Origin: a bacterium
GTDB taxonomy: Bacteria > Vulcanimicrobiota > Vulcanimicrobiia > Vulcanimicrobiales > Vulcanimicrobiaceae
Reading direction: 5' to 3'
DNA length: 64,000 bases
Assembly: GCA_028869385.1 (NCBI GenBank)
Contig: JAGWSR010000061.1
Coordinates: forward strand, 3,526-67,525
Shown: in pieces, positions 1-64,000 of the stretch
Layout: each line of letters opens with the position of its first letter
How positions within the stretch are numbered: the stretch's first letter is position 1
Made by a program: the position numbers and the translations under genes
The notes under the pieces: generated by a model
The model's input: only the letters and a program-made list of their open reading frames with translations
Told to the model about the DNA's origin: nothing
Databases searched by the model: none

Positions 1-1045
1 GCGAGAGGTCGAGCGTGAAGTCGGTAAACCAGGGCTGCGCGCTCGCGAGTCCGCGCGGCATGCGCGTGAGGTAGTTCGGCGTGGAGGCGAAGGTTTCGCG
101 GTGTAACTCGCCGTCGCGCACGAGCAGGCAGCCGGCATCGTACGGCGCCTGCAGCCACTTGTGAAAGTCGAACGCGATCGAGTCGGCGCGCTCGATGCCG
201 CGCAGCTTCGGCGCGAGGCTCGGTGCCATCATCGCGGTCGCGCCGAACGCGCCGTCGACGTGGAACCAGAGCTCTTCGCGCGCGCAGATCTCGGCGAGTT
301 CGTCGAGCGGATCGATCGCGCCGACATCGACGGTCCCGGCGTTGCCGATCACCATGAACGGGCGATTGCCGATCTCGCGATCTTCGGCGATCATGCGCGC
401 CACCGTCGTTGGATCGATGCGGTGCAGCGAGTCGGTGCCGAGCACGCGTAGCGAAGCCGAACCGAGCCCGCTCACTTCGAACGCGCGTCGCACGCAGCTA
501 TGCGTGGCGCTCGACGTGTAGGCGATGAGTCGCCCGCCCTCGATGTTGACGCCGGTCTCACGGACGTGCGGCCCGAGGATCTTGGTGCGGGCAACGAGCA
601 CGGCAATGAGGTTCGCCGCCGAGGTGCCGACGGTGAGGACGCCGCTCGCAGCCTCCGGAAATCCGAAGAGTTCGCGAAACCAGCCGATCACCGCGCGCTC
701 CACATAGACGGCGCCGTGATTGCGTCCACCGACGTTGGGGTTCATCGTCGCGGCGAGCAGTTCGGCGAGCGCGCCGGTCGGCGTACCCGAGCCCTGCACC
801 CAACCGAAGAAGCGCGGGTGGATGTTGCCGCTATGGTAGGGCATGATACTCTGCGCGAACTCGTCGTACACGGCTTGCAGCGGGGTCGGATCCTGCGGCA
901 GCGGCTCGGCGAGCCGTGCCTGCACCTCGTCGGGAACGGGCCGCCATGCCGGGCGTTCGCGAACGCCTTCGAGATACGCCATCGCGTCGTCGAGCGCCGC
1001 GTGCGCGAGCGCGCGGAACGCCTGCCAATCCTGGGGGTCGAGCAC
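1..1045 (-). CDS. PLP-dependent group II decarboxylase (aromatic amino acid/glutamate decarboxylase family); 3' end lies outside the window
   Basis: Own minus-strand translation; it is absent from the ORF track because it runs off the edge. Sequence: ..NIHPRFFGWVQGSGTP..TVGTSAANLIAV..HVDGAFGA..DSIAFDFHKWLQAPYDAGCLLV. The D-x-HKW lysine motif and the domain order are typical of group II PLP decarboxylases. The start is set at GTG 1045, the first start after an in-frame TGA. Confidence 0.7.
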   Translation of the reverse strand, partial: MLDPQDWQAFRALAHAALDDAMAYLEGVRERPAWRPVPDEVQARLAEPLPQDPTPLQAVYDEFAQSIMPYHSGNIHPRFFGWVQGSGTPTGALAELLAATMNPNVGGRNHGAVYVERAVIGWFRELFGFPEAASGVLTVGTSAANLIAVLVARTKILGPHVRETGVNIEGGRLIAYTSSATHSCVRRAFEVSGLGSASLRVLGTDSLHRIDPTTVARMIAEDREIGNRPFMVIGNAGTVDVGAIDPLDELAEICAREELWFHVDGAFGATAMMAPSLAPKLRGIERADSIAFDFHKWLQAPYDAGCLLVRDGELHRETFASTPNYLTRMPRGLASAQPWFTDFTLDLS

Positions 1046-1107
1046 GCGCCTCTCTTCGCGATGATGGCCGCGGGTTCCGCGAAGCGGGTACTGGTGGCGG
1101 TAACCTC

Positions 1108-2169
1108 ATGTTCGCACTCGTCGCGCTCGTCGCCGCACTCGTCCTCTTCGCCCTCGCCGGTCGCGTGCGAGCGACGTCGCGCGCGCATGACGAGGGAGCG
1201 GAGCTCGCATCGCTGCGGGCGGTCATCGCCGCTTCCCGCACGTCGAGCGCGGCGGTGCTGGAGACGCTCGCGCGCTCGATGCGCGAGATCGAACCGGGGA
1301 TCGATGCGGTCCTCGCCTTTGCGCCCGACGGAGCGGAACTCGCCTGCGTGCACGCGAGCGGGCGGCGCGTCGATCACTTCGCGCGCGTGCGCGTTCCACG
1401 CGACGCCACGCGATCGCTGCCCGCGCGCGCGGCGCTCGCCGGTCATCGCGTGGAAGGGAGCGACGGCGTCATGCTGCCGACGGATCGTCACGCGCTTGCG
1501 GTGCCGATGCTCGACGGCGGCGGCTTGCGCGCGGTCGTGTATGCGGCCTCGTCGAGCGTGGCGCCGCGATGCGTGGATGCGCTCGTTCGGCGCGTCGAAG
1601 ATGCCGCATGCTCGTACGCGATCGCGCTCGAACGCGAGGCCGATCGCGCCGACGCGACCTACGACGGTCTGACGGGGCTGCTCACGCCGCGAGCCTTTCG
1701 CTTGCGTTTGCGCGAGGAGATCGCGCGCGCGTCGAATGGCCGCGGTGCGGTGCTCACGCTCTGGTTCGTGGATACGGATCGCTTCAAGAGCGTGAACGAT
1801 ACCTGCGGGCATGCGAGCGGCGATGCGGTGCTGCAGGCGATGGCCGCGCTCCTGCGCGCGCATACGGTCGCCGACGTGGATCTCGTGGGGCGCAACGGCG
1901 GCGACGAGTTCTGCACGCTCATCTTCGACGCGCAGAAGAGCGTGGCGATCGAGCGAGCGCAAGGGTTCTGCGATGCGGTGCGCCGTCACGACTTCGGCGT
2001 GCCGATCGCGGTGACGGCGAGCGTCGGCGTGGCAAGCTATCCGTACGACGCCGCCGACGCGAGCGCGCTGCTCGAAGCGGCCGACGCGGCGATGTATTAC
2101 GGCAAGCAGCACGGGCGCGATCGCGTCTCGTTCGCGCTCGACGGCGGGGCCTTCGCGACGTACCGCTAG
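1108..2169 (+). CDS. Diguanylate cyclase (GGDEF domain) with N-terminal TM segment and sensor region
   Basis: Inner ATG of ORF 916..2169. N-terminal hydrophobic MFALVALVAALVLFALAG. C-terminal YDGLTGLLTPRAF..FVDTDRFKSVNDTCGH..GRNGGDEFCTL..SVGVASYP..AMYYGKQHGRDR. No RxxD I-site is visible upstream of GGDEF. Confidence 0.85.
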   Translation: MFALVALVAALVLFALAGRVRATSRAHDEGAELASLRAVIAASRTSSAAVLETLARSMREIEPGIDAVLAFAPDGAELACVHASGRRVDHFARVRVPRDATRSLPARAALAGHRVEGSDGVMLPTDRHALAVPMLDGGGLRAVVYAASSSVAPRCVDALVRRVEDAACSYAIALEREADRADATYDGLTGLLTPRAFRLRLREEIARASNGRGAVLTLWFVDTDRFKSVNDTCGHASGDAVLQAMAALLRAHTVADVDLVGRNGGDEFCTLIFDAQKSVAIERAQGFCDAVRRHDFGVPIAVTASVGVASYPYDAADASALLEAADAAMYYGKQHGRDRVSFALDGGAFATYR

Positions 2170-2210
2170 GCGGGAGCGTTCGGGCACCCGCGAGGCGAAA
2201 GGGCCGAGGG

Positions 2211-3476
2211 ATGTCTCTCCGCTCGCGCGTGCGCGCGGCGCTGCCATTCGCATGTGCCGCACTCTGCATCATCGCCACGACGCTCGTCGCCGAGGCGGCC
2301 GCGCTGCGTCCGAACGGGATCGACCATCGCGTGGACGCGCTGCCCGATGCCATGCTCCTCGCGCGCCCGGCAGCCGCGCTCGTGGACGGTGCGCGCCAGG
2401 CCGCCGCCGCGCGGCTCGAACACTGGCTCGTGCCGGGCTTCTTGATCTCGATTCTCGCGCAGGTGCTCGCGCTCGCGTACTTCTGGCAGTCGGGCGCCGC
2501 CGCGCGCCTGCGCGATGCGCTGCGACGAGCGGTGCGCGATGAGTTCGTGGTGCGCTTTCTCTTCGGTTGCTCGCTCGCGTTCGTGGCGCGCGCGGCCGCA
2601 TTCGTGCCGGAGTTCTATCGCTATCGCATCGAGCGCGCGTGGAGCCTCACGGCGCAGTTGCTCCACGCCTGGAGCGCGCAGTACGCGATCAATACGCTCG
2701 TCTCGATGCTCGTCGCGGGAATCGTGGTCGCCGTCGTGCTATGGCTCGTGGATCGCACGCACCAATGGTACATCTATACGACGGTGGCGATCTTCGCCGC
2801 GAGCATAGGCATCGCGTACCTCAATCCGCTGCTGATCGCGCCGCGGGTGGATCGGTTCGTACCGCTTCCCGCCGCCGTACAGCGCGTCGCCGATCGTCTC
2901 GAGGCGCGCGCGCACGTCGGTGCCCCGATGCTCGAGCAGTTGCATATCGGCGCGCATCGCGACGCTTCGTACGTGCTCGGCTTCGGTTCTTCGACGAGCA
3001 TCGCGGTGGGCGACGTGCTGATCGCCGTCGCGTCCCCGCGCGAGTTGGCCTTCGACCTCGGCAACGAACTCGGCTACGTGGCGATGAATCTGGCGTGGCG
3101 CGTCGCGTTCGCCGATGCGCTCTTTCTCATCATCGGTGCCGCGCTCGCGGTCACCATCGCGGATCGCATCGGATTTCGCCGCGACGACGATCCGGTCTCG
3201 CGCCTCGCGCTCGTCGGTGCGTTGCTCGGCCTGATCTACTTGGCCGTCGTGCCCATCGATAACGCGATGCTCGCGCGGATGTCGCTCGCGGCCGATCGCT
3301 ACGCGGTCGCGTTGACGGGCGATCGCGCCTCGGCGGTGCGCTCGATCGTGCGCGATACCGACGAGAACCTCAAAGAAGTGTGCCCCGACGTCTTCGCGCG
3401 GCTCTTCATGAGCGATACGGCATCGCCGGCCGAGCGCGTGGCCGCCATCAACGGCCTGCCGTCGACCTGTCCCTAG
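2211..3476 (+). CDS. Polytopic membrane protein with Ste24/HtpX (peptidase M48)-like architecture but a degenerate zinc motif
   Basis: Inner ATG (MSLRSRV..) of ORF 1569..3476. It has several TM helices. The segment DASYVLGFGSSTSIAVGDVLIAVASPRELAFDLGNELGYVAMN aligns to the M48 pattern NA..G.G....I.L.D.LL.....E..AVLAHELGH, with HELGH replaced by NELGY. Confidence 0.6.
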   Translation: MSLRSRVRAALPFACAALCIIATTLVAEAAALRPNGIDHRVDALPDAMLLARPAAALVDGARQAAAARLEHWLVPGFLISILAQVLALAYFWQSGAAARLRDALRRAVRDEFVVRFLFGCSLAFVARAAAFVPEFYRYRIERAWSLTAQLLHAWSAQYAINTLVSMLVAGIVVAVVLWLVDRTHQWYIYTTVAIFAASIGIAYLNPLLIAPRVDRFVPLPAAVQRVADRLEARAHVGAPMLEQLHIGAHRDASYVLGFGSSTSIAVGDVLIAVASPRELAFDLGNELGYVAMNLAWRVAFADALFLIIGAALAVTIADRIGFRRDDDPVSRLALVGALLGLIYLAVVPIDNAMLARMSLAADRYAVALTGDRASAVRSIVRDTDENLKEVCPDVFARLFMSDTASPAERVAAINGLPSTCP

Positions 3477-3482
3477 CGGTGC

Positions 3483-4067
3483 TTAGGCGGCGAGAATCAC
3501 GCCGCCGGTCACCTGCGTGCCGACGTGGTGCGCGGTGAGCACCTCGACCACGGCCGCATGCGCCACCCGGCCGTCGACGATCTGCGCCGCCGGAATGCCG
3601 CCGCGCACGCCGAGCGCCGCCGCGCGCATCGCGCTGCGCAGCGACTCGTCCACATCGGGTGCCTCGGCTAAGGCGAGCGCTTCGGCCGGCGTGAGCTCGT
3701 CGATGAGCGCTTGCGTGCGGGGATCGGTAATACCGCCCGCGCGGTGAAAGAAGATCGCGCGCACCGCCGCGCACGCCGCGCCGATCGCCGATGCGACGTC
3801 GTCGGCCACGACCGCCGCATCGCGATTGCCGAAGATGGAGAACGCCGTGGGCTCCACGACGGGAATGTAGCCGGCGCCGATGAGCGTTTCGAGCAGCGGC
3901 GTATGCACGCGACCGATCCCGCTCGGCGTCTGCGGCAAGAGCGCCGCATCGGAGCCGCGCAGCGAGACGGCGACGTTGGAGCTGCGATTGATCGTGCGCA
4001 CGATACGTTGCGCGCAGGCGGGCGTCGGCGCGACGACGATCGGATGGACGTCGTGCTCGGCGAGCAA
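3483..4067 (-). CDS. Amino-acid-kinase fold protein (acetylglutamate kinase-like), probably non-catalytic; true start uncertain
   Basis: ORF 3483..4067 (TTG start). AAK-like order: ..GYIPVVEPTAF..AVVADDVASAIGAA..ELTPAEALALAE..QIVDGRVAHAAVVEVLT..GTQV. Similarity (FSGKAFVVRIDVA..) continues upstream to about 4170 with no ATG/GTG/TTG. The KxGG, HGGG and GGMxxK motifs are all substituted. Confidence 0.55.
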   Translation of the reverse strand: MLAEHDVHPIVVAPTPACAQRIVRTINRSSNVAVSLRGSDAALLPQTPSGIGRVHTPLLETLIGAGYIPVVEPTAFSIFGNRDAAVVADDVASAIGAACAAVRAIFFHRAGGITDPRTQALIDELTPAEALALAEAPDVDESLRSAMRAAALGVRGGIPAAQIVDGRVAHAAVVEVLTAHHVGTQVTGGVILAA

Positions 4068-4223
4068 CGTGAGATCGTCGACGAAGGCGTCGGCAGCGTC
4101 GCGAACGGTCGCAACGTCGATGCGGACGACGAAGGCCTTGCCAGAGAACGCGTTCGTGGCGCTGCACCTCCTGCGGAGTGATACTCCTTATGAACGAAGT
4201 ATCGGCACGAGGCGTTCGCGCGT

Positions 4224-4772
4224 TTACGGCTTCCAGTTGTTGACGAACTGCATCCCGCGTTCGAGCCCTTGCTCGAGCCAGAGCTCCGCGCCGTCGGCGG
4301 CGGCCGCGATGATCTCGGGAAGCCGTGCGGCTTCGTCGGTGGAGAACGGGCTCAGCACGTGATCGATCGTGTCGTGCTGCGGGCGTCCGACGCCGAAGCG
4401 CAGGCGCGGAAAGCGATCGCCGATCGTCGCGATGATCGAGCGCAGCCCGTTGTGCCCGCCGTGGCCGCCGAACGGGCGCATCCGAAGCGCTCCGAACGGC
4501 AGATCCATTTCGTCCACGATCACGAGAATCTGCTCGGGCGGCGTGCGGTACCACGACGAGATCAGGCGCACCGGCGTGCCGCTCAGATTCATGAACGAGG
4601 TCGGCTTGACGAGGACGACGCGGCGCGACGAGTCGAGATGCTGCTCCGCGCTGTCCTTTTTCTTCCACGAACTCACGCCGTATCGGCGCGCGAGCTCGTC
4701 AACAACCATGAACCCGGCATTATGCCGGGTTCGTTCGTACTCTCTACCAGGGTTGCCGAGCCCGACGATCAG
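4224..4772 (-). CDS. pth: Peptidyl-tRNA hydrolase
   Basis: ORF 4224..4709 plus in-frame upstream extension: LIVGLGNPGREYERTRHNAGFMVVDELA..KPTSFMNLSG..DEMDLPFG..GGHGGHNGLRS. The conserved N-terminus, including the catalytic His of TRHNAGF, lies upstream of the first ATG. The 5' end here is set at CTG 4772; ATC 4796 is an alternative. Confidence 0.85.
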   Translation of the reverse strand: MIVGLGNPGREYERTRHNAGFMVVDELARRYGVSSWKKKDSAEQHLDSSRRVVLVKPTSFMNLSGTPVRLISSWYRTPPEQILVIVDEMDLPFGALRMRPFGGHGGHNGLRSIIATIGDRFPRLRFGVGRPQHDTIDHVLSPFSTDEAARLPEIIAAAADGAELWLEQGLERGMQFVNNWKP

Positions 4773-4798
4773 GCGCGGCGGGGCTTGCGTGGCGATCG

Positions 4799-5446
4799 CT
4801 ACTCCTCTTTGACTCCGCCGATGACTTCGGGCGTGGCTTGCTCGGCCGTCGCGCCGGTGGCCGCTTCTTCCAGATGCTGCGCGGTCTTCGAAGCTTCGAT
4901 CGAGACGACGAGGGTGTCGGCCGCGGTGAGCAACTTGAAGCCTTTGGGCAGCGCGATGTCGGAGGCGATTGCGTGCTGATGGATGCCGAGGCCGGTGACG
5001 TCGAGTTCGAGGTGATCGGGCATGCGGTCGATCGGCCCCTCGACTTCGATCTCGTGCACCATCACGTCCATCACGCCGCCGAAATCCTTGACGCCGCGAG
5101 GGACGCCGATGGTGACGACGGGGAGCTTCGCATGCACGGCTTCGTGCGCGGAGACGCGCTGCAGATCGACGTGCGCGACGCGATGCGAGAGCGGGTCGCG
5201 CGCGAGGTCGCGCACGAGCGCGGTGTCGGCCTTCTTGCCGTCCATCGTGAGCGTGATGATGCCGGTGCGGCCGCCAGCGTGCAGCACCTCGTCGAGCGCG
5301 CGAGCCTCGATCGCGAGGTTCATCGGCTCGGCGCCGTGACCGTAGAGCACGCCGGGAATCTTGCCGCTCTTGCGCAGCGCGTGGGCGGCGCCGGAGCCGG
5401 TCTTCTCGCGGCGTTCGATCGAGAGCGAGAGTTCTTTCGTTGCCAT
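4799..5446 (-). CDS. rplY: 50S ribosomal protein L25 / general stress protein Ctc
   Basis: ORF translation: ..REKTGSGAAHALRKSGKIPGVLYGHG..HVDLQRV.. with an acidic C-terminal tail. It sits in the conserved prs-ctc-pth gene order. Confidence 0.9.
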   Translation of the reverse strand: MATKELSLSIERREKTGSGAAHALRKSGKIPGVLYGHGAEPMNLAIEARALDEVLHAGGRTGIITLTMDGKKADTALVRDLARDPLSHRVAHVDLQRVSAHEAVHAKLPVVTIGVPRGVKDFGGVMDVMVHEIEVEGPIDRMPDHLELDVTGLGIHQHAIASDIALPKGFKLLTAADTLVVSIEASKTAQHLEEAATGATAEQATPEVIGGVKEE

Positions 5447-5482
5447 AGGGGTGGGATTGCCTCCGCTCGATAGCGTTGTGGG

Positions 5483-6496
5483 TTAGACCGTCACCGTTTC
5501 GAGCGCCGGTGAAGGCTCGTTCGTAACCGTCTCGTCGCCGTTGAAAAGTTCGGAGACGGATCGGTTGGTGGTGATGCGGCTGATCGCGTCGGCGAATGTC
5601 TGCGCGATCGAAAGCTGCACGAACTTCGGGTGCGTTTTGATGTCGCCGAACGGAATCGTGTTGGTGATGATGATCTTCTCGATCACCGATTTCTCCAGCA
5701 CGTTCACCGCGTCGCCGGCAAAGATGCCGTGCGATGCGACCGTATAGACCTTGGTCGCGCCACGCGCCTTGATCGCTTCCGCCGCCTTCGCGAGCGTGCC
5801 GCCGGTCGAGATCATGTCGTCCACCACCACGGCAATCTTACCCTGAACGTCGCCGACGATATCGGTGACTTCCGAGACGTCGGGTTCGGGGCGGCGCTTG
5901 AAGACGATCGCGAGCGTGCTTTCGAGGCGTTTGGCGAAGAGTTCGGCGCGGTGTACGCCGCCGGCGTCCGGCGAGACGACCACGATCTCGTTCCCCTTGA
6001 GGCCCTCGCGCTTGAGGTAGTCGCAGAGCGTCGGCATCGCGAGAAGATTGTCCACCGGCGTGTCGTAGAAGCCTTGGATCTGCGCGGCGTGCAGGTCCAT
6101 CGTGACCAGACGCTTGGCGCCGGTGACCTTCAGCAGATTGGCGACGACCTTAGCGGAGATCGGCTCGCGGCCTTTGGTCTTTTTATCTTGTTTCGCGTAG
6201 CCGTAGTACGGAATGACCGCGGTGATGCGTGCGGCCGACGCGCGACGCAGCGCGTCGATCATCAGCAAGAGCTCCATCAGGGCGTCGTTGACGCCGTTGC
6301 CGTTGGGCGATTTACAGATGGACTGCACGACGAAGACCTCGGAGCCGCGCACGTTTTCGCCGATCTCGACGCGCGTCTCTTCGTTCTTGAATTTGCTCAC
6401 GAGCGACTTGCCGACGTGAACTTTGAGGCGCTTGGCGATCTCTTCGGCGAGCGCGGGATTCGAGTTTCCGCTGAAGATCAGGGGCGTATGGCTCAA
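5483..6496 (-). CDS. prs: Ribose-phosphate pyrophosphokinase
   Basis: Inner TTG start at 6496 (GGAGAAG about 9 nt upstream) of ORF 5483..6640. Sequence: [57 protein letters not shown]. Confidence 0.9.
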
Positions 6497-6611
6497 CGGG
6501 GTGCTTCTCCGAGGGCTGCAGGGACGGGATGGCAAGGTTCGCGGGGCCCGTCGCCGCTCCCCGTTATGCTCGGCAACCCGGGCCGGGGGCGCGGGTGTCG
6601 AAGAGAGCCCT

Positions 6612-8660
6612 ATGGCGGAGCAGCGATTTACACTCCACACCCCGTTCGCGCTCGCGGGCGATCAGCCGAAGGCGACCGAGGCCCTCGGAGAGGGACTCCT
6701 GCGCGGTGACCGGGCCCAGACGCTCCTCGGCGTGACCGGGAGCGGCAAGACCCTCGCGATGGCGCGCGTCATCGAGCTCGCGCAGAAGCCGGCGCTCGTG
6801 CTCTGCCACAATAAGACGCTCGCGGCGCAGCTTTGCGCCGAGTTCCGTGAGTTCTTCCCGGAGAACGCGGTCGAGTATTTCGTCTCGTACTTCGACTACT
6901 ATCAGCCCGAGGCGTACGTGCCCTCGACCGACACCTACATCGAAAAGGACAGCTCGATCAACGACGAGATCGAGCGCCTGCGCCACTCCGCCACGCAGTC
7001 GCTCCTCACGCGCCGCGACACGCTGATCGTGGCCTCCGTCTCGTGCATCTACGGCTTGGGCTCGCCCTCGGACTATATGGAGATGTCGGCGCGCATCGCG
7101 GTCGGCCAAGAGTTCGATCGCGACACGCTCCTACGCAAGCTCGTGGACATGCAGTACCGGCGCAACGATCTCAACCTCGTGCGCGGTACGTTTCGCGTGC
7201 GCGGCGACGTGCTCGAGTTCGTGGCCGTGGATGAAGAGTTGGTGCATCGCATCGAATTCTTCGGCGACGAGATCGACGCGATCAACGTCGTCAACTTGAT
7301 GACCGGCGAGTACGTCGAGAGCAAGGACGAGGTGCTGATCTTTCCCGCCAAGCACTTCATCACGCCCGACGAAAAATTGCGGCGCGCCGTGCTCTCCATC
7401 GAAGCCGAACTCGACGAGCGTCTCAAATACTTCAAGGAGCACGGAAAACTGCTCGAAGCGCAGCGCCTGGAACAGCGCACGCGCTACGATCTCGATATGC
7501 TGCGCGAGGTCGGCTACTGCAACGGCATCGAGAACTATTCGCGCCACCTCACCGGTCGCGAGCCGGGTTCGACCCCGTGGTGCCTGCTCGACTTTTTCCC
7601 GAAGGATTGCCTGTACTTCATCGACGAGTCGCACGTGACGCTGCCGCAGGTGCGCGGTATGTACGCCGGCGACCGCTCGCGCAAGACCACGCTCGTCGAG
7701 CACGGCTTTCGCCTGCCGAGCGCGCTCGACAACCGGCCGCTCACCTACGATGAGTGGGAGCAGCACGTCAATCAGATCATCTACGTCTCCGCGACGCCCA
7801 CCACGTACGAAGTCGGGCGCAGCACGCAGTGCGTGGAGATGATCATCCGCCCGACCGGTCTCGTGGATCCCGAAGTCGAGGTTCGTCCGACGCGCAATCA
7901 GGTGGATGACCTGATGGAAGAGATTCGCCTGCGCGTCGAGCGTCAGGAGCGCGTGCTCGTGACCACGCTCACCAAGAAGATGGCCGAGGATCTCACCGAC
8001 TTTTTGATCGAGAACGGCTTTAAAGTGCGCTATCTGCACAGCGAGGTGGACACGCTGGAACGCGTGGCGATCCTGCGCGATCTTCGCTTGGGCGTCTTCG
8101 ACGTGCTCGTGGGCATCAATCTCTTGCGCGAAGGTCTCGATCTCCCCGAAGTCTCGCTCGTCGGCATCTTGGATGCCGACAAAGAGGGCTACCTGCGCAG
8201 CGAAACCTCGCTCGTGCAGACGATCGGCCGCGCGGCGCGCAACGTGGAGGGCAAGGTGATCATGTACGCCGACGTGGTGACCGAGTCGATGGCGCGCGCG
8301 ATCGGTGAGACCTCGCGCCGTCGCGACCGGCAGCTCGCGCACAACCGCGAGCACGGCATCGAGCCGCGCTCGGTGCGACGCGAAGTCCGCGACATCCTCA
8401 GCATGATCGGCGCGAACGAGCAGACCACCGAGAAGGTCAAGCTCGAGAAACTGCCGCGCGACGTCGCGGAGCGCATGGCCGCCGATATCGAGAAGAAGAT
8501 GCGCGAGTTCGCGGCCAACCTCGAGTTCGAAAAGGCCGCGGCGCTGCGCGACGAGTTGATCGAGCTGCGCAAGCAGATCGGCGGCAACGAGTCGCTGCTC
8601 TTCCAGGGCAAGGCGCCGAAGATTTTCGCGACCGCGCTCAAGGAACTCGTCGGAAGCTGA
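6612..8660 (+). CDS. uvrB: Excinuclease ABC subunit B
   Basis: Inner ATG of ORF 6423..8660. Motifs: GVTGSGKT Walker A; [11 protein letters not shown]; [17 protein letters not shown]; C-terminal UVR motif [13 protein letters not shown]. Confidence 0.95.
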
Positions 8661-8674
8661 GGCAAGTTGCCTGC

Positions 8675-9043
8675 ATGATACTCACGACGATCGCTCTCGT
8701 GGCGCAGGCCGCGCCCAAGCCCACCGCATCGCCGAACGCCGCCGTGATGGCGCACGCGAAGGCGTGGTTTCTCGCGCTGCAGGCGGGAAAGGTGCTCGAT
8801 CCGAGCGCTCTCACCGATCAGATGCGCACCCTGCTTACGCCGAGCACGGTCGCCGGCGTGGCGAAGGCACTCGCGCCGCTCGGCCCGCCGACCGGATTCA
8901 CGCAGCTTTCGACCGGTACGCAAGCGGGCTCGATCTACTTCGTCTATGCCGTAACGTTCAAGACCGGTGAGACGTGGAATTACGTCTATGCCGTTGACGG
9001 AACCGGAAAGATCAGCGGTCTTCGCGTCTCGCCCGCGCAGTAG
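8675..9043 (+). CDS. Small hypothetical protein with a possible signal peptide
   Basis: ORF 8675..9043, N-terminal MILTTIALVAQAAP. No recognisable motif. Coding-like composition in a tight uvrB-mannosidase gap. Confidence 0.4.
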   Translation: MILTTIALVAQAAPKPTASPNAAVMAHAKAWFLALQAGKVLDPSALTDQMRTLLTPSTVAGVAKALAPLGPPTGFTQLSTGTQAGSIYFVYAVTFKTGETWNYVYAVDGTGKISGLRVSPAQ

Positions 9044-9046
9044 CGC

Positions 9047-11506
9047 GTGACGAACCGGCGCGTCGCGCTCGGGCAGCGCGAGCTCGACGCGGACCTCTTC
9101 GCGCTGAGCGCCGCGATCGCCCCGAGCGAACGGCCGTTGCTCGCGCGCTATCGCACGCGAACCGGAGCGGTACTGCAGCTCGACGGCGTCACCGTCGGCG
9201 CCTTCGATCGCGAACACGACGAACTCGTGCTCCCGCCGTCGGCTCGCGAGCGGCACCTAACGCTTCTCGTCGAGCGCTTCGCGCTGCCGGCCAGTGGGCT
9301 CCCAAGCGGCGACGGCCTGCGCTGGCGCTGGATGAACGCGCGCGGACACGAGCGCCCGAGCCTCGTGCTCGAACTCGTCGCGTTCGACGAGGCGCCGCTT
9401 CCCGCGGCGAGCGGCGCTCTCACGCTCTGGGGGCACGCGCACCTCGACGTCGCCTGGCTCTGGCCGTACTCGCACGCGCGTCGCAAGGCGCAGCGAACCT
9501 TCGCAAACGCGCTCGCGCTGATGGAGCGCGATCCGTCGTATCGCTTCATGCAGAGCCAGCCGCAACTCTTCGCGTTCGTGGAATCGGAGGATCCCGCGCT
9601 CTTCGAGCGCGTGCGCGCACGCGTCGCCGAAGGGCGCTTCGATCCGAGTGTCGCGGCGATGTGGGTGGAGCCCGATGCGAACGTGCCCTCGGGCGAGTCG
9701 CTGCTGCGGCAGATGCTCTTCGCGCGGCGCTATTGCGTGGAGCGCTTCGGCACCGAGCCGAGCATCGCGTGGCTGCCCGATACCTTCGGCTTCGCGCGCA
9801 CGCTGCCGACGCTGCTCGCGCACGCGGGCATCACGCGCTTCGCGACGACGAAACTGATGTGGAACGACACCACGCGCTTTCCGCACGCGCAGTTTCGCTG
9901 GCGCGGACCCGACGGCAGCGAGGTGCTCGCCGCGCTGCTCGCGTCGTACGAAGGCGATCCGTCGGCGCGCCGTGCCGCGCTCGCGCGCGAGCGCGACGAG
10001 CCGCTCGTCATTGGCTTCGGCGACGGCGGCGGAGGGCCGACCTACGCGCAGGCACACGCCTCGCGCGCCGTTGGTGCATGGTCGTCGCCGAGCGCATGGT
10101 TCGATCGTCTCGACGAGCGCCGCGCGTCGCTCCCCGTGCACGACGACGAACTGTATCTCGAGTACCATCGCGGAACGTACACGACCCATCACGACATCAA
10201 GGCGCGTAACGCCGCGCTCGAGCGGAGCCTCGCGCTCGCCGAGGAGCGTCTCGCGTGGTGCATCGCGGTGCGCGCGCAGCCCGAGACGCTCGCGCGCCTG
10301 CGCGAGGCGCTCGACGGGGCGTGGGAGCGCGTGCTCTGCAACCAATTTCACGACGTACTTCCCGGTACGGCGGTTCCCGAGGCCTTCGCACAAGCGCACG
10401 AACTCTACGACGAGGCCGACGATGCGGTGCGTCGCGCGCTCGACGCAAGCTCCGCCATGCTGCCGCGCGGACGTGCGGTCGCCGATGCCGCGCCGGTCGC
10501 GCCGCGACGTGACGGCGATGCGTACGTGTTCGACAACGGCATCGTGCGGGCGTGCGTGGACGAACGCGGATCCGTACACGAACTCATGGCCGACGGCGCC
10601 GCGAACGCGGTCGCGCGTGCGAACGTGCTGGTGGCGTATCGCGATCGGCCGCGCGCATGGGATGCCTGGAACCTCGACGCGGGCTACGAGCGGCGCCGCG
10701 TGCGCGTCGTTCCGCAAGATCACGCGATCGTGGACGGCGCGCTCGAGTGCCGGATGCTCGTCGGTGCGTCGCCGCTCGTCATGCGGATCGCGCTCGCGCC
10801 GAACGAGCCGTTTCTGCGCGTGACCTGCGCGGTGGATTGGCGCGAGTCGCATACGTTGTTGCGCGTGGAGCATTGGCTCGCGGTCGAAAGCGACCGCGTG
10901 CGGTACGGCGCGCCGCACGGTACGGTCGAGCGCGGCGCGCGTCGCGACACGCCCGCGGAGCGCGCGCGCTTTGAGGTGCCGGGCCAGCGCTACGCACTCG
11001 TCGCCGACGAGCGACGCGGATTCGCGGCCTTCGCCCTCGATACGTACGGTTGGAGCGCGCGCGTGCTGCGCGGCGGAGGCCTGCATCTCGGCCATTCGCT
11101 GTTGCGTTCGCCGACGTGGCCGGATCCCGGCGCGGATCGTGGCACGGTAGAGCTCACGTGGGCGCTCGTGCCGTGCGGCGCCGCGCCGATCTCGGCCATC
11201 GAGCGCGCGTGGGAGACCTTCGCTCACGAGCCGCGCGTGCGGCTCTTCACCGGCTCCGACCGCGCCGTGCTCGTGGTCGCGTGCAAACCGGCCTCCGACG
11301 GCGACGGCGTGATCGTGCGCGTGCGCGAATGCGACGGTGCCGACCGGGAGGTGCGCCTTCGCTGCGGGGCACGCATGCGCTCGGTCGAGGCCGTGGACGG
11401 GCTCGAGCGTCCGCTGCCCGCGCTGCCGGCACGGATCGAGGGCGAGGAGCTCGTTGCGACCCTTCCCGCGAGGGGACTGCGCAGTTTTCGGGTACGATTC
11501 TCCTAA
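9047..11506 (+). CDS. Glycoside hydrolase family 38 alpha-mannosidase
   Basis: ORF translation: WGHAHLDVAWLWPY..FMQSQPQLF..WVEPDANVPSGESLLRQ..WLPDTFGF..EYHRGTYTTH..NQFHDVLPGT. This is the typical GH38 N-terminal catalytic and central domain order. Confidence 0.85.
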   Translation: MTNRRVALGQRELDADLFALSAAIAPSERPLLARYRTRTGAVLQLDGVTVGAFDREHDELVLPPSARERHLTLLVERFALPASGLPSGDGLRWRWMNARGHERPSLVLELVAFDEAPLPAASGALTLWGHAHLDVAWLWPYSHARRKAQRTFANALALMERDPSYRFMQSQPQLFAFVESEDPALFERVRARVAEGRFDPSVAAMWVEPDANVPSGESLLRQMLFARRYCVERFGTEPSIAWLPDTFGFARTLPTLLAHAGITRFATTKLMWNDTTRFPHAQFRWRGPDGSEVLAALLASYEGDPSARRAALARERDEPLVIGFGDGGGGPTYAQAHASRAVGAWSSPSAWFDRLDERRASLPVHDDELYLEYHRGTYTTHHDIKARNAALERSLALAEERLAWCIAVRAQPETLARLREALDGAWERVLCNQFHDVLPGTAVPEAFAQAHELYDEADDAVRRALDASSAMLPRGRAVADAAPVAPRRDGDAYVFDNGIVRACVDERGSVHELMADGAANAVARANVLVAYRDRPRAWDAWNLDAGYERRRVRVVPQDHAIVDGALECRMLVGASPLVMRIALAPNEPFLRVTCAVDWRESHTLLRVEHWLAVESDRVRYGAPHGTVERGARRDTPAERARFEVPGQRYALVADERRGFAAFALDTYGWSARVLRGGGLHLGHSLLRSPTWPDPGADRGTVELTWALVPCGAAPISAIERAWETFAHEPRVRLFTGSDRAVLVVACKPASDGDGVIVRVRECDGADREVRLRCGARMRSVEAVDGLERPLPALPARIEGEELVATLPARGLRSFRVRFS

Positions 11507-12222
11507 TGCGAAACATCGAAGCCGTGCTTTTCGACTTGGACGACACGCTGCACGACGACACGCGCGCCTCGCATGGCGCCGCCGAGGACGTCGCGCGCGA
11601 GGTCGCGGCCGCGCACGGCGTGGACGCGCTCGCGCTCAAGCACGCCTATCTTGCGGAAGCGGGCAGCTTTTGGCATCGGCTCGATGCGGCACAACTTCGC
11701 GAGCGTCTCGCGGGCGTGCGCGTGCGCCTCTGGGGCGCCGCGCTGCAGCGCGTCGGCGTGGTCGACGAAGCGCTCGCGCAGCAGAGCGCGGAGCGCTACA
11801 ACGAGTATCGCAAGACGTACTTCGAGGTCTTTCCCGGCACGTTCGACGTGCTGCGCACGCTGCGCGCGCGCGGCACGAAGCTCGGCATCCTCACCAACGG
11901 ATTCTCCGAGACCCATCGCGAGAAGATCGACCTGTTGCGTCTCACCGAGCACTTCGATGCGATCTTCATCGCCGACGAACTGGGAATGCTCAAGCCCGAT
12001 CCGTTGCTCTTCGCGCGTGCGTGCGCGGAGCTCGGCACGTCGCCGCAGCACGGCGCGATGGTGGGCGACCGATACGAACGCGACGTACGCGGCGCGCTCG
12101 ATGCCGGCATGTATGCGGTGTGGCTGAACGTTCGCGGCGAGACGCTGCCATCCGACGCGCCGCCGCCGCACGCGATCTGCACCTCGGTCGTCGAGGTTCC
12201 CGCGGCGTTGGAGGCGGCATGA
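11506..12222 (+). CDS. HAD-superfamily hydrolase (subfamily IA-like)
   Basis: ATG overlaps the mannosidase stop (TAATG). Motifs: LFDLDDTL (DxDxT), ILTNG, KPDP, GDRYERDVRGA. Confidence 0.8.
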   Translation: MRNIEAVLFDLDDTLHDDTRASHGAAEDVAREVAAAHGVDALALKHAYLAEAGSFWHRLDAAQLRERLAGVRVRLWGAALQRVGVVDEALAQQSAERYNEYRKTYFEVFPGTFDVLRTLRARGTKLGILTNGFSETHREKIDLLRLTEHFDAIFIADELGMLKPDPLLFARACAELGTSPQHGAMVGDRYERDVRGALDAGMYAVWLNVRGETLPSDAPPPHAICTSVVEVPAALEAA

Positions 12223-12953
12223 CGCAGAGCGTACGCGATCTCGAAGGCACCTTCGCGCGCTCGTGGGTGTTGCTCCGGCGCAACTGGATCATCGTCGTGC
12301 CGGGGCTCGTGCTCGGCGTGCTCGGTGCGGCCGCGCAGTATGCCGTGAGCGTGCTCCTCGCCACGACCTTCGTGGTGAGCGGAAACGGCTCCGACGACGC
12401 GCTCTACGCGAGCATGGCGGTCACGCAAATCGCGAGCACGGTAATCGCCACCGGGTTCGCGCTCGTGCAACTCGCCTACATCACCGGCATGGCCGGCGCG
12501 TGCTGGCAGCGCGGAAGCACCACGCTGCGCGACGGTTGGAGCGCGCTCGCGCACCGGGTGCTCCCGATGATCGGCGCGTGGCTGCTCCTCGAAGTGCTCG
12601 CCATCTGTGCCGCGTTCTTGGCGCCCGTGACGTTCTATGTGACCGTCATCATCTACGCGGTCTTCCTCATCTATACCGTCGCCTCGGTTATCATCGGCGA
12701 GCGTGGACCGATCGGTGCGATCGCCGAATCAAGCGGCATCGCGTTCGGAAATCTGGGGCCGTCGCTCGGCGTCGTGGGGCTCATCCTGGCGATCGCGATC
12801 GTCGGCGCGATCCTCGGATCGTTCGTCGCGCGCGTCTCGCCGGTGGCCGCTTCGCTCGTGGCGGGAGTCCTGGAGCAGGTCATCGTAGCCTACGCCTCCC
12901 TCGTCGTCGTCGGTGAGTATTTGAAGCTGACCAACCGTCCGACGGCTTCATGA
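12219..12953 (+). CDS. Hypothetical polytopic membrane protein
   Basis: ATG overlaps the HAD stop (ATGA). About 6 hydrophobic helices. No enzymatic motif recognised. Confidence 0.6.
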
Positions 12954-12993
12954 CGCATCTCGACCCGGGGTAGCCCGGGTTGAAGGATACTCT

Positions 12994-15900
12994 ATGACCA
13001 CCGGCCTCGATTCCATCGTCATCAAGGGCGCGCGCGAGCACAACCTCAAGAACATCGATCTCACGCTGCCGCGCAATCAGTTGATCGTCGTCACCGGGCT
13101 TTCGGGCTCCGGCAAGTCTTCGCTCGCGTTCGACACGATCTACGCCGAAGGTCAGCGGCGCTACGTCGAGTCGCTCTCGTCGTACGCGCGGCAGTTTCTC
13201 GGACAGATGGAGAAGCCGGACGTCGATTACATCGAGGGGCTCTCCCCCGCGATCTCGATCGACCAGAAGTCCACCTCGCGCAATCCGCGCTCGACGGTCG
13301 GCACGGTCACCGAGGTGTACGACTATCTCCGCCTGCTCTTCGCGCGCATCGGGACGCCGCATTGCTACAACTGCGGTCGCGAGATCAGTTCGCAGTCGAG
13401 CGAGCAGATCGTGGATTCGATCATGGAGCTGCCCGAAGGCACGCGCCTCGAATTGCTCGCGCCGCTCGTGCGCGGACGCAAGGGCGAGTACACCAAGCTC
13501 TTCGAGGAGATCGCGAAGGAGGGCTTCGCGCGCGTTCGCGTTGACGGCGAGATCAAAGAGCTGCGCGAGAAGATCGTTCTCGACAAAAAGCGTAAGCACA
13601 CAATCGAGGTGGTGGTGGATCGCCTCGTGATCAAGCCCGAGGTGCGCAAGCGCCTCACCGACTCGGTGGAGACGACGCTGCGCCTCTCGACCGGCATCGT
13701 GACGGTTGCCCTTCGACAAGCTCAGGGTGACACGGGGCGCCACGGTGACACGGGGCGGCAGGGTGACACGGGACGGCAGGGTGACACGGGACGGCAGGGT
13801 GACATGGGGCGGGAGTTGACGTTTAGCGAGGCGTTTGCGTGCGTGTATTGCGGGATCTCGTTTGAAGAGCTCGCGCCGCGGCTCTTTTCATTCAATTCGC
13901 CGTACGGCGCGTGTTCGGCGTGCAGCGGGCTCGGTGAGAAGATCGAGATCGACCCGTGGAAGGTGATCCCCGATCGCAGCAAGTCGATCGACGACGGCGC
14001 GATCGTGCCGTGGAGCAAGAGCCTCGGGACCGGGCGCTTCCCCTCGATGAATCCGTACTATCTGCAGCAGCTCGAACGCGTGCTGCGCAAGTACCGCGTG
14101 AAGATGTCCACGCCGATCGAAAAGATGTCGGACGAGGTCGTGGACATCATCCTCTACGGCACCGATCGCGAACAGGACTTCGCGTTCACCTCGCGTGCCG
14201 GCAAGACGTGGGAGTACCGCGCCTCGTTCGAAGGCGTCGTGAACAACCTGCAGCGCCGGTACAGCGAGACGTCGAGCGAGTACGTCAAAGAAGATATCGA
14301 AAAGTACATGTCGGCCTCGACGTGCCCGACGTGCAAGGGCGCGCGCCTCAAGCCCGAAGCGCTCGCCGTCAAGATCGGCGGCGAGAACATCGACGCGCTC
14401 ACGCGAATGTCCATCGAGAACGCCGAGGCGTTCTTTCGCGGGATCGCGCTCACCGAGCGCCAGGAGAAGATCGCGCACCAGATCGTCAAAGAGATTCGGG
14501 CGCGTCTCGGCTTCCTCACGAACGTCGGCCTGAACTACCTAACGCTCGCGCGCTCGGCGACCACGCTCTCCGGCGGCGAGTCGCAGCGCATTCGTCTGGC
14601 CACGCAGATCGGTTCGGCGCTCGTGGGCGTGCTCTACATTCTCGACGAGCCGTCGATCGGATTGCACCAGCGCGACAACGATCGTCTGCTGGCGACACTC
14701 AAGACCTTGCGCGATCTCGGCAACACGCTCGTGGTAATCGAGCACGACGAAGATACGATGCGCATGGCCGACGTGATCGTGGATATCGGTCCGGGCGCGG
14801 GTGCCGAGGGCGGCGAGATTCTCACCGTCGGTCCGATCGAGCGCGTGATGGAGCATCCGATCTCCGAGACCGGCGCCTACCTCTCGGGTCGCAAGTTCAT
14901 TCCGATTCCCAAACGTCGACGCGAAGCGCGAGGCCATCTCGAAGTCAAGAAAGCCAACGCCAACAACCTGCACAACGTCGATGTGAAGTTTCCGATCGGC
15001 GCCTTTACCGCGGTGACGGGCGTGAGCGGAAGCGGAAAATCGTCGCTCGTGAATCAGGTGCTGGTGCGCGCGCTCAATCAGCATCTGCACGGACAGCCCG
15101 CGGGCGGCACGTACGGCACCGTGAAGGGCGCCGAGCAACTCGATAAGCTCGTGGTCATCGATCAGTCGCCGATCGGGCGCACGCCGCGTTCGAATCCCGC
15201 CACCTACACCGGCTGCTTCGACCACATCCGCGAGCTCTTCTCGCTCGTACCCGAGGCGAAGATGCGCGGCTACACGCCGGGGCGCTTCTCGTTCAACGTC
15301 AAGGGCGGACGCTGCGAGTCGTGCGAGGGCGACGGCATCATCAAGATCGAGATGCACTTTCTCCCCGACGTCTATGTGCCGTGCGAGGTGTGCAAGGGCA
15401 AGCGCTACAACGCGCAGACGCTCGAGGTGCGGTACAAGGGGAAGACGATCGCCGACGTGCTCGAGATGCGCGTGGACGAAGCGGCAGAGCTCTTTTCGAG
15501 CATCCCGCGCATCCATAACAAGCTCAAGACCATCTGCGAGGTCGGCCTCGGCTACATCAAGATGGGACAACCGGCGACCACGCTCTCGGGCGGCGAGGCG
15601 CAGCGCGTCAAGCTCGCGACCGAGCTCGCGCGGCGTTCGACGGGACGCACCTTCTACGTGCTCGACGAACCGACCACCGGCTTGCACTTCGCGGATATCC
15701 ACAAACTGCTCGACGTGCTGCAGCGTCTCGTTGACCTAGGTAATTCCGTGCTCGTGATCGAGCACAATCTCGACGTCATCAAAACCGCCGATCATCTGAT
15801 CGATCTCGGTCCCGAAGGCGGCGACCGCGGCGGAACGATCGTCGGCACCGGAACGCCCGAGCAGCTCGCGCGCAATCCGCGTTCGTACACCGGTCAGTAT

Positions 15901-16038
15901 CTGGTGCCGGTGCTGCGCGACCAGCGCGCGACCGGGCATCACATGCTTGATCCGAAAGAACTAGAACGTCTCGAGCGTGAGAATATACGTGCGCTTGACG
16001 ATCTCGCGAAGGGTGAGCGCCTCGCCGTCGAAGCGTAA
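12994..16038 (+). CDS. uvrA: Excinuclease ABC subunit A, carrying an in-frame repeat insertion
   Basis: Motifs: GLSGSGKSS and GVSGSGKSS Walker A; two LSGGE signatures; CxxC zinc modules ([34 protein letters not shown]). Confidence 0.95.
13708..13816 (+). repeat. Genome repeat core (GCCCTTCGACAAGCTCAGGGTGACAC) plus 5 tandem 18-bp units inside uvrA
   Basis: The core at 13708-13733 is identical to the intergenic copies at 26954-26979 and 27008-27033. 18-mers GGTGACACGGGNCGNCAG begin at 13727, 13745, 13763, 13781 and 13799. They encode [36 protein letters not shown]. Confidence 0.9.
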
Positions 16039-16043
16039 TCTTC

Positions 16044-18451
<2,408 letters not shown>

Positions 18452-18526
18452 GGCCTCGCGAACCGGTCGAGACTAGACCGAAAGACCCATTCGCGGTACT
18501 CTAGACGTCCACAGGTACTGAAAAGG

Positions 18527-18946
18527 GTGGTGGGTACCGTGACTGACGGCATTTCCGATATTCGGAAGAAGCATGCGGCGCTTCAGGACTGCGCGGCTGA
18601 ACTATTTCGCGCGCTCGATGCGGGTGATGCGGCTGTCGCGCGCGGCGCGCTCACGACGCTCCTGACCGCGATCGAGGTGCACGTGCGAGCCGACGTCGCG
18701 CTCGGATATCGCCTCCTGTTGCGTCATCCGAGCGATGCGGTCCGTCGCATCGCCGAGCGCGTGTTACGCGATCAGGAAGCCTTTCCCAAAGAGCTCGAAC
18801 GCTTTATCGCCACCTGGCGCGATGCCGGGCGTGAGGCGATGGTGACCCCGGCGTTTCGCGACGAACTGGAGACGCTCGTGAGCGAGTTGCTCAAACGCAT
18901 TCGCGTGGAGCAGCGTCTCGTGGAGATGCTCTCAAGCGTAGCGTGA
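18527..18946 (+). CDS. Hypothetical all-helical protein
   Basis: ORF 18527..18946. Coding-like. No confident family call. Confidence 0.4.
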   Translation: MVGTVTDGISDIRKKHAALQDCAAELFRALDAGDAAVARGALTTLLTAIEVHVRADVALGYRLLLRHPSDAVRRIAERVLRDQEAFPKELERFIATWRDAGREAMVTPAFRDELETLVSELLKRIRVEQRLVEMLSSVA

Positions 18947-20455
18947 GAGCGGCGCGGGTTCGCGTCGCGTCGGAAGCGCGGCCGCGAGCGCGTCGGGAAG
19001 ATCGCCCGCCACCACGCCCACCGCACGCTGCGCGGCGCAGAGCTGCCCCGCACGACCATGCCAGTACGCTGCGGCGCGCGCAGCATCTACCGGCGAAAGC
19101 CCCTGCGCGAGCAGCGTCGCGATCATGCCGGTGAGCACGTCGCCGGTTCCGGCGGTCGCGAGCGCGGGCGTGCCGGTCGCGTTGATGTGCGTGCACGTAT
19201 CGTCGGCGATCAGCGTATCGCTGCCCTTGAGCAGCGTCACGATGCCGGTGCGAGCGACGAACTCGCGCAGCCGCGCGACGCGCGTGCCCGCAGCGATCGT
19301 CCCTTGCCCGGAGAGTCGTGCAAACTCCCCCGCGTGCGGCGTGAGCACACATTGCTTTCCTCGCAAGAGTTCGAGGCGCTTCGCGAAGTGAAAGAGCGCG
19401 CTCGCGTCGAGCACGAGCGGCAGATCGACCCGTTCCACGAACGCGCGGACCACGTGACCGGTGCGCTCGTCGAGCCCGAGCCCGGGACCGATCGCGACCG
19501 CGCCGCAGCGCCGCGCCACGTCGAGCAGATCGTCGGCGCATGCCTCCGCGGTACCGTCGAGGAGCGTCACCACGACCTGCTCGATCAGGTGCGAGCGCAG
19601 CGCCGGTGCGGCGGCCACTGGCGTTGCGACCGTAACGTATCCGGCGCCCGCGCGCGCCGCCGCCCGCGCGCAGAGCACGGCCGCGCCGGGAAACTGCGCG
19701 GAGCCTGCGATGATGAGGGGCGCGCCGGCGCTGCGCTTGTCGGCGACCACGGGGCGCGTGGGCAGCAGATCCAGGAACGCGTCATCGTCGAGCGCGGCGT
19801 AGGTGCGCGCGTGTTCGCGCAGGGTTTCTTCAGAAATACCGATCTGCGCGAGCCAGAGTTCGCCCGCGCGCTCGCGCGCAGGTTGCAGCAGCAAGCCGGG
19901 TTTGAGCGCGGCGAGCGCGACAGTGGCGCTCGCGCGCACTGCGTTCTCGTCAACGCTGCCCGTGAGCGCGTCGATGCCACTCGGAATGTCGAGCGCAATC
20001 ACATCGGTGCGTGCGCGATTCAGCGCGCGGGCCGCCGCACGGTACGCCTCTCCGAGCGGCAGGCGTGCGCCCGTGCCGAAGAGTCCGTCGAGCGCGCACG
20101 CGGCTTCGGCGAGCGCGCCGAGGGCATCATCGTCACTGGTGGGAAGTGCGAGAACGCGCACACCTGCGGCGCGCGCGCGTTCGGCGGCGTCGGCGCGCGC
20201 CGGCGACGGCGCGTCGTTCGGTGCGACGTACGCAATGCGTTCGTACCCCGCGTCGAGGTTGGCGAGGGCTGCGAGCGCGTCGCCGCCGTTGTTCCCGGGA
20301 CCCGCGAAGGCGACGATGCGCCCGCCCCGGTGACGCGCGCGGATCAGTTCGGCGATGCGGCTCCCCGCTTCGCGCATGAGTGCGATCTCGCCGACGCGTT
20401 CGCACGCGGCCGCATCGGCGGCGCGCATCTCGTCGGGTGTGAGAACGTAGATCAT
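18932..20455 (-). CDS. nnr: Bifunctional NAD(P)H-hydrate repair enzyme (epimerase/ADP-dependent dehydratase)
   Basis: N-terminal YjeF_N motif FAGPGNNGGDALAAL. C-terminal carbohydrate-kinase motif ATAGTGDVLTGMIATLLAQG. Confidence 0.85.
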   Translation of the reverse strand: MIYVLTPDEMRAADAAACERVGEIALMREAGSRIAELIRARHRGGRIVAFAGPGNNGGDALAALANLDAGYERIAYVAPNDAPSPARADAAERARAAGVRVLALPTSDDDALGALAEAACALDGLFGTGARLPLGEAYRAAARALNRARTDVIALDIPSGIDALTGSVDENAVRASATVALAALKPGLLLQPARERAGELWLAQIGISEETLREHARTYAALDDDAFLDLLPTRPVVADKRSAGAPLIIAGSAQFPGAAVLCARAAARAGAGYVTVATPVAAAPALRSHLIEQVVVTLLDGTAEACADDLLDVARRCGAVAIGPGLGLDERTGHVVRAFVERVDLPLVLDASALFHFAKRLELLRGKQCVLTPHAGEFARLSGQGTIAAGTRVARLREFVARTGIVTLLKGSDTLIADDTCTHINATGTPALATAGTGDVLTGMIATLLAQGLSPVDAARAAAYWHGRAGQLCAAQRAVGVVAGDLPDALAAALPTRREPAPLSRYA

Positions 20456-20814
20456 CGCTCGAGGATCACGACCGCGGCGGCCGTCGCGGCGGTGTGCGTG
20501 ATCGTGAGCAGGATGTTGGTGACGCCGCGTTCGGCGATCAACGCCTCGGCCTCGCCGTAGAGTCGGATGATCGGCTTACCGCTACGCTCGTGCGAGACCC
20601 CGACCAAGCGCCAGGGAATTGCGTGTCCGAACGCTTTGCGCGTCGCCTCTTTCGCCGCGAAGAATCCGGCGAGGCGTTCGGGCCAAAGGCGCTTGCGCAT
20701 TGCGTAGGCCATCTCTTCGTCGGTATAGATTTTGCGCGCGAACCATGCGCGCGCGCGCTCGTCGAAGCGATAGCGTTCGACTTCCGCAAGGTCGATGCCG
20801 ACGCCGATGATCAT
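20452..20814 (-). CDS. acpS: Holo-[acyl-carrier-protein] synthase
   Basis: Inner ATG of ORF 20452..21447. Sequence: MIIGVGIDLAEVERY..FAAKEATRKAFG..LTITHT. Its stop overlaps the nnr start (ATGA). Confidence 0.85.
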   Translation of the reverse strand: MIIGVGIDLAEVERYRFDERARAWFARKIYTDEEMAYAMRKRLWPERLAGFFAAKEATRKAFGHAIPWRLVGVSHERSGKPIIRLYGEAEALIAERGVTNILLTITHTAATAAAVVILER

Positions 20815-20874
20815 GTTCGGGCCTTCGCCGCGGCGACAAGTTTTCCGGTCGCGGGCGTCGAAACGCGGGCGGCA

Positions 20875-21417
20875 ATGGAGTCCCGCATCCGGATCGTTCC
20901 GATCAACGCCCTGGACGTCGCATTTCTCGATCGCCTCGTCCCGACGCTCGAGGAACGCTTCCTTTGCTCCGTCTCCATGGAGCGCACGCTCGCCGTGCCG
21001 CGCAGCGCGCTCAACTCCACGCGCCAACAACTCTTTCTCTCCACGTTGCTCACGCGCGTGCGCCGCGCGCATCCCGAAGGCGGCGGCATCTTCCTCGCGA
21101 TCACCGACTTCGATCTCTACAAAACGTCGCACCGCTTCATTTACGGCGACGCCGACGAGCAGCAGGGCATGGCGGCGGTCTCGCTGCATCGCTTGCGCTC
21201 GGAGTTCTACGGCGAAGGGCCCGACGCCAACCTGCTCTTCCAGCGCCTGCTCAAGGAGTGCGTGCACGAGCTCGGCCACGCGTTCGGGTTGAAGCACTGC
21301 TACAACGCACGCTGCGCGATGTATTACTCGAACTCGATCTTCGAGACCGATAACAAGATGTCGCACTTCTGCGACGCCTGCGACCGCCGCATCACCCGCG
21401 CGCGCAACGAACGCTGA
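20875..21417 (+). CDS. Archaemetzincin-like zinc metallopeptidase (peptidase M54-like)
   Basis: Inner ATG of ORF 20494..21417. Sequence HELGHAFGLKHCYNARCAMYYSNSIFETDNKMSHFCDACDRR. This is HExxHxxGxxH plus the Cys4 pattern C..C....C..C characteristic of archaemetzincins. Confidence 0.75.
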   Translation: MESRIRIVPINALDVAFLDRLVPTLEERFLCSVSMERTLAVPRSALNSTRQQLFLSTLLTRVRRAHPEGGGIFLAITDFDLYKTSHRFIYGDADEQQGMAAVSLHRLRSEFYGEGPDANLLFQRLLKECVHELGHAFGLKHCYNARCAMYYSNSIFETDNKMSHFCDACDRRITRARNER

Positions 21418-21504
21418 ACGCGCGCATAAGCGCGCGACAATCCGCACGTAGAACGCCCTTTACCCCACGCGCCTGCGCTCGAGGGCGGGTACTCGCTTGC
21501 CGTC

Positions 21505-21918
21505 TTGGGATTCGAGGTGTGGGTGGTGGCTCTGCGAGCGCGTTTGATCGCGATGCTCGTGGGTGTGATGGTGCTCGCGTTCGTGCTCTTGCTCGTAGGC
21601 GTGCGTTTGACGCGCGGGTGGAGTCGGTGCGCTCGACGATTCTGGAGGGCGCCCTTGGCGAGCCAGGCGGTCGATGAGGTCGTCGTGATTGACGCGCTGA
21701 CGAGCGAACTCTCGTCGCGGATGCGCGATGCGGCGATCCGGGTGGAGCGCTTGAACGACGTGGCGCGTGCGCTCGACGAACTCGTGGGCGGCGTGCGGCC
21801 GAGTCGCAACGGAGATTCGCCGCGGGATCGCGCTAAAGCCGCCACCCGTTTTGGCCGTACTCTCCTTATAGCAGGCGCGCTTCGTGGGGTGTCCGTTGCG
21901 TGCTTGGATTTTTGGTGA
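21505..21918 (+). CDS. Hypothetical single-pass membrane protein upstream of the chemoreceptor
   Basis: ORF 21505..21918 (TTG). It has a TM helix LIAMLVGVMVLAFVLLLVGV followed by a helical segment. There is no homology anchor, so it could be spurious. Confidence 0.3.
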   Translation: MGFEVWVVALRARLIAMLVGVMVLAFVLLLVGVRLTRGWSRCARRFWRAPLASQAVDEVVVIDALTSELSSRMRDAAIRVERLNDVARALDELVGGVRPSRNGDSPRDRAKAATRFGRTLLIAGALRGVSVACLDFW

Positions 21919-21939
21919 CCGATTCCTGAAGGGAGCGTC

Positions 21940-23619
21940 GTGATCTCCGCCTACTTTGCGGGGCTGCGTGCCCGGTTGAGCCCCGTGGCTCGCGTACTTC
22001 TTGCCCTGCTGGCTGCCGTGATCGCGGCACTCGCCGCATGGTACGGCGCCGCCGCGCCGGTCGAGGCCGTGCTGGTAGCGCTCGCCGCGCTCGCCGCGGC
22101 CGCCACGGGCTTCCCGCTCGGTGCCGCCGTTGCCGTGGTAGGCGCCGCGACCGAGTACGCCGCTCGCTCGCAGCACGCCATGCCGCACGCCATGCTCGGC
22201 GCCGGGGTGGTGCTGGTGGCGGGCGTCGTGGTCAGCGCGCTCTTCCAGGGCGAGATGGCTCCGGTCGAAGAGATGGACTCGCTCGCCCCCGGGGCGCTGG
22301 CCTTCCGCAGTGGTTCGCGCGTGGCGTTGCCGCGCGGCGAGGGCGCGATGGGCAGCTCGACGAGCCTGGCCGCGCTCGCGTCGGGCATCCGCGAAGTCTC
22401 GCAAGGCGACTTCACCAAGAACATCGCGGTGAGCGACGCGGCGCTTCAAGATCTCGCGATCGCGCTGAACAAGCTCATCTTCGGCATGCGCGAGTTTCTC
22501 GGGCAGCTCCATTCCAACGCCAACAACCTCGGCTCCGCGGGTTCCGACCTGCGCTCCACCGCCTCGACGGCGCTCGCCGTGATCGAGGGTGCGTCGGTCG
22601 CGCAGGGGCAGCTCGACGAAGGCATTCAGGAACAGACGCGCATCGTCGAAGAGGCGACCTCGAAGGTGCTCGTGCTCGCCGATGCGATCGCGACGATCGC
22701 GGCATCGGCTGAAGAGCAGACGCGCGGCCTCGACGAAACGGCGCTCGCCGTCTCCAACATGGCGAGCTCCATTGAAGAAGTGGCGGCGCAGGTGGACTCG
22801 CTCTCGTCGATTTCGAGCGAAACCTCGCGCATCGCCGAACGCGGCGGCTCGTCGATCGAGACCATCGTGGACGGCATGCACACGATTCGCACGACGATCA
22901 ACGATCTCGCGGGCGACATTCGCCAACTCGGCAACAACTCCGAACAGATCGGCGATATCGTCAAGGTGATCGACCGCATCGCCGAACAGACGAACCTGCT
23001 CGCCCTCAACGCCGCGATCGAAGCGGCGCGCGCGGGCGAACACGGACGCGGCTTCGCCGTCGTCGCGAGCGAGATTCGCAAGCTCGCCGACGGCAGCGTG
23101 CAGGCGACCAAGGAGATCGCCGGCCACATCACCGCGACGCAGGGCGTCATCGGCGAAGTCGTCGGCGCGATGGAGCGCCTGACCGAACGCGTGGAGGACA
23201 GCACGTCGAGCACGAGTTCGGCGTCGGGCGCGCTGCAAGAGATCGTGACCGCCGTGCTCGCGGCCAACCAGCAGATCAACGAGATCAGCTCGGTGACCCG
23301 CGCGATGAGCGCAAATTCGTACCAGGTGATCCGGCAGATCGAAGAGATCACGAAGTCGGTCGCGCTCAACCTCAAGGCGACGCAGTCGATGACGCGTCAG
23401 TCGGATGAAGTGAACAAAGCCTTCTCCGACATCTCGTCGATCTCGCAGCAGAACGCTTCGTCGGTCGAAGTGCTCACCTACGTTAATAAGGAAGTTACCG
23501 ACGCCGCGCAGCGGATGCTCTCGTCGGTGGAGCAGATGAACGATCTCTCAGGCGAGATCGACGTTCGTCTCAAACAGTTCAAAGTCAGCGACTCCGGCTC
23601 GGAGGAAGTCAACGGATGA
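21940..23619 (+). CDS. Methyl-accepting chemotaxis protein (TM bundle + HAMP + signalling domain, no periplasmic sensor domain)
   Basis: GTG start with GGGAG upstream. N-terminal Ala/Val-rich TM helices. HAMP-like [31 protein letters not shown]. Signalling hairpin [37 protein letters not shown]. Confidence 0.85.
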
Positions 23620-24947
23620 GTCTTCGCGTTCGCCTCTTGGGCACCATCATCGGTGCCATCGTGCTCTTCTTTCTCATCAGCGTCGTCGCGGCGCGCGGCG
23701 TGCTGCAGCACGACCTCTTCGGCCTCGGACAGACGCAAGTCGAGAACGGGTCGAAGGCGTTCGGCGGGTACTGGGACTCGCGCAGCAATCAGATTCGTCT
23801 GCTCGTGGCGCAAGACGCCGTCAGCGACACTCTGCGTAAGGCGCTCGAGACGCACAACGTCGCGGCGCTGCAGGATCAGCTCGCGAACATCGCGCGCACG
23901 GCCGGGCTCTCGTTCCTCACCATCGTGGACGCGAACGGCAACGTGGTCGCCCGAGCGAACGGCCCGCAGAAGGGCTCGCTCAAGAGCAGCGCGGTGATTC
24001 AGCGCGCGCTCACGGGCGAGACGGTGAGCACGGCGACGCTTCTCGATCCGGCGCTGCTCGCGGGCGAAGGCCTTGCGCCGCAGGCGCAGGCCGACGTGAA
24101 GAGCCCCGACGGCAAAACGACCGTGCGTCACGACACGACCGGCCTCGGTCTGGTGGCGGCCGCTCCGATCAGCGACGAGAACGAGCGCACGATCGGCGCG
24201 ATCTACGGCGGCGTACTGCTCAATCACTACTACGATCTCGTGGACTCTGCGACGCTCGCGCTCGGCGGCGCCGCGGCGATCGTCGAAGGCGACTCGATCA
24301 TCGCGAGCACGATTCTCCAGCCTTCAGACGGCACGCGCACCGTGGATCAGCAGATCGTCACGCCCGGTGGCGCGCTGCAGCCCGGCAAAGCGCCGGTCGC
24401 CGACACCGTCGCAGGCACCGAGTATCTCGCCCAACTGCAGCCCATCACCGACGACCAAGGCAAGGTGATCGGCGCGCGCTGGTACGGCACGCCGATGGCG
24501 CAGATCAACGCGATCATCAATCACACGACGATGACGCTGATTCTGTGGGGCGCGATCGCCGCGATCCTCGCGCTCGCGCTCTCGATTCCGATCGTGCAGC
24601 GCATCTCCAACACGCTCGCGCGCCGCAGCCAGCAGGTTCGCGCCGCCGCGAAGGAGCTCGGCGTGGCGATCGTCGGCAGCGAGGTCTCGGGCGATCACGT
24701 CTCGATGACCAAGGCCGCGGTGGAACGCAGCGGGACGCTCATCGACGAACTCGGGGCGAGCGGGGTTTCGTCGCCCAAACTCACCGAGCTCAAGTCGGTG
24801 AACGACGAGTTGGTCGGCGACATGATCGTCATCGACACGCTCTCGCAAGAGATGAGCGGACGCATGCAGCAGGCCGTGCAGCGGGTTCACGAGTTGAACG
24901 ACGTGGCCGCCGACCTGACGAAACTCGTTACCGGTGAATCGAGTTAA
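23616..24947 (+). CDS. Double-Cache-like extracytoplasmic sensor protein with two TM helices and only a short coiled-coil C-terminus (no output domain)
   Basis: ATG overlaps the MCP stop (ATGA). TM1 is [17 protein letters not shown] periplasmic region of about 290 aa has Cache-like segments ([17 protein letters not shown]; [26 protein letters not shown]). TM2 is [20 protein letters not shown], followed by about 110 helical residues. Confidence 0.65.
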
Positions 24948-24958
24948 GGCAAATCGTC

Positions 24959-25174
24959 ATGGCTGATGTCATCCTCTTCTTCGCGAGCAATGCCGACACG
25001 ATGATCGCCACCAAGGCGCTCAAAGATGCCGGCGTTGCCGCCAAGATGATTCCGAAGCCCGCCTCGGTCACGTCGGCGTCGAATCTCTGCTTGAGCATCG
25101 ACGGTGGCGCCGAGACACAAGCCAAGAGCGCACTCTCGGGCGCGGGCGTTGCCCTCGGCGGCGTGGTCAAATAA
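24959..25174 (+). CDS. DUF3343-like small protein (putative Se/S carrier-like fold)
   Basis: ORF translation: VILFFASNADTMIATKALKDAGVAAKMIPKPASVTSASNLCLSI. This matches the remembered DUF3343 pattern (beta-alpha..lIP.P..is..Cg.al). Confidence 0.5.
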   Translation: MADVILFFASNADTMIATKALKDAGVAAKMIPKPASVTSASNLCLSIDGGAETQAKSALSGAGVALGGVVK

Positions 25175-25217
25175 ACTTTTGATCGCGTGATTGAAGGGCG
25201 TTGCGCGGCCTCGCGCA

Positions 25218-26768
25218 ATGCCCTTTTTCATGCGTTTACAACAGATCGTTGCAAGTGTCGCTTGCCTTGCCGTGCTTGGATCGGCGCTCGGCGCGCATCC
25301 CGCGCCGGCGAGTGCGAAGCAGACTCACAAGCCGCATCCGGCCGCGGCTCCCATGGCCGACGAACACAACTCCGTCACGCATGGGACGGTAACCGTAGGC
25401 GGTCAGAGCATCGCGTACACCGCGACCACGGGCAACCTGATTCTCAAAGACAAGAAGGGCAAACCCGCCGTCAGCGTGTTCTACGTGGCGTACACGAAGG
25501 ATGGCGCCGACCGTTCGCAGCGCCCCGTGACGTTTCTCTACAACGGCGGCCCCGGCTGCGCGTCGTCGCCGCTGCACATGTTCGCGTTCGGTCCGCGCCG
25601 CATCGAGGTCGCGAACGCAAAGCCCAACAGCGGCCCGCCGTTCAAGCTGATTAACAACGGCGACAGCCTGCTCGACAAATCCGATCTCATCTTCATCGAC
25701 GCGCCGGGAACCGGCTACAGCAAGCTGCTGCCGGGCGCCGATCCCAAAGACTTCTACGGCATCGATCAAGACGCGGCGGCGTTCGCGCAGTTCATCGAGC
25801 GCTACGTCACGCTCAACGATCGCTGGAACTCGCCGAAGTTCTTGCTCGGCGAGAGCTACGGCACGCCGCGCTCGGCCGCGCTCGTGGACTACCTGCAGAA
25901 CAACGACAACATGCAGTTCAACGGCGTGATTCTCTTGAGCTCGGTGCTCGACTTCGATACGATCGCGCCCGGACCGGGGAACGATCTCGCCTACATCACC
26001 TATCTGCCGACCGAAGCCGCGGTGCGCTGGTATCACGACACGTCGTCGAACAAAGGCTCGCTTCAAGCGACGATCGACGCCGCGCGCAGCTTCGCGAACG
26101 GACCGTACGCGTCGGCGTTGCTGCAGGGCAACCGCCTCTCGCACGACCAGTTCGTGAAGATCGCGGGCGAATTCGCGCGCATGACGGGCCTCTCGCAAAC
26201 GTACGTGGAGCAGTCGAATCTCCGCGTGCAGCCGGGGCGCTTCGAGAAAGAGTTGCTGCGCGCCGAGGGCAAGCAGACGGGACGCCTCGACGCGCGTTAC
26301 ACCGGCTACGATCTCGACCAGATCGGCGATTCCGCCGAGTACGATGCCGCGGATGCCGACGTGAGCAACGCGCTGCAGTCGCAGTTCATCTCGTACGCGC
26401 ACAATACGTTGCACTACACGAACGACGCGCATTATCCGCAGTGCGTCGGCCCGGTCAATCAAAACTGGGATTACACGCGCAAGTCGATCTTCGGCTGGCT
26501 CGCACCGACCACGAGCCCCGATCTGCAAGAAGCGATGACGACCAATCCCAACCTGCGCGTGTTCGTGGGCGGCGGCTACTTCGACATGGCGACGCCGTTC
26601 GGCGCCGCGGAGTGGACGTTCTCGCACCTCGGCCTGCAGCCGGCGCTACAGTCGCACGTGCAAATGCACTTCTACGACTCGGGACACATGGTGTATCTCA
26701 ATCCCAACGCCCTCGCCCAATTCCATGGCGACCTCGACCACTTCTACGACTCAGTACTGAGTCATTAA
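25218..26768 (+). CDS. Secreted serine carboxypeptidase (peptidase S10 family)
   Basis: Signal peptide: ..MRLQQIVASVACLAVLGSALGAHPAPASA. Motifs LYNGGPGCASS and GESYGT (nucleophile Ser), with a C-terminal ..SGHMVY His. The start could be 25191, 25218 or 25230. Confidence 0.8.
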   Translation: MPFFMRLQQIVASVACLAVLGSALGAHPAPASAKQTHKPHPAAAPMADEHNSVTHGTVTVGGQSIAYTATTGNLILKDKKGKPAVSVFYVAYTKDGADRSQRPVTFLYNGGPGCASSPLHMFAFGPRRIEVANAKPNSGPPFKLINNGDSLLDKSDLIFIDAPGTGYSKLLPGADPKDFYGIDQDAAAFAQFIERYVTLNDRWNSPKFLLGESYGTPRSAALVDYLQNNDNMQFNGVILLSSVLDFDTIAPGPGNDLAYITYLPTEAAVRWYHDTSSNKGSLQATIDAARSFANGPYASALLQGNRLSHDQFVKIAGEFARMTGLSQTYVEQSNLRVQPGRFEKELLRAEGKQTGRLDARYTGYDLDQIGDSAEYDAADADVSNALQSQFISYAHNTLHYTNDAHYPQCVGPVNQNWDYTRKSIFGWLAPTTSPDLQEAMTTNPNLRVFVGGGYFDMATPFGAAEWTFSHLGLQPALQSHVQMHFYDSGHMVYLNPNALAQFHGDLDHFYDSVLSH

Positions 26769-26775
26769 GCGATCC

Positions 26776-26891
26776 GTGTCACCCTGAGCTAGTCGAAGGG
26801 CCCCCGTGTCACCCTGAGCCCGTCGAAGGGTCCACGTGTCACCCTGAGCCCGTCGAAGGGCCCCTGTGTCACCCTGAGCTTGTCGAAGGGC
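26776..26891 (-). repeat. Tandem array (3.9 x 30 bp) of the genome repeat in reverse orientation
   Basis: Units GTGTCACCCTGAGCNNGTCGAAGGGNCCNN start at 26776, 26806, 26836 and 26866. Each is the reverse complement of GCCCTTCGACNNGCTCAGGGTGACAC. Confidence 0.9.
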
Positions 26892-26894
26892 AAC

Positions 26895-26930
26895 AAGAGG
26901 ACCGCATCACGCGGCCCTCTTTGTTTTTGT
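26895..26930 (+). terminator. Rho-independent terminator between convergent S10 peptidase and birA genes
   Basis: Hairpin AAGAGGACCGC-ATCAC-GCGGCCCTCTT (one A.C mismatch) followed by TGTTTTTGT. Confidence 0.65.
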
Positions 26931-26937
26931 GGCGCTC

Positions 26938-27033
26938 GCCCTTCGACAAGCTCGCCCTTCGACAAGCTCAGGGTGACACGGGGGGGAGCTCGCCCTTCGA
27001 CAGGCTCGCCCTTCGACAAGCTCAGGGTGACAC
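26938..27033 (+). repeat. Four forward-orientation copies/half-copies of the genome repeat
   Basis: GCCCTTCGACAAGCTC (26938). GCCCTTCGACAAGCTCAGGGTGACAC (26954). GCCCTTCGACAGGCTC (26992). GCCCTTCGACAAGCTCAGGGTGACAC (27008). Together with 26776-26891 these form a large imperfect palindrome centred on the terminator. Confidence 0.9.
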
Positions 27034-27047
27034 CGTTGCGGCGGGGG

Positions 27048-27845
27048 CTAGCGTAGCGCTCTTGCGTCGGCGAGGGCGATGGGTTCTTTGCGGCCGTCGG
27101 GGTGTTGGACGATGAGGGCGCCGGTGTTGGAGAGGGCGAGGGCGGTGACGTCGATCGGGGCGGCGTCGCCGTCTTTGAGGATGCGATAGGGCTTGGGGAG
27201 GCGGGCTTGGCGTTCCCACACGCGGGCGATGCGTTGGGGCATGTCGAGCGTCTCTTGCCACACCTCGTAGTTGAGCAGCAGGTCGTGCAGCAGCTTCGCG
27301 CGCGAGACGTTGGGGTTGGCGTCGCTGCAGAAGGCGGGTGGGGGCGCGATCTCGTCGGCGGCGGGCGTGCGGTGCACGTTGATGCCGACGCCGGCACCCA
27401 CCCAGGCGCGGTCGCCGATGACGCGGCTGATGCAGAGGATGCCGGCGATCTTCTTGCCCTCGTGGAGCAGGTCGTTCGGCCAATGGAGCTCGCTCGTGAC
27501 GCCGCTCATCATGAGGGCGCGGCGCACGCAGATCGCGACGCCGTAGGGCACCACCCACAGGTTCGCGGCTGGAATCGAGCGCGGAAGGATGGTGGTGAGG
27601 AGCAGGGAGCTGCCGGGCTGCGCGAGCCAGGCGCGCCCCGCCTTGCGCCCGACGCCGGCCGATTGGAACTCGGCGACGATGCTGGTGCCGCGGGCGCGTT
27701 CGTCGCCGAGCAGGGCGGCGGCATCTTCGTTGGTGCTCGCGGTCTGCTCGAGGTAGCGGATGTCGGCGAAGGCGGTGCCGCGCAGTTCGGCCGCGACCAA
27801 GGCGTACGGATGTTCGGCTGCTGCTGCCATAGGTAGAGCTTGCAC
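27048..27845 (-). CDS. birA: Biotin--[acetyl-CoA-carboxylase] ligase (class I, no N-terminal HTH)
   Basis: ORF translation: ..FQSAGVGRKAGRAWLAQPGSSLLLTTIL..HWPNDLL..KIAGILC. Confidence 0.8.
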   Translation of the reverse strand: MQALPMAAAAEHPYALVAAELRGTAFADIRYLEQTASTNEDAAALLGDERARGTSIVAEFQSAGVGRKAGRAWLAQPGSSLLLTTILPRSIPAANLWVVPYGVAICVRRALMMSGVTSELHWPNDLLHEGKKIAGILCISRVIGDRAWVGAGVGINVHRTPAADEIAPPPAFCSDANPNVSRAKLLHDLLLNYEVWQETLDMPQRIARVWERQARLPKPYRILKDGDAAPIDVTALALSNTGALIVQHPDGRKEPIALADARALR

Positions 27846-27868
27846 GGGCGACGTATTCGGGGCCTGCT

Positions 27869-28324
27869 ATGGCTATTGAAACCACGCTGATCCTCTGTAA
27901 ACCCGACGCCGTCTCGCGCGGCCTGGTCGGTGAAATCATCGCGCGCATCGAGCGCCGCGGCTACCTGATCACCGCGATGAAGCTCATGCAGCTTCCCGGC
28001 GACAAGGCGCGCGAACACTACGGCGAGCATAAGGACCGTCCGTTCTTCGGTGAGCTCGTGGACTTCATCACGAGCGGCCCGCTCGTTGCGCTGGCCGTTG
28101 AAGGCGACGGCGCCGTCGAAGGCATGCGTCAGATCATCGGCGCGACCAACCCGCTCACCGCGGCGCCCGGTTCGATCCGTGCCGATTACGGTCAGACGAT
28201 CGGCCGCAATCTCGTGCACGGCAGCGACAGCAAAGATAGCGCGGCGCGCGAACTCAAGATCTTCTTCGAAGCCAACGAGTTCGTTTCGCGCAAGCACGAT
28301 CTGGAACGCTGGATCAAGGGCTAG
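27869..28324 (+). CDS. ndk: Nucleoside diphosphate kinase
   Basis: ORF translation: TLILCKPDAV..GEIIARIE..RPFF..GATNP..PGSIRADYG..RNLVHGSDS. Confidence 0.95.
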   Translation: MAIETTLILCKPDAVSRGLVGEIIARIERRGYLITAMKLMQLPGDKAREHYGEHKDRPFFGELVDFITSGPLVALAVEGDGAVEGMRQIIGATNPLTAAPGSIRADYGQTIGRNLVHGSDSKDSAARELKIFFEANEFVSRKHDLERWIKG

Positions 28325-28330
28325 AGGTAG

Positions 28331-30009
<1,679 letters not shown>

Positions 30010-30012
30010 CGC

Positions 30013-30330
30013 TTACGAGACCGCCCGCAGGCGCACGTAGGGGTGCAGGTCGTGGAGGGCGGCGCGGATCTTGCGGTTCTCGTCGTCGCTGAGATCGAGC
30101 GGGTGGAAGCTGGCGCGCAGCTCGCCGGTGATCGGATCCTCGCTCGCGGCGATCATCCGCACGTGGCAGTTGATCGTGCTCTCCGGCAGCCAGAACGTGG
30201 CGAAGACGGTATCCACGCGGGGCAGTTCCGCCGAGAGCCGAGCGTCGATGCGGTTGTTGTGGATGTTGAGGATCTGGCAGTTCACGAGGCTCTTGGGGCC
30301 GGGATAGAGCGTGACGTAGAGGTTCTCCAT
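30013..30330 (-). CDS. Hypothetical protein
   Basis: ORF 30013..30330. Coding-like. No motif recognised. Confidence 0.4.
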   Translation of the reverse strand: MENLYVTLYPGPKSLVNCQILNIHNNRIDARLSAELPRVDTVFATFWLPESTINCHVRMIAASEDPITGELRASFHPLDLSDDENRKIRAALHDLHPYVRLRAVS

Positions 30331-30378
30331 GCGTCCAGGATGCCAAAGGGGCGTCCAGAATCCGTCCAGAGCCGTCGA

Positions 30379-30453
30379 GGGCCTGTAGCTCAGCGGTAGA
30401 GCGGCCGGCTCATAACTGGTTGTGCGTAGGTTCGAATCCTACCAGGCCCACCA
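30379..30453 (+). tRNA. tRNA with CAU anticodon (elongator Met or lysidine-modified Ile2), CCA encoded
   Basis: Hand-folded. Acceptor GGGCCUG/CAGGCCC. D arm GCUC-AGCGGUA-GAGC. Anticodon loop CU-CAU-AA. T arm GUAGG-UUCGAAU-CCUAC. Discriminator A plus CCA. The G1-C72 pair argues against an initiator tRNA. Confidence 0.85.
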
Positions 30454-30509
30454 CCAATTCCGTTGACAGCAACCCCTCTGTCCCGGTAAGGTCCATGGGG
30501 TAACCACGT

Positions 30510-30584
30510 GGCGCCATCGTCTATCGGTTAGGACAGCCGCCTTTCACGTGGCAAAGACGGGTTCGATTCCCGTTGGCGCTACCA
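30510..30584 (+). tRNA. tRNA-Glu (UUC), CCA encoded
   Basis: Hand-folded. Acceptor GGCGCCA/UGGCGCU (G1.U72). D arm GUCU..GGAC with a GGUUAGGAC-type loop. Anticodon stem GCCGC/GUGGC with loop CU-UUC-AC. T arm ACGGG-UUCGAUU-CCCGU. A plus CCA. Confidence 0.85.
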
Positions 30585-30591
30585 ACTTGGA

Positions 30592-30608
30592 CCCTCGATT
30601 TTCGAGGG
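30592..30608 (+). terminator. Perfect hairpin immediately after tRNA-Glu (terminator or att-associated structure)
   Basis: CCCTCGA-TTT-TCGAGGG. There is no clear U-tract afterwards, so its function is uncertain. Confidence 0.3.
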
Positions 30609-30677
30609 ATTCCGCTGATTCAGGCGATTGTTGGACCCTCCGTCTAACAATCGTCTAACAGAATCTAACGAGACGCC

Positions 30678-31853
30678 TTAGCTGGCAAGCTGTTCGAAAA
30701 CAGCCGCCGCCTCGGCGTCTCGTTCTTTATAGACGTGCAGATAGCGCTCGGCGGTGATACCGATCGTGGCATGGCCGAGCCGCTTCGAGATGACCTCCAG
30801 CGGCACGCCGTGCTTGCCGAGAAGGCTCGCGTGCGTGTCGCGCAGATCGTGCAACCGGATGTACGGGACCTTCGCCCGGTCTACCAGATAGCGGAACGAC
30901 GCGGTGAAACTCCAGGGTAGGACCGGCGATCCGTCCGGTGCGGCAAAGACGAGATCGTCGTCCTTATATGCAGCTTTGAATACCGCGCGATCTTCCTGCT
31001 GCTCGGTGCGGTGCTTGCGGAGCACTTCGACGAGAGATCTCGACAGAACGATCGTGCGGTGCTTGCCGTTCTTTGGTTCTTTGAATTGCACGCCGCCGGC
31101 CTTCGTTTCCGTGAGCGAGTGGCGGATCGTAGCCGTCTTCGCTTCGAGGTCGAGATCACGCCACCGAAGTGCAAGGGTCTCGCCGCGACGAGCACCGGTG
31201 TAGGCTGCGAACCACACTGCCGGTGCGAACCACGACTGCGCGCTTACGACTCCGTGCTTGCGCGCCCAATCCGTCGGCTCCCATGAGGATGCAAGGAGTT
31301 TCTTCAGTTGCTCCTCGGTGAGCGCAACCGGCTCGGGCTTCTTCGCTTTGGGAAGATCCTCCGCGACGAGCGTCGCGACGTTATGATGGACCAGCCCCTT
31401 GCGAAGACCGTAGTTGAGCATCGTCCGAAGCAGATCGTGGATATGCCGAACGGACCGCGCGCTCAGCGCTCGGCCGCCCTTGCCTTTCGAGAGCCAGGAC
31501 GCGTATGCGTCCGTCAGGTGATGCTGCTTTAGCTTGCTCAACGTCATCTCGCCGAACCTTGGACCGATGTAGGCTGCGTAGAGTGTTCCGTAGCGTTCGA
31601 TCGTCTTCGGAGCGCGCTGCGCGACCTTCTTGGCTTGGATGAACCTCTCGAAAAGCGTTGATACTGTGACGTCGTCGGTAACGAACTTGCCGATAGCAAC
31701 GGTCTCTTCGCGCTTCGCGAGGATCAGCTTCGCCTGTGCCTTGGTGACTGGAAAGAGCGTCTCGGTTTTCTGGCGTCGCCGTCGTCCGTCGGACGGCGGC
31801 GCGTCGTAAACGATTCGCCATTTCTTCTCGCCAAGTTGTTTGAGGTATCCCAC
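30678..31853 (-). CDS. int: Tyrosine-type site-specific integrase
   Basis: ORF 30678..31904. The start is re-set to GTG 31853 (AAGGAA 7 nt upstream). C-terminal catalytic region: ..ARRGETLALRWRDLD..HDLRDTHASLL..VISKRLGHATIGITAERYLHVY (R..HxxR..Y). Confidence 0.9.
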   Translation of the reverse strand: MGYLKQLGEKKWRIVYDAPPSDGRRRRQKTETLFPVTKAQAKLILAKREETVAIGKFVTDDVTVSTLFERFIQAKKVAQRAPKTIERYGTLYAAYIGPRFGEMTLSKLKQHHLTDAYASWLSKGKGGRALSARSVRHIHDLLRTMLNYGLRKGLVHHNVATLVAEDLPKAKKPEPVALTEEQLKKLLASSWEPTDWARKHGVVSAQSWFAPAVWFAAYTGARRGETLALRWRDLDLEAKTATIRHSLTETKAGGVQFKEPKNGKHRTIVLSRSLVEVLRKHRTEQQEDRAVFKAAYKDDDLVFAAPDGSPVLPWSFTASFRYLVDRAKVPYIRLHDLRDTHASLLGKHGVPLEVISKRLGHATIGITAERYLHVYKERDAEAAAVFEQLAS

Positions 31854-31864
31854 GATTGTTTTCC

Positions 31865-32095
31865 TTACCGTGGGGCCCCGGCACCGACGTCTTCGTCGCG
31901 GCACTCGATGAAGTCCCGCAAGGCAGCCTTGGGGATCAGGAACTTTTGGCCGTGTCGGCGATTTCGAATGCGCTGGCTGTTCAGCAAATCGTAAACAGCG
32001 TTGCGCCCGAAGATGCCCCGCAGAAACGCGACAACGTCGCCGGCGGTTAAAACCTCCGGCAAGTCGTCGAGCGGCATCTGGTAGGTAATGCGCAT
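31865..32095 (-). CDS. xis: Excisionase-family helix-turn-helix DNA-binding protein
   Basis: 76 aa. VLTAGDVVAFLRGIFGRNAVYDLLNSQRIRNRRHGQKFLIPKAALRDFI resembles excisionase/MerR-like HTH proteins. Its stop overlaps the integrase SD. Confidence 0.7.
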   Translation of the reverse strand: MRITYQMPLDDLPEVLTAGDVVAFLRGIFGRNAVYDLLNSQRIRNRRHGQKFLIPKAALRDFIECRDEDVGAGAPR

Positions 32096-32110
32096 GAGCC
32101 GGTGTTCTTA

Positions 32111-32563
32111 TTACTCGCGCACGTCGTCTTGCGCGTCGTACTCATCGAGGTGGGCGAAGCATTCTTCGAGCATGTTGTTCTTGGCGCGCGAAACTCCGAA
32201 GTCCATCGGATCGTCTGCGAAGGCCGGAAGCTCCAGCTCCAACATGCGTGGGATGTCGCTCACAATGGCCGTGCGATAGTCGGCCTCGCTCACGTCCAGG
32301 TAGGCAGCGATGAAGTCGCCGTTTTCAAGTGGAAGCGCGACGCGGCAGCGATGATGAATCTCACCGCTGCTGTCGGCTCCGTGCGCGGGGACGGCGATCT
32401 CGATGCAACATGGGCGAAACACTGCCAGGCGATCGCGGAGCGGCGCGTCGGCGTCGCCGTAATCGCTCCAGTCAATTGCACGGTTGTATCCACGGCGGAT
32501 TGACGTATTGTTTAACTTGAGGACCGTTGCTACGGTCACGAGGCGTTCTGATGCACCGATCAT
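32111..32563 (-). CDS. Hypothetical acidic protein
   Basis: ORF 32111..32563. ATG overlaps the stop of the upstream gene (ATGA). No motif recognised. Confidence 0.4.
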   Translation of the reverse strand: MIGASERLVTVATVLKLNNTSIRRGYNRAIDWSDYGDADAPLRDRLAVFRPCCIEIAVPAHGADSSGEIHHRCRVALPLENGDFIAAYLDVSEADYRTAIVSDIPRMLELELPAFADDPMDFGVSRAKNNMLEECFAHLDEYDAQDDVRE

Positions 32564-33786
32564 GCGGATCGAATCTCCTTTTTATGGTCGCAGCGCGGCC
32601 ACTCGATTCGACGCCCCATCGAGTGCCAAGCATGACACGGAACGAACCCGTGGTCGACATAGAAGGGAATGTCGCCTTCGTTCGCCGGCCACGCGATTAG
32701 TTTGAGGGCGTTGCGACCGGCGAGGTCTTTGAGGTAATCGAGAACATCGGCGGTCTTCTGGCTGTAGGTTCCGGTGTCGACGAGGAGATAGTCGATTTCG
32801 ATCGCCGTCCCGGGCTCGTTGTACTCGGACGCGCACAATTTCAGATCAACGCCGGGGTGCGCCGCCGATTGCAGAAAGCCGCCGGGTCTCCCCGGGAGCG
32901 AGAATTCCGCTTCGTACGCATCGAAGAAATTGTTGAGGTTGGTGTAGTCGGGTTCAGGGTCAGGTTCGCGACGCTCGTGCGGCTCCTCGTCTTCGCCGCA
33001 CGCGCGCAGCACCCACCGTGGCGTGCCCAGTGCGAAGAGCGACATGAGGTCTTTTTCGGCGTGCGCGAGGTGCTCAGCCGCGAGTTCAACTACTTCGGGC
33101 GTCGGGTTCTTGACGAGGGCGATGGCCGCCGCGAATGACGGTGGAAGCTTTTGGAAGGCGTCCTTTTCGTTGTATGCCCACGTAATAAAGCCAGCATCCA
33201 CGAATGGGGTCTGATCTTTGGGATACAGTTCTTCGCTCGGCAGCGGATTCTGCAGGGCGATGAGCTCTTCGACATCAATCGCTCGGATGCCGAGTGCCAT
33301 TTTCCGGTACGTCAGCTCGCGCGAGATACGGGGAGCTAACGCGTTGAGCATCGCCGAGAGATGGGCTGTCTCGGCAGCGCCCGGGGAAAACAAGCTCGGT
33401 TTGGCGCGCGCGACGCTAATCGAGATGTGGCTTCCTACAGTCCCGAGGAGTGCCTCGAAGTAATGGCCTGCGATCAGCGCTTCTAGACCGGTCACTGGCG
33501 CACCGAGTTCTTGCAGAGCGCGGCCAAGCCGGTACGCAATATCGGCCCCCGGAGCTTTCTTGCCCGTACGCCACGCTGTGATCGGGCTTTGGTTATCAGC
33601 CGGCTTACCGCTTTCGGCTTTCCGACCGTCGTTCGGGCGCATGAGGTGGCGGAGCTTCATGTAGTACTGCTCGGCAATTTGGGCATCCGTAAACCCAAAC
33701 TGCTTTGCACAGCGGTCGAGCCAGTCCGCGAACGAGAAGTAGTACCCGTCGCGGCTCATAGCGACGTCCAGAACTGAGTCGGTCAT
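32560..33786 (-). CDS. Hypothetical protein with possible N-terminal HTH and GNAT-like C-terminus
   Basis: Inner ATG 33786 with AAAGGGAGG upstream. N-terminal ..ITAWRTGKKAPGADIAYRLGRAL (XRE-like). C-terminal ..LKDLAGRNALKLIAWPANEGDIPFYVDHGF (GNAT-like beta-alpha-beta). Both calls are weak. Confidence 0.45.
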   Translation of the reverse strand: MTDSVLDVAMSRDGYYFSFADWLDRCAKQFGFTDAQIAEQYYMKLRHLMRPNDGRKAESGKPADNQSPITAWRTGKKAPGADIAYRLGRALQELGAPVTGLEALIAGHYFEALLGTVGSHISISVARAKPSLFSPGAAETAHLSAMLNALAPRISRELTYRKMALGIRAIDVEELIALQNPLPSEELYPKDQTPFVDAGFITWAYNEKDAFQKLPPSFAAAIALVKNPTPEVVELAAEHLAHAEKDLMSLFALGTPRWVLRACGEDEEPHERREPDPEPDYTNLNNFFDAYEAEFSLPGRPGGFLQSAAHPGVDLKLCASEYNEPGTAIEIDYLLVDTGTYSQKTADVLDYLKDLAGRNALKLIAWPANEGDIPFYVDHGFVPCHAWHSMGRRIEWPRCDHKKEIRSA

Positions 33787-33877
33787 GTAACCTCCCTTTG
33801 GACATATTTTAGAGGTCCGAGGGCTGTATTTCGAAGAGGCTACGAAGTACAGCGTCGCTTGCGATACCCTTTCGGGC

Positions 33878-34240
33878 GTGGATCGCCTTAGCCGAGCGGC
33901 CTCTAAGGATTTCGTTGTCCATCTCCGCGCCGTCATGAATGAACGCGGCCTATCGGTTTATGGCCTGTTCCTTTTGGTGGACGATTTAAGCAAGGCGACC
34001 ATCTACCGCTGGTTTAACGGTACATCTCGGATCGACGTTAACAGGGCTGTAAAACTGCTTGAAGCGCTCGCCGGAGAGGATCGATCGGTGTCGCTAGGCG
34101 CAGCGGAAGCTCTACTTGCTCGCGAGGGCGCTGGCGATTCTGCCAGAGATCGGCTCCGGGGCGAACTCAAGGCACGGAAGCTTCCGCGCAACCGCACGTT
34201 TGACGCGCTGCGCGCTGCTGGTGTTCCGGGGTTCGAGTAG
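33878..34240 (+). CDS. XRE-type helix-turn-helix transcriptional regulator
   Basis: LRAVMNERGLSVYGLFLLVDDLSKATIYRWFNGTSRIDVNRAVKLLEAL. The start could be the inner ATG at 33935. Confidence 0.5.
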   Translation: MDRLSRAASKDFVVHLRAVMNERGLSVYGLFLLVDDLSKATIYRWFNGTSRIDVNRAVKLLEALAGEDRSVSLGAAEALLAREGAGDSARDRLRGELKARKLPRNRTFDALRAAGVPGFE

Positions 34241-34411
34241 ACGCCCCCACCACATCGCCGCTCCTGGCCTACGCCGCTCGTAACCGCCTAACCTTAGCTC
34301 GTCGTCCCTGCATTGACGCAAGGGACACTGCGTTCTTTGCCCTTGCGTCATCGCTCCGCCGGCTCGTCCAGGCTCATTCACGAGTCGGCCGCGCAGGCCA
34401 AGGAGCACAGG

Positions 34412-34978
34412 ATGGGCAGCAATATCTTCAGTTTACTAATTCCCGAAACCGAGAGAGACGTACGCGCGAAAATCGTGCAGGTCTTGACGAACTTCGGCGA
34501 TCCAATACTCTCGACAGTCACAGAATCCGGCGCATCGATTCGCCCACTCTGCGAGCGTGAGCGTTACGCCGAAGCATCGGCCGCGTTAGCTCGCCTCAAC
34601 ATCGATGTCGATTCGTGGCCGGCACCGCCTGCCGGGTTGTTCGTCGTGGAAGAGCGCACCGTGTATCTACGCAGCTTATCGCCGATGACGATCGCGCATG
34701 AATTCGGCCACGCGCTCGATTGCGCGCTCGGCAGCGGCGTCTACTTCTCCGGAACGAATCCGGACGTGCGTCGTGCGTTCCTCGCTGCGAGGCGCTTCGT
34801 AACTCCATACGCCGCTACCGGTATCGACGAGTATTTCGCGGAGAGCGTCCGCGCATACGTAGGCGTGAACGATCGTTCGTCTCAATGGCCTGCGGTCTCG
34901 CGTACGCTCCTCCGGCAAGTCGACGGCGCCATGTTTGAGGTCATCGACGCGATCTTTGCGCAGCGTGCGGAAGCCTAA
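34412..34978 (+). CDS. Putative zinc metallopeptidase (HExxH)
   Basis: Inner ATG with AAGGAG upstream. The motif is TIAHEFGHALD, followed by ..EYFAESVRAY (a possible third ligand Glu). Confidence 0.55.
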   Translation: MGSNIFSLLIPETERDVRAKIVQVLTNFGDPILSTVTESGASIRPLCERERYAEASAALARLNIDVDSWPAPPAGLFVVEERTVYLRSLSPMTIAHEFGHALDCALGSGVYFSGTNPDVRRAFLAARRFVTPYAATGIDEYFAESVRAYVGVNDRSSQWPAVSRTLLRQVDGAMFEVIDAIFAQRAEA

Positions 34979-37041
34979 TGGCTAACTCCATATTCTTCGG
35001 GGAGCGCCGTAAGGATGCCCTCGGCGGGATCGAGTACGCCGAGCGTCACGACGTCCGTCGCAACGCCGTCGCTGGCGCGCACGAACGCGATCGCGGTGGC
35101 ATACTCGTGCGCCGCACCGAGACTTCTCCAAATCGCACCGTCGAGCGCATCTTCGCGGTGTTCGTTGCTAGACTCGCTCCGCGACGTTCCGCGTGAGCTA
35201 TGCGAGCTGCCCGTCATGTTGACGCTGCTTGAGTTACCGGACGTCTGCGACGTTCCTTCGGTTGTCCCGCGACGTAGCACCGTCGTCTGTCCGATCAGTT
35301 CCCTCGCCAAGTCGCGCGTCAGCTTGTCGTCAACCTCAAAGAAGAACTTATTCGCAAAGTTGGCGACGATTGCGTTCGTTGCGTTCTGATCACCACCGAG
35401 TTGCTTCGCGAGCGCGCTGATGCTCGTAATCCCGACCGTGGCAACGAAATCAGACTCACGGATCGTATTCCAGGCTTGCACGTGTCCGGGAGCCGCGTAG
35501 TTCGTGTATTCATCGCACAGGAGCAAAATTGGATCGAGAGATCCGGCGCGATTCGATGCGGTACGCTCTCGCGCCATCTGAACGATACGCCGGAAGATCA
35601 TGCGGATGACCGCCCCGACGGCGCGAGGATGCTCGGTCTCATCGATCTCGACGAGGATCACGCGCCCTTGCTCCAATAGGGAGAGATCGATCCCGTTGCG
35701 GTCGCAAAACGTCTCGCGCAGCACGCCGCGCGCGAATGGCTGCAACTGCGGAAGAACGGATTGGCGAAATTCCTCGCCGAGTTTTGCTTCCCGCTGGAGA
35801 AGCGGAAAAGTGCGGCCCTTCACTTCACGGAGGAGTTCGCGAAGTGCAGCGGCACTGCGAGAGTCTTTGATGGCGTCGGCTCGCTGGAAACCGTATGAGA
35901 ATATTGCATCGAGGCGCCGTGCATCGAGAACGAGCAGTTGCAATAAGGTGGGCAACGTGTCCCCGATGGTCAGGTCGTACGCCTCGTTTCCGGGTTGAAT
36001 GACGCCATCTTTGTCCGCTAACGCCGGAACCGCGATCGTCGCCGGCGCGAGCGCTTGGATGATTTCGATGAAGCCTTCGGTGAACGCCGCGGGCCCATGG
36101 ATCCAGAAGTCGGAATTGGATGCTCCGATGCCATCGCGGATTGCATCGCCGATCGACTCGTGCGACATACCGGCCGTGATATCCATGGTCTCGCGCTGCG
36201 ATCCGATCCCGATAACGTGGATGCGATCCGCGGGCCGAAACGTGCGTGCGATGCGATAACAGTCGATCGTCGCGCGACGCTTCGTGACAAATACCAACGC
36301 CCCGGCCCTCGGCGCGGTCTTCAGGCCCCAGAAAAGGTCCGGGTATACCTTCGAGCGCGTCTTTGAGCTGCCGGGCGATCCGACGACGATGGTTCCGCGA
36401 CGGGCGCTGTGCTCGCCATAGAGAAGAACCGTGCCCTGCTGCGGAGCGCCGACCGCGAGGTTCCGTTCGCGGAAGATGCCTCGCGCCACGCCGCCGCAGA
36501 GCAGCAGTCCACCGGCGAGCAGCGTGCGTTGCGCACGGTTCTTACCTTTAACCTGCGCGTGCGTCGCGGCTGACTGACCGGCCTCGGCCAAAGCCGTGAA
36601 CGCGCGGCCGAAGCCGTTGATGAAAGCACCCAGTGCCGCAAGCGTTAGCGCGGAAGTGCCTACGTAATCGAAGTACGAAACAGAGGTCTGGACCCACGCG
36701 ATGACGGTGGGAGCGCCGGCGGCCATGACGATCGCAACGCCGGCCCAGAAGGCGATGGCGTTTCCGCGTGCTTTGCTGAACAGCGAGGGGGGATATCCGA
36801 CTCCTTTTGCAAGCGCGGCGAGCGGCGCCATCGGGTTCGCGACGATGAGCGCTACGCCGATGAAGAAGATGACGTGGAACGGGCGATATCCGCCGCCGCC
36901 ATGGAGAAGCGACTCGATCGCGATGTAGGCGTAGTGTCCGAGACCGAGGCCCGCGACGATCGCGCAGATCGGATCGACAAACGCGAGCGTCAGCGCTGCT
37001 GCGCGCTCCTCCGATTCGCGACGGTGACTGATGATGTTCAT
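34975..37041 (-). CDS. Type IV coupling protein (VirD4/TraG/TraD family)
   Basis: N-terminal TM helices. Walker A VVGSPGSSKTRS. Walker B ILLLCDEYTNY. The size and the Ser/Thr-rich C-terminal tail are typical of T4CPs. Confidence 0.8.
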   Translation of the reverse strand: MNIISHRRESEERAAALTLAFVDPICAIVAGLGLGHYAYIAIESLLHGGGGYRPFHVIFFIGVALIVANPMAPLAALAKGVGYPPSLFSKARGNAIAFWAGVAIVMAAGAPTVIAWVQTSVSYFDYVGTSALTLAALGAFINGFGRAFTALAEAGQSAATHAQVKGKNRAQRTLLAGGLLLCGGVARGIFRERNLAVGAPQQGTVLLYGEHSARRGTIVVGSPGSSKTRSKVYPDLFWGLKTAPRAGALVFVTKRRATIDCYRIARTFRPADRIHVIGIGSQRETMDITAGMSHESIGDAIRDGIGASNSDFWIHGPAAFTEGFIEIIQALAPATIAVPALADKDGVIQPGNEAYDLTIGDTLPTLLQLLVLDARRLDAIFSYGFQRADAIKDSRSAAALRELLREVKGRTFPLLQREAKLGEEFRQSVLPQLQPFARGVLRETFCDRNGIDLSLLEQGRVILVEIDETEHPRAVGAVIRMIFRRIVQMARERTASNRAGSLDPILLLCDEYTNYAAPGHVQAWNTIRESDFVATVGITSISALAKQLGGDQNATNAIVANFANKFFFEVDDKLTRDLARELIGQTTVLRRGTTEGTSQTSGNSSSVNMTGSSHSSRGTSRSESSNEHREDALDGAIWRSLGAAHEYATAIAFVRASDGVATDVVTLGVLDPAEGILTALPEEYGVSH

Positions 37042-37544
37042 TTGTGACTCCGTTCATAGAGAATGCCATCGTGAAAGCCGGACCGATATCCGAGGTCCTG
37101 GCCATAGCCGACGCCGATGTGATAGGCGCTCCAGACCGTGACGATGCTTACCGTGATCGCGAGTGCGAATGCGAACGCGATGGAGGCGAAGGGTGCGACT
37201 GCACGTTTGCGCGCGAAGGCTTTGAGTTCGGATTCCAGCGACCGGATTGCGCGCAACGATGCGTTTTGCGTCGTTTGGATAGCCGTCGTCAACGCGTCGA
37301 CGATTCGCTGGTCATCAGTCATCGCCGCGCCCACCGCGGCAGAGAGGCGCGCTGCAAACGGCTCGTTGGCGAGCGCACCGTTCGCGCTACTCGTCAAGTC
37401 GTGGAGCGAGCGATGTACGTCGTGGAGTAATAGCCATAGTGGATCGTTGTCGGGAATCCCCGAGCGCTCCGCGAGTCGCCGAGCCGTGAGTTCGGTTGCT
37501 GGGTCGAGTGACGCCAGATAGATGTCGCGCGCGCTCGGCGTCAT
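37038..37544 (-). CDS. Hypothetical membrane protein of the transfer operon
   Basis: ORF with one C-terminal TM helix (FASIAFAFALAITVSIVTVW). Its stop overlaps the T4CP start (ATGA). Confidence 0.45.
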   Translation of the reverse strand: MTPSARDIYLASLDPATELTARRLAERSGIPDNDPLWLLLHDVHRSLHDLTSSANGALANEPFAARLSAAVGAAMTDDQRIVDALTTAIQTTQNASLRAIRSLESELKAFARKRAVAPFASIAFAFALAITVSIVTVWSAYHIGVGYGQDLGYRSGFHDGILYERSHK

Positions 37545-38317
37545 CGGGCTGCTACCCGTTGCGGAATCGCGCCGTCAATGTCGAGCGAACTGCCGCGGAA
37601 GTCGGTCGTGGCTGCTGCGAGCTGAACGCGCATGCGGGTCGCGCCGAGCTGTCCGAGGCGTTGCGCGCCAACGGGACCAGCAGCCTCGATAAGACGTAGG
37701 CGCTCCGCGTCGGCCTGCGCCAACAGGCTGGGCGAGAACGCGTTAAGGAAGATCGTCTCGGCACCGACATTTGCCGCGAGCTCGCCCGTCGCGCCGTACC
37801 GGCGTTCATCGCCGATCTGGACGCCGTCATAGATGACGAAGTCGTGCGGGCTGCCGAAGCGCCCATTCTTCACGATCACGACGCGCGCGGCCGTACCGGC
37901 GAAGGCATTGAGCACGACCTGCGCGGTCACCGTCTCGGCAATCATCATGCCTATGGGATTGACGATGACGAGCTCACGGTTGGTCTCTGATACCGCTGCG
38001 ACCAGCGCCTCGACGCTGTTGTCGCCGAAGGTGCGTAAGAGGTCGTCGATGCGACCACCAGGCACGTCGATGAGTACATCATCAATTTCGTCGCGGTGGC
38101 AGTCGTCGAGCCACGAATAGGTGCTCTGCGTGCCGGACAAGTCGAACGTCTTGATATCGTCGTGGTAAACCGCGAACGTGCCGGTTGATGCGTCCAGGTC
38201 CCATGCAGCTACGCGACGGCTACGCGTCGGGAGTAGATCGTGGAGTAGTTTCGCGATAAAGGTCTTTCCGACACCGCCCTTCGGCGCCACGGTTGCGATG
38301 ACGCGCCGCGCTTTCAT
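37541..38317 (-). CDS. ParA/MinD-like P-loop ATPase
   Basis: Inner ATG 38317 of ORF 37541..38539. Deviant Walker A VAPKGGVGKTF. ..LIDVPGG.. Walker B-like. Confidence 0.7.
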   Translation of the reverse strand: MKARRVIATVAPKGGVGKTFIAKLLHDLLPTRSRRVAAWDLDASTGTFAVYHDDIKTFDLSGTQSTYSWLDDCHRDEIDDVLIDVPGGRIDDLLRTFGDNSVEALVAAVSETNRELVIVNPIGMMIAETVTAQVVLNAFAGTAARVVIVKNGRFGSPHDFVIYDGVQIGDERRYGATGELAANVGAETIFLNAFSPSLLAQADAERLRLIEAAGPVGAQRLGQLGATRMRVQLAAATTDFRGSSLDIDGAIPQRVAAR

Positions 38318-38673
38318 AGCTTCAGCCCTTTCGCGCCGAAGCGGTCGCCGTTTGGCTGTGTCGACGCCGCTACCGGCGCGGTCGTCATTTCCTTTTTCGG
38401 GAGGGTCGATGCGAGCGCGGGGATCGTCGCTTGCCGGATGTTGCGCCGCGGTGCACGTTTCATACATGCGGCGCGGAGCAAGTCGGGGCTGATTTTCTGA
38501 CCGATCGCTGTAGAAAGTTCGATGGCGAGCGAGCGCCACGAGTGGCCACGCTGCCGTAAAGCGAGAATGCGTTCGCGTGCGCCCGAGAGGAGCTGTCGCT
38601 TCTCGCTCAATCGTGACGACGGAGCAACTGTCTCTAACCGGTCCAGTATTGCCTCAAGTTCAGATGCTGTCAC
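38314..38673 (-). CDS. Small putative DNA-binding protein (resolvase-type HTH-like)
   Basis: ..ILALRQRGHSWRSLAIELSTAIGQKISPDLLR. Its stop overlaps the ParA-like start (ATGA). It is the first gene of the minus-strand transfer operon. Confidence 0.45.
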   Translation of the reverse strand: MTASELEAILDRLETVAPSSRLSEKRQLLSGARERILALRQRGHSWRSLAIELSTAIGQKISPDLLRAACMKRAPRRNIRQATIPALASTLPKKEMTTAPVAASTQPNGDRFGAKGLKL

Positions 38674-38755
38674 TGTTTACCTCGTTGGTTTGAGAGTCGT
38701 GGCGACAGTCTAGCGCATGCGCGAAATCGATGTGTCTCGGTCATTGCGCGTTCAG

Positions 38756-38769
38756 TGAGACTAGTCTCA
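38756..38769. promoter_or_regulatory. 14-bp perfect palindrome in the divergent mob intergenic region (candidate oriT/operator)
   Basis: TGAGACTAGTCTCA. A further GTGAGAC copy sits 17 nt downstream and GCGCATGCGC lies at 38712-38721. The site is between the divergently transcribed relaxosome and T4CP operons. Confidence 0.3.
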
Positions 38770-38857
38770 TTTTGCGCACGCATGGTGAGACGCACGCTAT
38801 GAACGTGTCGTGGTACGGTCTGTCGCAAGCACAGAAGCCTTCAGATAAGGATGCAGG

Positions 38858-39250
38858 ATGGTGCCCAAGGGCAAACGGGAATCAAAAGCGCAGCGACACG
38901 GCGGGCGCGTCGTGCTATCGCTGGACGTAGAGCCTCACGTACGCGATGCGCTACGAGAACGTGCTATGCTGGCCGGCGTCTCGATGGCGGAATATGTTAG
39001 CGTAGCGCTCGCGCAGCCGAGTCGCTCGTTCGCGACGGCATCAACGGAGATAGCGCAGCCGCTTGCGCAGCTGTCGTATCGAATCTCTCGTGCGCAGCAA
39101 GCCGTCGCTGCGGGCGATCATTCGGCCGCGGCTGCGGAGCTTGAATTCGCAAGGCGGATTGTTGCAGAGGCGATGCGCCCGCTAGCGACTCCGCACGCCG
39201 AAGAGGTTCGCTCGGGCGATCGGCGGCACGCCGGCGGCTGGAGCGGCTGA
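38858..39250 (+). CDS. MobC-like relaxosome accessory protein (ribbon-helix-helix)
   Basis: GGRVVLSLDVEPHVRDALRERAMLAGVSMAEYVSVAL (RHH pattern). It lies immediately upstream of the relaxase and overlaps it (TGATG). Confidence 0.55.
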   Translation: MVPKGKRESKAQRHGGRVVLSLDVEPHVRDALRERAMLAGVSMAEYVSVALAQPSRSFATASTEIAQPLAQLSYRISRAQQAVAAGDHSAAAAELEFARRIVAEAMRPLATPHAEEVRSGDRRHAGGWSG

Positions 39251-42200
39251 TGGTCGGTAAGCTTTGCGCTGCACCCGCGAAGGGCGGCGCTGCCTCAGGC
39301 TTGATCGAATACCTCGTCGGGTACGCGATTAGCGAGAAGGGCGCAACGCGCCAAGAAATCGCCGCCGCACTCGATGGCGTATACGTGGAATCCGAACAGC
39401 TCCCCGACCTTGGCGTCGGCGCCATATGGCGACCAGAAGCAGGTGGCGGGATGCGACCTTCGTCCATACTCGTGCGCAACTGCGCTTCCTTTTCGACTGC
39501 AAGTTTGGAGATTGACGCAGACGGTGCGCGGAACCCCGGCATCCGATCGAGCGCGATGCATCTCGTTTGGTCGTGGAACGAACGCGAGAGCGGATTGCTT
39601 ACCGATGAACAGGCGCACGCATACGTTGGGCAAGTCATTGAGAAGCTCGGTCTCGGCCATCACCGGAGCGTGGCCGTCGTACATCGAGACACCGACAATC
39701 TCCACGTCCACTGTGCCGTCGGTGCGGTGGACCCGGGAACGGGACTCGCCTACGATCGCACGGGACTTCATCGGAAGATGGCGTGGGCTGAGCGCGAAGT
39801 TGAGCTTGCCAACGGCCTCGATCATGATCGTGGTTTAGCGGTCGTTCAGGACGCCGGACTTTCCACCGCACACGTACGCTGGGCCGATAAATTCGAACTT
39901 GCAGCATGGCGAGCGGAACGTCGCGAGGTGCGTCTCACCCGACAAGAACGCCGGTCATTCGAGGGGTATCGCGAGCGCGACGGGGCCTTCGATCGTTACG
40001 TGGATGCGACGTTGGGGCCGCGCCTGCTGACCGCGCTCGACCTCGATCGGCAGCGCGGCATCGCAGAATCCTGGGCAACGCTGCACACCGTTGCGGCACG
40101 GTACGGATGCGAGCTTTCGGCAGGGCCAGATGGCGCGGTGGTCGTCAGAGATGTTGGCGTGGGCGCAATGCGCGCCGCACATGAACAAGAGCGCCGCGCC
40201 GCGCGCGCAGCGCTGCTTGCCGATGGGCTCGATGGTGGGGAAGCCGACGAACAGCTTGCGGAGCTGCGCGCCAAACATGAGGCAGAAGAGACCATTGAAC
40301 GGGATCACAAGAAGGTCGCCGGCGTTGTCGCTGAGCTACCGTCTGCGCTGAAAGAACGGCTGGGGGATCTCCCGGTATTTCAAGACGCCGAGCGATCGGA
40401 GCAAGCCATTATCGAACGGGTCGCGCGCGACCCCGCGATGGTCCTCACGGCGGTAACTACCCAAAGTAGTACGTTCACGCGCGAGGACGTCGATCAGTGG
40501 CTTGCTGCCCGGATATCTGATCCCGATGAGATCGAACGTCTAGGGGACCTCGTAGTTCGCGCGGATGAGGTGCGGGTGCTGTCCGCCGACCCGGTGCAGC
40601 CCCTGATGACGACAACGGAGATCGTGGCGATCGAAGATGCCTTGGACGCTGACGCTCGTCGCCTGGCAACGACCGCCTCGGGTATCATGCCGTCCGAAAT
40701 CGATGCCGCGATTCGGTCCTACGAGCAGCAAGAGGCCGCGCGTCGTGGGCACGCCTTCCGGTTGTCGAACGAGCAGCGCGTATCTCTGCAGCAACTCTCT
40801 CGCGCTTCGGTCGTCGCTATCGAAGGGTTGCCGGGAGTAGGCAAGACGACGATCCAAGGCGCGGTGCGCGTGCTGGGAGAGCAACTGGGCCGCGAAGTGG
40901 TTGGACTCACGCTATCTCAGGCGGCTGCGGAACGTCTTGAAAGTGAGGCAGGCTTTCGGTGCGTTAATACCGCCCGAGCACGGATGCTTGAGGAAGGCAA
41001 TAGTCCAGTAATTCCGCAGAACGGGATCGTGGTTGTCGACGAGGCTGCGATGGTGGACTCGCGCGCGAACGGCAAGATTTTGGAATTGGCGCGCGCGCGC
41101 GGAAGTGTCGTAGTGGAAATTGGCGATGTGCGCCAACTACAGCCGATCGACTTCGGCGCTTCATTCCGAATCGTCAGAGATGCGGCACGGGACGTTGGGA
41201 CATACTGCGAGCTGCGCGATATCCAGCGGCAGGAACGTGGATGGCATCGTGAAGCGGTGATGCAATTGGCCGATGCGATAGCCGAGCGCGACGAGAACGC
41301 GCGTCTCGCAAAGGTTGGCGCCGCGCTTAGGTTGTTAGAAGATCATGGCGCGATCACATGGACTGATGATCGTGATGCCGCGATCGACGCAGCTATAGAG
41401 CGCTCCCAGGCGCGCCGCAGTGCCGGTCTCGATTCGTTGACCCTCGCCTCTGATAAAGATAGTGTTCGCCACCTTTCGGAAGAGGATCGGCGGCGCGATG
41501 GGCGCGAGGGCATCGGGCGGCGATACGCGACCGACGGCGGTCTTCGGGAATTCGCGCCCGGCGATCGGCTGATGTTCTTGGAGAACAGCCTCGGCCGCAA
41601 CGGTCTCAGCGTCCGCAATGGAGATCGCGGGACGGTGCTTGAGGTAAAGCCCGATCGAATCACCGTAGAGCCCGATGGCAAGGACGAGCAGACGGTGACG
41701 TTCTCACCGAAGGCGTATAGGGCATTCGATTACGCAAACGCTTGCACCGTCCATAAATCGCAGGGAGCCAGCGTCGATGCCGCCGTTTCGCTAATCGATC
41801 GCAGCGCGTCGGCAGAGTTGTTGTTTGTTGCTGCAAGCCGATCGCGGCGGGAGTTGGATATCGTCGTACCTCGCTCGGCGTTTCGCGACATTCACGAGCT
41901 GGCGGAGCACGTCTCCGAGCGGATATCGCTGAAGACCACGACGAGAACATACGGCGAATTGCTCGAACGAACCGGTGGCAAGCAGACGATCCGCGTGCGG
42001 AACATCGAAGCGCAACGTGAAGCGTTGCCGCTTCGTCTTGTTTATGAGGCGGACGTCGTCGAGCCGCTGCGAGCGTTGCAGGCGGATCGCGTAGACCGGG
42101 CTCGCGAAGCCTATCAGGAACGCAAGCGTGAGATCACGGAGTCTGCGCTGTCGATAGAAGATCGTCTAGAAGCGGGCCGGGGCGCACTACGCGAGATGCG

Positions 42201-42441
42201 GAGCGCAGTGACAGCCGCCTATCGCGAGTTGCGCCCACAGCCGTTCGGCGAGTGGCTTCACGAGCGGGAAGAGCTGCGGGAGCGAGCGCGGTCAATGCAC
42301 GAGCGACGCAACGAGGACCAGCAGCAAGAGCAGCGCGTCGGGCGGGAGCGCGGGCGCTCTCAAGATCCCGATCGAGGCGACCTCGGAGGGCGATTTGCCG
42401 AGGAAGCGGAGAACGCGCCGGACCTTGGCCGCGGTCGCTAA
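39250..42441 (+). CDS. Conjugative relaxase fused to a RecD-like helicase (TraA/MobA-MobL type)
   Basis: Relaxase histidine triad VAVVHRDTDNLHVHCAV. Helicase Walker A IEGLPGVGKTT. Walker B VVVDEAAMVDS. C-terminal ..ACTVHKSQGASVD. Confidence 0.85.
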   Translation: MVGKLCAAPAKGGAASGLIEYLVGYAISEKGATRQEIAAALDGVYVESEQLPDLGVGAIWRPEAGGGMRPSSILVRNCASFSTASLEIDADGARNPGIRSSAMHLVWSWNERESGLLTDEQAHAYVGQVIEKLGLGHHRSVAVVHRDTDNLHVHCAVGAVDPGTGLAYDRTGLHRKMAWAEREVELANGLDHDRGLAVVQDAGLSTAHVRWADKFELAAWRAERREVRLTRQERRSFEGYRERDGAFDRYVDATLGPRLLTALDLDRQRGIAESWATLHTVAARYGCELSAGPDGAVVVRDVGVGAMRAAHEQERRAARAALLADGLDGGEADEQLAELRAKHEAEETIERDHKKVAGVVAELPSALKERLGDLPVFQDAERSEQAIIERVARDPAMVLTAVTTQSSTFTREDVDQWLAARISDPDEIERLGDLVVRADEVRVLSADPVQPLMTTTEIVAIEDALDADARRLATTASGIMPSEIDAAIRSYEQQEAARRGHAFRLSNEQRVSLQQLSRASVVAIEGLPGVGKTTIQGAVRVLGEQLGREVVGLTLSQAAAERLESEAGFRCVNTARARMLEEGNSPVIPQNGIVVVDEAAMVDSRANGKILELARARGSVVVEIGDVRQLQPIDFGASFRIVRDAARDVGTYCELRDIQRQERGWHREAVMQLADAIAERDENARLAKVGAALRLLEDHGAITWTDDRDAAIDAAIERSQARRSAGLDSLTLASDKDSVRHLSEEDRRRDGREGIGRRYATDGGLREFAPGDRLMFLENSLGRNGLSVRNGDRGTVLEVKPDRITVEPDGKDEQTVTFSPKAYRAFDYANACTVHKSQGASVDAAVSLIDRSASAELLFVAASRSRRELDIVVPRSAFRDIHELAEHVSERISLKTTTRTYGELLERTGGKQTIRVRNIEAQREALPLRLVYEADVVEPLRALQADRVDRAREAYQERKREITESALSIEDRLEAGRGALREMRSAVTAAYRELRPQPFGEWLHEREELRERARSMHERRNEDQQQEQRVGRERGRSQDPDRGDLGGRFAEEAENAPDLGRGR

Positions 42442-43223
42442 GCTGTCGGTGTGTTTGCGGTACGTTGCTGACGTTTGATAGCGCTTCCGTAAATACGATT
42501 GAAACGCACGGTCGTGATCACATTCTCGTCGATCTTATCGATCCCATGAGATCCGACGCTGTACCGCGCGACCCGGGTTCGACGCCACGAGCAGTTCGGT
42601 TCATCCGCGTCCCGTACCGGAGTCGCCACGTGCAAGGTGCCGTCGACAAAGAACACGCCCTGTTTATCGCCTTGCTGAATCACTCCAACAAATTGAGGGT
42701 TCCCGCTTGCGGCGACAAAGACTGCGACGGTGAGGGCGCCGGCCGTGCCGCCGCATTGCAAGGGCAGGGCCGCAACGGGGAGGTTTGAGGTCTTTTCGTA
42801 ACCTAAAGCCCCGCTGGTCGGGAACATCCAGTAGCCGCCCGCGCGGGCAGCGGGATCTCGTGTGATAGCGGCCTGGATGCCGGAGAACCTGAAGTATTTG
42901 CGGCCTCGCAAGACCGGAATCTCCCTCGTCAACGGCGCTGCGTCAACACCGGGCGACGACGCCAGCGCGAATTCCCAGTCGACGGCCGCAAATGGATGCG
43001 AGCGTCGTATTCTGAGCGTAGCTTTGCACGCGCTCCAGAGATCGCGAACGCCAAACCGAAATGCTTTCCAGTAACCCGATCTACCGGCTCGCTCATAGAG
43101 CGCATGTACGACGTTATCTGCGAAATCGGGTGGCGCAACTTTGGTAATGAGCTCGATCACCTGGCGAAAGAGAAAGCGAAGGACTTCATCGATCAGGAGC
43201 TGGGTGAAGTGATCCATGCTCAT
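42438..43223 (-). CDS. Hypothetical protein co-transcribed with PadR regulator
   Basis: ORF 42438..43223. ATG overlaps the PadR stop. No motif recognised and no TM helix. Confidence 0.4.
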   Translation of the reverse strand: MSMDHFTQLLIDEVLRFLFRQVIELITKVAPPDFADNVVHALYERAGRSGYWKAFRFGVRDLWSACKATLRIRRSHPFAAVDWEFALASSPGVDAAPLTREIPVLRGRKYFRFSGIQAAITRDPAARAGGYWMFPTSGALGYEKTSNLPVAALPLQCGGTAGALTVAVFVAASGNPQFVGVIQQGDKQGVFFVDGTLHVATPVRDADEPNCSWRRTRVARYSVGSHGIDKIDENVITTVRFNRIYGSAIKRQQRTANTPTA

Positions 43224-43546
43224 CCCTCCCCCATCGCTAGACGCAGGCGACCGACACTCTGCGTCTCAGCGAGAAATTGGTCGAGAGATCGCGAGCCCGC
43301 TCCAGTGATACGATAGACTCCGATGTCGCGGGGGCGCCCGTCGGCGGACGTCACACGCTCTTTGCGCGCGGTAACGAACCCTCGCTGACCCATCCGCTGG
43401 AGCGCCATATAGATGCTCCCGTCGTCGACCTTGCGGCCGCGATCGTCAGCTTCGAGCTGGGCGGCTATGGCAGCAACCGTGGAGTCCTGGCCACCGGAAA
43501 GGCAGGCTAGAATCAGAGCCTCGTTCATGCCGAGTGTGGTCTTCAC
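43220..43546 (-). CDS. PadR-family transcriptional regulator
   Basis: ILACLSGGQDSTVAAIAAQLE......DGSIYMALQRMGQRGFVTARKE......RDIGVYRITGAG. This is the winged-helix PadR pattern. Confidence 0.7.
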   Translation of the reverse strand: MKTTLGMNEALILACLSGGQDSTVAAIAAQLEADDRGRKVDDGSIYMALQRMGQRGFVTARKERVTSADGRPRDIGVYRITGAGSRSLDQFLAETQSVGRLRLAMGEG

Positions 43547-43609
43547 GAGGACAGTATAACACTGTAATATCGACTTGGGGAAGCGGGTAGGCGACCCAGT
43601 TCTCTAGCC

Positions 43610-43639
43610 TTGTATTGTGGCGTTTTTCTATAGTATAAT
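43610..43639 (+). promoter_or_regulatory. Sigma70-like promoter upstream of abiEi (TTGTAT-N18-TATAAT), possibly producing a leaderless mRNA
   Basis: TTGTAT at 43610-43615. TATAAT at 43634-43639. ATG 43647 is 8 nt downstream of the -10 element. Confidence 0.35.
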
Positions 43640-43646
43640 GCCATAC

Positions 43647-44279
43647 ATGGCAGTTCAGACGACGGCTGAGGCCGTTCGCCGGTATGTTCGACGCCTTGAG
43701 CCCGGAACGGTGTTCACGCCAGCGGAGCTTGTCCGGGAGCGCGTTGGTTCGGACCGAGCGGTTCGGGAGACGTTGCGACGGCTCGTCGCCGCCGGCACCG
43801 TTCGCCGCTTATCCAAGGGCTACTACGACGTCCCGCGGGTGAATGCGCGGATCGGGGTCCTGAGCCCGACCCCCGAAGCGATCATCGCTGCGCACGCTCG
43901 AAAGACCGGCGCTACGATCGAGCGCCCGGAGTTAGACGCAGCAAACCGGCTCGGACTGACGACACAGGTTGTGGCGCGCCCGATCTATCGGACGAACCTT
44001 TTCCCGCGCGAACTCAAGATCGGCGGCCAGACGATTCGCCTTCAAACGGCCGGTCCGCGTTCGCTTGCGCGCGATACGAACCCGGCAGAACTCGTTATCG
44101 ACGCGCTTCAGGCGATCGGCAAGGCCCATGTTACCGAACGTGAAGTCGCAAAGGTGCGCGAGTTCGTGCACGAGCACGGCCTTGAGAAGAAGCTCCGACA
44201 ACGGGCGCGTCGTGCTCCGTCGTGGATGCTCCCGATTATTGATGACATTCTTTCGGAAGATAACGACGCGGATGGATAG
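43647..44279 (+). CDS. abiEi: AbiEi-family type IV antitoxin / transcriptional regulator
   Basis: ORF 43617..44279. VRRYVRRLEPGTVFTPAELV....VRETLRRLVAAGTVRRLSKGYYDVP is the typical AbiEi N-terminal winged helix. It overlaps the downstream AbiEii gene by 8 nt. GTG 43617 and ATG 43638 are alternative starts. Confidence 0.7.
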   Translation: MAVQTTAEAVRRYVRRLEPGTVFTPAELVRERVGSDRAVRETLRRLVAAGTVRRLSKGYYDVPRVNARIGVLSPTPEAIIAAHARKTGATIERPELDAANRLGLTTQVVARPIYRTNLFPRELKIGGQTIRLQTAGPRSLARDTNPAELVIDALQAIGKAHVTEREVAKVREFVHEHGLEKKLRQRARRAPSWMLPIIDDILSEDNDADG

Positions 44280-45282
44280 ATTTGCTCGCTTCTCCGCTCA
44301 AGAACGTCGAGAGATTATCCAAGAGCGCGCAAGCCAGATGCGCGTTGACTTCACGATTGTGGAAAAGGACTTCTGGGTCTGCTGGACGCTCAAGTCGCTC
44401 TTCACGCTCCCCTCGGGAAATCCGGCGCTGACATTCAAGGGCGGAACGTCTCTTTCGAAAGCTTATGGACTGATTGATAGGTTTTCGGAGGATATCGACG
44501 TTGTTACGGACCCATATTTCTTCATATCAAATGGACTTCTGGATCCCGAAGAACCGAGCATCAGCAATACGCAGCGCGAGAAGCGCATGGAGCAGTTGGA
44601 TGCGGCCTGCGCTGCCTATATAGGGGAGCAGTTGCTCTCTACGTTACGGTCGCAGTTCGCAGCGCGACTAGATGCGAGCGAAGCATGGACCATTGGCGTC
44701 GACCCAACCGATAGAAACACGTTGCTCTTTAGCTATCCCAAGAGTGACCCTCGCATAGCATACGCATACCTTCGAGATGCCGTTAAAATCGAGCTCGGTT
44801 GGCGCGCGAGGAAAGCCCCATCCGAGGATAGGTCGGTTGCGCCATACTTAGCAGAGATACCCATGCTGTTGCAAGAGCCGCAAGTGATCTGCAACGTCCT
44901 TGTCCCCGACAGAACATTTTGGGAAAAGGTAACGGCGCTGCACGCCGAGAGCTTCCAAGCGAAGCAAAAGCAGTTCTTCTCGCGGCACTACTATGACGTG
45001 GCATCAATGCTACAGACGCAAGTTGGCCGGACTGCTTCTCACGATCTTGCTATGCTAGAAGATGTGCGCGCCTTCAAGAGTATCTACTACTACGCCGCAA
45101 CAGCTCATTACGATCTCGCGAAGCCAGGTTCGCTGGTCGTCGTTCCTGGCCCGGACTTGCTTCACAATCTGGCTATCGACTATCGCGACATGCGCCAAAT
45201 GTTCCTGAGCGATCCACCTCCCTTCGATTGGGTGATCGATCAGCTCAGGCCCTTCGAGAGCCAAGTGAATGGCTTGACTTAG
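44272..45282 (+). CDS. abiEii: AbiEii/AbiGii-family nucleotidyltransferase toxin (DUF1814)
   Basis: Inner ATG of ORF 43969..45282. ..EKDFWVCWTLKSLF.....LTFKGGTSLSKAYGLIDRFSEDIDV.. (the GG[TS]xL..RxSxDxD NTase motif). ..FWEKVTALH...SRHYYD. Confidence 0.8.
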   Translation: MDRFARFSAQERREIIQERASQMRVDFTIVEKDFWVCWTLKSLFTLPSGNPALTFKGGTSLSKAYGLIDRFSEDIDVVTDPYFFISNGLLDPEEPSISNTQREKRMEQLDAACAAYIGEQLLSTLRSQFAARLDASEAWTIGVDPTDRNTLLFSYPKSDPRIAYAYLRDAVKIELGWRARKAPSEDRSVAPYLAEIPMLLQEPQVICNVLVPDRTFWEKVTALHAESFQAKQKQFFSRHYYDVASMLQTQVGRTASHDLAMLEDVRAFKSIYYYAATAHYDLAKPGSLVVVPGPDLLHNLAIDYRDMRQMFLSDPPPFDWVIDQLRPFESQVNGLT

Positions 45283-45360
45283 CCCCGCCAGTCTAGATCT
45301 GCGCGAGGGCAACGCCATCTGCGGAAGGGCCGCGACCGCCTATCTTGAAAATCGACTACA

Positions 45361-45410
45361 TCGGGATGGGGCTCCCGAATAACCGCCGCCTCCGCGGCTG
45401 ATGGCTCCTG
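45361..45410 (+). promoter_or_regulatory. Fluoride riboswitch (crcB motif) RS1
   Basis: UCGGGAUGGGGCUCCCGAAUAACCGCCGCCUCCGCGGCUGAUGGCUCCUG. P1 is UCGGG/CCCGA. The pseudoknot pairs GGGGCU with GGCUCC. The conserved AACCGCC and GGCUGAUGGCUCCU blocks are present. It is followed by DUF190-crcB. Confidence 0.85.
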
Positions 45411-45441
45411 TCTATTGCATCGCTACAGACGGGAGTTTATA

Positions 45442-45783
45442 TTGTCGGAACGCGTACGCGGCACGCTCTTGCGGATCTTCGTAGACGAGCGCGAGGAGTT
45501 CGAGGGCAAGACACTTTACGCCGCCATCGTCGACATGCTGAAGAGCGACGGATTCGCCGGCGCGACGGTGCTCATGGGGCTCGAAGGTTTCGGCCCCAAA
45601 GGGATCCTTCACTCGTCGCGCGCGGTCGAGCATATGGATCATCTTCCGATTCTCATTGAAGTCATTGATGACGAAGAGAAGGTGGCGAGCGTCATACCCA
45701 GGCTCAAGGAGATGATCCCTGAAGGCCTCATCACGTTAGAGCGCCTCGACTATATGAGGCTGAGCGCTCCGAAGCATGATTGA
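45442..45783 (+). CDS. DUF190 (PII-like, COG1993) protein, crcB-associated
   Basis: ORF 45415..45783. The start is re-set to TTG 45442 (GGGAG 6 nt upstream). Sequence: LLRIFVDEREEFEGKTLYAAIVDMLKSDGFAGATVLMGLEGFG......LPILIEVID. It is a paralog of 47372..47722. Confidence 0.75.
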   Translation: MSERVRGTLLRIFVDEREEFEGKTLYAAIVDMLKSDGFAGATVLMGLEGFGPKGILHSSRAVEHMDHLPILIEVIDDEEKVASVIPRLKEMIPEGLITLERLDYMRLSAPKHD

Positions 45784-46165
45784 TTGGCGACAAACCATCG
45801 CCGTCGCCATCGGCGGTTCGTTCGGCTGTGTCTGCCGCTACATCGTCGGCCAGCTGTTCATCCAAAGGTTCGGGCCCGGGTTCCCCTACGGAACACTCTT
45901 CATCAACGTTACGGGCTCGTTCTTCATCGGCGTTATCGCACAATTGGCTTTGACGAACGCATTCGGCATTACACCACTGGTTCGCGTTTTTTTGATGACT
46001 GGAATAATTGGAGGCTACACGACTTTTTCGACGTTCGCGTTAGAGAACGTCAATCTCCTGAGCGACAGTTATTCATTGCCCGCCATCTATCTCAGTGCAT
46101 CCGTGATTCTCGGGCTCGGCGCTGCAGCACTCGGAAGAGTCGTGGGAGGTCTCCTCGTCCGCTAG
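45776..46165 (+). CDS. crcB: Fluoride ion channel CrcB/FluC
   Basis: 129 aa with four TM helices. ..GGSFGCVCRY..GTLFINVTGSFFIG..IGGYTTFSTFALE. It overlaps the DUF190 stop by 8 nt. Confidence 0.9.
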   Translation: MIDWRQTIAVAIGGSFGCVCRYIVGQLFIQRFGPGFPYGTLFINVTGSFFIGVIAQLALTNAFGITPLVRVFLMTGIIGGYTTFSTFALENVNLLSDSYSLPAIYLSASVILGLGAAALGRVVGGLLVR

Positions 46166-46704
46166 ATCGAGTGAAAGCGCTCGTGCGATTCCGTGAGCAC
46201 ACGTTTTGCGGCTGCGGCATCGCGCCATGATCCGATCTTGGTAGTTTTTCCTTCCAGCGCCTTATAGATCTCGAAGAAGTTCGAGATCTTCCTTAGCAGA
46301 TGCGGATAGAGGTCCGTGTAGCTATGGACCTCCTCGAAGATCGGCTCGCCGACCGGTACGGCGATGATCTTTTCATCTTCCTTTCCGCTATCGATCATCT
46401 CGAGCATTCCGACAGGCCTTGCTGCAATGAGGCATCCCGAAAACGTCGGCTCGACGACGAGCACTAGCACGTCTAAAGGGTCTCCATCGTGTGCGAGCGT
46501 CTGTGGCGCGAATCCGTAGTCGCCGGGATAGTACATCGCCGAATGCAATGCCCGGTCGAGGTGAAAGACGTCGTTCTTCTTGTCATATTCATATTTGTTC
46601 CGAGAGCCGGCCGGGATTTCGACGACGACGTTGATTTCGTCCGGTGGATTCTTGCCAAGCGGGAGATGAAGATACTTCGTTGCGGGCTTCTCTGCGATAT
46701 CCAT
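46162..46704 (-). CDS. ppa: Family I inorganic pyrophosphatase
   Basis: Inner ATG 46704 of ORF 46162..46839. ..VVVEIPAGSRNKYEYDK....LDRALHSAMYYPGDYGF.PQTL..DGDPLDVLVL..GMLEMIDSGKEDEKIIAV. Confidence 0.9.
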   Translation of the reverse strand: MDIAEKPATKYLHLPLGKNPPDEINVVVEIPAGSRNKYEYDKKNDVFHLDRALHSAMYYPGDYGFAPQTLAHDGDPLDVLVLVVEPTFSGCLIAARPVGMLEMIDSGKEDEKIIAVPVGEPIFEEVHSYTDLYPHLLRKISNFFEIYKALEGKTTKIGSWRDAAAAKRVLTESHERFHSI

Positions 46705-47138
46705 TATCGGATGATGGGCTCCCTGACTAGATTGATATGGAGACATTGGACAGACGAAAGACGCGCTTGTCCGGAAGCGAAACTGCTTAACACTTCCGGC
46801 GCAAGCGGTTCGACCCGAGCGACGGTGCCTGCTCGGCACTCGGGTAGAGCGCGACGCAACGCAGCCACCTTAGCGAAGCGCGCACTTCGAAAGACGTCCG
46901 CGCGGGGTATGGGGCTTTGACGGTTTATGCAAGTCGGGACTGACATGCCCTCTCGACTCTCTCCGTCAAATCCCCGCGCGAACGTTCTCACCCGACGACC
47001 GTATCTGCGATCGTCGGATCTGTTGGGCGGCGTGCTCGCGCCGCAGGCATGGCGAGATGCAACAAAAACATCGCCCAGGCGCGCGGTGTGCGCGGACCTC
47101 GGCAACGATATATGAGGGAAACGGATACAATGCGACAC
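46704..47138 (-). CDS. Riboswitch-proximal 144-codon ORF of unknown function, translationally coupled to ppa (may be non-coding leader)
   Basis: GTG 47138 lies 9 nt after a GGGAG that is sequestered by the riboswitch platform hairpin. Its stop overlaps the ppa ATG (TAATG). The protein sequence is Arg-rich with no recognisable domain. Confidence 0.3.
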   Translation of the reverse strand: MSHCIRFPHISLPRSAHTARLGDVFVASRHACGASTPPNRSDDRRYGRRVRTFARGFDGESREGMSVPTCINRQSPIPRADVFRSARFAKVAALRRALPECRAGTVARVEPLAPEVLSSFASGQARLSSVQCLHINLVREPIIR

Positions 47139-47173
47139 GCAGCGGGACTCCCGTACTCAAAGACTCTGGTTGA

Positions 47174-47219
47174 GTAGGAGCCATCAGCCCGTTACAGGCG
47201 GTAAGCGAGCCCCATCGCT
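47174..47219 (-). promoter_or_regulatory. Fluoride riboswitch (crcB motif) RS2
   Basis: Minus-strand RNA AGCGAUGGGGCUCGCUUACCGCCUGUAACGGGCUGAUGGCUCCUAC. It lies about 470 nt upstream of ppa. Confidence 0.8.
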
Positions 47220-47371
47220 GCGTTATGCGGGTGGCTTCTCGCGGGTGCGATACGTCCCCTCTCGCCGCGGCTCGCGGTTGCTGCACCAAGCAGGGCTGAT
47301 GATGACATCGCCACTGCGCGCGGGTATGATGAAGGTGCCTGCGAACCCGATAAAGATCCCGAGGTACACGT

Positions 47372-47722
47372 ATGGAAGGATTCAAGCAAGGCCAATTGCT
47401 CCGCGTGTTCGTCGACGAGCGCGACCTGCATGGTATGCAACCGATGTACACCGCCATCGTGGAGCTTCTTCGAAAGAAGCACATCGCCGGAGCCACGGTC
47501 TTTCGAGGCATCGAGGGCTATGGCCAACACGATCAGATCCATGTCGGGAAGATCTTCTCTTGGGCTCCGAATCTGCCGATCCTCATCGAGGTCGTCGAGG
47601 ACAAGGAAAAGATCGACAGCGTCCTCCCGGACATCGAGAAGATGGTTACCGAAGGGTTCGTAACGATAGAGGCAGCCGAATACTTCCGCATCAGCAAGTC
47701 GAAGTTGCAACCGCACGCGTAG
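47372..47722 (+). CDS. DUF190 (PII-like, COG1993) protein, second copy
   Basis: LLRVFVDERDLHGMQPMYTAIVELLRKKHIAGATVFRGIEGYG.....LPILIEVVED. Confidence 0.75.
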   Translation: MEGFKQGQLLRVFVDERDLHGMQPMYTAIVELLRKKHIAGATVFRGIEGYGQHDQIHVGKIFSWAPNLPILIEVVEDKEKIDSVLPDIEKMVTEGFVTIEAAEYFRISKSKLQPHA

Positions 47723-48358
47723 ATGGGGCCTCCCCGCGAGGTCGCCGCGTTCTGTGACTTCAACGGAACGATCGTCGACCGTGACATGTTGGACTACCTT
47801 GCCTCGACGACGGATAAGCGGACGGAGAGCGCTCCACTTCCGAACGAACGTGGGCACCGAGCCGACATCGCGCGCCGTGCCAAGGCTCTCACGCTTGACC
47901 GCGCCGATGCCGAGCGTCGCATCGAGGACGGCATCCATTTCGATGAGTCGTTTGTGCCGTTCATCGCCGCGTGCGAAGAGGTCGGCATCGAGCTGGTCGT
48001 GCTCACGTCTGGAATCCAGAGTCTCGTCGAGCGCTACCTGCTGCGACGAGGCATACGACTACCCATAATTGGCAACGAGGCCAACATGAATCGTAGCGGA
48101 TGGGTGGTCAAATTTCGTGACGAGAGCGTAGCAGGCATCGATAAGCGCCGTTACGTCGAGCGCGCTATAGAAGCCGGAAAGAAGACGATCGTGATCGGCG
48201 ACGACCGGTCGGACTTCGAAGCGGCCTTGGTCGCTTCTAGCATATTCGCTAAAGCGGGAAGCGAGTTGAAGCGATTTCTCGACGTGCGCGATTTGCCGTA
48301 TCATCCGTTCAGCAGTTTCGCGGAGATCCTCGAACGCTGGCCGCCAAAGACTTGGTGA
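47723..48358 (+). CDS. HAD-IB family phosphatase (MtnX/PSP-like)
   Basis: FCDFNGTIV (DxxGT nucleophile motif). ..VLTSG... ..IGDDRSDFEAA. The ATG immediately follows the DUF190 stop. Confidence 0.65.
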   Translation: MGPPREVAAFCDFNGTIVDRDMLDYLASTTDKRTESAPLPNERGHRADIARRAKALTLDRADAERRIEDGIHFDESFVPFIAACEEVGIELVVLTSGIQSLVERYLLRRGIRLPIIGNEANMNRSGWVVKFRDESVAGIDKRRYVERAIEAGKKTIVIGDDRSDFEAALVASSIFAKAGSELKRFLDVRDLPYHPFSSFAEILERWPPKTW

Positions 48359-48401
48359 CCGAAGGGTAGGGCCGCGTGAAGGGCTAAGAGACAGCCTGAC
48401 A

Positions 48402-48453
48402 CGGGGATGGGGCTCCCCGCGAACCGCCGACTCTGTCGGCTGATGGCTCCTGA
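48402..48453 (+). promoter_or_regulatory. Fluoride riboswitch (crcB motif) RS3
   Basis: CGGGGAUGGGGCUCCCCGCGAACCGCCGACUCUGUCGGCUGAUGGCUCCUGA. It is followed by an anti-SD hairpin (CUCCUGA/UCAGGAG) and ATG 48481. Confidence 0.85.
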
Positions 48454-48480
48454 TTGTTCTCGTCAACGTCAGGAGTAGCC

Positions 48481-49131
48481 ATGCCCTTCGAAGCGACGCG
48501 TCTAGAGACGCTGTTCGCGGAACTCCGCTCCACCGAATACGACGCGCGCAAGCGGCTGCTTGTCGGATTCGCCGAAGATACTGCGAAGATTGAGCGCTTT
48601 TTCGAGCGCCCCATACATAACGCGCAGCAAGAGGCGGAAGATGCCTTGGCGAGTATGGGGTCCATGCTCGAGCCGGAACTCGCAAAGAACCTCCGCCGCG
48701 AGGCATTCCATCGCATCGGCGTCACGTGTGTCAAGGCCGTGCTCGCCAACATTGCACTTCGCCTCCGCGCGCGCTTCAGGATCTACGCACGCGAGATCGC
48801 GGGCGCGGAGACGCGGATAGAGAGCGTCTTGGCATCGATGCGTCTGCCGAGCGCTCGACATTACATCCCGCGAATGTTCCCGATCCAACGTTTGCATCTT
48901 GAACCCGGCAACATCCCCGAACCGCCGGACTGTGCATCCGATGTGGGTGACTGGCTTAAGGCGTTACACGCATCCGCACGCGATCAGATCGAGCGATGTC
49001 TCGATGCCGCCGTCGCTCGCGTGCTCTCGAGCGGAACGGACCGCATGGGCGTCGTCAAGACGAGAATCGATCTCGCGCTCGTCTCGACGTCGCAGAACCG
49101 CCCGACGCGAGGCCGAGCCGAAACGCGATGA
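48481..49131 (+). CDS. Hypothetical helical protein, first gene of the RS3 operon
   Basis: Inner ATG of ORF 48454..49131 with AGGAG 6 nt upstream. No motif recognised. Its stop overlaps the enolase-paralog ATG (ATGA). Confidence 0.5.
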   Translation: MPFEATRLETLFAELRSTEYDARKRLLVGFAEDTAKIERFFERPIHNAQQEAEDALASMGSMLEPELAKNLRREAFHRIGVTCVKAVLANIALRLRARFRIYAREIAGAETRIESVLASMRLPSARHYIPRMFPIQRLHLEPGNIPEPPDCASDVGDWLKALHASARDQIERCLDAAVARVLSSGTDRMGVVKTRIDLALVSTSQNRPTRGRAETR

Positions 49132-50372
49132 AGCCTACGATTGCATTGATAGACGCGCTACAGATCCTCGATTCGCGCGGCTCCCCGACCATCCGCGTCT
49201 TCACGCAGCTCTCTGACGGCTCCGCCGGCATCGCGAGTGCGCCATCCGGGAAGTCGACGGGCAAAGCCGAGAAGCTGGAGCTTCGCGACCGCGGAGGCGC
49301 CTTTTCGGGACGCGGTGTCCTGAATGCCGTGGAAAACGTACGCGGACTCGTCGGTCGCTACTTTTACGGCCGCGACGCGAGCGATCCCGCGGAGATCGAC
49401 CGTGCGCTCGTCGAGCTCGACGGCACGGCGGACCGTTCGAACCTCGGCGCCAACGCGATGGTCGCCGTTTCGATGGCTATTTGGCGCGCCGTTGCGCAAA
49501 GCCGTAGCCAGCCGCTCTGGAAGACGATAGCCCAGGACTGGGATCACAATCTTCCGGTCCCTCTTTTCAACGTCGTCAACGGCGGCGCGCACGCGTCAAA
49601 CGGGCTGCCTTTGCAAGAGTTCATGCTCGTTCCGCACGGCCTGCCCACGACGAGTGAAAGAATCCGATGCGGCGCCGAGGTCTACGCCCAGCTTCGTTCA
49701 GGCTTTGCCGAGGCCGGCATGTCCACAGGCGTCGGTGACGAGGGCGGCTTCATTTTCACCGGCAGACGCGTCGCCGACGCCATCGAGCTGATTATTCGCG
49801 CGATCGAGCGGGGTGGCTACGATGTCGGCGGCGAGGTCTCTCTCGCGATCGACGCTGCGGCGAACGGATTCCGCAACGACGACGGCACCTACAGTCCCGA
49901 ACGCGGCATGAAGCTTACCAGCGAAGAACTCTGCGAGTGGTGGTGCGCGCTCGTCGATAGCGCGCCGGTCGTCATGCTTGAGGATCCATTCCACGAAGAC
50001 GACGCCCGCGGCTGGGGAATGCTCACGCGACGTCTCCAGAGTCACATCACCCTCGTTGGCGACGACATCTTCGTTACCGATCAGGCACGCATACATCGTG
50101 CCGTTCTGGATGGCATCGCGAACGCCGCGCTGCTCAAACCAAACCAGATCGGCACCGTCAGTGAGACTATCGACGCCTGGGCCGAGGCTCGCCGAGGCGG
50201 ATACAAGACTGTCGTCTCGCACCGTTCGGGGGAGACGGCGGACACCTTCATCAGCGACCTCGCTGTCGGAATCGGTAGCGAATACTTGAAATCTGGCGCG
50301 CCGGCGCGCAGCGAGCGCGTGGAGAAATACAATCGGCTACTCGAGATCGAGCGTGAGATGGTGGCGCGGTGA
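49128..50372 (+). CDS. Divergent enolase paralog (riboswitch-controlled)
   Basis: Inner ATG of ORF 48996..50372. ILDSRGSPTI..APSGKSTGKAEKLELRD..GVGDEGGF..LAIDAAANGF..LEDPFHEDD..LVGDDIFVT..LLKPNQIGTVSET..SHRSGETADTFISDLAV..LKSGAPARSERVEKYN. All catalytic and Mg ligand positions are recognisable, but the active-site loop is altered. Confidence 0.85.
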   Translation: MKPTIALIDALQILDSRGSPTIRVFTQLSDGSAGIASAPSGKSTGKAEKLELRDRGGAFSGRGVLNAVENVRGLVGRYFYGRDASDPAEIDRALVELDGTADRSNLGANAMVAVSMAIWRAVAQSRSQPLWKTIAQDWDHNLPVPLFNVVNGGAHASNGLPLQEFMLVPHGLPTTSERIRCGAEVYAQLRSGFAEAGMSTGVGDEGGFIFTGRRVADAIELIIRAIERGGYDVGGEVSLAIDAAANGFRNDDGTYSPERGMKLTSEELCEWWCALVDSAPVVMLEDPFHEDDARGWGMLTRRLQSHITLVGDDIFVTDQARIHRAVLDGIANAALLKPNQIGTVSETIDAWAEARRGGYKTVVSHRSGETADTFISDLAVGIGSEYLKSGAPARSERVEKYNRLLEIEREMVAR

Positions 50373-52027
50373 TCGCAGTACGTATGGGCGATAGTAAACT
50401 GTTCGTGGGACTCGCGACGCTTGCGCGGCGCTATGGAGACGATGTGCTGCGCGGAGACATCGACTTCATCATCGATCAGTCATTGCATGATACGGCCTCG
50501 GTCGCCGTGATCGGGCAGTTCAAACGCGGCAAGAGCACCCTGTTGAATGCGCTGATCGGCGAGGACATTCTCCCAACAGGTCGGCTTCCGCTGACGGGCG
50601 TTACCACGCGTATTCTGCACGGCGACCGTGGAGCAGTCGTGCACTTCGCGGGCGGCCGAACGGAACGGGTTCCCCTGGACGATCTCAAGCTCTACGTCAC
50701 CGAAGAGCACAACCCGCGGAATCTCCGAGGCGTGACGCACGTCGACGTGACGCTGCCGCTCCCGATGCTTCTACATATCGTGTTCATCGATACTCCGGGC
50801 ATCGGGTCGACGTTCGCCCACAACACGCAGACCGCGTATGAAGCAAGCGAACGCATCGATCTCGCTCTTTTCATCACCGGCCCCGAGCCGCCGATAACGG
50901 GCGATGAGATCGCGTTCCTACGGCAGGCCCGAGAGCGCGCCGATCGCGTCATCGTCATCGTCGCTAAGATCGACCTGGTGCCGGGAAGCGAGGCGGAGAT
51001 ACTCGACTTCACACACCATGCGATCAAGGAAGCTGTGGGAACGGCCCTTCCCATCTATCCGCTAGACGCAACGCGCCCGGACGCGCGCATTGCAGCGCTG
51101 CGCGAAGTCATCACCGCCAGCATAGCGGAGGGCGAGGGAAATCTCGCCCGGCGTTCGCTCGCACGTCGCGCCCTCCGTGCGGCGGCGACCATTCGCCGCA
51201 GCATCGCGCTACAGCGAGCGGCGGCGCTCCTTCCAGCGTCGGAGCGCGAGCAGGCCCGCGTACGCTTCGGAGAGATCGCTGACGAGATCGCGGAGCGGGG
51301 CGCCGACCTCATTCGCGCGATCGAACAATTCCCAACAGAAGAGCTCGTATCCGTTGATGCGTTGCTCGAGACGCTTGCCCAAGAGGCCGAGACGGCCGTT
51401 TCGAGTGAGATTGAGCGCTTCGTTACGCTCGACGCCGCTGTCGGCGAGCGCGCACTGTATGAACGCATCGCTGAGTGCGAAACGCAGTGGTCAGCGCACG
51501 TGTCGTCGGCATTGGAGAAGCGGATCGTTAGGCGTCACTCTGCCACGCTACGCCTGGTCACCGAACTCGAACAGCGCTTCGCAGAAGCGGGAAGCGCTGC
51601 GCTGGGATTACGGTGGAATCCGGAGGACGAAGTCGATCGCGCCGAATTCGGAGTGCGGGAGGCCGCGACGCGTATGAACGGCCCGGTCCCGACGACGGGT
51701 TTGGAACTCTTTACCGGAGGGTTGATCGCGACGCTACCCGGATCGCTACGGGCGCATGTGCTACGTAAGCGCTATACGACGCTGATCGCCGAACTTCTCG
51801 ACCGCTCGAAGGGCCGCGTCCGATCGGCCGCTGTCCGATATCTCATGGAATGGCGTCTAGCGAACGTCGGTTTCGTTCGCGAGCGTCTTCTTTCGGCGCG
51901 CCGCATCGTCGAAGACGCCTTCGATAGCGCGGCGGAGACGGGCGACGAAACGGATCTCACGGCGGCTCTGGAGCGGATGAACGGCGACGAACGGATTCTC
52001 GATGCGGTTGTGGCGGCGTTCCCGTAG
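50369..52027 (+). CDS. Dynamin-like GTPase (bacterial DLP) 1
   Basis: GTG overlaps the enolase-paralog stop (GTGA). G1 is VIGQFKRGKSTLLNAL. G2 is LPLTGVTT. G3 is FIDTPGIGS. G4-like is VAKIDL. The C-terminal half is long and helical. Confidence 0.75.
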   Translation: MIAVRMGDSKLFVGLATLARRYGDDVLRGDIDFIIDQSLHDTASVAVIGQFKRGKSTLLNALIGEDILPTGRLPLTGVTTRILHGDRGAVVHFAGGRTERVPLDDLKLYVTEEHNPRNLRGVTHVDVTLPLPMLLHIVFIDTPGIGSTFAHNTQTAYEASERIDLALFITGPEPPITGDEIAFLRQARERADRVIVIVAKIDLVPGSEAEILDFTHHAIKEAVGTALPIYPLDATRPDARIAALREVITASIAEGEGNLARRSLARRALRAAATIRRSIALQRAAALLPASEREQARVRFGEIADEIAERGADLIRAIEQFPTEELVSVDALLETLAQEAETAVSSEIERFVTLDAAVGERALYERIAECETQWSAHVSSALEKRIVRRHSATLRLVTELEQRFAEAGSAALGLRWNPEDEVDRAEFGVREAATRMNGPVPTTGLELFTGGLIATLPGSLRAHVLRKRYTTLIAELLDRSKGRVRSAAVRYLMEWRLANVGFVRERLLSARRIVEDAFDSAAETGDETDLTAALERMNGDERILDAVVAAFP

Positions 52028-52733
52028 TCGTCTCTCCGAAGCGCTCGACGCGGTGTGCGGAAAGGACCGCGCGCGGCGCGATGTCCTCGCGCGAAGCGTC
52101 GGCTCTCCCTTCATCGAGAGCGACGTCGCGGCGGCGCTGCTCGGCGAAGATCTCTGGTATCCTCCGCTCGTCGAATTTAGGAAGTACCTGGAAACAGCGG
52201 TCGAGCGACCGCATCTCTGGGACTTCCCGTTTAGCGAGTCAGGACGTTGGCCGAGCTCCACGTGGCGGGCGCTCTCGCTGCACACGCGCATCGCCCGAGC
52301 GCGCATTGCCTCACCGGCTCACGAGTCAGATTTCGTTTTTGCCGCTCTTGCATTCGGAATGCGTGAGCGCGAACTTCGAACCGCATTTAAGGAACTGCTT
52401 GCGATCGGACTCTGCCGTGAGATCTGTCGTGGGATCTATCGCGTGTATGCTATCGCTCCTTTGGCGGCGCTCGATCATGATCTTCATCTTGTCAGAGTCA
52501 TTGCCCATTGGCTGGAGATGCTCGCGCAGGCCGATCACGTTGCTGAAGATCGGGCGCCTACTGGCTATGAGGTTCACGGTTACGTCGAAGCCTGCACCTG
52601 CTGCAAGAAGCGGTGGGGTATCCGTCCACGTGCGCCGGATTGGGTACCGCCGTTTCACCCGGGCTGCCGCTGTTTCGCGCAGCCGCGATTTGCGAGTCGA
52701 ATACCACCAATCAACATGGAGGAATCTCGGTGA
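52002..52733 (+). CDS. Hypothetical protein with C-terminal Phage_Mu_F/SPP1 gp7-like motif
   Basis: ORF 52002..52733. The C-terminal ..WVPPFHPGCRCFAQP resembles the PP.H.NCRC signature I recall from MuF-like head-morphogenesis and polymorphic-toxin domains. It overlaps DLP1 by 26 nt. Confidence 0.5.
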   Translation: MRLWRRSRSRLSEALDAVCGKDRARRDVLARSVGSPFIESDVAAALLGEDLWYPPLVEFRKYLETAVERPHLWDFPFSESGRWPSSTWRALSLHTRIARARIASPAHESDFVFAALAFGMRERELRTAFKELLAIGLCREICRGIYRVYAIAPLAALDHDLHLVRVIAHWLEMLAQADHVAEDRAPTGYEVHGYVEACTCCKKRWGIRPRAPDWVPPFHPGCRCFAQPRFASRIPPINMEESR

Positions 52734-52888
52734 CCGTCCCAGGCAAGGAACATCCAGACTACTGGCTTTACGAGCAGCTGCAGACGATTCAGATGCTGCT
52801 TCTCGCGATGGCCCTCGAACAGGAAGGCCAAGAACAAGAATCGTCGGATCTTCTCGACGAAGCGCGTAAGAGGATAATCGGAGCATGA
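52730..52888 (+). CDS. Small acidic ORF (52 aa)
   Basis: GTG overlaps the upstream stop (GTGA) and its stop overlaps the downstream ATG (ATGA). VTVPGKEHPDYWLYEQLQTIQMLLLAMALEQEGQEQESSDLLDEARKRIIGA. Confidence 0.3.
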   Translation: MTVPGKEHPDYWLYEQLQTIQMLLLAMALEQEGQEQESSDLLDEARKRIIGA

Positions 52889-53967
52889 GAGGGCGTTACG
52901 TACCACTCGTGATGCTGACCCTCGTCGCACTCGCCGGAGCGGCGGTACCATCGCGCGATGCACTGATGCCGCGCTACGCCCATATCTTCGTGATCATGGA
53001 AGAGAACAAGGACTACGGCGAGATCGTTGGCAGCCCTGATGCGCCGGCGATTACGGGCCTCGCGAAAACCTACGGCGTCGCGACCGAGTTCTATGCCGAG
53101 ACGCACCCGAGCGAGCCGAACTACGTAGCGCTCGTTGGCGGCTACACCTACGGTATTCGAGACGACGACGCATTCTATTGCCGACCAAACGATGCCCGTC
53201 CGCTCTGCCCCCACGCCGAGCGCTCTGGCTATGTGAATCACACCATCGATGAGCCGAATCTCGCGACGCAGCTCGAGTCCGAGCATCTCACTTGGAAGAA
53301 CTACAACGAATCGCTTCCGGAACCGGGATCGCTCGTCGTCATCGCGACGGACGAGAAGGCAAAGGACGTTCCCGCTGCTCTTCCCGTGTACGCCTCAAAG
53401 CACTCGGGCTTCGTGAACTTCGCTTCCGTGCAGAATGATCCGAATCGCAAGACCCGCCTGGTCGGGTTCGATGCCCTTCGGCAAGATCTCGCATCCGGCA
53501 ACGTTCCAAGTTTTTCGTTCATCATTCCGAACTTGTGCGATGAGATGCATGGCGCGGGCGACGAGGATGGTGCGCCCGAAGACTGTAGCTACTCCCATCT
53601 CCATAAGCTCGTCTGGCGGGGCGACGAGAACGTCCACGCCCTCGTCACGGCCATCATGGCTTCCCCCGTGTGGAAGGCGTCGTCGAATGCCGCCATTGTC
53701 ATCACGTTCGACGAAGACGACCACGGCGGCAAGGCGCATTGCTGTGGCGCGGACACGAATGACCCCGCGAATTCCGGCGGCGGGCACATCGCGACGATCG
53801 TGGTGACGAATCATGGACCGCGCGGCGTTGTCGATCCAACACCATACAGCCACTACTCGCTGCTGCGGACGATCGAGGACGCCTTCGGCATTCACGAATA
53901 TCTCCGCCTCGCGGGCGCGCCGGGTGTGGTTCCGATGACACCGCTCTTTGCAACGCAGAGCCGATAA
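52885..53967 (+). CDS. Secreted phosphoesterase-family protein (AcpA/phospholipase C-like)
   Basis: Signal peptide: ..VMLTLVALAGAAVP. HIFVIMEENKDYGEIVG... ..SEPNYVALVGG.. ..CDEMHG... The order is consistent with the PF04185-type phosphoesterase fold. This is a moderate-confidence call from memory. Confidence 0.6.
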   Translation: MRGRYVPLVMLTLVALAGAAVPSRDALMPRYAHIFVIMEENKDYGEIVGSPDAPAITGLAKTYGVATEFYAETHPSEPNYVALVGGYTYGIRDDDAFYCRPNDARPLCPHAERSGYVNHTIDEPNLATQLESEHLTWKNYNESLPEPGSLVVIATDEKAKDVPAALPVYASKHSGFVNFASVQNDPNRKTRLVGFDALRQDLASGNVPSFSFIIPNLCDEMHGAGDEDGAPEDCSYSHLHKLVWRGDENVHALVTAIMASPVWKASSNAAIVITFDEDDHGGKAHCCGADTNDPANSGGGHIATIVVTNHGPRGVVDPTPYSHYSLLRTIEDAFGIHEYLRLAGAPGVVPMTPLFATQSR

Positions 53968-55196
53968 TGAACCCGATCGAGCTTTCCTCGCACAAGCGAA
54001 AGCGCAATCGTTCGCTCGCGTTCGTCTTGCTTATCGGCGTTCTGAGTCTTTTCGCGGACTTCGCGTATGAGGGAGCGCGCAGCGTCACGGGGCCGTTCTT
54101 GGCGTTGCTGGGCGCAGGCGCAGTCGTCATCAGCAGTGTGGGCGGCTTTGGTGAGCTCCTCGGTTACGGGTTGCGGCTCGTGTCGGGCCCGCTGGCCGAA
54201 CGCACGGGCCGCTATTGGCTGATTACGATCGTTGGCTACGTCATCCAGCTTACGTCCGTTCCACTCCTCGCTTTCGCGCGCACCTGGCCGGAGGCTGCAC
54301 TCCTGATCCTCCTCGAGCGCACGGGGCGCGCCATCCGCAATCCACCGCGCGACGCGATGCTTTCGTTCGCTGCGAAGGAGATGGGTTACGGGTGGGGATT
54401 CGGCGTGCATGAGGCACTCGATCAGTGCGGTGCGCTCATCGGTCCCCTCGTCGTCGCCGCGATGCTAGCTGCGCGGCATTCTTATAATATGGCGTTCGCT
54501 GCATTGGCGATCCCGGTGCTCATTGTGTTCGCGCTTCTCGTGACGAGCCGCATCCTCTATCCAAAGCCGCAGGATCTAGAAGCCGAGGTCCTCGACATCC
54601 GCGGCTCCGGGCTGCCCAAGGTCTACTGGATCTATCTCGTCGGGGCTGCGTTCGTAGCCGCCGGCTTCGCCGATTTCTCGCTGATGGCGTTCCATCTGCA
54701 GCAGGGTGTCCCGCTACAGCCCTCCATGGTGCCGATCTTCTACGCCATCGCCATGGCCGTGAGCGGTATTTGTTCGTTGGTCTTTGGGAAGCTCTTCGAT
54801 CGATACGGCATGATCGTCTTGCTGCCGCTGACGCTCGTCGGCGCGGCCTTCGCTCCGCTCGTCTTCCTCGGCGGCTTTTGGGCATCGCTCCTTGGCATCG
54901 CCATTTGGGGCCTCGGGATGGGGGTCCACGAGTCGATCATCCCCGCTGCCGTTGCACATATGGTTCCTCCTTCGCGGAGGCCGTCGAGCTACGGCATTTT
55001 CACCGGTGTCTATGGCATCGCGTGGTTTCTCGGAAGCGTCGTGATCGGTCTGCTGTACGCGAAGAACATTGGCGCGCTCGTGGCGTTCTGCGTCCTCACG
55101 CAACTCGCTGCGATCCCCATCTTCATTTGGGTCGTTCGGCGCCTCCCGCTAAAGCACTCTGATGCACAACTACCGCCATTCGGGAGGGAAAACTAA
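53967..55196 (+). CDS. Major facilitator superfamily transporter
   Basis: About 12 TM helices. ..LAERTGRY.. loop motif. TAATG overlap with the upstream gene. Confidence 0.75.
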   Translation: MNPIELSSHKRKRNRSLAFVLLIGVLSLFADFAYEGARSVTGPFLALLGAGAVVISSVGGFGELLGYGLRLVSGPLAERTGRYWLITIVGYVIQLTSVPLLAFARTWPEAALLILLERTGRAIRNPPRDAMLSFAAKEMGYGWGFGVHEALDQCGALIGPLVVAAMLAARHSYNMAFAALAIPVLIVFALLVTSRILYPKPQDLEAEVLDIRGSGLPKVYWIYLVGAAFVAAGFADFSLMAFHLQQGVPLQPSMVPIFYAIAMAVSGICSLVFGKLFDRYGMIVLLPLTLVGAAFAPLVFLGGFWASLLGIAIWGLGMGVHESIIPAAVAHMVPPSRRPSSYGIFTGVYGIAWFLGSVVIGLLYAKNIGALVAFCVLTQLAAIPIFIWVVRRLPLKHSDAQLPPFGREN

Positions 55197-56494
55197 TGCT
55201 TACTCGCCACGACGCTGTCGCAATCTCGAAGGAGATACTGAGTCTGGTCTTCGGGGAAGGTTATACTTCGAGATTCTCCGTCCAATTGTGGGATGGCAAT
55301 GTTCTCGGAAACCCCGACGTCGCGCCCTTCACACTTCTACTCAACGATCCGAGTACGTTACGGGCAGCGCTACGACCACCGATAGATTTGAACGCTGGAA
55401 GCGCGTTCGCGTCCGGTTTGTTTGATTGCCGAGGTGATCTCGAAGCGGCCGTCGACGAAATACTCAACGCGATGAACCGACTATCACCGACGACCGTTCT
55501 GCGTGTCGGACTGCTGTCACGACGCCTGCCGAAGGCGTTAAGCCCGCAGTTGCAAGGCGCGCGCCTGGAGGGGAAACAGCATTCGCAAAAGCGCGACCGT
55601 AAAGCCGTCTCGTTCCACTACGATCAGCCAGTGCCGTTTTACGGATCGTTCCTCGATCCCGAACTCGTTTATTCATGCGCATACTTCGACGATGGCGTAG
55701 CGGACCTTGATGAGGCGCAAACTCGAAAGATCGATTACACCCTCGCAAAGGTGCGGCTGGCGCCGGGTGAGCGGCTGCTCGACATCGGGTGTGGGTGGGG
55801 CGCTCTTGTCATCCGCGCCGCGCAGAAGTTCGGCGCATCGGCATTGGGAATCACGCTCAGCACGACGCAATATGAAGAAGCGCGGCGGAGAATCGAACAG
55901 GCCGGCGTCGGGCACTTAGCCCACGTCGAACTTCGCGACTATCGCGACCTACCGAAACAGTCCTTTGACAAGTGCGTGAGCATCGGCATGTTCGAGCATG
56001 TCGGAGCGCGGATGCTGCCGACGTACTTTCGAACGGTTTTTGACCTGTTGAAGCCGGGCGGTTTGTTCCTCAATCATGGAATCGCGGAACAGACCCCAGG
56101 GAGAAGGGGCGGGAAGGTCAGCGGCTTCATGAAGCGATTCGTCTTCCCCGACGGGGAACTCGTCGCGGTATCGCGCGCACTTCTCGATGCGGAACGGTCC
56201 GGATTCGAAGTACGCGACGTCGAGAGCCTCCGCGAGCACTATGCCGAGACGCTGCGCCACTGGGTCCGCAATCTCGAACGGAACCGCGATATGGCCATAG
56301 CCATCGGCGGCGAGCAGACGTACCGAGTCTGGCGCCTCTATATGGCCGGCAGCGCGCAAGGCTTCCGATCCGGGAGGCTAGGCGTCTTCCAGTCACTCCT
56401 GGCCAGGCCGACGCCGTCGGGAGGCGTACCGATTCCCTCAACGAGACGTGATCTCTATGCCACGAACGCCCTCATAGGTCAATCAGCTTTTTAG
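55196..56494 (+). CDS. Cyclopropane-fatty-acyl-phospholipid synthase-family SAM methyltransferase
   Basis: SFHYDQPVPFYGSFLDPELVYSCAYF.. LLDIGCGWGALVIRAA.. SIGMFEHVG... HWVRNLE. TAATG overlap with the MFS gene. Confidence 0.8.
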   Translation: MLTRHDAVAISKEILSLVFGEGYTSRFSVQLWDGNVLGNPDVAPFTLLLNDPSTLRAALRPPIDLNAGSAFASGLFDCRGDLEAAVDEILNAMNRLSPTTVLRVGLLSRRLPKALSPQLQGARLEGKQHSQKRDRKAVSFHYDQPVPFYGSFLDPELVYSCAYFDDGVADLDEAQTRKIDYTLAKVRLAPGERLLDIGCGWGALVIRAAQKFGASALGITLSTTQYEEARRRIEQAGVGHLAHVELRDYRDLPKQSFDKCVSIGMFEHVGARMLPTYFRTVFDLLKPGGLFLNHGIAEQTPGRRGGKVSGFMKRFVFPDGELVAVSRALLDAERSGFEVRDVESLREHYAETLRHWVRNLERNRDMAIAIGGEQTYRVWRLYMAGSAQGFRSGRLGVFQSLLARPTPSGGVPIPSTRRDLYATNALIGQSAF

Positions 56495-57997
56495 GAACTG
56501 CGCCGCTTCGCCGAAGACCCGATAATAGATGTCCTCGCCGTAGCTCGTTGGGAGCGGTTCCTCTTCCGCCAGCCTAAAGGAACGCTCCCCGTCGTCGCTT
56601 CGCGGTGCGCGCAGAAACAGCGTAGTGTCCTTGCGTTCCACCCAGAGGCGATGCGCGAATTCGTAGAGATGGGTGACGAAGGCGACCTCGACGCCAGAAT
56701 CCACGAGTGCTTCCGCAATCTGGCGTGCGATCTCCGACCCTTCGCGGTCATTGGTCGCAGCGAAGGACTCATTGAAAAGGACGAATGCGTTAGGGGACAG
56801 CTCAGCGACCATGTCGTTCATGCGCTTCAACTCCTCGTCGAACTTCCCGCTCTCCATGCTCGCATCTTCCTCGCGCTTGTAGTGCGTAAACACCCCCGAC
56901 GAAAGAGAGGCGCGGTAGGAGTTCGCGGGAACGAACATTCCGCATTCCATCATGAGCTGCGCAATGCCGAGGCTTCGGAGGAACGTCGACTTCCCTCCGC
57001 GATTCGCTCCGGTTATCACGATCATCGATTTGCCGTCAGCGGCGGCATCGTTTCCGACGATACGTTCTTTTGCAAGCAAAGAAAGACACGCATCATAGAG
57101 GTTGGCGCCATCTCGGATCCTCGCGCCGGCCGGGGATATGGCGGGGAAACACGTCGGCTCGCCCTTTGCCGTAAGCTGTTCCTGTAGGTTGACGCAGCCG
57201 AGATAGAAGGCGAGTTCCGAACGCAACGTCGTGAAGAACGCCAAGATATGCTCAGTCGACTGCCCGAGCGCGTCGGCGACGAGATTGATTCCGCGGTCTC
57301 CGAGCTCGGATAGCGCACGCATCCCGCTCTCGTCGCGAGGAGGGATATGATAGGTCAGCCCATCCTCCGCCGGCGGCAGTATGCGCTCAATCCAGTTCTT
57401 GTTCGGCCGCACGAACTCGCGCAGGACGTAATCCGTGCCGTGGTTTCCCTTTCCGAGCCGCACGCTCATCAGGATCCCATCCGGGAACTCCACTGTTTTC
57501 AGCAACCCGTCGACCTTCGCGAGATAGTCGTCTTCGAGTTCGGTCTCTAGCATCGAGAAGAATCGCCTAAATCCGTCGGACGCAAACCAGTCCGCATGCG
57601 CCTCGGCAATCAGGCGCATCCGCTTCAGGATTGCAAGGAACATCGGTAAGATATCGCGCCCGCGCCGTAAGATCGTCGAGGGGTATCGCGATGTCAAGCC
57701 CCAAAACGACCGCCGCTCTTCCGTGATGGCCTCCTCGGCGAGGGCATATATCTCGCGGACGATCTCCCGATGGGCAAGACAATCGCGCAGCACGGCTTGA
57801 CGATAAAGGAGTGCGTCGACGTCGCGGAGCCCGCCCAGTACCACCTTCGGCGCGACCGTCGGGATCACGCGGTCCTCGCCGGCCATGGCGTCGAAGAGCG
57901 TTTGGAGTCCGAGGTCCTGGATAAGGTCGTCCGCGTTCTTCGGCAGCTTCGTGTCCCAGTCGAAGTCCCGCTCGCGATGAAGCAGAAACGCCTTCAC
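56483..57997 (-). CDS. MutS-related ABC-type ATPase (domain III/V only, no mismatch-binding or Smr domain) B
   Basis: GTG start overlaps the upstream stop (TAGTG). ..MIVITGANRGGKSTFLRSLG..SGKFDEELKRMN..LFNESFAATNDREG..FVTHLYEF. Confidence 0.75.
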   Translation of the reverse strand: MKAFLLHRERDFDWDTKLPKNADDLIQDLGLQTLFDAMAGEDRVIPTVAPKVVLGGLRDVDALLYRQAVLRDCLAHREIVREIYALAEEAITEERRSFWGLTSRYPSTILRRGRDILPMFLAILKRMRLIAEAHADWFASDGFRRFFSMLETELEDDYLAKVDGLLKTVEFPDGILMSVRLGKGNHGTDYVLREFVRPNKNWIERILPPAEDGLTYHIPPRDESGMRALSELGDRGINLVADALGQSTEHILAFFTTLRSELAFYLGCVNLQEQLTAKGEPTCFPAISPAGARIRDGANLYDACLSLLAKERIVGNDAAADGKSMIVITGANRGGKSTFLRSLGIAQLMMECGMFVPANSYRASLSSGVFTHYKREEDASMESGKFDEELKRMNDMVAELSPNAFVLFNESFAATNDREGSEIARQIAEALVDSGVEVAFVTHLYEFAHRLWVERKDTTLFLRAPRSDDGERSFRLAEEEPLPTSYGEDIYYRVFGEAAQFLKS

Positions 57998-59541
57998 TAC
58001 CGCTCCACTTTCTTGAAACGATCGTGCAGTCGATCGTAAGTAAGGCCGTAGCGCTCGGCGAGAGAGAGCGCGTAGGCCAGACCATCAGCGGGTCTTCGTT
58101 CCAATCGGAACGTCCGTTTGCCCGGATCGACCGCATCCACAACGCTCACCATGCTAACGGTCTTCTCGCTCATGGAGGCCAGTTCGTCGATAAACGTCAC
58201 GCAGACGCAGAGCGCGTCGAGTGCGAGTATCCGTTCCATGATGGCCCGGGCGAGCACGCTTGCGTCGCGAGCGGTCGTCGATGCGAATATTTCGTTGAGG
58301 ATGATGATGCTGTTGGAAGTTGCGTGTTCCAGAATATCGTGAATCCGCAGAATGTCGTCTTCGAGCTTGCCGCGCCCCGAAGCCGGATCTTCCTGCCGTT
58401 CGAAGTGAGTGAAGAGTTCGTCGAAGAGAAACGTGGTTGCTTCGCTTCCTGCTACGCGGCATCCGAGCGCCGCGAGATAGTGGAGTTGGCCGAACGTTCG
58501 CGCCAGCGTCGTTTTGCCACCCTGATTGGGGCCAGAGATGACGAGGACGCGCTCAAGTCCGCTTAGCTCGAAATCGTTGGTGACGACGGGCCCATTGGTA
58601 GCTACGATCCGGTGCGCTAGCGCCATGTCGTACGTCTCCCGCGCGCGTACGGTTTTACTGGCGGGGTCGACCCGGGGATAGCACGTTCGGAGTTCCGCTG
58701 CCTCGAAAATCTTCGCATAGTCCGAGGCGGCGAGATAGAATTGGATCTCGCGATCGAACCGCGCGACCGTTTCGTCGATGAAGTCCGCGTGACGTTCGGC
58801 GAAGCGATCGAGCTCGGTGAAAAGCTCGGGATAGAGCTGAGCCACGAACTCGAGGACCTTTTCCTCGATGTGATTCAATGCGCCGCGGTCGTAGAACGTC
58901 ACGAGGTAGCTCTTCGTAGCGCCCTGCCGAAACCTCGAAAAGGTCTCGAGCACGGCTTCGACCAGATCGCGCTCCTCGCCGCAGGGCCGAACGCTCACTC
59001 GCTCTCCGCCTACGAGCACGTCGTACGTAACTCCCGAGAGCCCCATCCGTAACGAGGCCACGTCGTCCGCCAGCCGGAGGAAGGTTTCAGACGTCCGATA
59101 TTGTTCGAGGAAGTCGCGGAATGCAACGAGCCCATGTGACCGAACCGACGGACGGCGAAGGCCTTCGTTTAGGTTCCCGATGGCCGCGCAATACGTTTCG
59201 GCGGCATCGAGACGCCATCTCTCCCGTTCATATCGGTAGCGCAGCTTTGATTCGGTTTCCAACGCCGCCCGCACCGCGCGCATCGCGTCTGCAAAGGTGT
59301 CCACGCACTTGCGCGCCTCGTCGTTCTCTAGGTCGCGGGATATCTCGTGGCGATAACCGATGGCATCAACGTCCCCGAGTGGTACGCGAAACAGCGGTTT
59401 GAGATCGTACGCTTCGCGTCCCGCAAACATCGCATCGGCGATCTGGTCGAGATAGAGGTCCGCGAAGAACGGCGGATCCACCGCCCGCTCCGTAGTCCTT
59501 TGGTCGCCTCGAGCCGGGAAGAGAAGGCTATTGAATGTCAT
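57997..59541 (-). CDS. MutS-related ABC-type ATPase (domain III/V only) A
   Basis: Inner ATG 59541 of ORF 57997..59622, overlapping the DLP2 stop (ATGA). ..VLVISGPNQGGKTTLARTFG..RGKLEDDILRIH..ILNEIFASTTARDA..VTFIDELA. Confidence 0.75.
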   Translation of the reverse strand: MTFNSLLFPARGDQRTTERAVDPPFFADLYLDQIADAMFAGREAYDLKPLFRVPLGDVDAIGYRHEISRDLENDEARKCVDTFADAMRAVRAALETESKLRYRYERERWRLDAAETYCAAIGNLNEGLRRPSVRSHGLVAFRDFLEQYRTSETFLRLADDVASLRMGLSGVTYDVLVGGERVSVRPCGEERDLVEAVLETFSRFRQGATKSYLVTFYDRGALNHIEEKVLEFVAQLYPELFTELDRFAERHADFIDETVARFDREIQFYLAASDYAKIFEAAELRTCYPRVDPASKTVRARETYDMALAHRIVATNGPVVTNDFELSGLERVLVISGPNQGGKTTLARTFGQLHYLAALGCRVAGSEATTFLFDELFTHFERQEDPASGRGKLEDDILRIHDILEHATSNSIIILNEIFASTTARDASVLARAIMERILALDALCVCVTFIDELASMSEKTVSMVSVVDAVDPGKRTFRLERRPADGLAYALSLAERYGLTYDRLHDRFKKVER

Positions 59542-61130
59542 CGCTCGCGCGGTATCCCGTTCGCGCCTCTGCTGCCTGCGACGAGCTCGACCCCGCGGCG
59601 ATCGGCGTCGCGTTCTTCCCAATCCATCAGGTAACGCCGCGTTGCATCGAACTTTAGGACGTATCGTCGCATGTCATCGGCAGTCGTCGTCATCGCCTCC
59701 GCCTGCCGCTTCGTTGCCCGCCTTACGAGCTCGGTATCGCGCAGTGTTTTGGCAACAGCGCGAAAGTGTCCGAGGCAGTACGAGCGGCTCCCGTCTTCGG
59801 TGTCCTCGCGTATCGCACGCGCAGCCTCTCCAACGGCGGCGAGCTCGGCGTCGGAACGGACGCGGCATACTGGGCATCGCCCTCCTTCGTCGGCAATCTG
59901 GCTTATAGCGTCGATGGATCCGCCGACGGCGAGAGCGTCCGCGGCGCGCTCCAACCGCTCGGCCGCGCGTATTAGCGAAACGGAGAGTGCAACACAGGCA
60001 CCTCGTGGGCCGGCGAATGCGTGATATTGCCAAGCGTGGACGCCGCAGAACCCGCCTTCCGCGAGCTCGCTACGTTCGCGCTCAGACTTAACCAGTGCGT
60101 ATTGGTAGCTGCTGAGAAAGGCTACGACGGCGGCGCTCTCACGCTCGCAGACGGCGCATCCGAAGAAGCGCGTTTCGCGAGCACTGTCAAGCGTCGGCAG
60201 CCGTTTGGCTTCAATCGGGCCGCCGCGAATTGCCTGCGCCAGAGCGCGAAGGTTCGCCCGTTCAGAATCGCAGTCGGGAAGATCGTCGACTACGTCTGCG
60301 ATTCTGTCGCACATAACACGAAGAAAATCGGCCTGTTTGCGCTCGACAAGGAAGCGCATCAGGTGCGCGTAGAGACCGTCGATGCCGAAATGTTGCCCCT
60401 CGCGCGCGCAAACGGAGAAAACTTCCGGCCCGTCGATACCGATGCTCCGCAAGACATCGAGCACGTAGTCGCGGATCTTTGCTCGCTCCCCGGGATCCAC
60501 GAGATCGGCCTTATTTACGATGAAGAAGAGCCGTCGACCGTATGAACGCACGAGCTGGACGATGCGCATCTCGTCCTCCGAAAGCGGGCTTTCGAAACTC
60601 GTAACGAGTAATACCGCGTCGGCCTCCGGTAGAAATGCATGCGTCGTTGCGGTGTTCTCGACCACGGGGGAACCGACGCCCGGTGTATCGATGAAGTGGA
60701 ATCCCCTGCGCAACAGATCTGCTGGCAGTTGGATGCGGGCGGTGGCAATGCCAAGAACGTTTCCTGGGTTCCCGCGCTCGGTAACGTACTCGTCAAGTCG
60801 ATCGAGCGACACGCGCTCGGGAATCGAGCGCTCCTGATATTCGATTGTTGCGATCTCCTCGCTGCCGTATGAGACCGTGGTAATCACCGATGTGAGCGGC
60901 AGGATGTCCACCGGAAGTCGCGTGGTCGAAAGCAATGCGTTCATAAGCGATGTCTTCCCACGATTGAAGCGGCCGGCCACGACAAGGTTGAAGCGGTCTT
61001 CGGCGAGACGAGCAAAGATATCGCCGACGGCGGTGTCCCCGGAGTCTCCTTCGCCTCGATGCTTAAGCGCGGCCGAGCGCACGATCTCCGCGAGCGCGAA
61101 CTTCACGTGCTCGTATTCGCGTAGGTCCAT
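59538..61130 (-). CDS. Dynamin-like GTPase 2 with Cys/His-rich C-terminal half
   Basis: G1 is VAGRFNRGKTSLMNAL. G2 is LPLTSVIT. G3 is FIDTPGVGS. G4 is VNKADL. The C-terminal region has CAVCE..(31)..CGVH and CPVCR..(29)..CLGH modules. Confidence 0.75.
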   Translation of the reverse strand: MDLREYEHVKFALAEIVRSAALKHRGEGDSGDTAVGDIFARLAEDRFNLVVAGRFNRGKTSLMNALLSTTRLPVDILPLTSVITTVSYGSEEIATIEYQERSIPERVSLDRLDEYVTERGNPGNVLGIATARIQLPADLLRRGFHFIDTPGVGSPVVENTATTHAFLPEADAVLLVTSFESPLSEDEMRIVQLVRSYGRRLFFIVNKADLVDPGERAKIRDYVLDVLRSIGIDGPEVFSVCAREGQHFGIDGLYAHLMRFLVERKQADFLRVMCDRIADVVDDLPDCDSERANLRALAQAIRGGPIEAKRLPTLDSARETRFFGCAVCERESAAVVAFLSSYQYALVKSERERSELAEGGFCGVHAWQYHAFAGPRGACVALSVSLIRAAERLERAADALAVGGSIDAISQIADEGGRCPVCRVRSDAELAAVGEAARAIREDTEDGSRSYCLGHFRAVAKTLRDTELVRRATKRQAEAMTTTADDMRRYVLKFDATRRYLMDWEERDADRRGVELVAGSRGANGIPRER

Positions 61131-61135
61131 TGCAG

Positions 61136-61573
61136 TTATGCCTCGTCTTCCGAGAGGTCCCGGCGAATCGGTTGGGTATCGAAGTATTCATCCTCTACAG
61201 TCTCATAGGCCCGGAGGCGCTCCTTGAGGGTGCCAATCCGCACCTGGAGTTGACGTGCACTCTGCATCGTCAATTCCAGCATGCCGTATGCGCCCGCGTT
61301 TCTCATCCGCTCGGTCTTCAAATCCCGCATGCACTCGTAGAGCTTGAAGTGCTCGACCGAATACTGCTGCTCCAGTGCATAGAGCATCGATCCGCGCTCG
61401 GCGTGCTCTCGCTGGAGTGCATGGAGTCGTTCCAGCGTCTCTTCGTCGGCGGGACGCATAGCTTGCTTGCAATCGCTGGTTCGAACGGGCGCGGGCCGGC
61501 GTCGCACAAACGAGTATGCGGCGAGGACAATCGTCGTCAACACGTTTACGCCAGCGTGGAAGGTTTTGGCCAT
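61136..61573 (-). CDS. Hypothetical N-terminally anchored coiled-coil protein
   Basis: Inner ATG 61573 of ORF 61136..62197. TM helix VNVLTTIVLAAYSFV, then a heptad-like helical region. Its stop lies 5 nt before the DLP2 ATG. Confidence 0.4.
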   Translation of the reverse strand: MAKTFHAGVNVLTTIVLAAYSFVRRRPAPVRTSDCKQAMRPADEETLERLHALQREHAERGSMLYALEQQYSVEHFKLYECMRDLKTERMRNAGAYGMLELTMQSARQLQVRIGTLKERLRAYETVEDEYFDTQPIRRDLSEDEA

Positions 61574-62274
61574 GGCAACCTGTTCTTGGGGCGATCGCTC
61601 CCATGCACGATCTCGCGCACGCACGCTTCCCGCGCACCCGCGCGAAGGCTCGACCATCGAAGCTTTCTTACGACTGCGCCGATCCCATACGGGGCCGCGC
61701 CGAAGGTGATGCGGCCTCCCTCGAGGAGCGCGTATGCCGCGACGCCCTGCTTTGCGTTCTGACCGACGCTGCCCGGGTTCACGATGACCTTGCCGCCGTA
61801 GCGCCAAACGCCTTGCCGATGCGTATGCGCCGTGACGATCACGTCCGCGCGCGGAAATGCGCGAGTGATACGGTGCAACTCGTCCTCTGTCGGCATGAGG
61901 TAGCGATTGTAATCGCCGGGATAGGCGTGAACCAACGCGATGCGCCTTCCCTCCACCTCGATCTCGAGTTCCGGCGGCAGCGTCGAGAGCCAGGCGAGAA
62001 GGCCTGGCTTGAGCACGCGCCTCGTCCATTCGCGACTCTCGGTCCCGGCTTCGACGAGATGCTCCGGCAGAAGATGAGGCACGCCATTCGCAACTGCATC
62101 GTCCTCTTCGCCGCGAATGCAGGCCGACGGCCGCGTCATGAGCCATTCCACGCATTCGTTTGGCTCGACGCCGAATGTGACGAGGTCGCCGGCGCAAAGA
62201 ATCGCGTCAGCTTCGGGAAGCACCGACAGCGCGTCAAAGTTCGCGTGAATGTCGGCGATGATGAGTGTTCGCAT
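61546..62274 (-). CDS. Calcineurin-like metallophosphoesterase (YfcE/MJ0936-like)
   Basis: Inner ATG 62274 of ORF 61546..62310 (AGGAG 8 nt upstream). MRTLIIADIHAN.. AILCAGDLV.. RIALVHAYPG.. VIVTAHTHR.. VNPGSVG. Confidence 0.75.
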   Translation of the reverse strand: MRTLIIADIHANFDALSVLPEADAILCAGDLVTFGVEPNECVEWLMTRPSACIRGEEDDAVANGVPHLLPEHLVEAGTESREWTRRVLKPGLLAWLSTLPPELEIEVEGRRIALVHAYPGDYNRYLMPTEDELHRITRAFPRADVIVTAHTHRQGVWRYGGKVIVNPGSVGQNAKQGVAAYALLEGGRITFGAAPYGIGAVVRKLRWSSLRAGAREACVREIVHGSDRPKNRLPWPKPSTLA

Positions 62275-62299
62275 GATGCTTTCTCCTACTCGTATCGAA

Positions 62300-62350
62300 G
62301 TAGGAGCCATCAGTCGCGCGACGCGACATCCTCGGCGGGCCCCATCGCCT
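62300..62350 (-). promoter_or_regulatory. Fluoride riboswitch (crcB motif) RS4
   Basis: Minus-strand RNA AGGCGAUGGGGCCCGCCGAGGAUGUCGCGUCGCGCGACUGAUGGCUCCUAC. P2 is GUCGCG/CGCGAC in place of the usual ACCGCC..GGC arm. It is followed by an 8-bp anti-SD hairpin (CUCCUACU/AGUAGGAG). Confidence 0.75.
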
Positions 62351-62356
62351 CATGAA

Positions 62357-62830
62357 CTAGTAGACCTTTTCCGGCGACGCGGCGCTGATGTACTGTCCCC
62401 GCTCGTGCGTCGCGAAGAGCGCGGCGTGCGGCATATGGTGTCGGATGTCGGGGTGGTCGAGCGGCAGCCATTCCAACGTTTGGGCGCCGTCGCCGGGCAT
62501 CGGCTGATGGCGCTCCTCCGACGTGATTTCGGCATAGAAGCATATTTCGAGCACAGGCGTCGACCAGCGGTCTTCTCGGCGCTCGGCGACGAACGCGATC
62601 TCCGTCGTCTCGATTTCGTAACCCGTTTCTTCGAGCGCCTCACGAACGGCGGCGCAGTCGAGTGATTCTCCGAGGCGAGGCGCACCGCCAGGTAGATTCA
62701 CGTGGGCGACAGCAAGTCGAGATTCGCGAACGACGAGTATCTCGTCGCCCGGCCGCAGGATTGCAGCGGAAACTCTTACGCGGTACGGATCGGCGTTGCT
62801 CACAAAAATAGCCCCCATTCGATGCTTCAC
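62357..62830 (-). CDS. NUDIX hydrolase
   Basis: Nudix box GGAPRLGESLDCAAVREALEETG (GX5EX7REUXEEXGU). GTG 62830 or ATG 62818 could be the start. Confidence 0.8.
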   Translation of the reverse strand: MKHRMGAIFVSNADPYRVRVSAAILRPGDEILVVRESRLAVAHVNLPGGAPRLGESLDCAAVREALEETGYEIETTEIAFVAERREDRWSTPVLEICFYAEITSEERHQPMPGDGAQTLEWLPLDHPDIRHHMPHAALFATHERGQYISAASPEKVY

Positions 62831-62838
62831 GAGACCGA

Positions 62839-62890
62839 ATAGGAGCCATCAGCCGTCAAGACGGCGGTTCGAGGCGGTGCCCCATCGCCT
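62839..62890 (-). promoter_or_regulatory. Fluoride riboswitch (crcB motif) RS5
   Basis: Minus-strand RNA AGGCGAUGGGGCACCGCCUCGAACCGCCGUCUUGACGGCUGAUGGCUCCUAU. It lies immediately upstream of the NUDIX gene. Confidence 0.85.
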
Positions 62891-62976
62891 ATTAAGAGTT
62901 CCGTTCGTAGGTACCCAAGAGTCTCCCTTTCCCAAGAAGGACGCCGCACCGCGTTTGAGAACGGGGAGAGCGAAGA

Positions 62977-63037
62977 GGGTGGTGGAGTCCGCCCGGATGC
63001 GGACGCATCCGAACCGCCGTAAGGCCAATGACTCCTG
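62977..63037 (+). promoter_or_regulatory. Variant fluoride riboswitch RS6 with an extra inserted hairpin
   Basis: GGGUGGUGGAGUCCGCCC-[GGAUGCGGACGCAUCC]-GAACCGCCGUAAGGCCAAUGACUCCUG. The pseudoknot pairs GGAGUC with GACUCC. The 3' block GCCAAUGACUCCU resembles the GCUAAUGACUCCUAC form I recall from Bacillus crcB RNAs. It is followed by a 10-bp anti-SD hairpin. Confidence 0.6.
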
Positions 63038-63070
63038 ACAATGACCGCGTCTTGTTGTCAGGAGACCCTG

Positions 63071-64000
63071 TTGATCTTACCCCCGATAGCGGTGCAGGCG
63101 GCCCAAGTACTGACCCTCTTGCTCCTCTCGCCGCTGCTTACGGGATGTATCGCGCGCGCGGAAGCTGTTATCGCGGGCAAGCGCGGACCGTCGATTTTTC
63201 AGACGTATCGCGACATCCTCAAGTTCTTCCGCAAGCAGGCGCTCACACCCGAGCCGTCCTCATGGATCTTTCGCACGGCCCCCTACGTAGCGTGCGCATG
63301 CTACGCCACTATCGCAACGCTCATACCTGTGCTCACGACATATCCGCTGCCGGGCGCAACGTATGGCGACATTCTTGGCGGAGCGTTTCTCTTCGCTCTC
63401 GCCGGCTTCGCGACGGCACTCGCCGGCATCGATTCGGGATCGCAGTACGCCGACATCGGCAGCAGTCGCGCGACCATGGTCGGCATCCTCGTCGAGCCGA
63501 CGCTTATCTTCGTATTCTTCTCCGTAGCTTTCATTACCGGAACCGATCTGCCTTATGCAATGAACGCTGCGCTCCGCCACTCGTGGGCGAACGTGCTGCG
63601 CCCCGCTCACGTGCTCGCCACGGCGGCGTTCTTCATGATGCTACTCGTCGATACCGGACGTATCCCGATCGAGAGCTCCTCCGCAACCATCGAATTCGGC
63701 ATGATCGACGATGCGCGTTGGTTCGAGCATTCCGGCCCCTGGATGGCCCTCTTCAAGTGGGGCTCGTCCATGAAGCAGTTCTTGCTTTATACGATCTTTG
63801 TAAACGTGCTGCTACTCCCGGTCGGCCTATCATCCGATGGTAGTATCCAATCCGTCGCGTTCGCCATCGTGACGCTGTTCGCTAAGATGTTGCTCGTCGG
63901 CGTGATCGTCGTTGCGATCGAAACGACATTCGCCAAGCTACGCCTCTACAAAATCACCGAATTTATCGGAACAGGGCTACTAGTCGCCATTCTTGCGATC
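63071..64000 (+). CDS. Formate hydrogenlyase subunit 4 (HycD)/NuoH-like membrane subunit; 3' end outside window
   Basis: Own translation from TTG 63071 (AGGAG 6 nt upstream); it is not in the ORF track. ..SPLLTGCIARAEAVIAGKRGPSIFQTYRDILKFFRK..GIDSGSQYADIGSSRATMVGILVEPTL..IEFGMIDDARWFEHSGPWMALFKWGSSMKQ..ETTFAKLRLYKI. It is collinear with E. coli HycD as I remember it. Confidence 0.75.
   Translation, partial: MILPPIAVQAAQVLTLLLLSPLLTGCIARAEAVIAGKRGPSIFQTYRDILKFFRKQALTPEPSSWIFRTAPYVACACYATIATLIPVLTTYPLPGATYGDILGGAFLFALAGFATALAGIDSGSQYADIGSSRATMVGILVEPTLIFVFFSVAFITGTDLPYAMNAALRHSWANVLRPAHVLATAAFFMMLLVDTGRIPIESSSATIEFGMIDDARWFEHSGPWMALFKWGSSMKQFLLYTIFVNVLLLPVGLSSDGSIQSVAFAIVTLFAKMLLVGVIVVAIETTFAKLRLYKITEFIGTGLLVAILAI

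Follow-up and report, generated by a model that had tools for sequence, protein, structure and literature searches.

A 26-nt dispersed repeat lying in frame in a uvrA gene of the Eremiobacterota, with a tail probably duplicated in place

The uvrA gene considered here carries, in frame, a segment that is also found between other genes of the window, by which we mean the whole stretch of DNA analysed, 64,000 nt in length. How did this segment come to lie within a DNA-repair gene, how did the tandem units that follow it arise, and what do they mean for the protein? The gene and the two parts of the segment are located as follows.

12994..16038, plus strand: uvrA, 1014 aa, taken from the ORF list; Pfam domains UvrA_inter and UvrA_DNA-bind; PDB UvrA structures 9gxk and 2r6f matched at E=0
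13708..13733, plus strand: 26-nt repeat core in uvrA, GCCCTTCGACAAGCTCAGGGTGACAC, translated as ALRQAQGDT; exact match to three other copies in the window
13726..13815, plus strand: five imperfect 18-bp units (GGTGACACGGGGCGGCAG-like) in uvrA, in frame, the last unit translated as GDMGRE; the unit number is that of one short-contig assembly

The initial annotation had described an element inserted in frame and followed by five 18-bp units, and the frame of the ORF 12994-16038 and its translation bear this out. The core is made up of a putative 4-bp stem (CCCT/AGGG) enclosing an 11-nt loop, TCGACAAGCTC, and is followed by TGACAC. Its reported identity to the copies at 26954 and 27008 is exact (26954-26979 and 27008-27033, plus strand) and extends to a copy on the minus strand (26866-26891). 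In the core codons GC3 is 0.44, compared with 0.845 for the whole uvrA gene. Each of the 18-bp units corresponds to the 3' half of the element plus junction bases, and the terminal CGGGAG of the array falls on the conserved Arg-Glu of the host. Tandem Repeats Finder places the array at 13723-13812 with a period of 18, 5.0 copies and 91% matches. The units had been taken for perfect 18-mers, but they are imperfect: units 3 and 4 form the one identical pair, and at offset 18 the sequence repeats itself exactly over 31 nt at most. Phase variation, which had also been proposed, is not possible with these units because their length of 18 bp preserves the reading frame at any copy number. Junction patterns were found in 0 contigs in two metagenome scans, and the exact UvrA and LigA sequences of the source genome had no match in the protein collection searched.

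As the initial annotation had suspected, the core belongs to a repeat that is dispersed over the whole genome. The 3.08-Mb source genome contains 37 exact copies of the 26-mer and 218 copies at up to three mismatches, which form 111 clusters. Eight matches at up to three mismatches lie in the window, compared with none in 100 shuffled versions. The consensus of the repeat is GCCCTTCGACAGGCTCAGGGTGACACGGGG, and the unit can be written as GCCCT-TCGACARGCTC-AGGGT-GACAC(GGGG), 26-30 nt long; on either side of it there is a weak consensus (GGCC / GGGG) instead of duplications. The family is mostly intergenic, with 84 of the 111 clusters lying outside any spanning open frame and about 11% lying in validated genes. 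An intergenic array within the window has the following parts.

26774..26891, minus strand: four tandem copies of the element, period 30, just past the stop of the plus-strand ORF 25191-26768
26895..26935, no strand assigned: G+C-rich hairpin followed by a T run, terminator-like, between convergent genes; the flanking inverted copies lengthen its stem
26934..27033, plus strand: two full copies of the element, each after a 16-bp duplicate of the 5' half-unit (GCTCGCCCTTCGACAA), adjoining the 3' end of the minus-strand ORF 27022-27948

Tandem Repeats Finder lists the rows 26934-26969 and 26987-27023 around the last two copies. The inverted doublet 26860-26985 folds at -53.4 kcal/mol (z = -11.8). 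A search of the intergenic array against Rfam at a permissive threshold gave chance-level matches only, and neither the peptide strings LRQAQGD and PFDKLR nor the DNA strings of the element had a match in the literature text searched.

The gene next to uvrA is a second host in the window.

16397..18451, plus strand: ligA, NAD-dependent DNA ligase, 684 aa; Pfam DNA_ligase_aden, OB, HHH and BRCT
17081..17144, plus strand: element (one mismatch) followed by 2.6 units of 18 bp in ligA, in the same frame as the uvrA copy; Tandem Repeats Finder 17099-17144

In orthologue alignments neither congener has the ligA insertion, a sign of recent activity of the element. A host gene counted as validated if the cluster lay in an open frame whose GC3 was that of coding DNA to its left and right, and if Pfam confirmed the host. 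Twelve hosts passed: UvrA, LigA, Mfd, MutS2, iPGM (gpmI), an E2 acyltransferase, ATP synthase gamma (atpG), a GT9 protein, ArgG, a FadB-like enzyme, TrmFO and a short-chain fatty acid transporter. In the DNA frames, all 12 of these clusters read xLRQAQGDT and the host frames are intact. With at least 12 genes of the source genome bearing the element and the same UvrA loop occupied repeatedly in relatives, the insertion is not unusual within this lineage, contrary to what the initial annotation had held. The copies within genes are oriented 21 sense to 3 antisense, whereas those in convergent intergenic regions are oriented 6 sense to 40 antisense; it follows that selection on the peptide, and not an insertion bias, determines the in-gene orientation. 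Likewise, all 10 of the arrays that lie in validated genes have a tandem period divisible by three, as against 34 of 87 elsewhere.

In the source UvrA the domains UvrA_inter and UvrA_DNA-bind comprise residues 134-240 and 320-437, respectively. The insert sits in a variable linker of 2-11 residues that joins the UvrB-interaction domain to a four-cysteine zinc module. Residues 6-238 and 272-974 of the protein align to residues 24-256 and 261-960 of the PDB structure 9gxk, and the insert therefore stands in place of a 4-residue linker. Earlier the insert had been placed in a variable surface loop just before a zinc module; the linker of the relatives agrees with this, as do the cysteines C283, C286, C307 and C310 following the insert, which are invariant in 50 relatives. 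An AlphaFold model shows residues 243-271 as coil (pLDDT 26-39) flanked by two strands, and it hints at disorder with little weight because the model is poor overall (mean pLDDT 59). The genome search of the source genome found no second full-length uvrA. Since the gene is the sole copy, its ORF is intact, its product is 94% identical to that of the congeners and the four cysteines are invariant, UvrA is probably still functional, as had been presumed. We infer that the approximately 29 extra residues most likely form a disordered and functionally neutral loop of an active UvrA.

Alignment of uvrA across relatives revealed both presence and absence of the insert and differences of the tail between species. 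Among 27 relatives the insert is confined to three genomes of the same genus, and all others have a loop of 2-11 residues. Five units of 18 bp are found in the source genome, three units of 21 bp in its congener G002 and a decayed tail in the congener G001. Between the source genome and G002, the core differs at 1 of 26 and the flanks at 4 of 44 positions, a comparison that was made with gene conversion in mind and covers few sites. On a wider scale, LRQAQ-type loops are present in 18 of 111 UvrA homologues, and many relatives have an empty loop of six residues. The UvrA tree requires at least eight changes of the LRQAQ state on well-supported branches, empty and filled loops coexisting inside the same well-supported clades. 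The uvrA DNA of four relatives comprises one empty site, two different insertion registers and one nested inverted copy (in L158), and the DNA of the LRQAQ loop of the relative L157 matches the repeat consensus at about 20 of 24 positions. The ArgG loop of relatives shows the same behaviour. As the UvrA and ArgG loops of Eremiobacterota relatives carry repeat-derived inserts that lie in different frames, are nested or have decayed, both loops have been colonised repeatedly. Such repeated occupancy of one loop could reflect selection alone and would not require targeting, because few protein sites tolerate insertions.

We are fairly confident of the following explanation: the uvrA segment belongs to a dispersed hairpin repeat of very small size (26-30 nt), one copy of which came to lie in frame in the linker; the 3' half of this copy was then duplicated in place, with selection acting only as a filter. 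The repeat would have entered the linker between the UvrB-interaction domain and the zinc module in or before the ancestor of the genus. Subsequently the 3' half of the element plus the junction bases would have been duplicated in tandem, likely by replication slippage or unequal exchange, giving the five 18-bp units. Tandem duplication of half-units is common across the family (97 arrays, most of them intergenic), and the spacer and unit sequence of each array is specific to its locus; the tails have therefore arisen in place. Selection leaves in genes those copies that keep the frame and avoid the two frames containing TGA. The surviving in-gene copies are those in permissive surface loops, with the hydrophilic reading LRQAQGDT and with tail periods that are multiples of three.

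We considered three alternatives to this explanation. The array could be an adaptive, length-variable module, in which slippage by 18 bp changes the linker near the UvrB-binding domain and tunes nucleotide excision repair, the array being kept as a contingency locus. Slippage is physically possible, given the two identical units and the 31-nt exact run; tail length and unit type vary among the three congeners; and uvrA, ligA, mfd and mutS2, four hosts out of 12, serve in DNA repair or replication. However, units that preserve the frame cannot switch the gene on and off, the remaining hosts are ordinary metabolic enzymes (ArgG, iPGM and ATP synthase gamma), and a loop of six residues suffices in many relatives. 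The units, with 91% matches, have already diverged, as would be expected if the array were growing old and no longer cycling actively. Moreover, the same tail duplications occur in the 97 mostly intergenic arrays with periods that are not multiples of three, which makes the tails a trait of the element and not of uvrA. Thus we regard an adaptive module as improbable.

Less probable still is that the segment is an old, family-wide LRQAQxD... loop conserved as protein, the intergenic copies being unrelated to it or derived from it. Several Aquilonibacter-like UvrA proteins do have in common a loop conserved in its amino acids, LRQAQDDK(S/A/N)W(E/S)E, and the 18 LRQAQ-type loops among the homologues point the same way. 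But the source core matches the intergenic copies at the nucleotide level (26/26), its GC3 is foreign to the gene, and empty loops of six residues stand within the same well-supported clades as filled ones. The initial annotation had named conservation as protein and not as DNA across distant relatives as grounds for rejecting an insertion; the nucleotide match and the empty loops of many relatives show that this does not apply. In addition, the same site bears the element in three different frames as well as nested copies, and in G001, which has almost lost the repeat family (four copies), the uvrA copy has decayed. For the relatives the idea is partly true, in that some older insertions are now ordinary loops, although their origin is still the repeat. 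That the insert is a product of assembly, with a high-copy repeat wrongly joined to uvrA or wrongly shortened or lengthened there, is just as hard to credit. The genome is a 152-contig draft and related repeats break the assembly at contig ends (C105:1-136, C6:1-125, C7:1-90 and C50:1-144), but the insert keeps the frame exactly. Three genomes of the genus, each assembled independently, have element-derived inserts with different tails at the same codon position, and related inserts occupy the same loop in dozens of further UvrA proteins from metagenomes. The five units also differ and can therefore be placed by reads of ordinary length.

The stem variants TCCT/AGGA, TGCT/AGCA, CGCT/AGCG and TACT/AGTA all preserve pairing, and these compensatory changes support the putative 4-bp stem. 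It is these variants that carry the case for the stem, because the weak fold of the single unit (-1.6 kcal/mol, z = 0.27) has no thermodynamic support. The RAYT family PF01797 (Y1/RAYT) was found in none of four genomes with 138-218 copies each (the source genome G000, G002, G007 and G018); it was found in four of 31 relatives, all four with 0 copies of the repeat. The source genome has neither PF04480 (DUF559) nor PF00078 (reverse transcriptase), and in the 31 relatives both are unrelated to copy number. Between inverted arrays at three loci there was no transposase; the genes there are ordinary ones, for a MazF-like toxin and for a glutamine amidotransferase of class I. Neither a target-site duplication nor a clear target motif could be defined. 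Microhomology of host GTGAC motifs with the tail of the element was considered as an insertion cue; it is seen beside the uvrA insert and in the ligA of G007 but is not general, which leaves the cue unsupported. We infer a process that acts on the hairpin and tends to place new copies within or beside old ones; such a process would be consistent with copies that are nested, form arrays and use the same loops repeatedly.

Among the 121 members of the Eremiobacterota sampled, the source genome has the highest copy number, and within single genera the number ranges from 0 to about 200. The 19-nt core is present letter for letter in many phyla, where conserved genes also carry it in frame. It is conceivable, though we hold it rather doubtful, that the hairpin of 19-21 nt, CCCT-TCGACARGCTC-AGGG, lies at the heart of a cosmopolitan mobile element that would rank with the smallest known, spreads between phyla and expands in bursts, is moved by a loop-recognising factor other than a RAYT and lands preferentially in or beside its own copies and other hairpin DNA. 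On this supposition its preference for existing copies and hairpin DNA would be the reason why the loops of UvrA, ArgG and other housekeeping proteins have been rewritten repeatedly, and bacterial proteins in general would owe new loop peptides to the element.

The inserts lengthen UvrA, LigA, Mfd, MutS2 and ArgG in Eremiobacterota, a major uncultured soil phylum, and they entail spurious 'hypothetical' ORFs, broken assemblies and possibly misled alignments. In a repeat of 26 nt they bring together repeated colonisation of loops, peptide repeats made in place and in frame, and a core common to distant phyla, without a known transposase. Should the element be truly mobile, it would offer a tractable case for how the smallest mobile DNAs move and for how selfish DNA supplies the raw material of protein loops. 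The source genome is a good place for such study because it combines the top copy number of the 121 genomes with a young, species-specific ligA insertion.

The repeat had been labelled REP/MITE-like. REP and REPIN sequences are short, high-copy and mostly extragenic elements mobilised by RAYT transposases (Bertels and Rainey 2011, PMC3116915). The repeat described here is likewise short, high-copy and mostly extragenic, it clusters at the 3' ends between convergent genes, and it often forms inverted doublets, which fold to long hairpins, as at 26860-26985. In contrast to REPs, it has no RAYT gene (PF01797) in the source genome or the other high-copy relatives and no GTAG head in its consensus, and it is thus not a classical REP; the stem of the single unit is 4-5 bp, and in-frame copies in genes are frequent. 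Nor does it look like a MITE, since the 26-nt unit shows an internal stem of 4-5 bp in place of terminal inverted repeats and no parent IS was found at the three loci examined between inverted arrays.

The RPEs are selfish palindromic repeats of about 100-150 bp confined to Rickettsia, RPE-1 to RPE-10 (Ogata et al. 2000, 2002; PMC10969869). They lie in frame in many housekeeping genes, where they are translated in one consistent frame and tolerated in surface regions (PMC10969869). The repeat described here is similarly found in frame in 12 unrelated, Pfam-validated hosts and is read in one consistent frame, and it is presumably translated and tolerated at the protein surface in the same way. 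It differs from the RPEs in its unit of 26-30 nt, its occurrence in the Eremiobacterota, its mostly intergenic location and its tandem arrays of half-units, and there is no sequence relationship between the two.

Heterocystous cyanobacteria, Nostoc punctiforme among them, carry the small dispersed repeats SDR1-8, which are reportedly about 21-27 nt long and present in hundreds of copies, some families being able to form hairpins. Their copies are said to be nested or adjoining, to keep the frame in genes and to differ in presence between orthologous sites; we know of no transposase identified as associated with them. By these described properties, not by sequence, the present repeat can be likened to them: the unit has 26 nt (30-nt spacing in tandem) and 218 copies, an inverted copy is nested in the uvrA of L158, arrays of half-units and whole units are common, the ligA copy is found in the source genome and not in its congeners, a single clade can contain both empty and filled UvrA loops, and in-gene copies keep the frame, with no transposase found for the repeat. 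It differs from the SDRs, which are described as cyanobacterial, in its lineage (Eremiobacterota) and in the presence of the 19-nt core in many phyla, and further in its conspicuous half-unit tandem tails and the repeated colonisation of the same protein loops. The closest known kinds are the small dispersed repeats of Nostoc and the palindromic elements of Rickettsia, the repeat described here being much smaller than the RPEs and present in many phyla.

The uvrA frame, 1014 aa long, matches solved UvrA structures at E=0 and contains the Pfam domains UvrA_inter (residues 134-240) and UvrA_DNA-bind (residues 320-437). A search of the genome under study (G000) gave no further full-length uvrA. 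The repeat segment lies in frame within this gene, and the related sites of the window are listed below.

Repeat features of the window
12994-16038 (+), uvrA host frame
13708-13733, uvrA copy of the 26-nt core, GCCCTTCGACAAGCTCAGGGTGACAC
13723-13812, uvrA tandem array, period 18, 5.0 copies, 91% matches (Tandem Repeats Finder)
unit 1, GGTGACACGGGGCGCCAC
unit 2, GGTGACACGGGGCGGCAG
unit 3, GGTGACACGGGACGGCAG
unit 4, GGTGACACGGGACGGCAG, identical to unit 3
unit 5, GGTGACATGGGGCGGGAG
16397-18451 (+), ligA, the gene after uvrA
17081-17144, element in ligA, in the identical frame
17081 (+) and three further minus-strand sites, core with 1-3 mismatches
26866 (-), 26954 (+) and 27008 (+), exact core
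26774-27033, inverted arrays between the convergent stops 26768 and 27022

The core had been reported as identical at 26954 and 27008; both matches are exact, as is the one at 26866. With up to three mismatches the window holds eight matches, and 100 shuffles gave none. GC3 is 0.44 in the core codons versus 0.845 in the remainder of uvrA. The initial annotation overstated the tandem units as perfect 18-mers, because units 3 and 4 are the sole identical pair and exact runs at offset 18 reach 31 nt at most. Its suggestion of phase variation is excluded by arithmetic, since any number of 18-bp units preserves the frame. The count of five units is that of the assembly, and searches retrieved no population variants. 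The unit appears to consist of the 3' end of the element fused to junction bases, because the last one ends in CGGGAG, the conserved Arg-Glu of the host.

In the best structural match, PDB 9gxk, query residues 6-238 align with residues 24-256 and 272-974 with 261-960, so that about 33 query residues stand in place of four in the solved protein. We aligned the loop in 27 relatives of the same class. After ...GIVTV it has 2-11 residues in every genome outside the genus (e.g. LLDD-RE), and the loops of the three genomes of the genus differ both from these and among themselves.

UvrA loops in the genus
G000: ALRQAQGDT + (GRQGDT)x5, unit 18 bp
Congener G002: 11-residue stretch + (KGAERDT)x3, unit 21 bp
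Congener G001: decayed, ATRQSQGEAKAQGDAKE

The cysteines C283, C286, C307 and C310 directly downstream of the insert are invariant in 50 homologues. An AlphaFold model from 50 sequences, mediocre with a mean pLDDT of 59, places residues 243-271 as coil (pLDDT 26-39) between strands 235-241 and 274-278. The segment is, as initially proposed, an insertion into a short variable linker before a zinc module. We infer that UvrA functions with the insert and that the inserted peptide is neutral.

The names of close UvrA homologues assign G000 to Eremiobacterota, family Baltobacteraceae. Its assembly (3.08 Mb, 152 contigs, 65.8% G+C) contains 37 exact copies of the element and 218 at up to three mismatches, grouped into 111 clusters with 1-7 copies each; the consensus is GCCCTTCGACAGGCTCAGGGTGACACGGGG. 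A single unit folds weakly (CCCT/AGGG stem, 11-nt loop, -1.6 kcal/mol, z = 0.27). Minority stems preserve pairing, namely TCCT/AGGA (15 copies), TGCT/AGCA (6), CGCT/AGCG (3) and TACT/AGTA (1), and overall 36 cells are altered on both sides versus 26 that break the pair. These compensatory variants support a real 4-bp stem. Among 97 tandem arrays containing the element (periods 10-99), the typical forms are 5'-half duplications (GCCCTTCGACAAGCTC) of 15-17 bp, 18-22-bp duplications in which the 3' half is accompanied by a spacer (GCTCAGGGTGACAC...), and whole units of 27-36 bp. Since every array carries its own spacer, the tails are generated in place following insertion and not imported. Outside the window, a 54-bp composite repeat (C105:1-136, C6:1-125, C67:2189-2315) links GTGTCACCCTGA with a member of another family, CCCTTCGACTCGCTTCGCTCGCTCAG; lying at contig ends, it therefore breaks the assembly. 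On the reverse strand this second family reads VLSERSESKG, the peptide that several relatives carry as a nested insert in their UvrA loop.

The presence of a repeat inside the repair gene uvrA had seemed unusual, but it is not special. In G000, 27 element clusters lie in frames that stay open for 60 aa or more to either side. Twelve of them have GC3 values typical of coding DNA on each flank, and all twelve read xLRQAQGDT. The twelve Pfam-confirmed hosts are the repair proteins UvrA, LigA, Mfd and MutS2, together with cofactor-independent phosphoglycerate mutase (iPGM), E2 acyltransferase, ATP synthase gamma, a GT9 glycosyltransferase, ArgG, a FadB-like enzyme, TrmFO and a short-chain fatty acid transporter. 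In these genes 10 of 10 arrays have a period divisible by 3, versus 34 of 87 elsewhere. Two of the six reading frames of the element contain TGA, and VTLSLSKG is among the other four. The leading copy uses only the first of these four; VTLSLSKG occurs in iPGM, TrmFO and GT9, where a second, inverted copy comes next. The ligA insert has its own 18-bp units (GDTGDS x2.6). Both congeners lack it and have unrelated 11-12-residue loops there, which makes it a young, species-specific insertion, younger than that in uvrA.

The intergenic region 26774-27033 contains four minus-strand copies, and two plus-strand copies with 16-bp half-unit duplications, arranged around a terminator-like hairpin; folded as a whole, it reaches -53 kcal/mol (z = -11.8). 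Orientation was counted on approximate gene predictions that cover 64% of G000.

Orientation of element copies
Inside genes: sense 21, antisense 3
Convergent intergenic regions (relative to the nearer gene): sense 6, antisense 40
Between tandem genes: sense 31, antisense 49
Divergent intergenic regions: 13 copies

The orientation inside genes is the reverse of that preferred between genes, and is therefore better explained by selection acting on the peptide than by insertion bias.

The UvrA segment was searched against about 5.8 billion proteins, and the loop was read in 110 Eremiobacterota homologues.

States of the UvrA loop
Empty: VAADRE, LTDKRE, LADARE
LRQAQDDKSWEE and variants
17-residue form
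xPSTGSGQAxRE, third frame of an element variant without TGA
xPSTG-PVLSERSESKG-SGQAKE, second repeat nested in the first
SPFDSAQGDK...
Conserved motif of about 28 residues

In a loop-masked tree, states change between close relatives, the LRQAQ state at least eight times on well-supported branches, and in a single clade (99% support) empty loops occur side by side with PSTGSGQ and LRQAQ loops. The DNA of four of these homologues confirms this: L155 is empty (GTA CTC GCC GAC GCG CGC GAG), L156 reads ...GAT[CCTTCCACAGGCTCAGGACAG]GCC..., L157 reads GTC[CTTCGGCAAGCGCAGGACGACAAG]..., and in L158 an inverted copy splits the first copy into two halves. The ArgG loop after FExGVP, read in 120 homologues, is a second repeatedly colonised site. 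Its usual form is SVDGVTGAALVAKLN; many relatives carry one to four LRQAQGDT-type units, PFDSAQDDT x2, PSTTLRYARDDK or other forms. ArgG of G000 (C61:2280-2365, outside the window) has three LRQAQGDT units; in P0124, the closest homologue found (85% identical), the array of such units is longer and has tails. Some relatives have ALRQAQGDT-type C-terminal tails on ArgG. Either these loops are among few insertion-tolerant sites, or the element tends to land on existing copies, or both; nesting and clustering would favour some targeting.

Copy number shifts sharply between close relatives. Within the genus, against 218 in G000, G002 has 142 copies and G001 only 4; G001 has thus almost lost the family, and its uvrA copy is decayed. 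The 19-nt core (at most one mismatch) occurs in 35 of 121 genomes of the phylum, 33 of them in the family of G000; counts range over 0-199 copies, with wide spread within genera and the maximum in G000; a reversed-pattern control gave 0-1 matches. In genus g25 copy number ranges from 0 to 166. In G078 and G007, both nearly complete, the copies lean strongly to one strand (45:7 and 136:62).

With one genome per prokaryotic species, the exact 19-nt core was found in at least 120 contigs versus about 35 expected by chance (our own estimate), so most of these matches are real. The matches listed include Bacteroidota, Cyanobacteriota, Actinomycetota, Chloroflexota, Acidobacteriota, Nitrospirota, Planctomycetota, Pseudomonadota, candidate phyla radiation groups and others. 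Among them the 3' tail is lineage-dependent (CGAACGG, TGACA, ACCG, CAAGC, TGAGCGG), flanks lengthen the stem in several, and eight from other phyla carry the core in frame in Pfam-confirmed proteins (L119, L150, L050, L078, L041, L059, L097, L138): MetH (Ulvibacter), HsdR (Sphingobacteriales), RecG (Anaerolineales), DnaX (Microbacterium), RlmM (Gallionellaceae), an M17 aminopeptidase (Saccharibacteria), an FAD oxidoreductase (Lentisphaerales) and an FGE-sulfatase-like protein (Villigracilis). These span Bacteroidota, Chloroflexota, Actinomycetota, Pseudomonadota, Saccharibacteria and Lentisphaerota.

In the search for a mobilising factor, PF01797 (RAYT/IS200) was absent from G000 and the other high-copy genomes, DUF559 and reverse transcriptase were absent or did not correlate with copy number, and the genes enclosed by inverted arrays were ordinary. 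Outside the window, a MazF/PemK-like frame of 122 aa (C6:40884-41899) is bracketed by inverted copies, each adjoined by about 45 nt of further sequence common to both (gttttcacacgaYgtgaaaacgcgggcgtcccccga...) that may be a separate repeat or RNA-gene end.

No Rfam family matched the element, and no paper with its DNA or peptide strings was found among those searched. The SDRs of Nostoc (Elhai 2008, as cited in PMC3116915) are reportedly mobile, only 21-27 nt long, and able to nest and to enter genes. The element shares the intergenic habits of REP/REPIN sequences, but these differ in requiring RAYT, which is missing in G000. In-frame palindromic repeats are known from the Rickettsia RPEs, which are about 150 bp long (PMC10969869).

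Follow-up and report, generated by a model that had tools for sequence, protein, structure and literature searches.

Organization of the locus

The window (the whole stretch of DNA that was analysed, 64,000 nt from an uncultured soil bacterium) contains six fluoride-riboswitch aptamers, RS1 to RS6, in a cluster that spans 18 kb of a 41-kb element (Table 1). Rfam cmscan of the whole window places RF01734 at exactly four positions above the gathering score of 34; RS4 and RS6 are recovered when an E-value threshold replaces gathering (scan of 44000–64000), RS6 falling 0.5 bit under that score. A covariance model made from 88 related aptamers (R2) matches exactly RS1 to RS6 in a search of 1–64000. 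No seventh aptamer was found in 43000–64000, where the next R2 match with filters off reaches only 10.5 bits, and none was found with R2 in the 7.8 kb past the window edge; the best match of any Rfam family beyond the six has E 0.5 (44000–64000). The six elements are G+C-rich members of a known riboswitch class, under-scored by the Rfam model, and the sensors are already known. Thus, the six crcB-motif riboswitches within less than 18 kb proposed in the initial annotation are all present, within a few bases of where they had been placed.

The gene units directly downstream of the six switches (DUF190-crcB, ppa, an eight-gene operon, a metallophosphoesterase/dynamin/MutS-like operon, NUDIX and hycD-like) are likewise borne out by Pfam and NCBIfam. 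RS3 begins 36 nt past the HAD stop codon, and its operon runs in the order unk216, enolase, dynamin-like GTPase A, unk243, unk52, PF04185 phosphoesterase, MFS transporter and CMAS-type methyltransferase; unk216 is an orphan helical bundle, going by its homologues and a model. RS4 follows the NUDIX stop codon immediately, and the MutS-like ATPases of its operon match solved MutS structures in domain V only. The likely NUDIX start is GTG at 62803, after the SD GGGGG. The hycD-like gene opens an operon of the group-4 [NiFe]-hydrogenase/formate-hydrogenlyase type, after which comes a Usp gene, as read on the overlapping contig L083.

Between RS2 and ppa, the initial annotation placed a gene, ORF144, whose stop overlaps the pyrophosphatase start as TAATG. 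ORF144 is doubtful as a gene: its codon-position G+C is non-coding-like, it is uncalled on an identical contig (L001), and it has no homologue in a set of 80 loci that also carry the island's MFS gene. A second DUF190-HAD pair, overlooked in the initial annotation, has no riboswitch of its own (no aptamer with filters off) and is preceded by a promoter-like site matching at 10 of 12 positions. Overall, the locus is real and well organised, and most of its gene classes are already known; crcB, enolase, PPase, Nudix, MutS-related and formate hydrogenlyase genes had, as that annotation stated, been reported beside fluoride riboswitches (PMC2864571; PMC11139923), and the six elements share this placement in 5' leaders with the class.

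Table 1. Features of the riboswitch cluster and of the element that carries it (window coordinates).
Feature	Position	Strand	Basis
tRNA-Glu	30510-30584		
attL (3' end of tRNA-Glu)	30562..30587	+	26-nt direct repeat
Arm repeat, 22 nt	30641-30662		
Mobility and maintenance module	30678..45282	both	Pfam, PADLOC
Tyrosine integrase	30678-31904	-	Pfam
TraG/TraD-like coupling protein	34975-37041	-	Pfam
ParA-like	37541-38539	-	Pfam
Relaxase-helicase	39250-42441	+	Pfam
AbiEi-like/AbiEii pair	43617-45282	+	Pfam; PADLOC AbiEii 1e-91
RS1 aptamer	45353..45417	+	RF01734 44.9 bits; R2 66.1 bits
DUF190a	45442-45783	+	Pfam DUF190 1e-30; TTG start after SD GGGAG
crcB/Fluc fluoride channel	45776-46165	+	Pfam CRCB 9e-27
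Inorganic pyrophosphatase (ppa)	46162-46704	-	Pfam Pyrophosphatase 3e-57
ORF144, doubtful gene or leader ORF	46704-47138	-	GC1/2/3 0.63/0.58/0.59
RS2 aptamer	47168..47228	-	RF01734 40.6 bits; R2 53.5 bits
Promoter-like site	47302-47330		
DUF190b	47372-47722	+	Pfam DUF190 1e-33
HAD-family hydrolase	47723-48358	+	Pfam HAD 3e-11
RS3 aptamer	48394..48459	+	RF01734 49.5 bits; R2 67.9 bits
Eight-gene operon after RS3	48481..56494	+	Pfam, NCBIfam, gene calls of identical contig L001
RS4 operon, five genes	56483..62274	-	NCBIfam, Pfam, gene calls
MutS-like ATPase, 504 aa	56483-57997	-	Pfam MutS_V
MutS-like ATPase, 541 aa	57997-59622	-	Pfam MutS_V
Dynamin-like GTPase B	59538-61130	-	Pfam Dynamin_N
Coiled-coil ORF	about 61136-61567	-	Gene calls
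Metallophosphoesterase	61546-62274	-	NCBIfam YfcE-type phosphodiesterase
RS4 aptamer, variant J12/P2	62294..62358	-	RF01734 31.5 bits, E 2.5e-5; R2 50.5 bits
NUDIX hydrolase	62357..62803	-	Pfam NUDIX 7e-15
RS5 aptamer	62833..62898	-	RF01734 50.8 bits
RS6 aptamer variant	62969..63044	+	RF01734 33.5 bits, E 5.3e-6; R2 19.3 bits
HycD/NuoH-like membrane subunit	63071..64000, runs off window	+	TTG start; Pfam NADHdh 8e-31

Aptamer structure and the variant elements

The six elements share with the fluoride riboswitch class (crcB motif, RF01734; Weinberg 2010, PMC2864571; Baker 2012) the two-stem and pseudoknot architecture and the conserved blocks GAUGG and CUGAUGxCUCCU, and with the Thermotoga petrophila structure 4ENC, for which the A6.U38 tertiary pair is documented, the A6.U38 and A40.U48 tertiary positions (PMC11586693). 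All six satisfy each of the pairs that make up P1, P2, the pseudoknot and the tertiary contacts. The conserved blocks and compensatory stem changes claimed earlier are visible in the aptamer sequences: P1 occurs as CGGG/CCCG, AGCG/CGCU, GGGG/CCCC, GGCG/CGCC and GGUG/CGCC, and P2 as GCCG/CGGC, GCCUG/CGGGC and GUCGCG/CGCGAC. Among 149 related aptamers, in a test that took in all six pseudoknot pairs and A6.U38, 98.3% of cells pair versus 85.4% in shuffles, and 12 of 15 pairs have changes on both sides. None of 500 shuffles reaches the observed values, and slid controls drop to 31–56%.

Two elements depart from the class consensus, RS4 in J12/P2 and RS6 by an added J12 hairpin and a G.C tertiary pair, and it might be argued that only the four high-scoring elements sense fluoride, RS4 and/or RS6 being in decay or having drifted to another ligand or fluoride threshold. 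Both score under the curated gathering value; RS4 lacks the consensus AACCGCC block, and RS6 departs at three normally conserved positions (A6 to G, U38 to C and G39 to A), has a 15-nt insertion, and even the family-specific model gives it only 19.3 bits. However, neither element has lost any P1, P2 or pseudoknot pair, and A40 and U48, which are invariant, are retained in each. The RS6 changes correspond to a covarying G.C form of the known tertiary pair (AU in 124 and GC in 19 of the 149 relatives), and its insertion forms a hairpin. RS4 reaches 50.5 bits with the family model. Positional counterparts of both elements are present in three syntenic genomes (L003, L004 and L005), where the RS6 hairpin recurs at the same place with a different sequence and compensatory changes, i.e., structure rather than sequence is conserved. 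Strong anti-SD hairpins (z -4.0 for RS4 and -3.6 for RS6) and classic fluoride-associated genes stand downstream of the two. Loss or drift of fluoride sensing in RS4 and/or RS6 is therefore unlikely.

Expression platforms

In all six leaders, the aptamer tail pairs with the SD, which lies 5–10 nt ahead of the start codon and offers the pseudoknot strand its other pairing option (-14.4 to -23.8 kcal/mol; z <= -2.9 in five of six). The tail GGCUCCUGUCU pairs with AGACGGGAG in RS1 (-16.9 kcal/mol, z -3.7; the anti-SD hairpin extends to about 45436), CUCCUGA with UCAGGAG in RS3 (-16 kcal/mol, z -2.9), CUCCUACU with AGUAGGAG in RS4 (-15.5 kcal/mol) and CUCCUGACAA with UUGUCAGGAG in RS6 (-18.3 kcal/mol). 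The tail/SD hairpin is strongest in RS5 (-23.8 kcal/mol, z -4.4), and that of RS2 (-14.4 kcal/mol, z only -0.5) does not stand out from shuffled sequence in stability. Across the family, a median of 32 nt separates the aptamer from the start codon. Of 124 family leaders, 92 have a tail that pairs with the stretch immediately 5' of the start codon, as do 284 of 620 shuffled ones, a test that is only moderately discriminating because the shuffled control is high (46%).

These pairings suggest that the six elements are fluoride-activated translational ON switches. Without fluoride, the aptamer 3' strand (GGCUCCU...) would pair with the purine-rich SD 25–35 nt downstream, hiding it. Binding of a Mg2+-fluoride cluster would draw the 3' strand into the pseudoknot that it forms with the P1 loop (GAUGGGGC), and the freed SD would allow translation of the first cistron. 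The ON logic and a platform that competes for the pseudoknot 3' strand would be shared with the class; unlike the better-studied terminator platform, all six here would use SD sequestration, a uniform design overlooked in the initial annotation. RS3 and RS4, in contrast to class members at transcript starts, lie between same-strand cistrons and thus probably act inside polycistronic mRNAs.

Control mainly at the level of transcription (by Rho-dependent or atypical termination) or of mRNA decay, rather than translation initiation, is an improbable alternative of about the same standing as loss of sensing in the variants. A block of first-cistron translation commonly leads to Rho-dependent polarity, and the host's terminator types may escape a simple terminator scan. 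Transcriptional control is known for many of the fluoride riboswitches that have been characterised (PMC2864571; PMC13273304). Yet that scan finds no G+C-rich hairpin with a U tract 3' of any of the six switches, terminator-like sites are no commoner across the region than chance predicts (14 against 15.7 expected), the pseudoknot strand's alternative partner is the SD itself in every leader, and RS3 and RS4 leave no room for a promoter. Translational control is accordingly preferred.

Recurrence in other genomes

Fluoride riboswitches are present in 44 of the 80 loci sharing the MFS gene, and 10 of the 80 hold six to eight within 21 kb; one isolate genome has five within 8.8 kb by Rfam alone. 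Gene order is conserved with the window in L003, L004 and L005. Similarly dense clusters are common in related soil bacteria, which weakens the earlier view that this density is unusual. The riboswitch-dense loci, with 4–8 aptamers per 11–21 kb, include those of Actinoallomurus acaciae TBRC 0563 (L042), Solirubrobacterales and Streptosporangiaceae MAGs (L010, L035 and L062) and Acidobacteriota MAGs (L003 and L004). They share the MFS gene at 55–73% identity, and the MutS-like pair, dynamin-like GTPases, HycD-like operons, enolase and DUF190 as partners, whereas gene order outside the Acidobacteriota block differs from that of the window. Several carry a further aptamer variant (GGAGG...CAACGG) missing from the window, and homologues of the window's integrase, relaxase and coupling protein are absent within 10 kb of these loci.

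An integrative element carrying the cluster

The 3' end of tRNA-Glu is repeated exactly, as a 26-nt direct repeat, 41.2 kb away. The distal copy (attR), about 7.75 kb past the window end, was read from the overlapping metagenome contig L083, which is 100% identical to window positions 59385-64000 and ends 13 nt after the repeat, short of flanking chromosome. Arm repeats lie inside both ends, and the left end continues into a mobility and maintenance module (Table 1). The cluster thus appears to ride on a 41.2-kb integrative element inserted in tRNA-Glu, a context overlooked in the initial annotation. The element is probably mobilizable or conjugative; no type IV secretion genes were recognised in it. 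The 'low-G+C island' described earlier holds in relative terms only (0.56–0.63 versus 0.63–0.70 to the left), and the drop begins at 30.6 kb rather than at the cluster, since the whole stretch would be the integrative element.

Integrative elements commonly carry defence genes, and the dynamin-like, MutS-like, NUDIX and phosphoesterase genes could form an anti-phage defence island by AbiE, with only incidental proximity to fluoride switches. The AbiEi/AbiEii pair lies directly upstream of the cluster and the dynamin-like proteins weakly match LeoA/LeoBC defence models (E 2e-9 to 2e-14), but these PADLOC matches are limited to the generic GTPase domain, and the MutS-like proteins and unk216 have none. 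Moreover, among the 80 related loci, a MutS-like gene stands directly 3' of a fluoride riboswitch in 20 of 28, and the commonest first gene after a switch is dynamin-like (14 of 150). As mutS-related genes have also been listed among crcB-motif associates since 2010 (PMC2864571), this reading is very improbable. Least credible of all is an assembly or binning artefact joining riboswitch units of different genomes: the window comes from a metagenome-assembled genome whose only label is 'bacterium', but contigs from two sequencing runs, independent of each other, reproduce it at 100% identity over 10.9, 7.1 and 4.6 kb, covering five of six switches and the junctions between units, gene order is kept in the three syntenic genomes, and the window sequence also matches an NCBI MAG protein.

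Relation to known fluoride-resistance systems

Enterobacter cloacae FRM GI3 is a horizontally acquired, fluoride-riboswitch-controlled island for which high fluoride resistance has been demonstrated experimentally (PMC5533749). Both loci have an extra enolase and pyrophosphatase (fluoride-inhibited enzymes), crcB and a Usp gene. GI3 consists of one riboswitch and one six-gene 4.5-kb operon, whereas the present island has six switches and six units spread over 17.7 kb (or about 26 kb if the hydrogenase operon is counted), adds dynamin-like, MutS-like, MFS, NUDIX, phosphoesterase and hydrogenase modules missing from GI3, and has defined att sites, an integrase and a relaxase. Streptomyces cattleya and Methylobacterium DM4 resemble it in having several fluoride riboswitches per genome and a multi-gene response, termed 'extensive riboswitch-based regulation' in PMC11139923. 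The literature texts searched contain no description of many switches gathered at a single locus or carried by a mobile element.

We hold with good confidence that the six elements are functional RF01734 translational ON switches gating six units on the tRNA-Glu element. They would gate the DUF190-crcB channel unit, pyrophosphatase, the eight-gene operon, the metallophosphoesterase/dynamin-like/MutS-like operon, the NUDIX hydrolase, and the group-4 hydrogenase operon with Usp; RS3 alone would place enolase, a dynamin-like GTPase, a phosphoesterase, an MFS transporter and a lipid methyltransferase under one switch. The encoded proteins may act in export, may replace or over-supply Mg-dependent phosphoryl-transfer enzymes that fluoride inhibits, and may contribute to homeostasis of pH or energy. 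As cargo of an integrative element, the cluster would therefore constitute a horizontally transferable fluoride-tolerance regulon.

Fluoride Riboswitch Aptamers in the Window

A scan of the whole window with Rfam at the gathering threshold (34 bits, the curated score for the fluoride riboswitch model RF01734) matches this model four times, at RS5, RS3, RS1 and RS2, and a permissive rescan of 44000-64000 adds RS6 and RS4, both just under that score (see the table). The initial annotation had placed six fluoride riboswitches in this region and expected RF01734 to match all of them: the model positions agree for all six elements, of which four reach the gathering score and two are seen only permissively. 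Beyond the six aptamers, the best match of any Rfam family in the permissive scan of 44000-64000 has an E-value of only 0.5.

As MAFFT placed RS2, RS5 and RS6 wrongly when it aligned either all six aptamers or the four canonical ones alone, a covariance model was seeded from RS1 and RS3 only and iterated. The second-round model (R2), built from 88 confident matches in 80 loci encoding relatives of the MFS transporter of the island, recovers exactly the same six elements in the window and none besides, with 50.5 bits for RS4 and 19.3 bits for RS6; with filters off, its next-best match scores 10.5 bits. No further aptamer was found between the window end and attR, the right attachment site of the putative integrative element.

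Features of the fluoride island, the putative integrative element and related loci (extended coordinates continue the window numbering along L083, an overlapping metagenome contig)
Feature	Position	Strand	Observation	Genes of the unit
RS1	45353-45417	+	RF01734 44.9 bits	DUF190a, crcB
RS2	47168-47228	-	RF01734 40.6 bits	ORF144, then pyrophosphatase
RS3	48394-48459	+	RF01734 49.5 bits	unk216, enolase, dynamin-like GTPase, unk243, unk52, PF04185 phosphoesterase, MFS transporter, CMAS-type methyltransferase
RS4	62294-62358	-	RF01734 31.5 bits, E 2.5e-5	metallophosphoesterase, coiled-coil ORF, dynamin-like GTPase, two MutS-like ATPases
RS5	62833-62898	-	RF01734 50.8 bits	NUDIX
RS6	62969-63044	+	RF01734 33.5 bits, E 5.3e-6	HycD/NuoH-like protein, first gene of a group-4 hydrogenase-type operon
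ORF144	46704-47138	-
Second DUF190 gene	47372-47722
unk216	48481-49131	+	first gene after RS3
MFS transporter	53967-55196	+
HycD-like gene	63071 (TTG start)		runs past the window end
attL	30562-30587		last 26 nt of the tRNA-Glu region
Tyrosine integrase	30678-31904		adjoins tRNA-Glu
Element, left part	30379-45282
AbiEi/AbiEii pair	43617-45282	+	between transfer genes and RS1
Element, right end	extended ~71612-71775 (L083 14-177)
attR	extended 71750-71775		exact 26-nt copy of attL, same orientation; seen on L083 only
Third aptamer variant	L042:2067-2123, L042:4889-4945, L042:5091-5147, L050:9608-9661, L062:8065-8117, and others
HycD-like counterparts	L003:17818-18774, L004:18647, L005:8710
Group II intron	L044:2005-2225	-	RF02005, 170 bits

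Aptamer Structure and Two Conserved Variants

All six window aptamers form the P1 and P2 helices, and in each of them six pairs join the P1 loop to the 3' tail as a pseudoknot. Pairing was tested on an alignment of 149 related aptamers for both helices, all six pseudoknot pairs and the A6.U38-equivalent tertiary pair. Paired cells amount to 98.3% compared with 85.4% in shuffles, 12 of the 15 tested pairs are changed on both sides, and in 500 shuffles the observed values were never reached; slid controls drop to 31-56%. P1 is paired in 99.7% and P2 in 96.2%, with both-sided changes in seven of eight pairs, and the pseudoknot in 99.0%, with such changes in four of six pairs; its strands co-vary as sets (GGGGC/GCUCC, GAGGC/GCCUC, GAAGC/GCUUC and GGGAC/GUCCC).

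Two tertiary pairs, A6.U38 (reversed Watson-Crick) and A40.U48 (reversed Hoogsteen), have been described for the T. petrophila structure (PMC11586693). When alignment columns are mapped to the crystal numbering by motif alignment (our own mapping), RS1-RS5 have A and U at positions 6 and 38, and RS6 has G and C there. Across the family, the A6.U38-equivalent pair is AU in 124 aptamers, GC in 19 and other in 4, and the A40 and U48 columns are invariant in all 149 relatives and all six window aptamers.

In RS6, 15 nt are inserted after P1 and three positions are substituted (GGUGG for GAUGG, CCAAUG for CUGAUG), which explains its low RF01734 score; as it carries the G.C form of the tertiary pair, two of the three apparent mutations represent known covariation. 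The low score of RS4 results from its J12/P2 segment, GAGGAU plus GUCGCG-UCG-CGCGAC in place of the consensus AACCGCC...GGC. Both variants have positional counterparts in the syntenic loci L003 and L004 (Acidobacteriota MAGs) and L005. A hairpin is present at the J12 position of RS6 in all the counterparts and its sequences differ (CGGAUGCG/CGCAUCCG, GCAAC/GUUGC, GUAGCG/CGCUAC), which is structure-preserving change; RS4 and its counterparts share a non-consensus J12 and a site directly after the NUDIX stop codon. Judged from sequence, all six elements are concluded to be intact aptamers.

A third aptamer variant, GGCGGAGGGGC...GCCAACGGUCCCU (A6G, U7A, U38C, G39A, U41C), occurs approximately 10 times in related loci, where it precedes enolase and dynamin-like genes; it gives no Rfam match at E <= 0.01.

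A Uniform, Probably Translational Platform

A start codon, assigned by a rule that takes the Shine-Dalgarno (SD) sequence into account (a simpler downstream-ORF rule took the wrong frame after RS4), lies 24-34 nt downstream of each of the six aptamers; the median distance in the family is 32 nt. In all six leaders, the aptamer end (GGCUCCU plus 3-5 more bases) is complementary to a segment 15-30 nt downstream, which ends in GGAG, GGGAG or GGGGG at 5-10 nt ahead of the start codon. The predicted tail/SD hairpins range from -14.4 to -23.8 kcal/mol, with z values of -2.9 to -4.4 in five leaders and -0.5 in that of RS2. A terminator-like hairpin followed by a U tract was not found after any of the six switches, and terminator-like sites in the region are at chance level (14 found, 15.7 expected). 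Among the family leaders, the tail pairs with the zone just ahead of the start codon in 92 of 124, compared with 284 of 620 shuffled controls, an enrichment that is real but modest.

ON logic is established for the fluoride riboswitch class. From the leader sequences, we infer that the six switches are of a translational ON type, in which the platform would sequester the SD sequence rather than form a terminator, and fluoride would lock the tail into the pseudoknot, thereby freeing the ribosome-binding site. The HAD stop codon lies 36 nt ahead of RS3, and the first base of RS4 directly follows that of NUDIX; both switches are therefore probably internal to polycistronic transcripts, as in RS5-NUDIX-RS4-metallophosphoesterase, and probably act within them. 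RS5 and RS6 are divergent, with approximately 70 nt (62898-62969) separating their 5' ends; their promoters would need to overlap back to back, and a sigma-70-like match was not found in this interval.

Genes Behind the Switches

The gene classes downstream of the six switches have already been listed next to fluoride riboswitches, by those who discovered the class and in subsequent reviews (PMC2864571; PMC11139923). The RS3-unit enolase matches the NCBIfam eno equivalog with 461 bits, and the two MutS-like ATPases resemble real MutS in ATPase domain V only. In L083, which is 100% identical to the window where the two overlap, the HycD-like gene is followed by a 222-aa ORF and by NuoM-like, NuoD/HycE-like, NuoB/HycG-like and NuoL-like subunits, then Usp. 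Pfam and NCBIfam gave no family for ORF144, unk243, unk52, the coiled-coil ORF or the 222-aa ORF of the hydrogenase operon.

The RS2 unit had been annotated as ORF144-ppa. The downstream ppa stands, and ORF144 is doubtful: its codon-position G+C is 0.63/0.58/0.59, compared with approximately 0.65/0.45/0.72 in neighboring genes, it has no gene call in L001 (a metagenome contig identical to part of the window) and no homolog among the 80 loci, and in other loci a switch directly precedes ppa with no ORF144 between them. ORF144 may represent a leader ORF whose TAATG overlap couples it to ppa, or an insertion remnant. The same inventory had omitted the second DUF190 gene, which forms with the HAD gene a pair that has no switch of its own.

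The product of unk216 is a true orphan, with only seven relatives among 5.8 billion proteins, and is confidently predicted to be a four-helix bundle (pLDDT 84). No structure was significantly similar in a fold search, in which dynamin-family stalks (IniA, MxA) scored best with a TM-score of 0.36; a dynamin-like GTPase gene lies two genes downstream.

Nearly all enzymes of the island (45442-64000) are Mg2+-dependent phosphoryl-transfer or nucleotide-hydrolysing enzymes, namely enolase, pyrophosphatase, HAD, NUDIX, metallophosphoesterase, PF04185 phosphoesterase, dynamin-like GTPases and MutS-like ATPases. This make-up lends support, short of proof, to a response whose main effect is to replace or over-supply (out-titrate) fluoride-inhibited enzymes.

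An Integrative Element in tRNA-Glu

A mobile-element setting was absent from the initial annotation, and att repeats, an integrase and a relaxase are found. The G+C content drops from 0.63-0.70 to 0.56-0.63 at approximately 30.6 kb, directly past tRNA-Met and tRNA-Glu, and a 22-nt arm repeat, CGTCTAACAATCGTCTAACAGA, lies just inside both ends of the element. After the integrase, the gene order is a TraG/TraD-like coupling protein, a ParA-like protein, a relaxase-helicase (MobA/VirD2 plus AAA_30) and AbiEi/AbiEii. These features point to a 41.2-kb integrative element, with the fluoride cluster as most of its cargo; this cargo spans approximately 45.3-71.5 kb in extended coordinates. No VirB4-type or other mating-pore gene was recognized among the unassigned ORFs of the element, and therefore 'mobilizable' is a safer term than 'conjugative'.

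The AbiEi-like (DUF6088)/AbiEii pair, of the toxin-antitoxin/abortive-infection type, is probably an element-stabilizing or defence module unrelated to fluoride. A reading of the cluster itself as a defence island was rejected, since PADLOC matched a generic GTPase domain only.

Recurrence of Riboswitch-Dense Loci

The MFS transporter has relatives of 55-73% identity in Acidobacteriota, Actinomycetota, Chloroflexota, Alphaproteobacteria, Eremiobacterota and others. At least one aptamer (R2 >= 27 bits) is present in 44 of the 80 loci fetched by this gene, a sample which, being chosen by the MFS gene, is biased and shows recurrence rather than genome-wide frequency. In 39 of the 80, a fluoride aptamer lies upstream of the MFS gene at a distance of no more than 6 kb, and in 14 it directly precedes the gene. 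This wide range of phyla and the proximity to aptamers suggest horizontal spread and a fluoride-linked role for the transporter. Its partners in these loci are a MutS-like pair (28 loci, 20 directly behind a switch), HycD-like genes (17, of which 15 direct), enolase (12), dynamin-like GTPases (9-11) and DUF190 (8). A Pfam census of the first gene after 150 aptamers gives dynamin-like (14), NuoH/HycD-like (13) and MFS (12) genes, ABC ATPases (7), DUF6062 (6), NUDIX (5), DUF4129 (5), and FTHFS, Na+/H+ exchangers, Usp and metallophosphoesterases (3 each), with pyrophosphatase at 2.

The density of six switches, initially described as unusual, is less so than claimed: 10 of the 80 loci have 6-8 aptamers within 21 kb, among them that of the isolate Actinoallomurus acaciae TBRC 0563, with eight in 11.3 kb. 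With Rfam alone at E <= 0.01, five aptamers are found within 8.8 kb in the A. acaciae locus (L042), five in L035 and four in L010; at the Rfam gathering score, related loci show only 1-4. In seven dense loci, the gathering score reports 16 aptamers, compared with approximately 48 at R2 >= 27 bits, and the extra R2 matches show full pseudoknot covariation. The curated threshold thus under-calls G+C-rich fluoride aptamers, and the numbers published for Actinomycetota, Acidobacteriota and Chloroflexota may be underestimates. One riboswitch-dense related locus contains a group II intron.

The layout of the window is syntenic with L003, L004 and L005, most proteins being 45-73% identical; identity to the counterparts reaches 85-92% for the HycD-like protein, compared with 45-73% for neighboring island proteins. 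The closest syntenic relatives are Acidobacteriota MAGs, although the element is predicted to be mobile, and homologs of its mobility genes were not found near related clusters.

Comparison and Significance

The GI3 island of E. cloacae FRM is a horizontally acquired island with a single riboswitch and confers fluoride resistance (PMC5533749). The window island likewise appears to combine crcB and fluoride-inhibited enzymes with fluoride-riboswitch control and horizontal acquisition: crcB, enolase, pyrophosphatase and Usp lie behind fluoride aptamers within att-bounded DNA of lower G+C, a likeness that covers the presence of enolase and ppa and not their status as extra copies. In the searchable literature, with key subscription papers outside this scope, no account was found of numerous fluoride switches grouped at a single locus or carried by an integrative element.

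Overall, the earlier observation of six switches is confirmed and its interpretation is retained in part, with corrections to density and ORF144 and with the second DUF190 gene and the element added. The sensors are members of a well-characterized class, and the finding is a new, well-organized instance of known regulation; what it adds is the mobile-element setting, a uniform and probably translational design that extends to intercistronic switches, and two conserved structural variants. A further contribution is the evidence that dense fluoride islands form a wider, apparently unreported pattern in soil bacteria. A tentative reading, to which we give slightly less than even weight, is that the window is one case of an undescribed, phylum-crossing class of riboswitch-dense soil 'fluoride islands' characterized by an MFS transporter, paired MutS-like ATPases, dynamin-like GTPases and group-4 hydrogenase-type operons, here carried as a cargo of approximately 26 kb by a 41-kb integrative element in tRNA-Glu.

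Genes associated with fluoride riboswitches include those for MutS-related ATPases, dynamin-like GTPases, NUDIX and HAD hydrolases and formate-hydrogenlyase-type complexes, and questions about the roles of many of them date, to our knowledge, from the identification of the class in 2012. Most such gene classes are present here on one bounded, clonable piece of DNA, each behind its own sensor, and the comparison set offers a culturable organism with an even denser cluster, A. acaciae TBRC 0563. Fluoride tolerance may be passed on as a package of several operons carried by an integrative element. Published fluoride-aptamer counts for soil phyla are probably too low, as the curated Rfam threshold misses many G+C-rich aptamers. 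If the tentative reading is true, the island would be a complete, horizontally transferable fluoride regulon with six translational switches, including two structural variants, which could be tuned to different thresholds and gate single cistrons within polycistronic mRNAs.

Follow-up and report, generated by a model that had tools for sequence, protein, structure and literature searches.

A fluoride riboswitch inside a co-directional gene string of a Vulcanimicrobiaceae bacterium, and the dynamin-like GTPase family encoded behind such switches

The region studied here belongs to a 64,000-nucleotide stretch of DNA (the window) from a bacterium of the family Vulcanimicrobiaceae. It is probably (about 70%) an arm of an Eremiobacterota fluoride-response island, in which the riboswitch RS3 acts as an ON switch for eight genes arranged as a head and a tail, and in which a dynamin-like GTPase (DLP) forms part of an NTPase module. 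Six fluoride aptamers lie within about 18 kb of the window, two of them slightly sub-threshold and none inside the operon. Comparison of related loci points to a conserved head (g1-enolase-DLP1-g4) and a lineage-variable tail (g5-phosphoesterase-MFS-CFA). The features of this arm and of the unit facing it are as follows.

47372-47722, +: DUF190b, second DUF190 gene (PF02641, 115.6 bits)
47723-48358, +: HAD-family hydrolase (PF12710, E 2.6e-11)
48394-48459, +: RS3, fluoride riboswitch aptamer (Rfam RF01734, 49.5 bits, full length)
48445-48480, +: expression platform of RS3, a hairpin pairing the Shine-Dalgarno sequence (SD) of g1
48481-49131, +: g1, 216 aa, all-helical, with conserved homologues
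49128-50372, +: enolase (Enolase_N E 2.5e-40, Enolase_C E 3.8e-86)
50369-52027, +: DLP1, bacterial dynamin-like GTPase, Cys-poor subtype (Dynamin_N 77.5 bits)
52002-52733, +: g4, 243 aa, with invariant CxxC...PPFHPGCRC C-terminus (58 homologues)
52730-52888, +: g5, putative 52-aa ORF between g4 and the phosphoesterase gene (GTGA/ATGA overlaps)
52885-53967, +: phosphoesterase, acid phosphatase / phospholipase C family (PF04185, 106 bits)
53967-55196, +: MFS transporter (MFS_1, 85 bits)
55196-56494, +: cyclopropane-fatty-acyl-phospholipid synthase (CFA synthase) family methyltransferase (CMAS, 295 bits)
56483-57997, -: MutSb, MutS-related ATPase (MutS_V, domain V only)
57997-59541, -: MutSa, partner MutS-related ATPase (MutS_V)
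59538-61130, -: DLP2, dynamin-like GTPase (Dynamin_N 81.7 bits; DUF6062 E 8e-4)
61136-61459, -: gX, small coiled-coil ORF upstream of DLP2, conserved in 14 Eremiobacterota loci
61546-62310, -: calcineurin-like metallophosphoesterase (Metallophos_2, E 1e-17)
62294-62358, -: RS4b, sub-threshold fluoride aptamer (RF01734 31.5 bits against the gathering cut-off of 34 bits, E 2.5e-5)
62357-62830, -: NUDIX hydrolase (PF00293, E 6.6e-15)
62833-62898, -: RS4, fluoride riboswitch (RF01734, 50.8 bits)

Some fluoride riboswitches control translation, not termination, and RS3 appears to be a translational, SD-sequestering switch on the ribosome-binding site of g1. The aptamer covers the whole Rfam model (E 1e-10) and is alignable with 50 further aptamers, and a scan of 48460-56494 to E<=1 gave no additional fluoride aptamer. 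Its 3' strand, GGCUCCUGA, base-pairs with UCAGGAG(UA)GCC, which includes the g1 SD (AGGAG, 48471-48475); this hairpin is seen in the MFE and centroid folds alike, and it is kept in four orthologous leaders (loci L001-L004), with a U-A pair swapped for U-G in L002. The stability of the whole leader fold is not above that of shuffled sequence (z -0.48). RS3 shares with translational riboswitch platforms an aptamer whose pseudoknot 3' strand complements the SD, so that the ribosome-binding site should become accessible once the ligand is bound. By analogy with the known architecture of fluoride aptamers, the strand CUCCUGA would pair with the SD when fluoride is absent, and would be held in the aptamer pseudoknot, leaving the SD free, when fluoride is present. 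Unlike plain translational platforms, the leaders of L001-L004 carry a U-run after the hairpin, which there also resembles a terminator; the window copy has no U-run and appears to have lost it.

The eight ORFs behind RS3 are all in frame with one stop apiece, and no intergenic space is found from g1 to the CFA synthase gene. The earlier note had described every junction as an overlap, and the ORF check returned the seven junctions exactly so: ATGA (g1/enolase), GTGA (enolase/DLP1), 26 nt (DLP1/g4), GTGA (g4/g5), ATGA (g5/phosphoesterase) and TAATG (phosphoesterase/MFS and MFS/CFA). Since these stop/start overlaps join the eight cistrons, ribosomes that translate g1 would be expected to go on to the genes behind it, and mRNA left untranslated to be silenced through polarity or decay. 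Co-transcription, coupling and fluoride induction of the operon are predictions. Homologue and family searches with g5 were empty, and if this ORF is not translated the coupling chain would break before the tail. The same note had also named internal promoters and terminators as elements that might split the cluster; matches resembling either are not commoner than in shuffled sequence.

RS3 had further been described as heading an eight-gene operon. The riboswitch and the eight ORFs stand, but RS3 lies within a string of ten co-directional genes and not at its head: DUF190b comes first, the start codon of the HAD gene follows the DUF190b stop codon without a gap, and the HAD gene ends 36 nt before the aptamer in the same direction. 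The order DUF190-HAD-riboswitch-g1 recurs in L001 and L004, and the orthologous riboswitch has a HAD gene directly ahead of it in L001-L004 and L033. With RS3 just 36 nt past the HAD gene, transcription may begin upstream and be constitutive, RS3 then gating translation only.

Within the head, g1 has no match in Pfam, NCBIfam or PADLOC, although its homologues (202-216 aa) are found in related loci and it partners DLP1-type genes in Eremiobacterota. Its AF2 model (pLDDT 84) contains four long helices, for which the top natural fold matches, the IniA and MxA stalks (TM 0.35), are not significant. Both g1 and g4 have conserved homologues and are therefore real genes in spite of lacking Pfam matches. 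The enolase scores 461 bits against TIGR01060 (cut-off 300), with the active-site motifs GDEGGF, IED, GDD, KxNQIGT and SHRSGET aligned unchanged, and the SGASTG loop reads SGKSTG in the window. This domain call, together with the place of enolase as an established fluoride-riboswitch partner (review PMC11139923), supports the proposal that the gene encodes the classic fluoride target; it would help by supplying more, or a variant, of that fluoride-poisoned enzyme.

The g4 family is small (just 15 clusters at E<1e-10 in 1.84 billion representatives), and all 18 good genome loci fall in riboswitch-rich islands; it is mainly an Eremiobacterota family, confined to fluoride islands. These 18 g4-found Eremiobacterota loci carry 40 Rfam fluoride aptamers in total, DLP1-type genes in every case, and MutS-like pairs, NUDIX and g1 genes in nearly all. 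Fusions of the types DUF190-g4 and g4-HEAT exist, and the AF2 model (pLDDT 88) has no significant fold match. The protein had been taken for a MuF-motif protein, a likeness that comes down to a short C-terminal Cys/His motif. PPFHPGCRC is common to g4 and phage MuF / SPP1 gp7 (PF04233), the BFVD fold matches are almost all MuF-like minor capsid proteins with non-significant scores, and a distant g4 relative (P0203) reaches 28.1 bits against PF04233 over the aligned stretch. Unlike MuF proteins, g4 has an unrelated N-terminal part of 180 residues (helical and winged-helix-like), no phage context and no Pfam match (E<=10); with PHROG at E 0.14-0.26 and Foldseek at E>=0.018, the MuF assignment was rejected.

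DLP1 shares with Nostoc BDLP (2j68), M. smegmatis IniA (6j72) and C. jejuni DLP1/DLP2 (5owv) a dynamin-type G domain with G1, G3 and G4 motifs (GQFKRGKS, DTPG and AKID in DLP1), as well as the helical region after it and a length of 530-590 aa. The family profile aligns far past the G domain with both Nostoc BDLP (E 3e-28, profile positions 21-408) and IniA (E 1.2e-26). DLP1 and DLP2 are 38% identical, in the G domain only. Unlike known bacterial DLPs, DLP2 has a Cys-rich, DUF6062-like C-terminal half with two CxxC pairs conserved in its subtype, and no transmembrane segment and no clearly hydrophobic paddle is seen in either window protein, so that their sequences give a membrane role no support; a conserved, moderately hydrophobic PTTGLEL...LP loop is present in the C-terminal half. 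Both GTPases occupy facing fluoride-controlled units, as had been claimed. This family and known bacterial DLPs alike often have two DLP genes per locus, and a second gene lies within the retrieved flanks of about 13 of 79 related loci, which fits DLPs working in pairs. Known pairs are in tandem, whereas those of the window are in convergent units, and they also differ in being under fluoride-riboswitch control and in their partners (enolase, MutS-like ATPases, g1/g4).

These 79 metagenomic loci (GC 0.32-0.69) are those that match DLP1 best by tblastn, and not a random DLP sample. A covariance model trained mainly on Eremiobacterota aptamers placed a fluoride riboswitch in 61 of the 79, and in 41 the aptamer is on the same strand and at most 300 nt upstream of the DLP gene. 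In a subset of 15 loci, some of them at GC 0.32-0.36, Rfam upheld 17 of 18 of these aptamer matches. The commonest identifiable neighbours are enolase (19/79) and MFS-type transporters (22/79, about eight at >=43% identity), CrcB being rarer (11/79); L066 and L102 are clear riboswitch-DLP-enolase operons. On this sequence evidence the DLP family is a fluoride-riboswitch family across phyla, encoded directly behind switches in many unrelated bacteria. The view that DLP and MuF-like genes have no obvious fluoride logic needs revision: the DLP has one by association, and DLP1 and g4 belong to the conserved operon core. In L030 and L031, which are the closest relatives, the operon stops after g4, with g5, phosphoesterase, MFS and CFA synthase absent.

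The stop of the CFA synthase gene at 56494 overlaps MutSb, the last gene of the facing unit, by 12 nt (56483-56494), as reported previously. That unit had been described as an RS4 operon; RS4 holds, and a second aptamer, the sub-threshold RS4b, precedes its metallophosphoesterase gene, lying between it and the NUDIX gene at a position whose orthologues are above threshold in L001-L004 and L008. gX is 62% identical to a 142-aa gene called in L030 and has no Pfam match. MutSa probably starts at ATG 59541, overlapping the DLP2 stop, and cross-phylum matches to its long ORF start at residue 28; MutSb has more than 8000 homologues, with about 55% identity in Firmicutes and Chloroflexota. Both resemble MutS2, MutS domain V and KamC-type MutS-like ATPases in their ABC-type domain V and Walker A. 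They differ from these in lacking mismatch-binding and Smr domains, in being invariably paired and heterologous, and in a Walker B where Asn-Glu replaces Asp-Glu (109 of 120 homologues). The MutS-like pair has a riboswitch ahead of it in L025, L026, L028 and L029, and in L024 a riboswitch heads a Na/H-antiporter-Usp-MFS-MutS-MutS string; riboswitch-controlled pairs accompanied by the MFS of the window operon are found in Moorella, Desulfosporosinus, Ktedonobacteraceae and two more contigs.

As for the tail, g5 has a strong SD (GGAGG) 6 nt upstream, and the phosphoesterase, with its hydrophobic N-terminus (residues 3-24), is probably secreted. The latter has no counterpart in the 23 genome and 79 metagenome loci, and the CFA synthase (NCBIfam CfaB 350 bits, under the 650 cut-off) is likewise absent from 23/23 and 79/79. 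Desulfosporosinus sp. PR has a CMAS gene, with a product 37% identical to the window enzyme, that is preceded at 130 nt by a fluoride riboswitch (L026 11909-11968). This gives the proposed tie between CFA synthase and fluoride one independent recurrence, and the absence of the gene from the other related loci counts against it; apart from this distant CMAS, both tail genes seem specific to the window lineage. The MFS transporter is 67-73% identical to copies in L001, L002 and L008, follows g4 directly in these and in L034, and is 39-61% identical to proteins whose genes adjoin the MutS-like pairs of Moorella, Ktedonobacteraceae, Desulfosporosinus, L028 and L029. It is an orthologue of the MFS beside riboswitch-controlled MutS-like pairs in other phyla (at least three). 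MFS transporter, CFA synthase and phosphoesterase might be accessories that serve transport, the membrane barrier and the supply of phosphate, respectively; the envelope-remodelling role suggested earlier is not supported for any gene product.

Two readings would restrict the reach of RS3. It is unlikely that RS3 gates g1 translation only, the other genes being expressed from a constitutive DUF190b-HAD-...-CFA transcript with their own ribosome-binding sites. The short gap after the HAD gene, the sole strong sigma-70-like site (47302-47330, upstream of DUF190b), the missing U-run and the good SD upstream of g5 and of the CFA synthase gene would agree with it, but the SD is weak or missing at g1/enolase, DLP1/g4 and phosphoesterase/MFS, as coupled re-initiation predicts. 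Moreover, the terminator-like hairpin of the relatives implies control of the whole downstream string, and DLP and enolase genes stand directly behind the aptamer in other phyla. It is quite unlikely that the tail was inserted recently, is driven by a promoter of its own within coding sequence and takes no part in the fluoride response, only g1-enolase-DLP1-g4 being under riboswitch control. The absence of the tail from L030/L031, that of CFA synthase and phosphoesterase from all Eremiobacterota and metagenome DLP loci, the orphan g5 and an AbiE toxin-antitoxin pair filling the same slot in L001 and L004 speak for such an insertion. On the other hand, there is no promoter-like match among junctions that all overlap, MFS orthologues stand right after g4 in relatives or accompany MutS-like pairs elsewhere, and the Desulfosporosinus CMAS gene is directly behind a fluoride riboswitch.

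By genomic association DLP1, g1, g4, DLP2, gX and the MutS-like pair belong to one conserved NTPase module within the fluoride regulon. Its role may tentatively be sought, by analogy with characterised BDLP-type proteins, in keeping the cytoplasmic membrane intact when HF or acid stresses the cell. It is rather unlikely that the DLPs are cytosolic NTPases, either trapped by Mg/Al-fluoride and replaced, or serving enolase or some other target that fluoride damages. Metal fluorides are gamma-phosphate mimics in GTPases, strongly hydrophobic or transmembrane segments are absent, other NTPases (MutS-like pairs, MoxR AAA+) are likewise behind fluoride riboswitches, and enolase and MFS-type genes outnumber CrcB among the neighbours. 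Nevertheless, to our knowledge all characterised bacterial DLPs act on membranes, CrfC being the sole exception, the profile alignments to BDLP and IniA run beyond the G domain, the moderately hydrophobic loop is conserved, and a physical DLP-enolase link is hypothetical. That DLP, MutS-like and g4 genes are anti-phage defence or mobile-element cargo merely beside fluoride genes is highly improbable: the PADLOC matches to the dynamin-like defence proteins LeoA and LeoBC are partial and low-scoring, mostly covering parts of the G domain, and although the islands are flanked or interrupted by an integrative mobile element and AbiE pairs, mobile-element genes were not found adjoining the island in relatives, and aptamers directly precede DLP genes in the 41 loci and MutS-like pairs in several phyla.

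No paper on fluoride riboswitches and dynamin or dynamin-like proteins was found in the searchable literature, where this link seems not to be described; publications matching fluoride riboswitch with GTPase or cyclopropane appear unrelated by title and abstract, and one of them, PMC9971707, is unrelated to the subject. The aptamer class of RS3 is that of the crcB-motif (RF01734) regulons of Weinberg 2010 (PMC2864571). PMC2864571, PMC7266159 and PMC11139923, the last two of which summarise the Baker 2012 regulon, name as partners CrcB, enolase, inorganic pyrophosphatase, HAD, 'mutS' genes and formate-hydrogenlyase-type subunits; dynamin-like GTPases, g1, g4, gX, CFA synthase, NUDIX, metallophosphoesterases and DUF190 are not named in these papers. 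CrcB, DUF190, enolase, pyrophosphatase, HAD, 'mutS' and formate-hydrogenlyase-type membrane subunits are all present in the window, which differs from the described regulons in the crowding of six aptamers within about 18 kb and in having RS3 between cistrons instead of at a transcript start.

The Rfam model of the fluoride riboswitch (RF01734) recognises four aptamers in the window at its curated threshold (RS1 to RS4), and two further sub-threshold aptamers bring the total to six in about 18 kb. The orthologous positions of both sub-threshold aptamers exceed the Rfam threshold in relatives. The features are:

45353-45417, RS1, aptamer before DUF190 and CrcB genes
47228-47168, RS2, aptamer before a pyrophosphatase gene
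48394-48459, plus strand, RS3, aptamer before g1
62294-62358, minus strand, sub-threshold aptamer (31.5 bits vs 34) between NUDIX and metallophosphoesterase genes
62898-62833, RS4, aptamer before the NUDIX gene
62969-63044, plus strand, sub-threshold aptamer (33.5 bits vs 34), divergent from RS4, before a HycD/NuoH-like gene
63071-63973, HycD/NuoH-like gene (PF00146)

RS3 scores 49.5 bits against a gathering threshold of 34 (E 1e-10, model positions 1-64), which bears out the riboswitch call made in an earlier note on this DNA. That note also had it heading an operon of eight genes (48481-56494, plus strand), encoding g1, enolase, the dynamin-like GTPase DLP1, g4, g5, a phosphoesterase, an MFS transporter and a CFA synthase, where g1, g4 and g5 are proteins without a family name. 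This is right as far as g1 follows the aptamer on the same strand (end of RS3 at 48459, ATG of g1 at 48481), but the aptamer is not at the beginning of the string: a HAD gene (47723-48358, plus strand) ends 36 nt upstream of it and is abutted by a second DUF190 gene (47372-47722, plus strand; PF02641, 115.6 bits), so that RS3 lies mid-way in a ten-gene co-directional string. The order DUF190-HAD-riboswitch-g1 is seen again in two related loci (L001 and L004). The second DUF190 gene has no riboswitch of its own on the plus strand, and a sigma-70-like site is found at 47302-47330.

The fold predicted for the RS3 leader contains a hairpin (48445-48480) in which the 3' strand of the aptamer, GGCUCCUGA, pairs with UCAGGAG(UA)GCC; the Shine-Dalgarno sequence (SD) of g1 is inside this second arm, 5 nt ahead of the start codon (48481). 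Orthologous leaders from four related genomes keep the SD hairpin, with a U-G in place of a U-A pair in one case. According to RF01734 and to the consensus of the aptamer alignment, it is the CUCC of the 3' strand that makes the aptamer pseudoknot, and since pseudoknot and SD pairing share it, ligand binding and SD pairing should exclude each other. From this fold and its conservation, RS3 should be an ON switch acting at the level of translation. All four related leaders, but not that of the window, have a U-run after the hairpin, which there looks like a terminator as well. Within the operon, no further aptamer was found in a permissive Rfam scan, and promoter-like or terminator-like motifs are not more frequent than in shuffled sequence. 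The regulatory part, consisting of the fluoride aptamer, the sequestration of the SD and the gap-free string of genes, is well supported.

The eight open reading frames are in frame with one stop codon each, and their junctions (ATGA, GTGA, a 26-nt overlap, GTGA, ATGA, TAATG and TAATG) are exactly those that the earlier note had listed. The same is true of the 12-nt overlap with the facing operon: the last frame ends at 56494 and the opposing one, of 504 aa (MutSb), at 56483. No terminator-like hairpin is seen where the convergent units overlap at their stop codons (56483-56494), and if one ligand induces both units, transcription of each should run into the other. Pfam and NCBIfam confirm five products: enolase, a Dynamin_N GTPase, a PF04185 phosphoesterase with a hydrophobic N-terminus, an MFS_1 transporter and a CMAS-family methyltransferase. 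Searches of Pfam (at E<=10) and PHROGs with g1, g4 and g5 gave nothing significant. For the 52-aa g5, which is preceded by a good SD, family and profile searches and the related loci gave no homologue. A megablast of the operon against a plasmid database gave no match.

The facing unit has the order NUDIX, aptamer, metallophosphoesterase, gX, DLP2 (the second dynamin-like GTPase), MutSa and MutSb, and its junctions overlap too. The long frame of MutSa starts with a TTG at 59622 and the cross-phylum matches begin at residue 28; the true start is probably the ATG at 59541, where ATGA would overlap the stop of DLP2. The gene gX (61136-61459, minus strand) is a small coiled-coil frame upstream of DLP2, conserved in 14 Eremiobacterota loci, for which no family match was found; in L009, L010 and L012 a fluoride riboswitch is followed first by gX and then by g1.

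Comparison with related genomes separates the operon into two parts. A genome scan with the g4 alignment gave 18 good loci, all from Eremiobacterota-type MAGs and holding 40 Rfam fluoride aptamers, in which g4, a DLP1-type GTPase, MutSa, MutSb, NUDIX and g1 recur, often together with DUF190, HAD, a metallophosphoesterase and gX. Close relatives preserve both the order riboswitch-g1-(enolase)-DLP1-g4 and the overlap between DLP1 and g4; in more distant relatives, riboswitch-DUF190-g4-MutSa-MutSb stands opposite riboswitch-NUDIX-DLP-g1. In the two closest relatives, L030 (MutSb 73% identical) and L031 (g4 71% identical), the operon stops at g4, directly against MutSb. The MFS gene comes next after g4 in L001, L002, L008 and L034, and phosphoesterase, g5 and CFA synthase are in none of the related loci. 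L001 and L004 carry an AbiE toxin-antitoxin pair in the tail slot. It is an AbiEi/AbiEii-like pair (L001 11926-13571, L004 11213-12864) between the plus-strand operon and MutSb, where the window has its CFA synthase, so the convergent junction is a site of variable cargo. As the tail genes are missing or replaced in relatives, the operon consists of a conserved head of four genes and a lineage-specific tail.

The central result concerns the dynamin-like GTPases, in which the earlier note had seen no obvious fluoride logic. DLP1 matches Dynamin_N with 77.5 bits (cut-off 27) and has the motifs GQFKRGKS (G1), DTPG (G3) and AKID (G4), whose columns are invariant across 22 members of the family. 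The best PDB matches are the Campylobacter jejuni DLP, IniA and the Nostoc BDLP, and the family profile aligns with BDLP (2j68) up to profile position 408 and with IniA up to 391, past the G domain; judged by these alignments, the DLPs are true BDLP relatives. DLP1 and DLP2 resemble each other in the G domain only (38% identity) and represent two subtypes, a Cys-poor one (DLP1) and one (DLP2) whose DUF6062-like C-terminal half carries two conserved CxxC pairs. The alignment of the 22 DLPs, with the P-loop pattern G[QR]F[KN]RGK[ST][ST], was used to scan metagenomes and the best 79 loci, with GC contents of 0.32-0.69, were kept. Aptamers were located with a covariance model built from 51 Rfam-validated examples (E<1e-3); its RNAalifold structure caught the pseudoknot, not P1 and P3, and a subset of its matches was checked with Rfam. 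The model gave 88 matches, at least one of them in 61 of the 79 loci, and in 41 the aptamer is on the DLP strand and ends at most 300 nt from the estimated DLP start, which, against the earlier view, links the DLPs to fluoride by association. A subset of 15 loci was rescanned with the Rfam model and its own cut-off, and 17 of 18 matches were confirmed, the exception being a weak one in L048. This subset includes loci of GC 0.32-0.36, which therefore cannot be Eremiobacterota. The neighbours among the 79 loci are MFS (22, about 8 at >=43% identity), enolase (19), a second DLP gene (about 13), DUF190 (12), CrcB (11) and MutS-like pairs (5). The DLP module can thus be shown to belong to the fluoride regulon, a statement on membership rather than on mechanism. 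A reading of the DLPs as a defence system was discarded, PADLOC giving just low-scoring partial matches to LeoA and LeoBC.

The MutS-like pair leads to the same kind of island in other phyla. The MutSb family has more than 8000 matches, with about 55% identity in Firmicutes and Chloroflexota, and six MutSb-type loci from other lineages were chosen and scanned with Rfam. In four of the six a riboswitch stands immediately before the pair, and in a fifth the pair is part of a longer string with a riboswitch at its head; an orthologue of the window MFS transporter is present in five (39-61% identity). The arrangement in Moorella glycerini is riboswitch-Na/H antiporter-Usp-MFS-MutS-MutS; further riboswitches there stand before DUF190 and CrcB, and one immediately precedes a short Dynamin_N gene. 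Desulfosporosinus sp. PR has a riboswitch-MutS pair, the MFS, enolase and DUF190. In L029 a riboswitch is directly upstream of a 608-aa protein with Dynamin_N and DUF6062, and genes of this DLP2 type are nearby in L025 and L028. These three islands also contain MoxR-type AAA+, DUF58, DUF4129, stand-alone DUF6062, PP2C and HEAT_2 genes, some directly behind aptamers (L029 1905-1968 before MoxR, L025 6640-6703 before HEAT_2). MutS_V is the sole MutS domain detected in MutSa and MutSb, with PDB matches covering residues 263-452 only; the mismatch-binding, connector, lever and clamp domains (I-IV) were not found in them, so they are MutS-related ATPases and not repair MutS proteins. Their Walker B is Asn-Glu instead of Asp-Glu in 109 of 120 MutSb homologues across phyla (P0066-P0185), and likewise in MutSa. 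A paper on P. putida BenE-I proved to have no bearing on the MFS transporter.

The enolase exceeds the equivalog cut-off of TIGR01060 (461 bits vs 300) and its motifs GDEGGF, IED, GDD, KxNQIGT and SHRSGET are unchanged in an alignment of 12 sequences. Its presence, taken in the earlier note as the classic fluoride target, agrees with a well-established pattern, in which the poisoned enzyme is produced in larger amounts. In the island enolases of the window clade the active-site motifs are kept and second-shell positions differ. Those of the window (49128-50372), L001, L003 and L004 have SGKSTG for the canonical SGASTG, GGFIF or GGFVY for GGFAPN and EDPxHEDD for EDGLAEDD; riboswitch-linked enolases of other phyla are canonical. 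The SGASTG loop closes over the second metal ion of enolase, and it might be speculated that such changes alter fluoride sensitivity. Pyrophosphatase, HAD, NUDIX, metallophosphoesterase and the PF04185 phosphoesterase all belong to the metal-dependent phosphohydrolases, enzymes discussed in reviews as inhibited by fluoride and defensively up-regulated. The CFA synthase matches CMAS (PF02353) with 295 bits against 27 and Methyltransf_25 with 61 bits, and reaches 350 of the 650 bits of NCBIfam CfaB, so it is not an exact equivalog. The proposal that it lowers the permeability to HF and protons is plausible and gains one independent recurrence, in Desulfosporosinus sp. PR, where a CMAS gene (12098-13273), with 4HBT and AMP-binding genes behind it, has a riboswitch (L026 11909-11968) 130 nt in front, but the association is rare.

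The g4 protein had been described as MuF-like, and this holds only for a PP-H-x-x-CRC motif at the C-terminus. None of its 58 homologues has a name and most come from Eremiobacterota-type MAGs; one is a DUF190-g4 fusion. The family is very small, with 15 clusters among 1.84 billion representatives (E<1e-10); the residues CxxC...PPFHPGCRC are invariant in 28 sequences. Another homologue, P0187, is fused to HEAT repeats. Foldseek searches with the AlphaFold model (pLDDT 88) gave weak winged-helix matches only in the PDB (E>=0.058) and, in BFVD, nearly exclusively MuF-like minor capsid proteins (E 0.018-0.2, TM about 0.27); the g4 profile gave only chance matches to PDB sequences (talin and DHFR). 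PF04233 was not matched by g4 in Pfam at E<=10, PHROG minor-head families gave E values of 0.14 and 0.26, and an intermediate protein, P0203, reaches 28.1 bits with PF04233 over the aligned stretch (cut-off 29.6). Distant profile matches are restricted to the C-terminal 50-70 residues, and no phage head-morphogenesis context was found, 18 of 18 good loci being chromosomal fluoride islands. With the likeness limited to the C-terminal Cys/His motif, g4 is not a MuF protein. For g1, GenBank gives 158 aa, whereas homologues and the SD back 216 aa; its homologues are conserved, without a family match. The model (four helices, pLDDT 84) found generic helical bundles, and its matches to the stalks of IniA and MxA were not significant, so this likeness is at most suggestive.

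As for the role of the DLP module, the reading preferred here, by analogy with characterised BDLPs, is that it may serve membrane maintenance under HF or acid stress, to which a probability of about 0.35 is given. The main rival explanation gives the DLPs a cytosolic role, connected either with enolase or with the trapping of NTPases by metal fluoride. No transmembrane-like segment was found outside the G domain of DLP1 and no transmembrane segment in DLP2, and L066 and L102 have clean riboswitch-DLP-enolase operons; the C-terminal region of DLP1 has a conserved, moderately hydrophobic loop, PTTGLEL...LP. In L066 a 134-aa remnant of the MutSb C-terminus (2276-2680) lies between the DLP and enolase genes. 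Beyond membrane maintenance, it is conceivable, although improbable, that the cross-phylum DLP family is a dedicated fluoride-response effector working with the Asn-Glu MutS-like pair, the MFS transporter and g1, g4 and gX as adaptors. In the boldest form of this idea, the GTPase cycle itself would sense fluoride, trapping of GDP-MgF3 would drive assembly, and the DLP would be both sensor and effector, protecting the membrane or rescuing enolase.

Known members of the fluoride regulon are enolase, pyrophosphatase, HAD, 'mutS', exporters and hydrogenlyase-type genes. Full-text searches for 'fluoride riboswitch' with 'dynamin' or 'dynamin-like' found no paper, the gene lists of Baker 2012, where a prior mention is possible, being outside their scope; the supplements of Weinberg 2010 gave nothing on the genes in question, and literature matches for 'GTPase' and 'cyclopropane' appear unrelated by title and abstract; PMC9971707, one of them, is unrelated. 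As far as we can tell, the type of system is known, and the regulon membership of DLP, g1, g4 and gX and the architecture of the island are new. Fluoride riboswitches are well known, the roles of many regulon genes less so, and the 'MutS' genes have lacked an explanation since 2010. One dynamin-like GTPase family is now placed in the fluoride regulon of many phyla, often first behind the switch and often with enolase, accompanied by an MFS transporter, a MutS-like pair and several uncharacterised proteins. This provides a concrete and testable gene set for fluoride defences other than export. It also places bacterial dynamins, few of whose natural triggers are known, in a new physiological setting. 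Fluoride tolerance bears on oral microbiology and on the engineering of microbes that make or degrade organofluorines (PMC11139923).

An integrative mobile element (30379-45282) lies to the left of the island. It was considered as a linked part of it and rejected, because relatives show no such linkage: apart from one integrase homologue in L010, no mobile-element genes were found beside their islands. The element contains two tRNA genes, at which the GC content falls from 0.67 to about 0.60, a ParA-like gene and the following:

30678-31904, tyrosine integrase
34975-37041, type IV coupling protein
39250-42441, MobA/TraA relaxase-helicase
43617-45282, AbiEi/AbiEii pair
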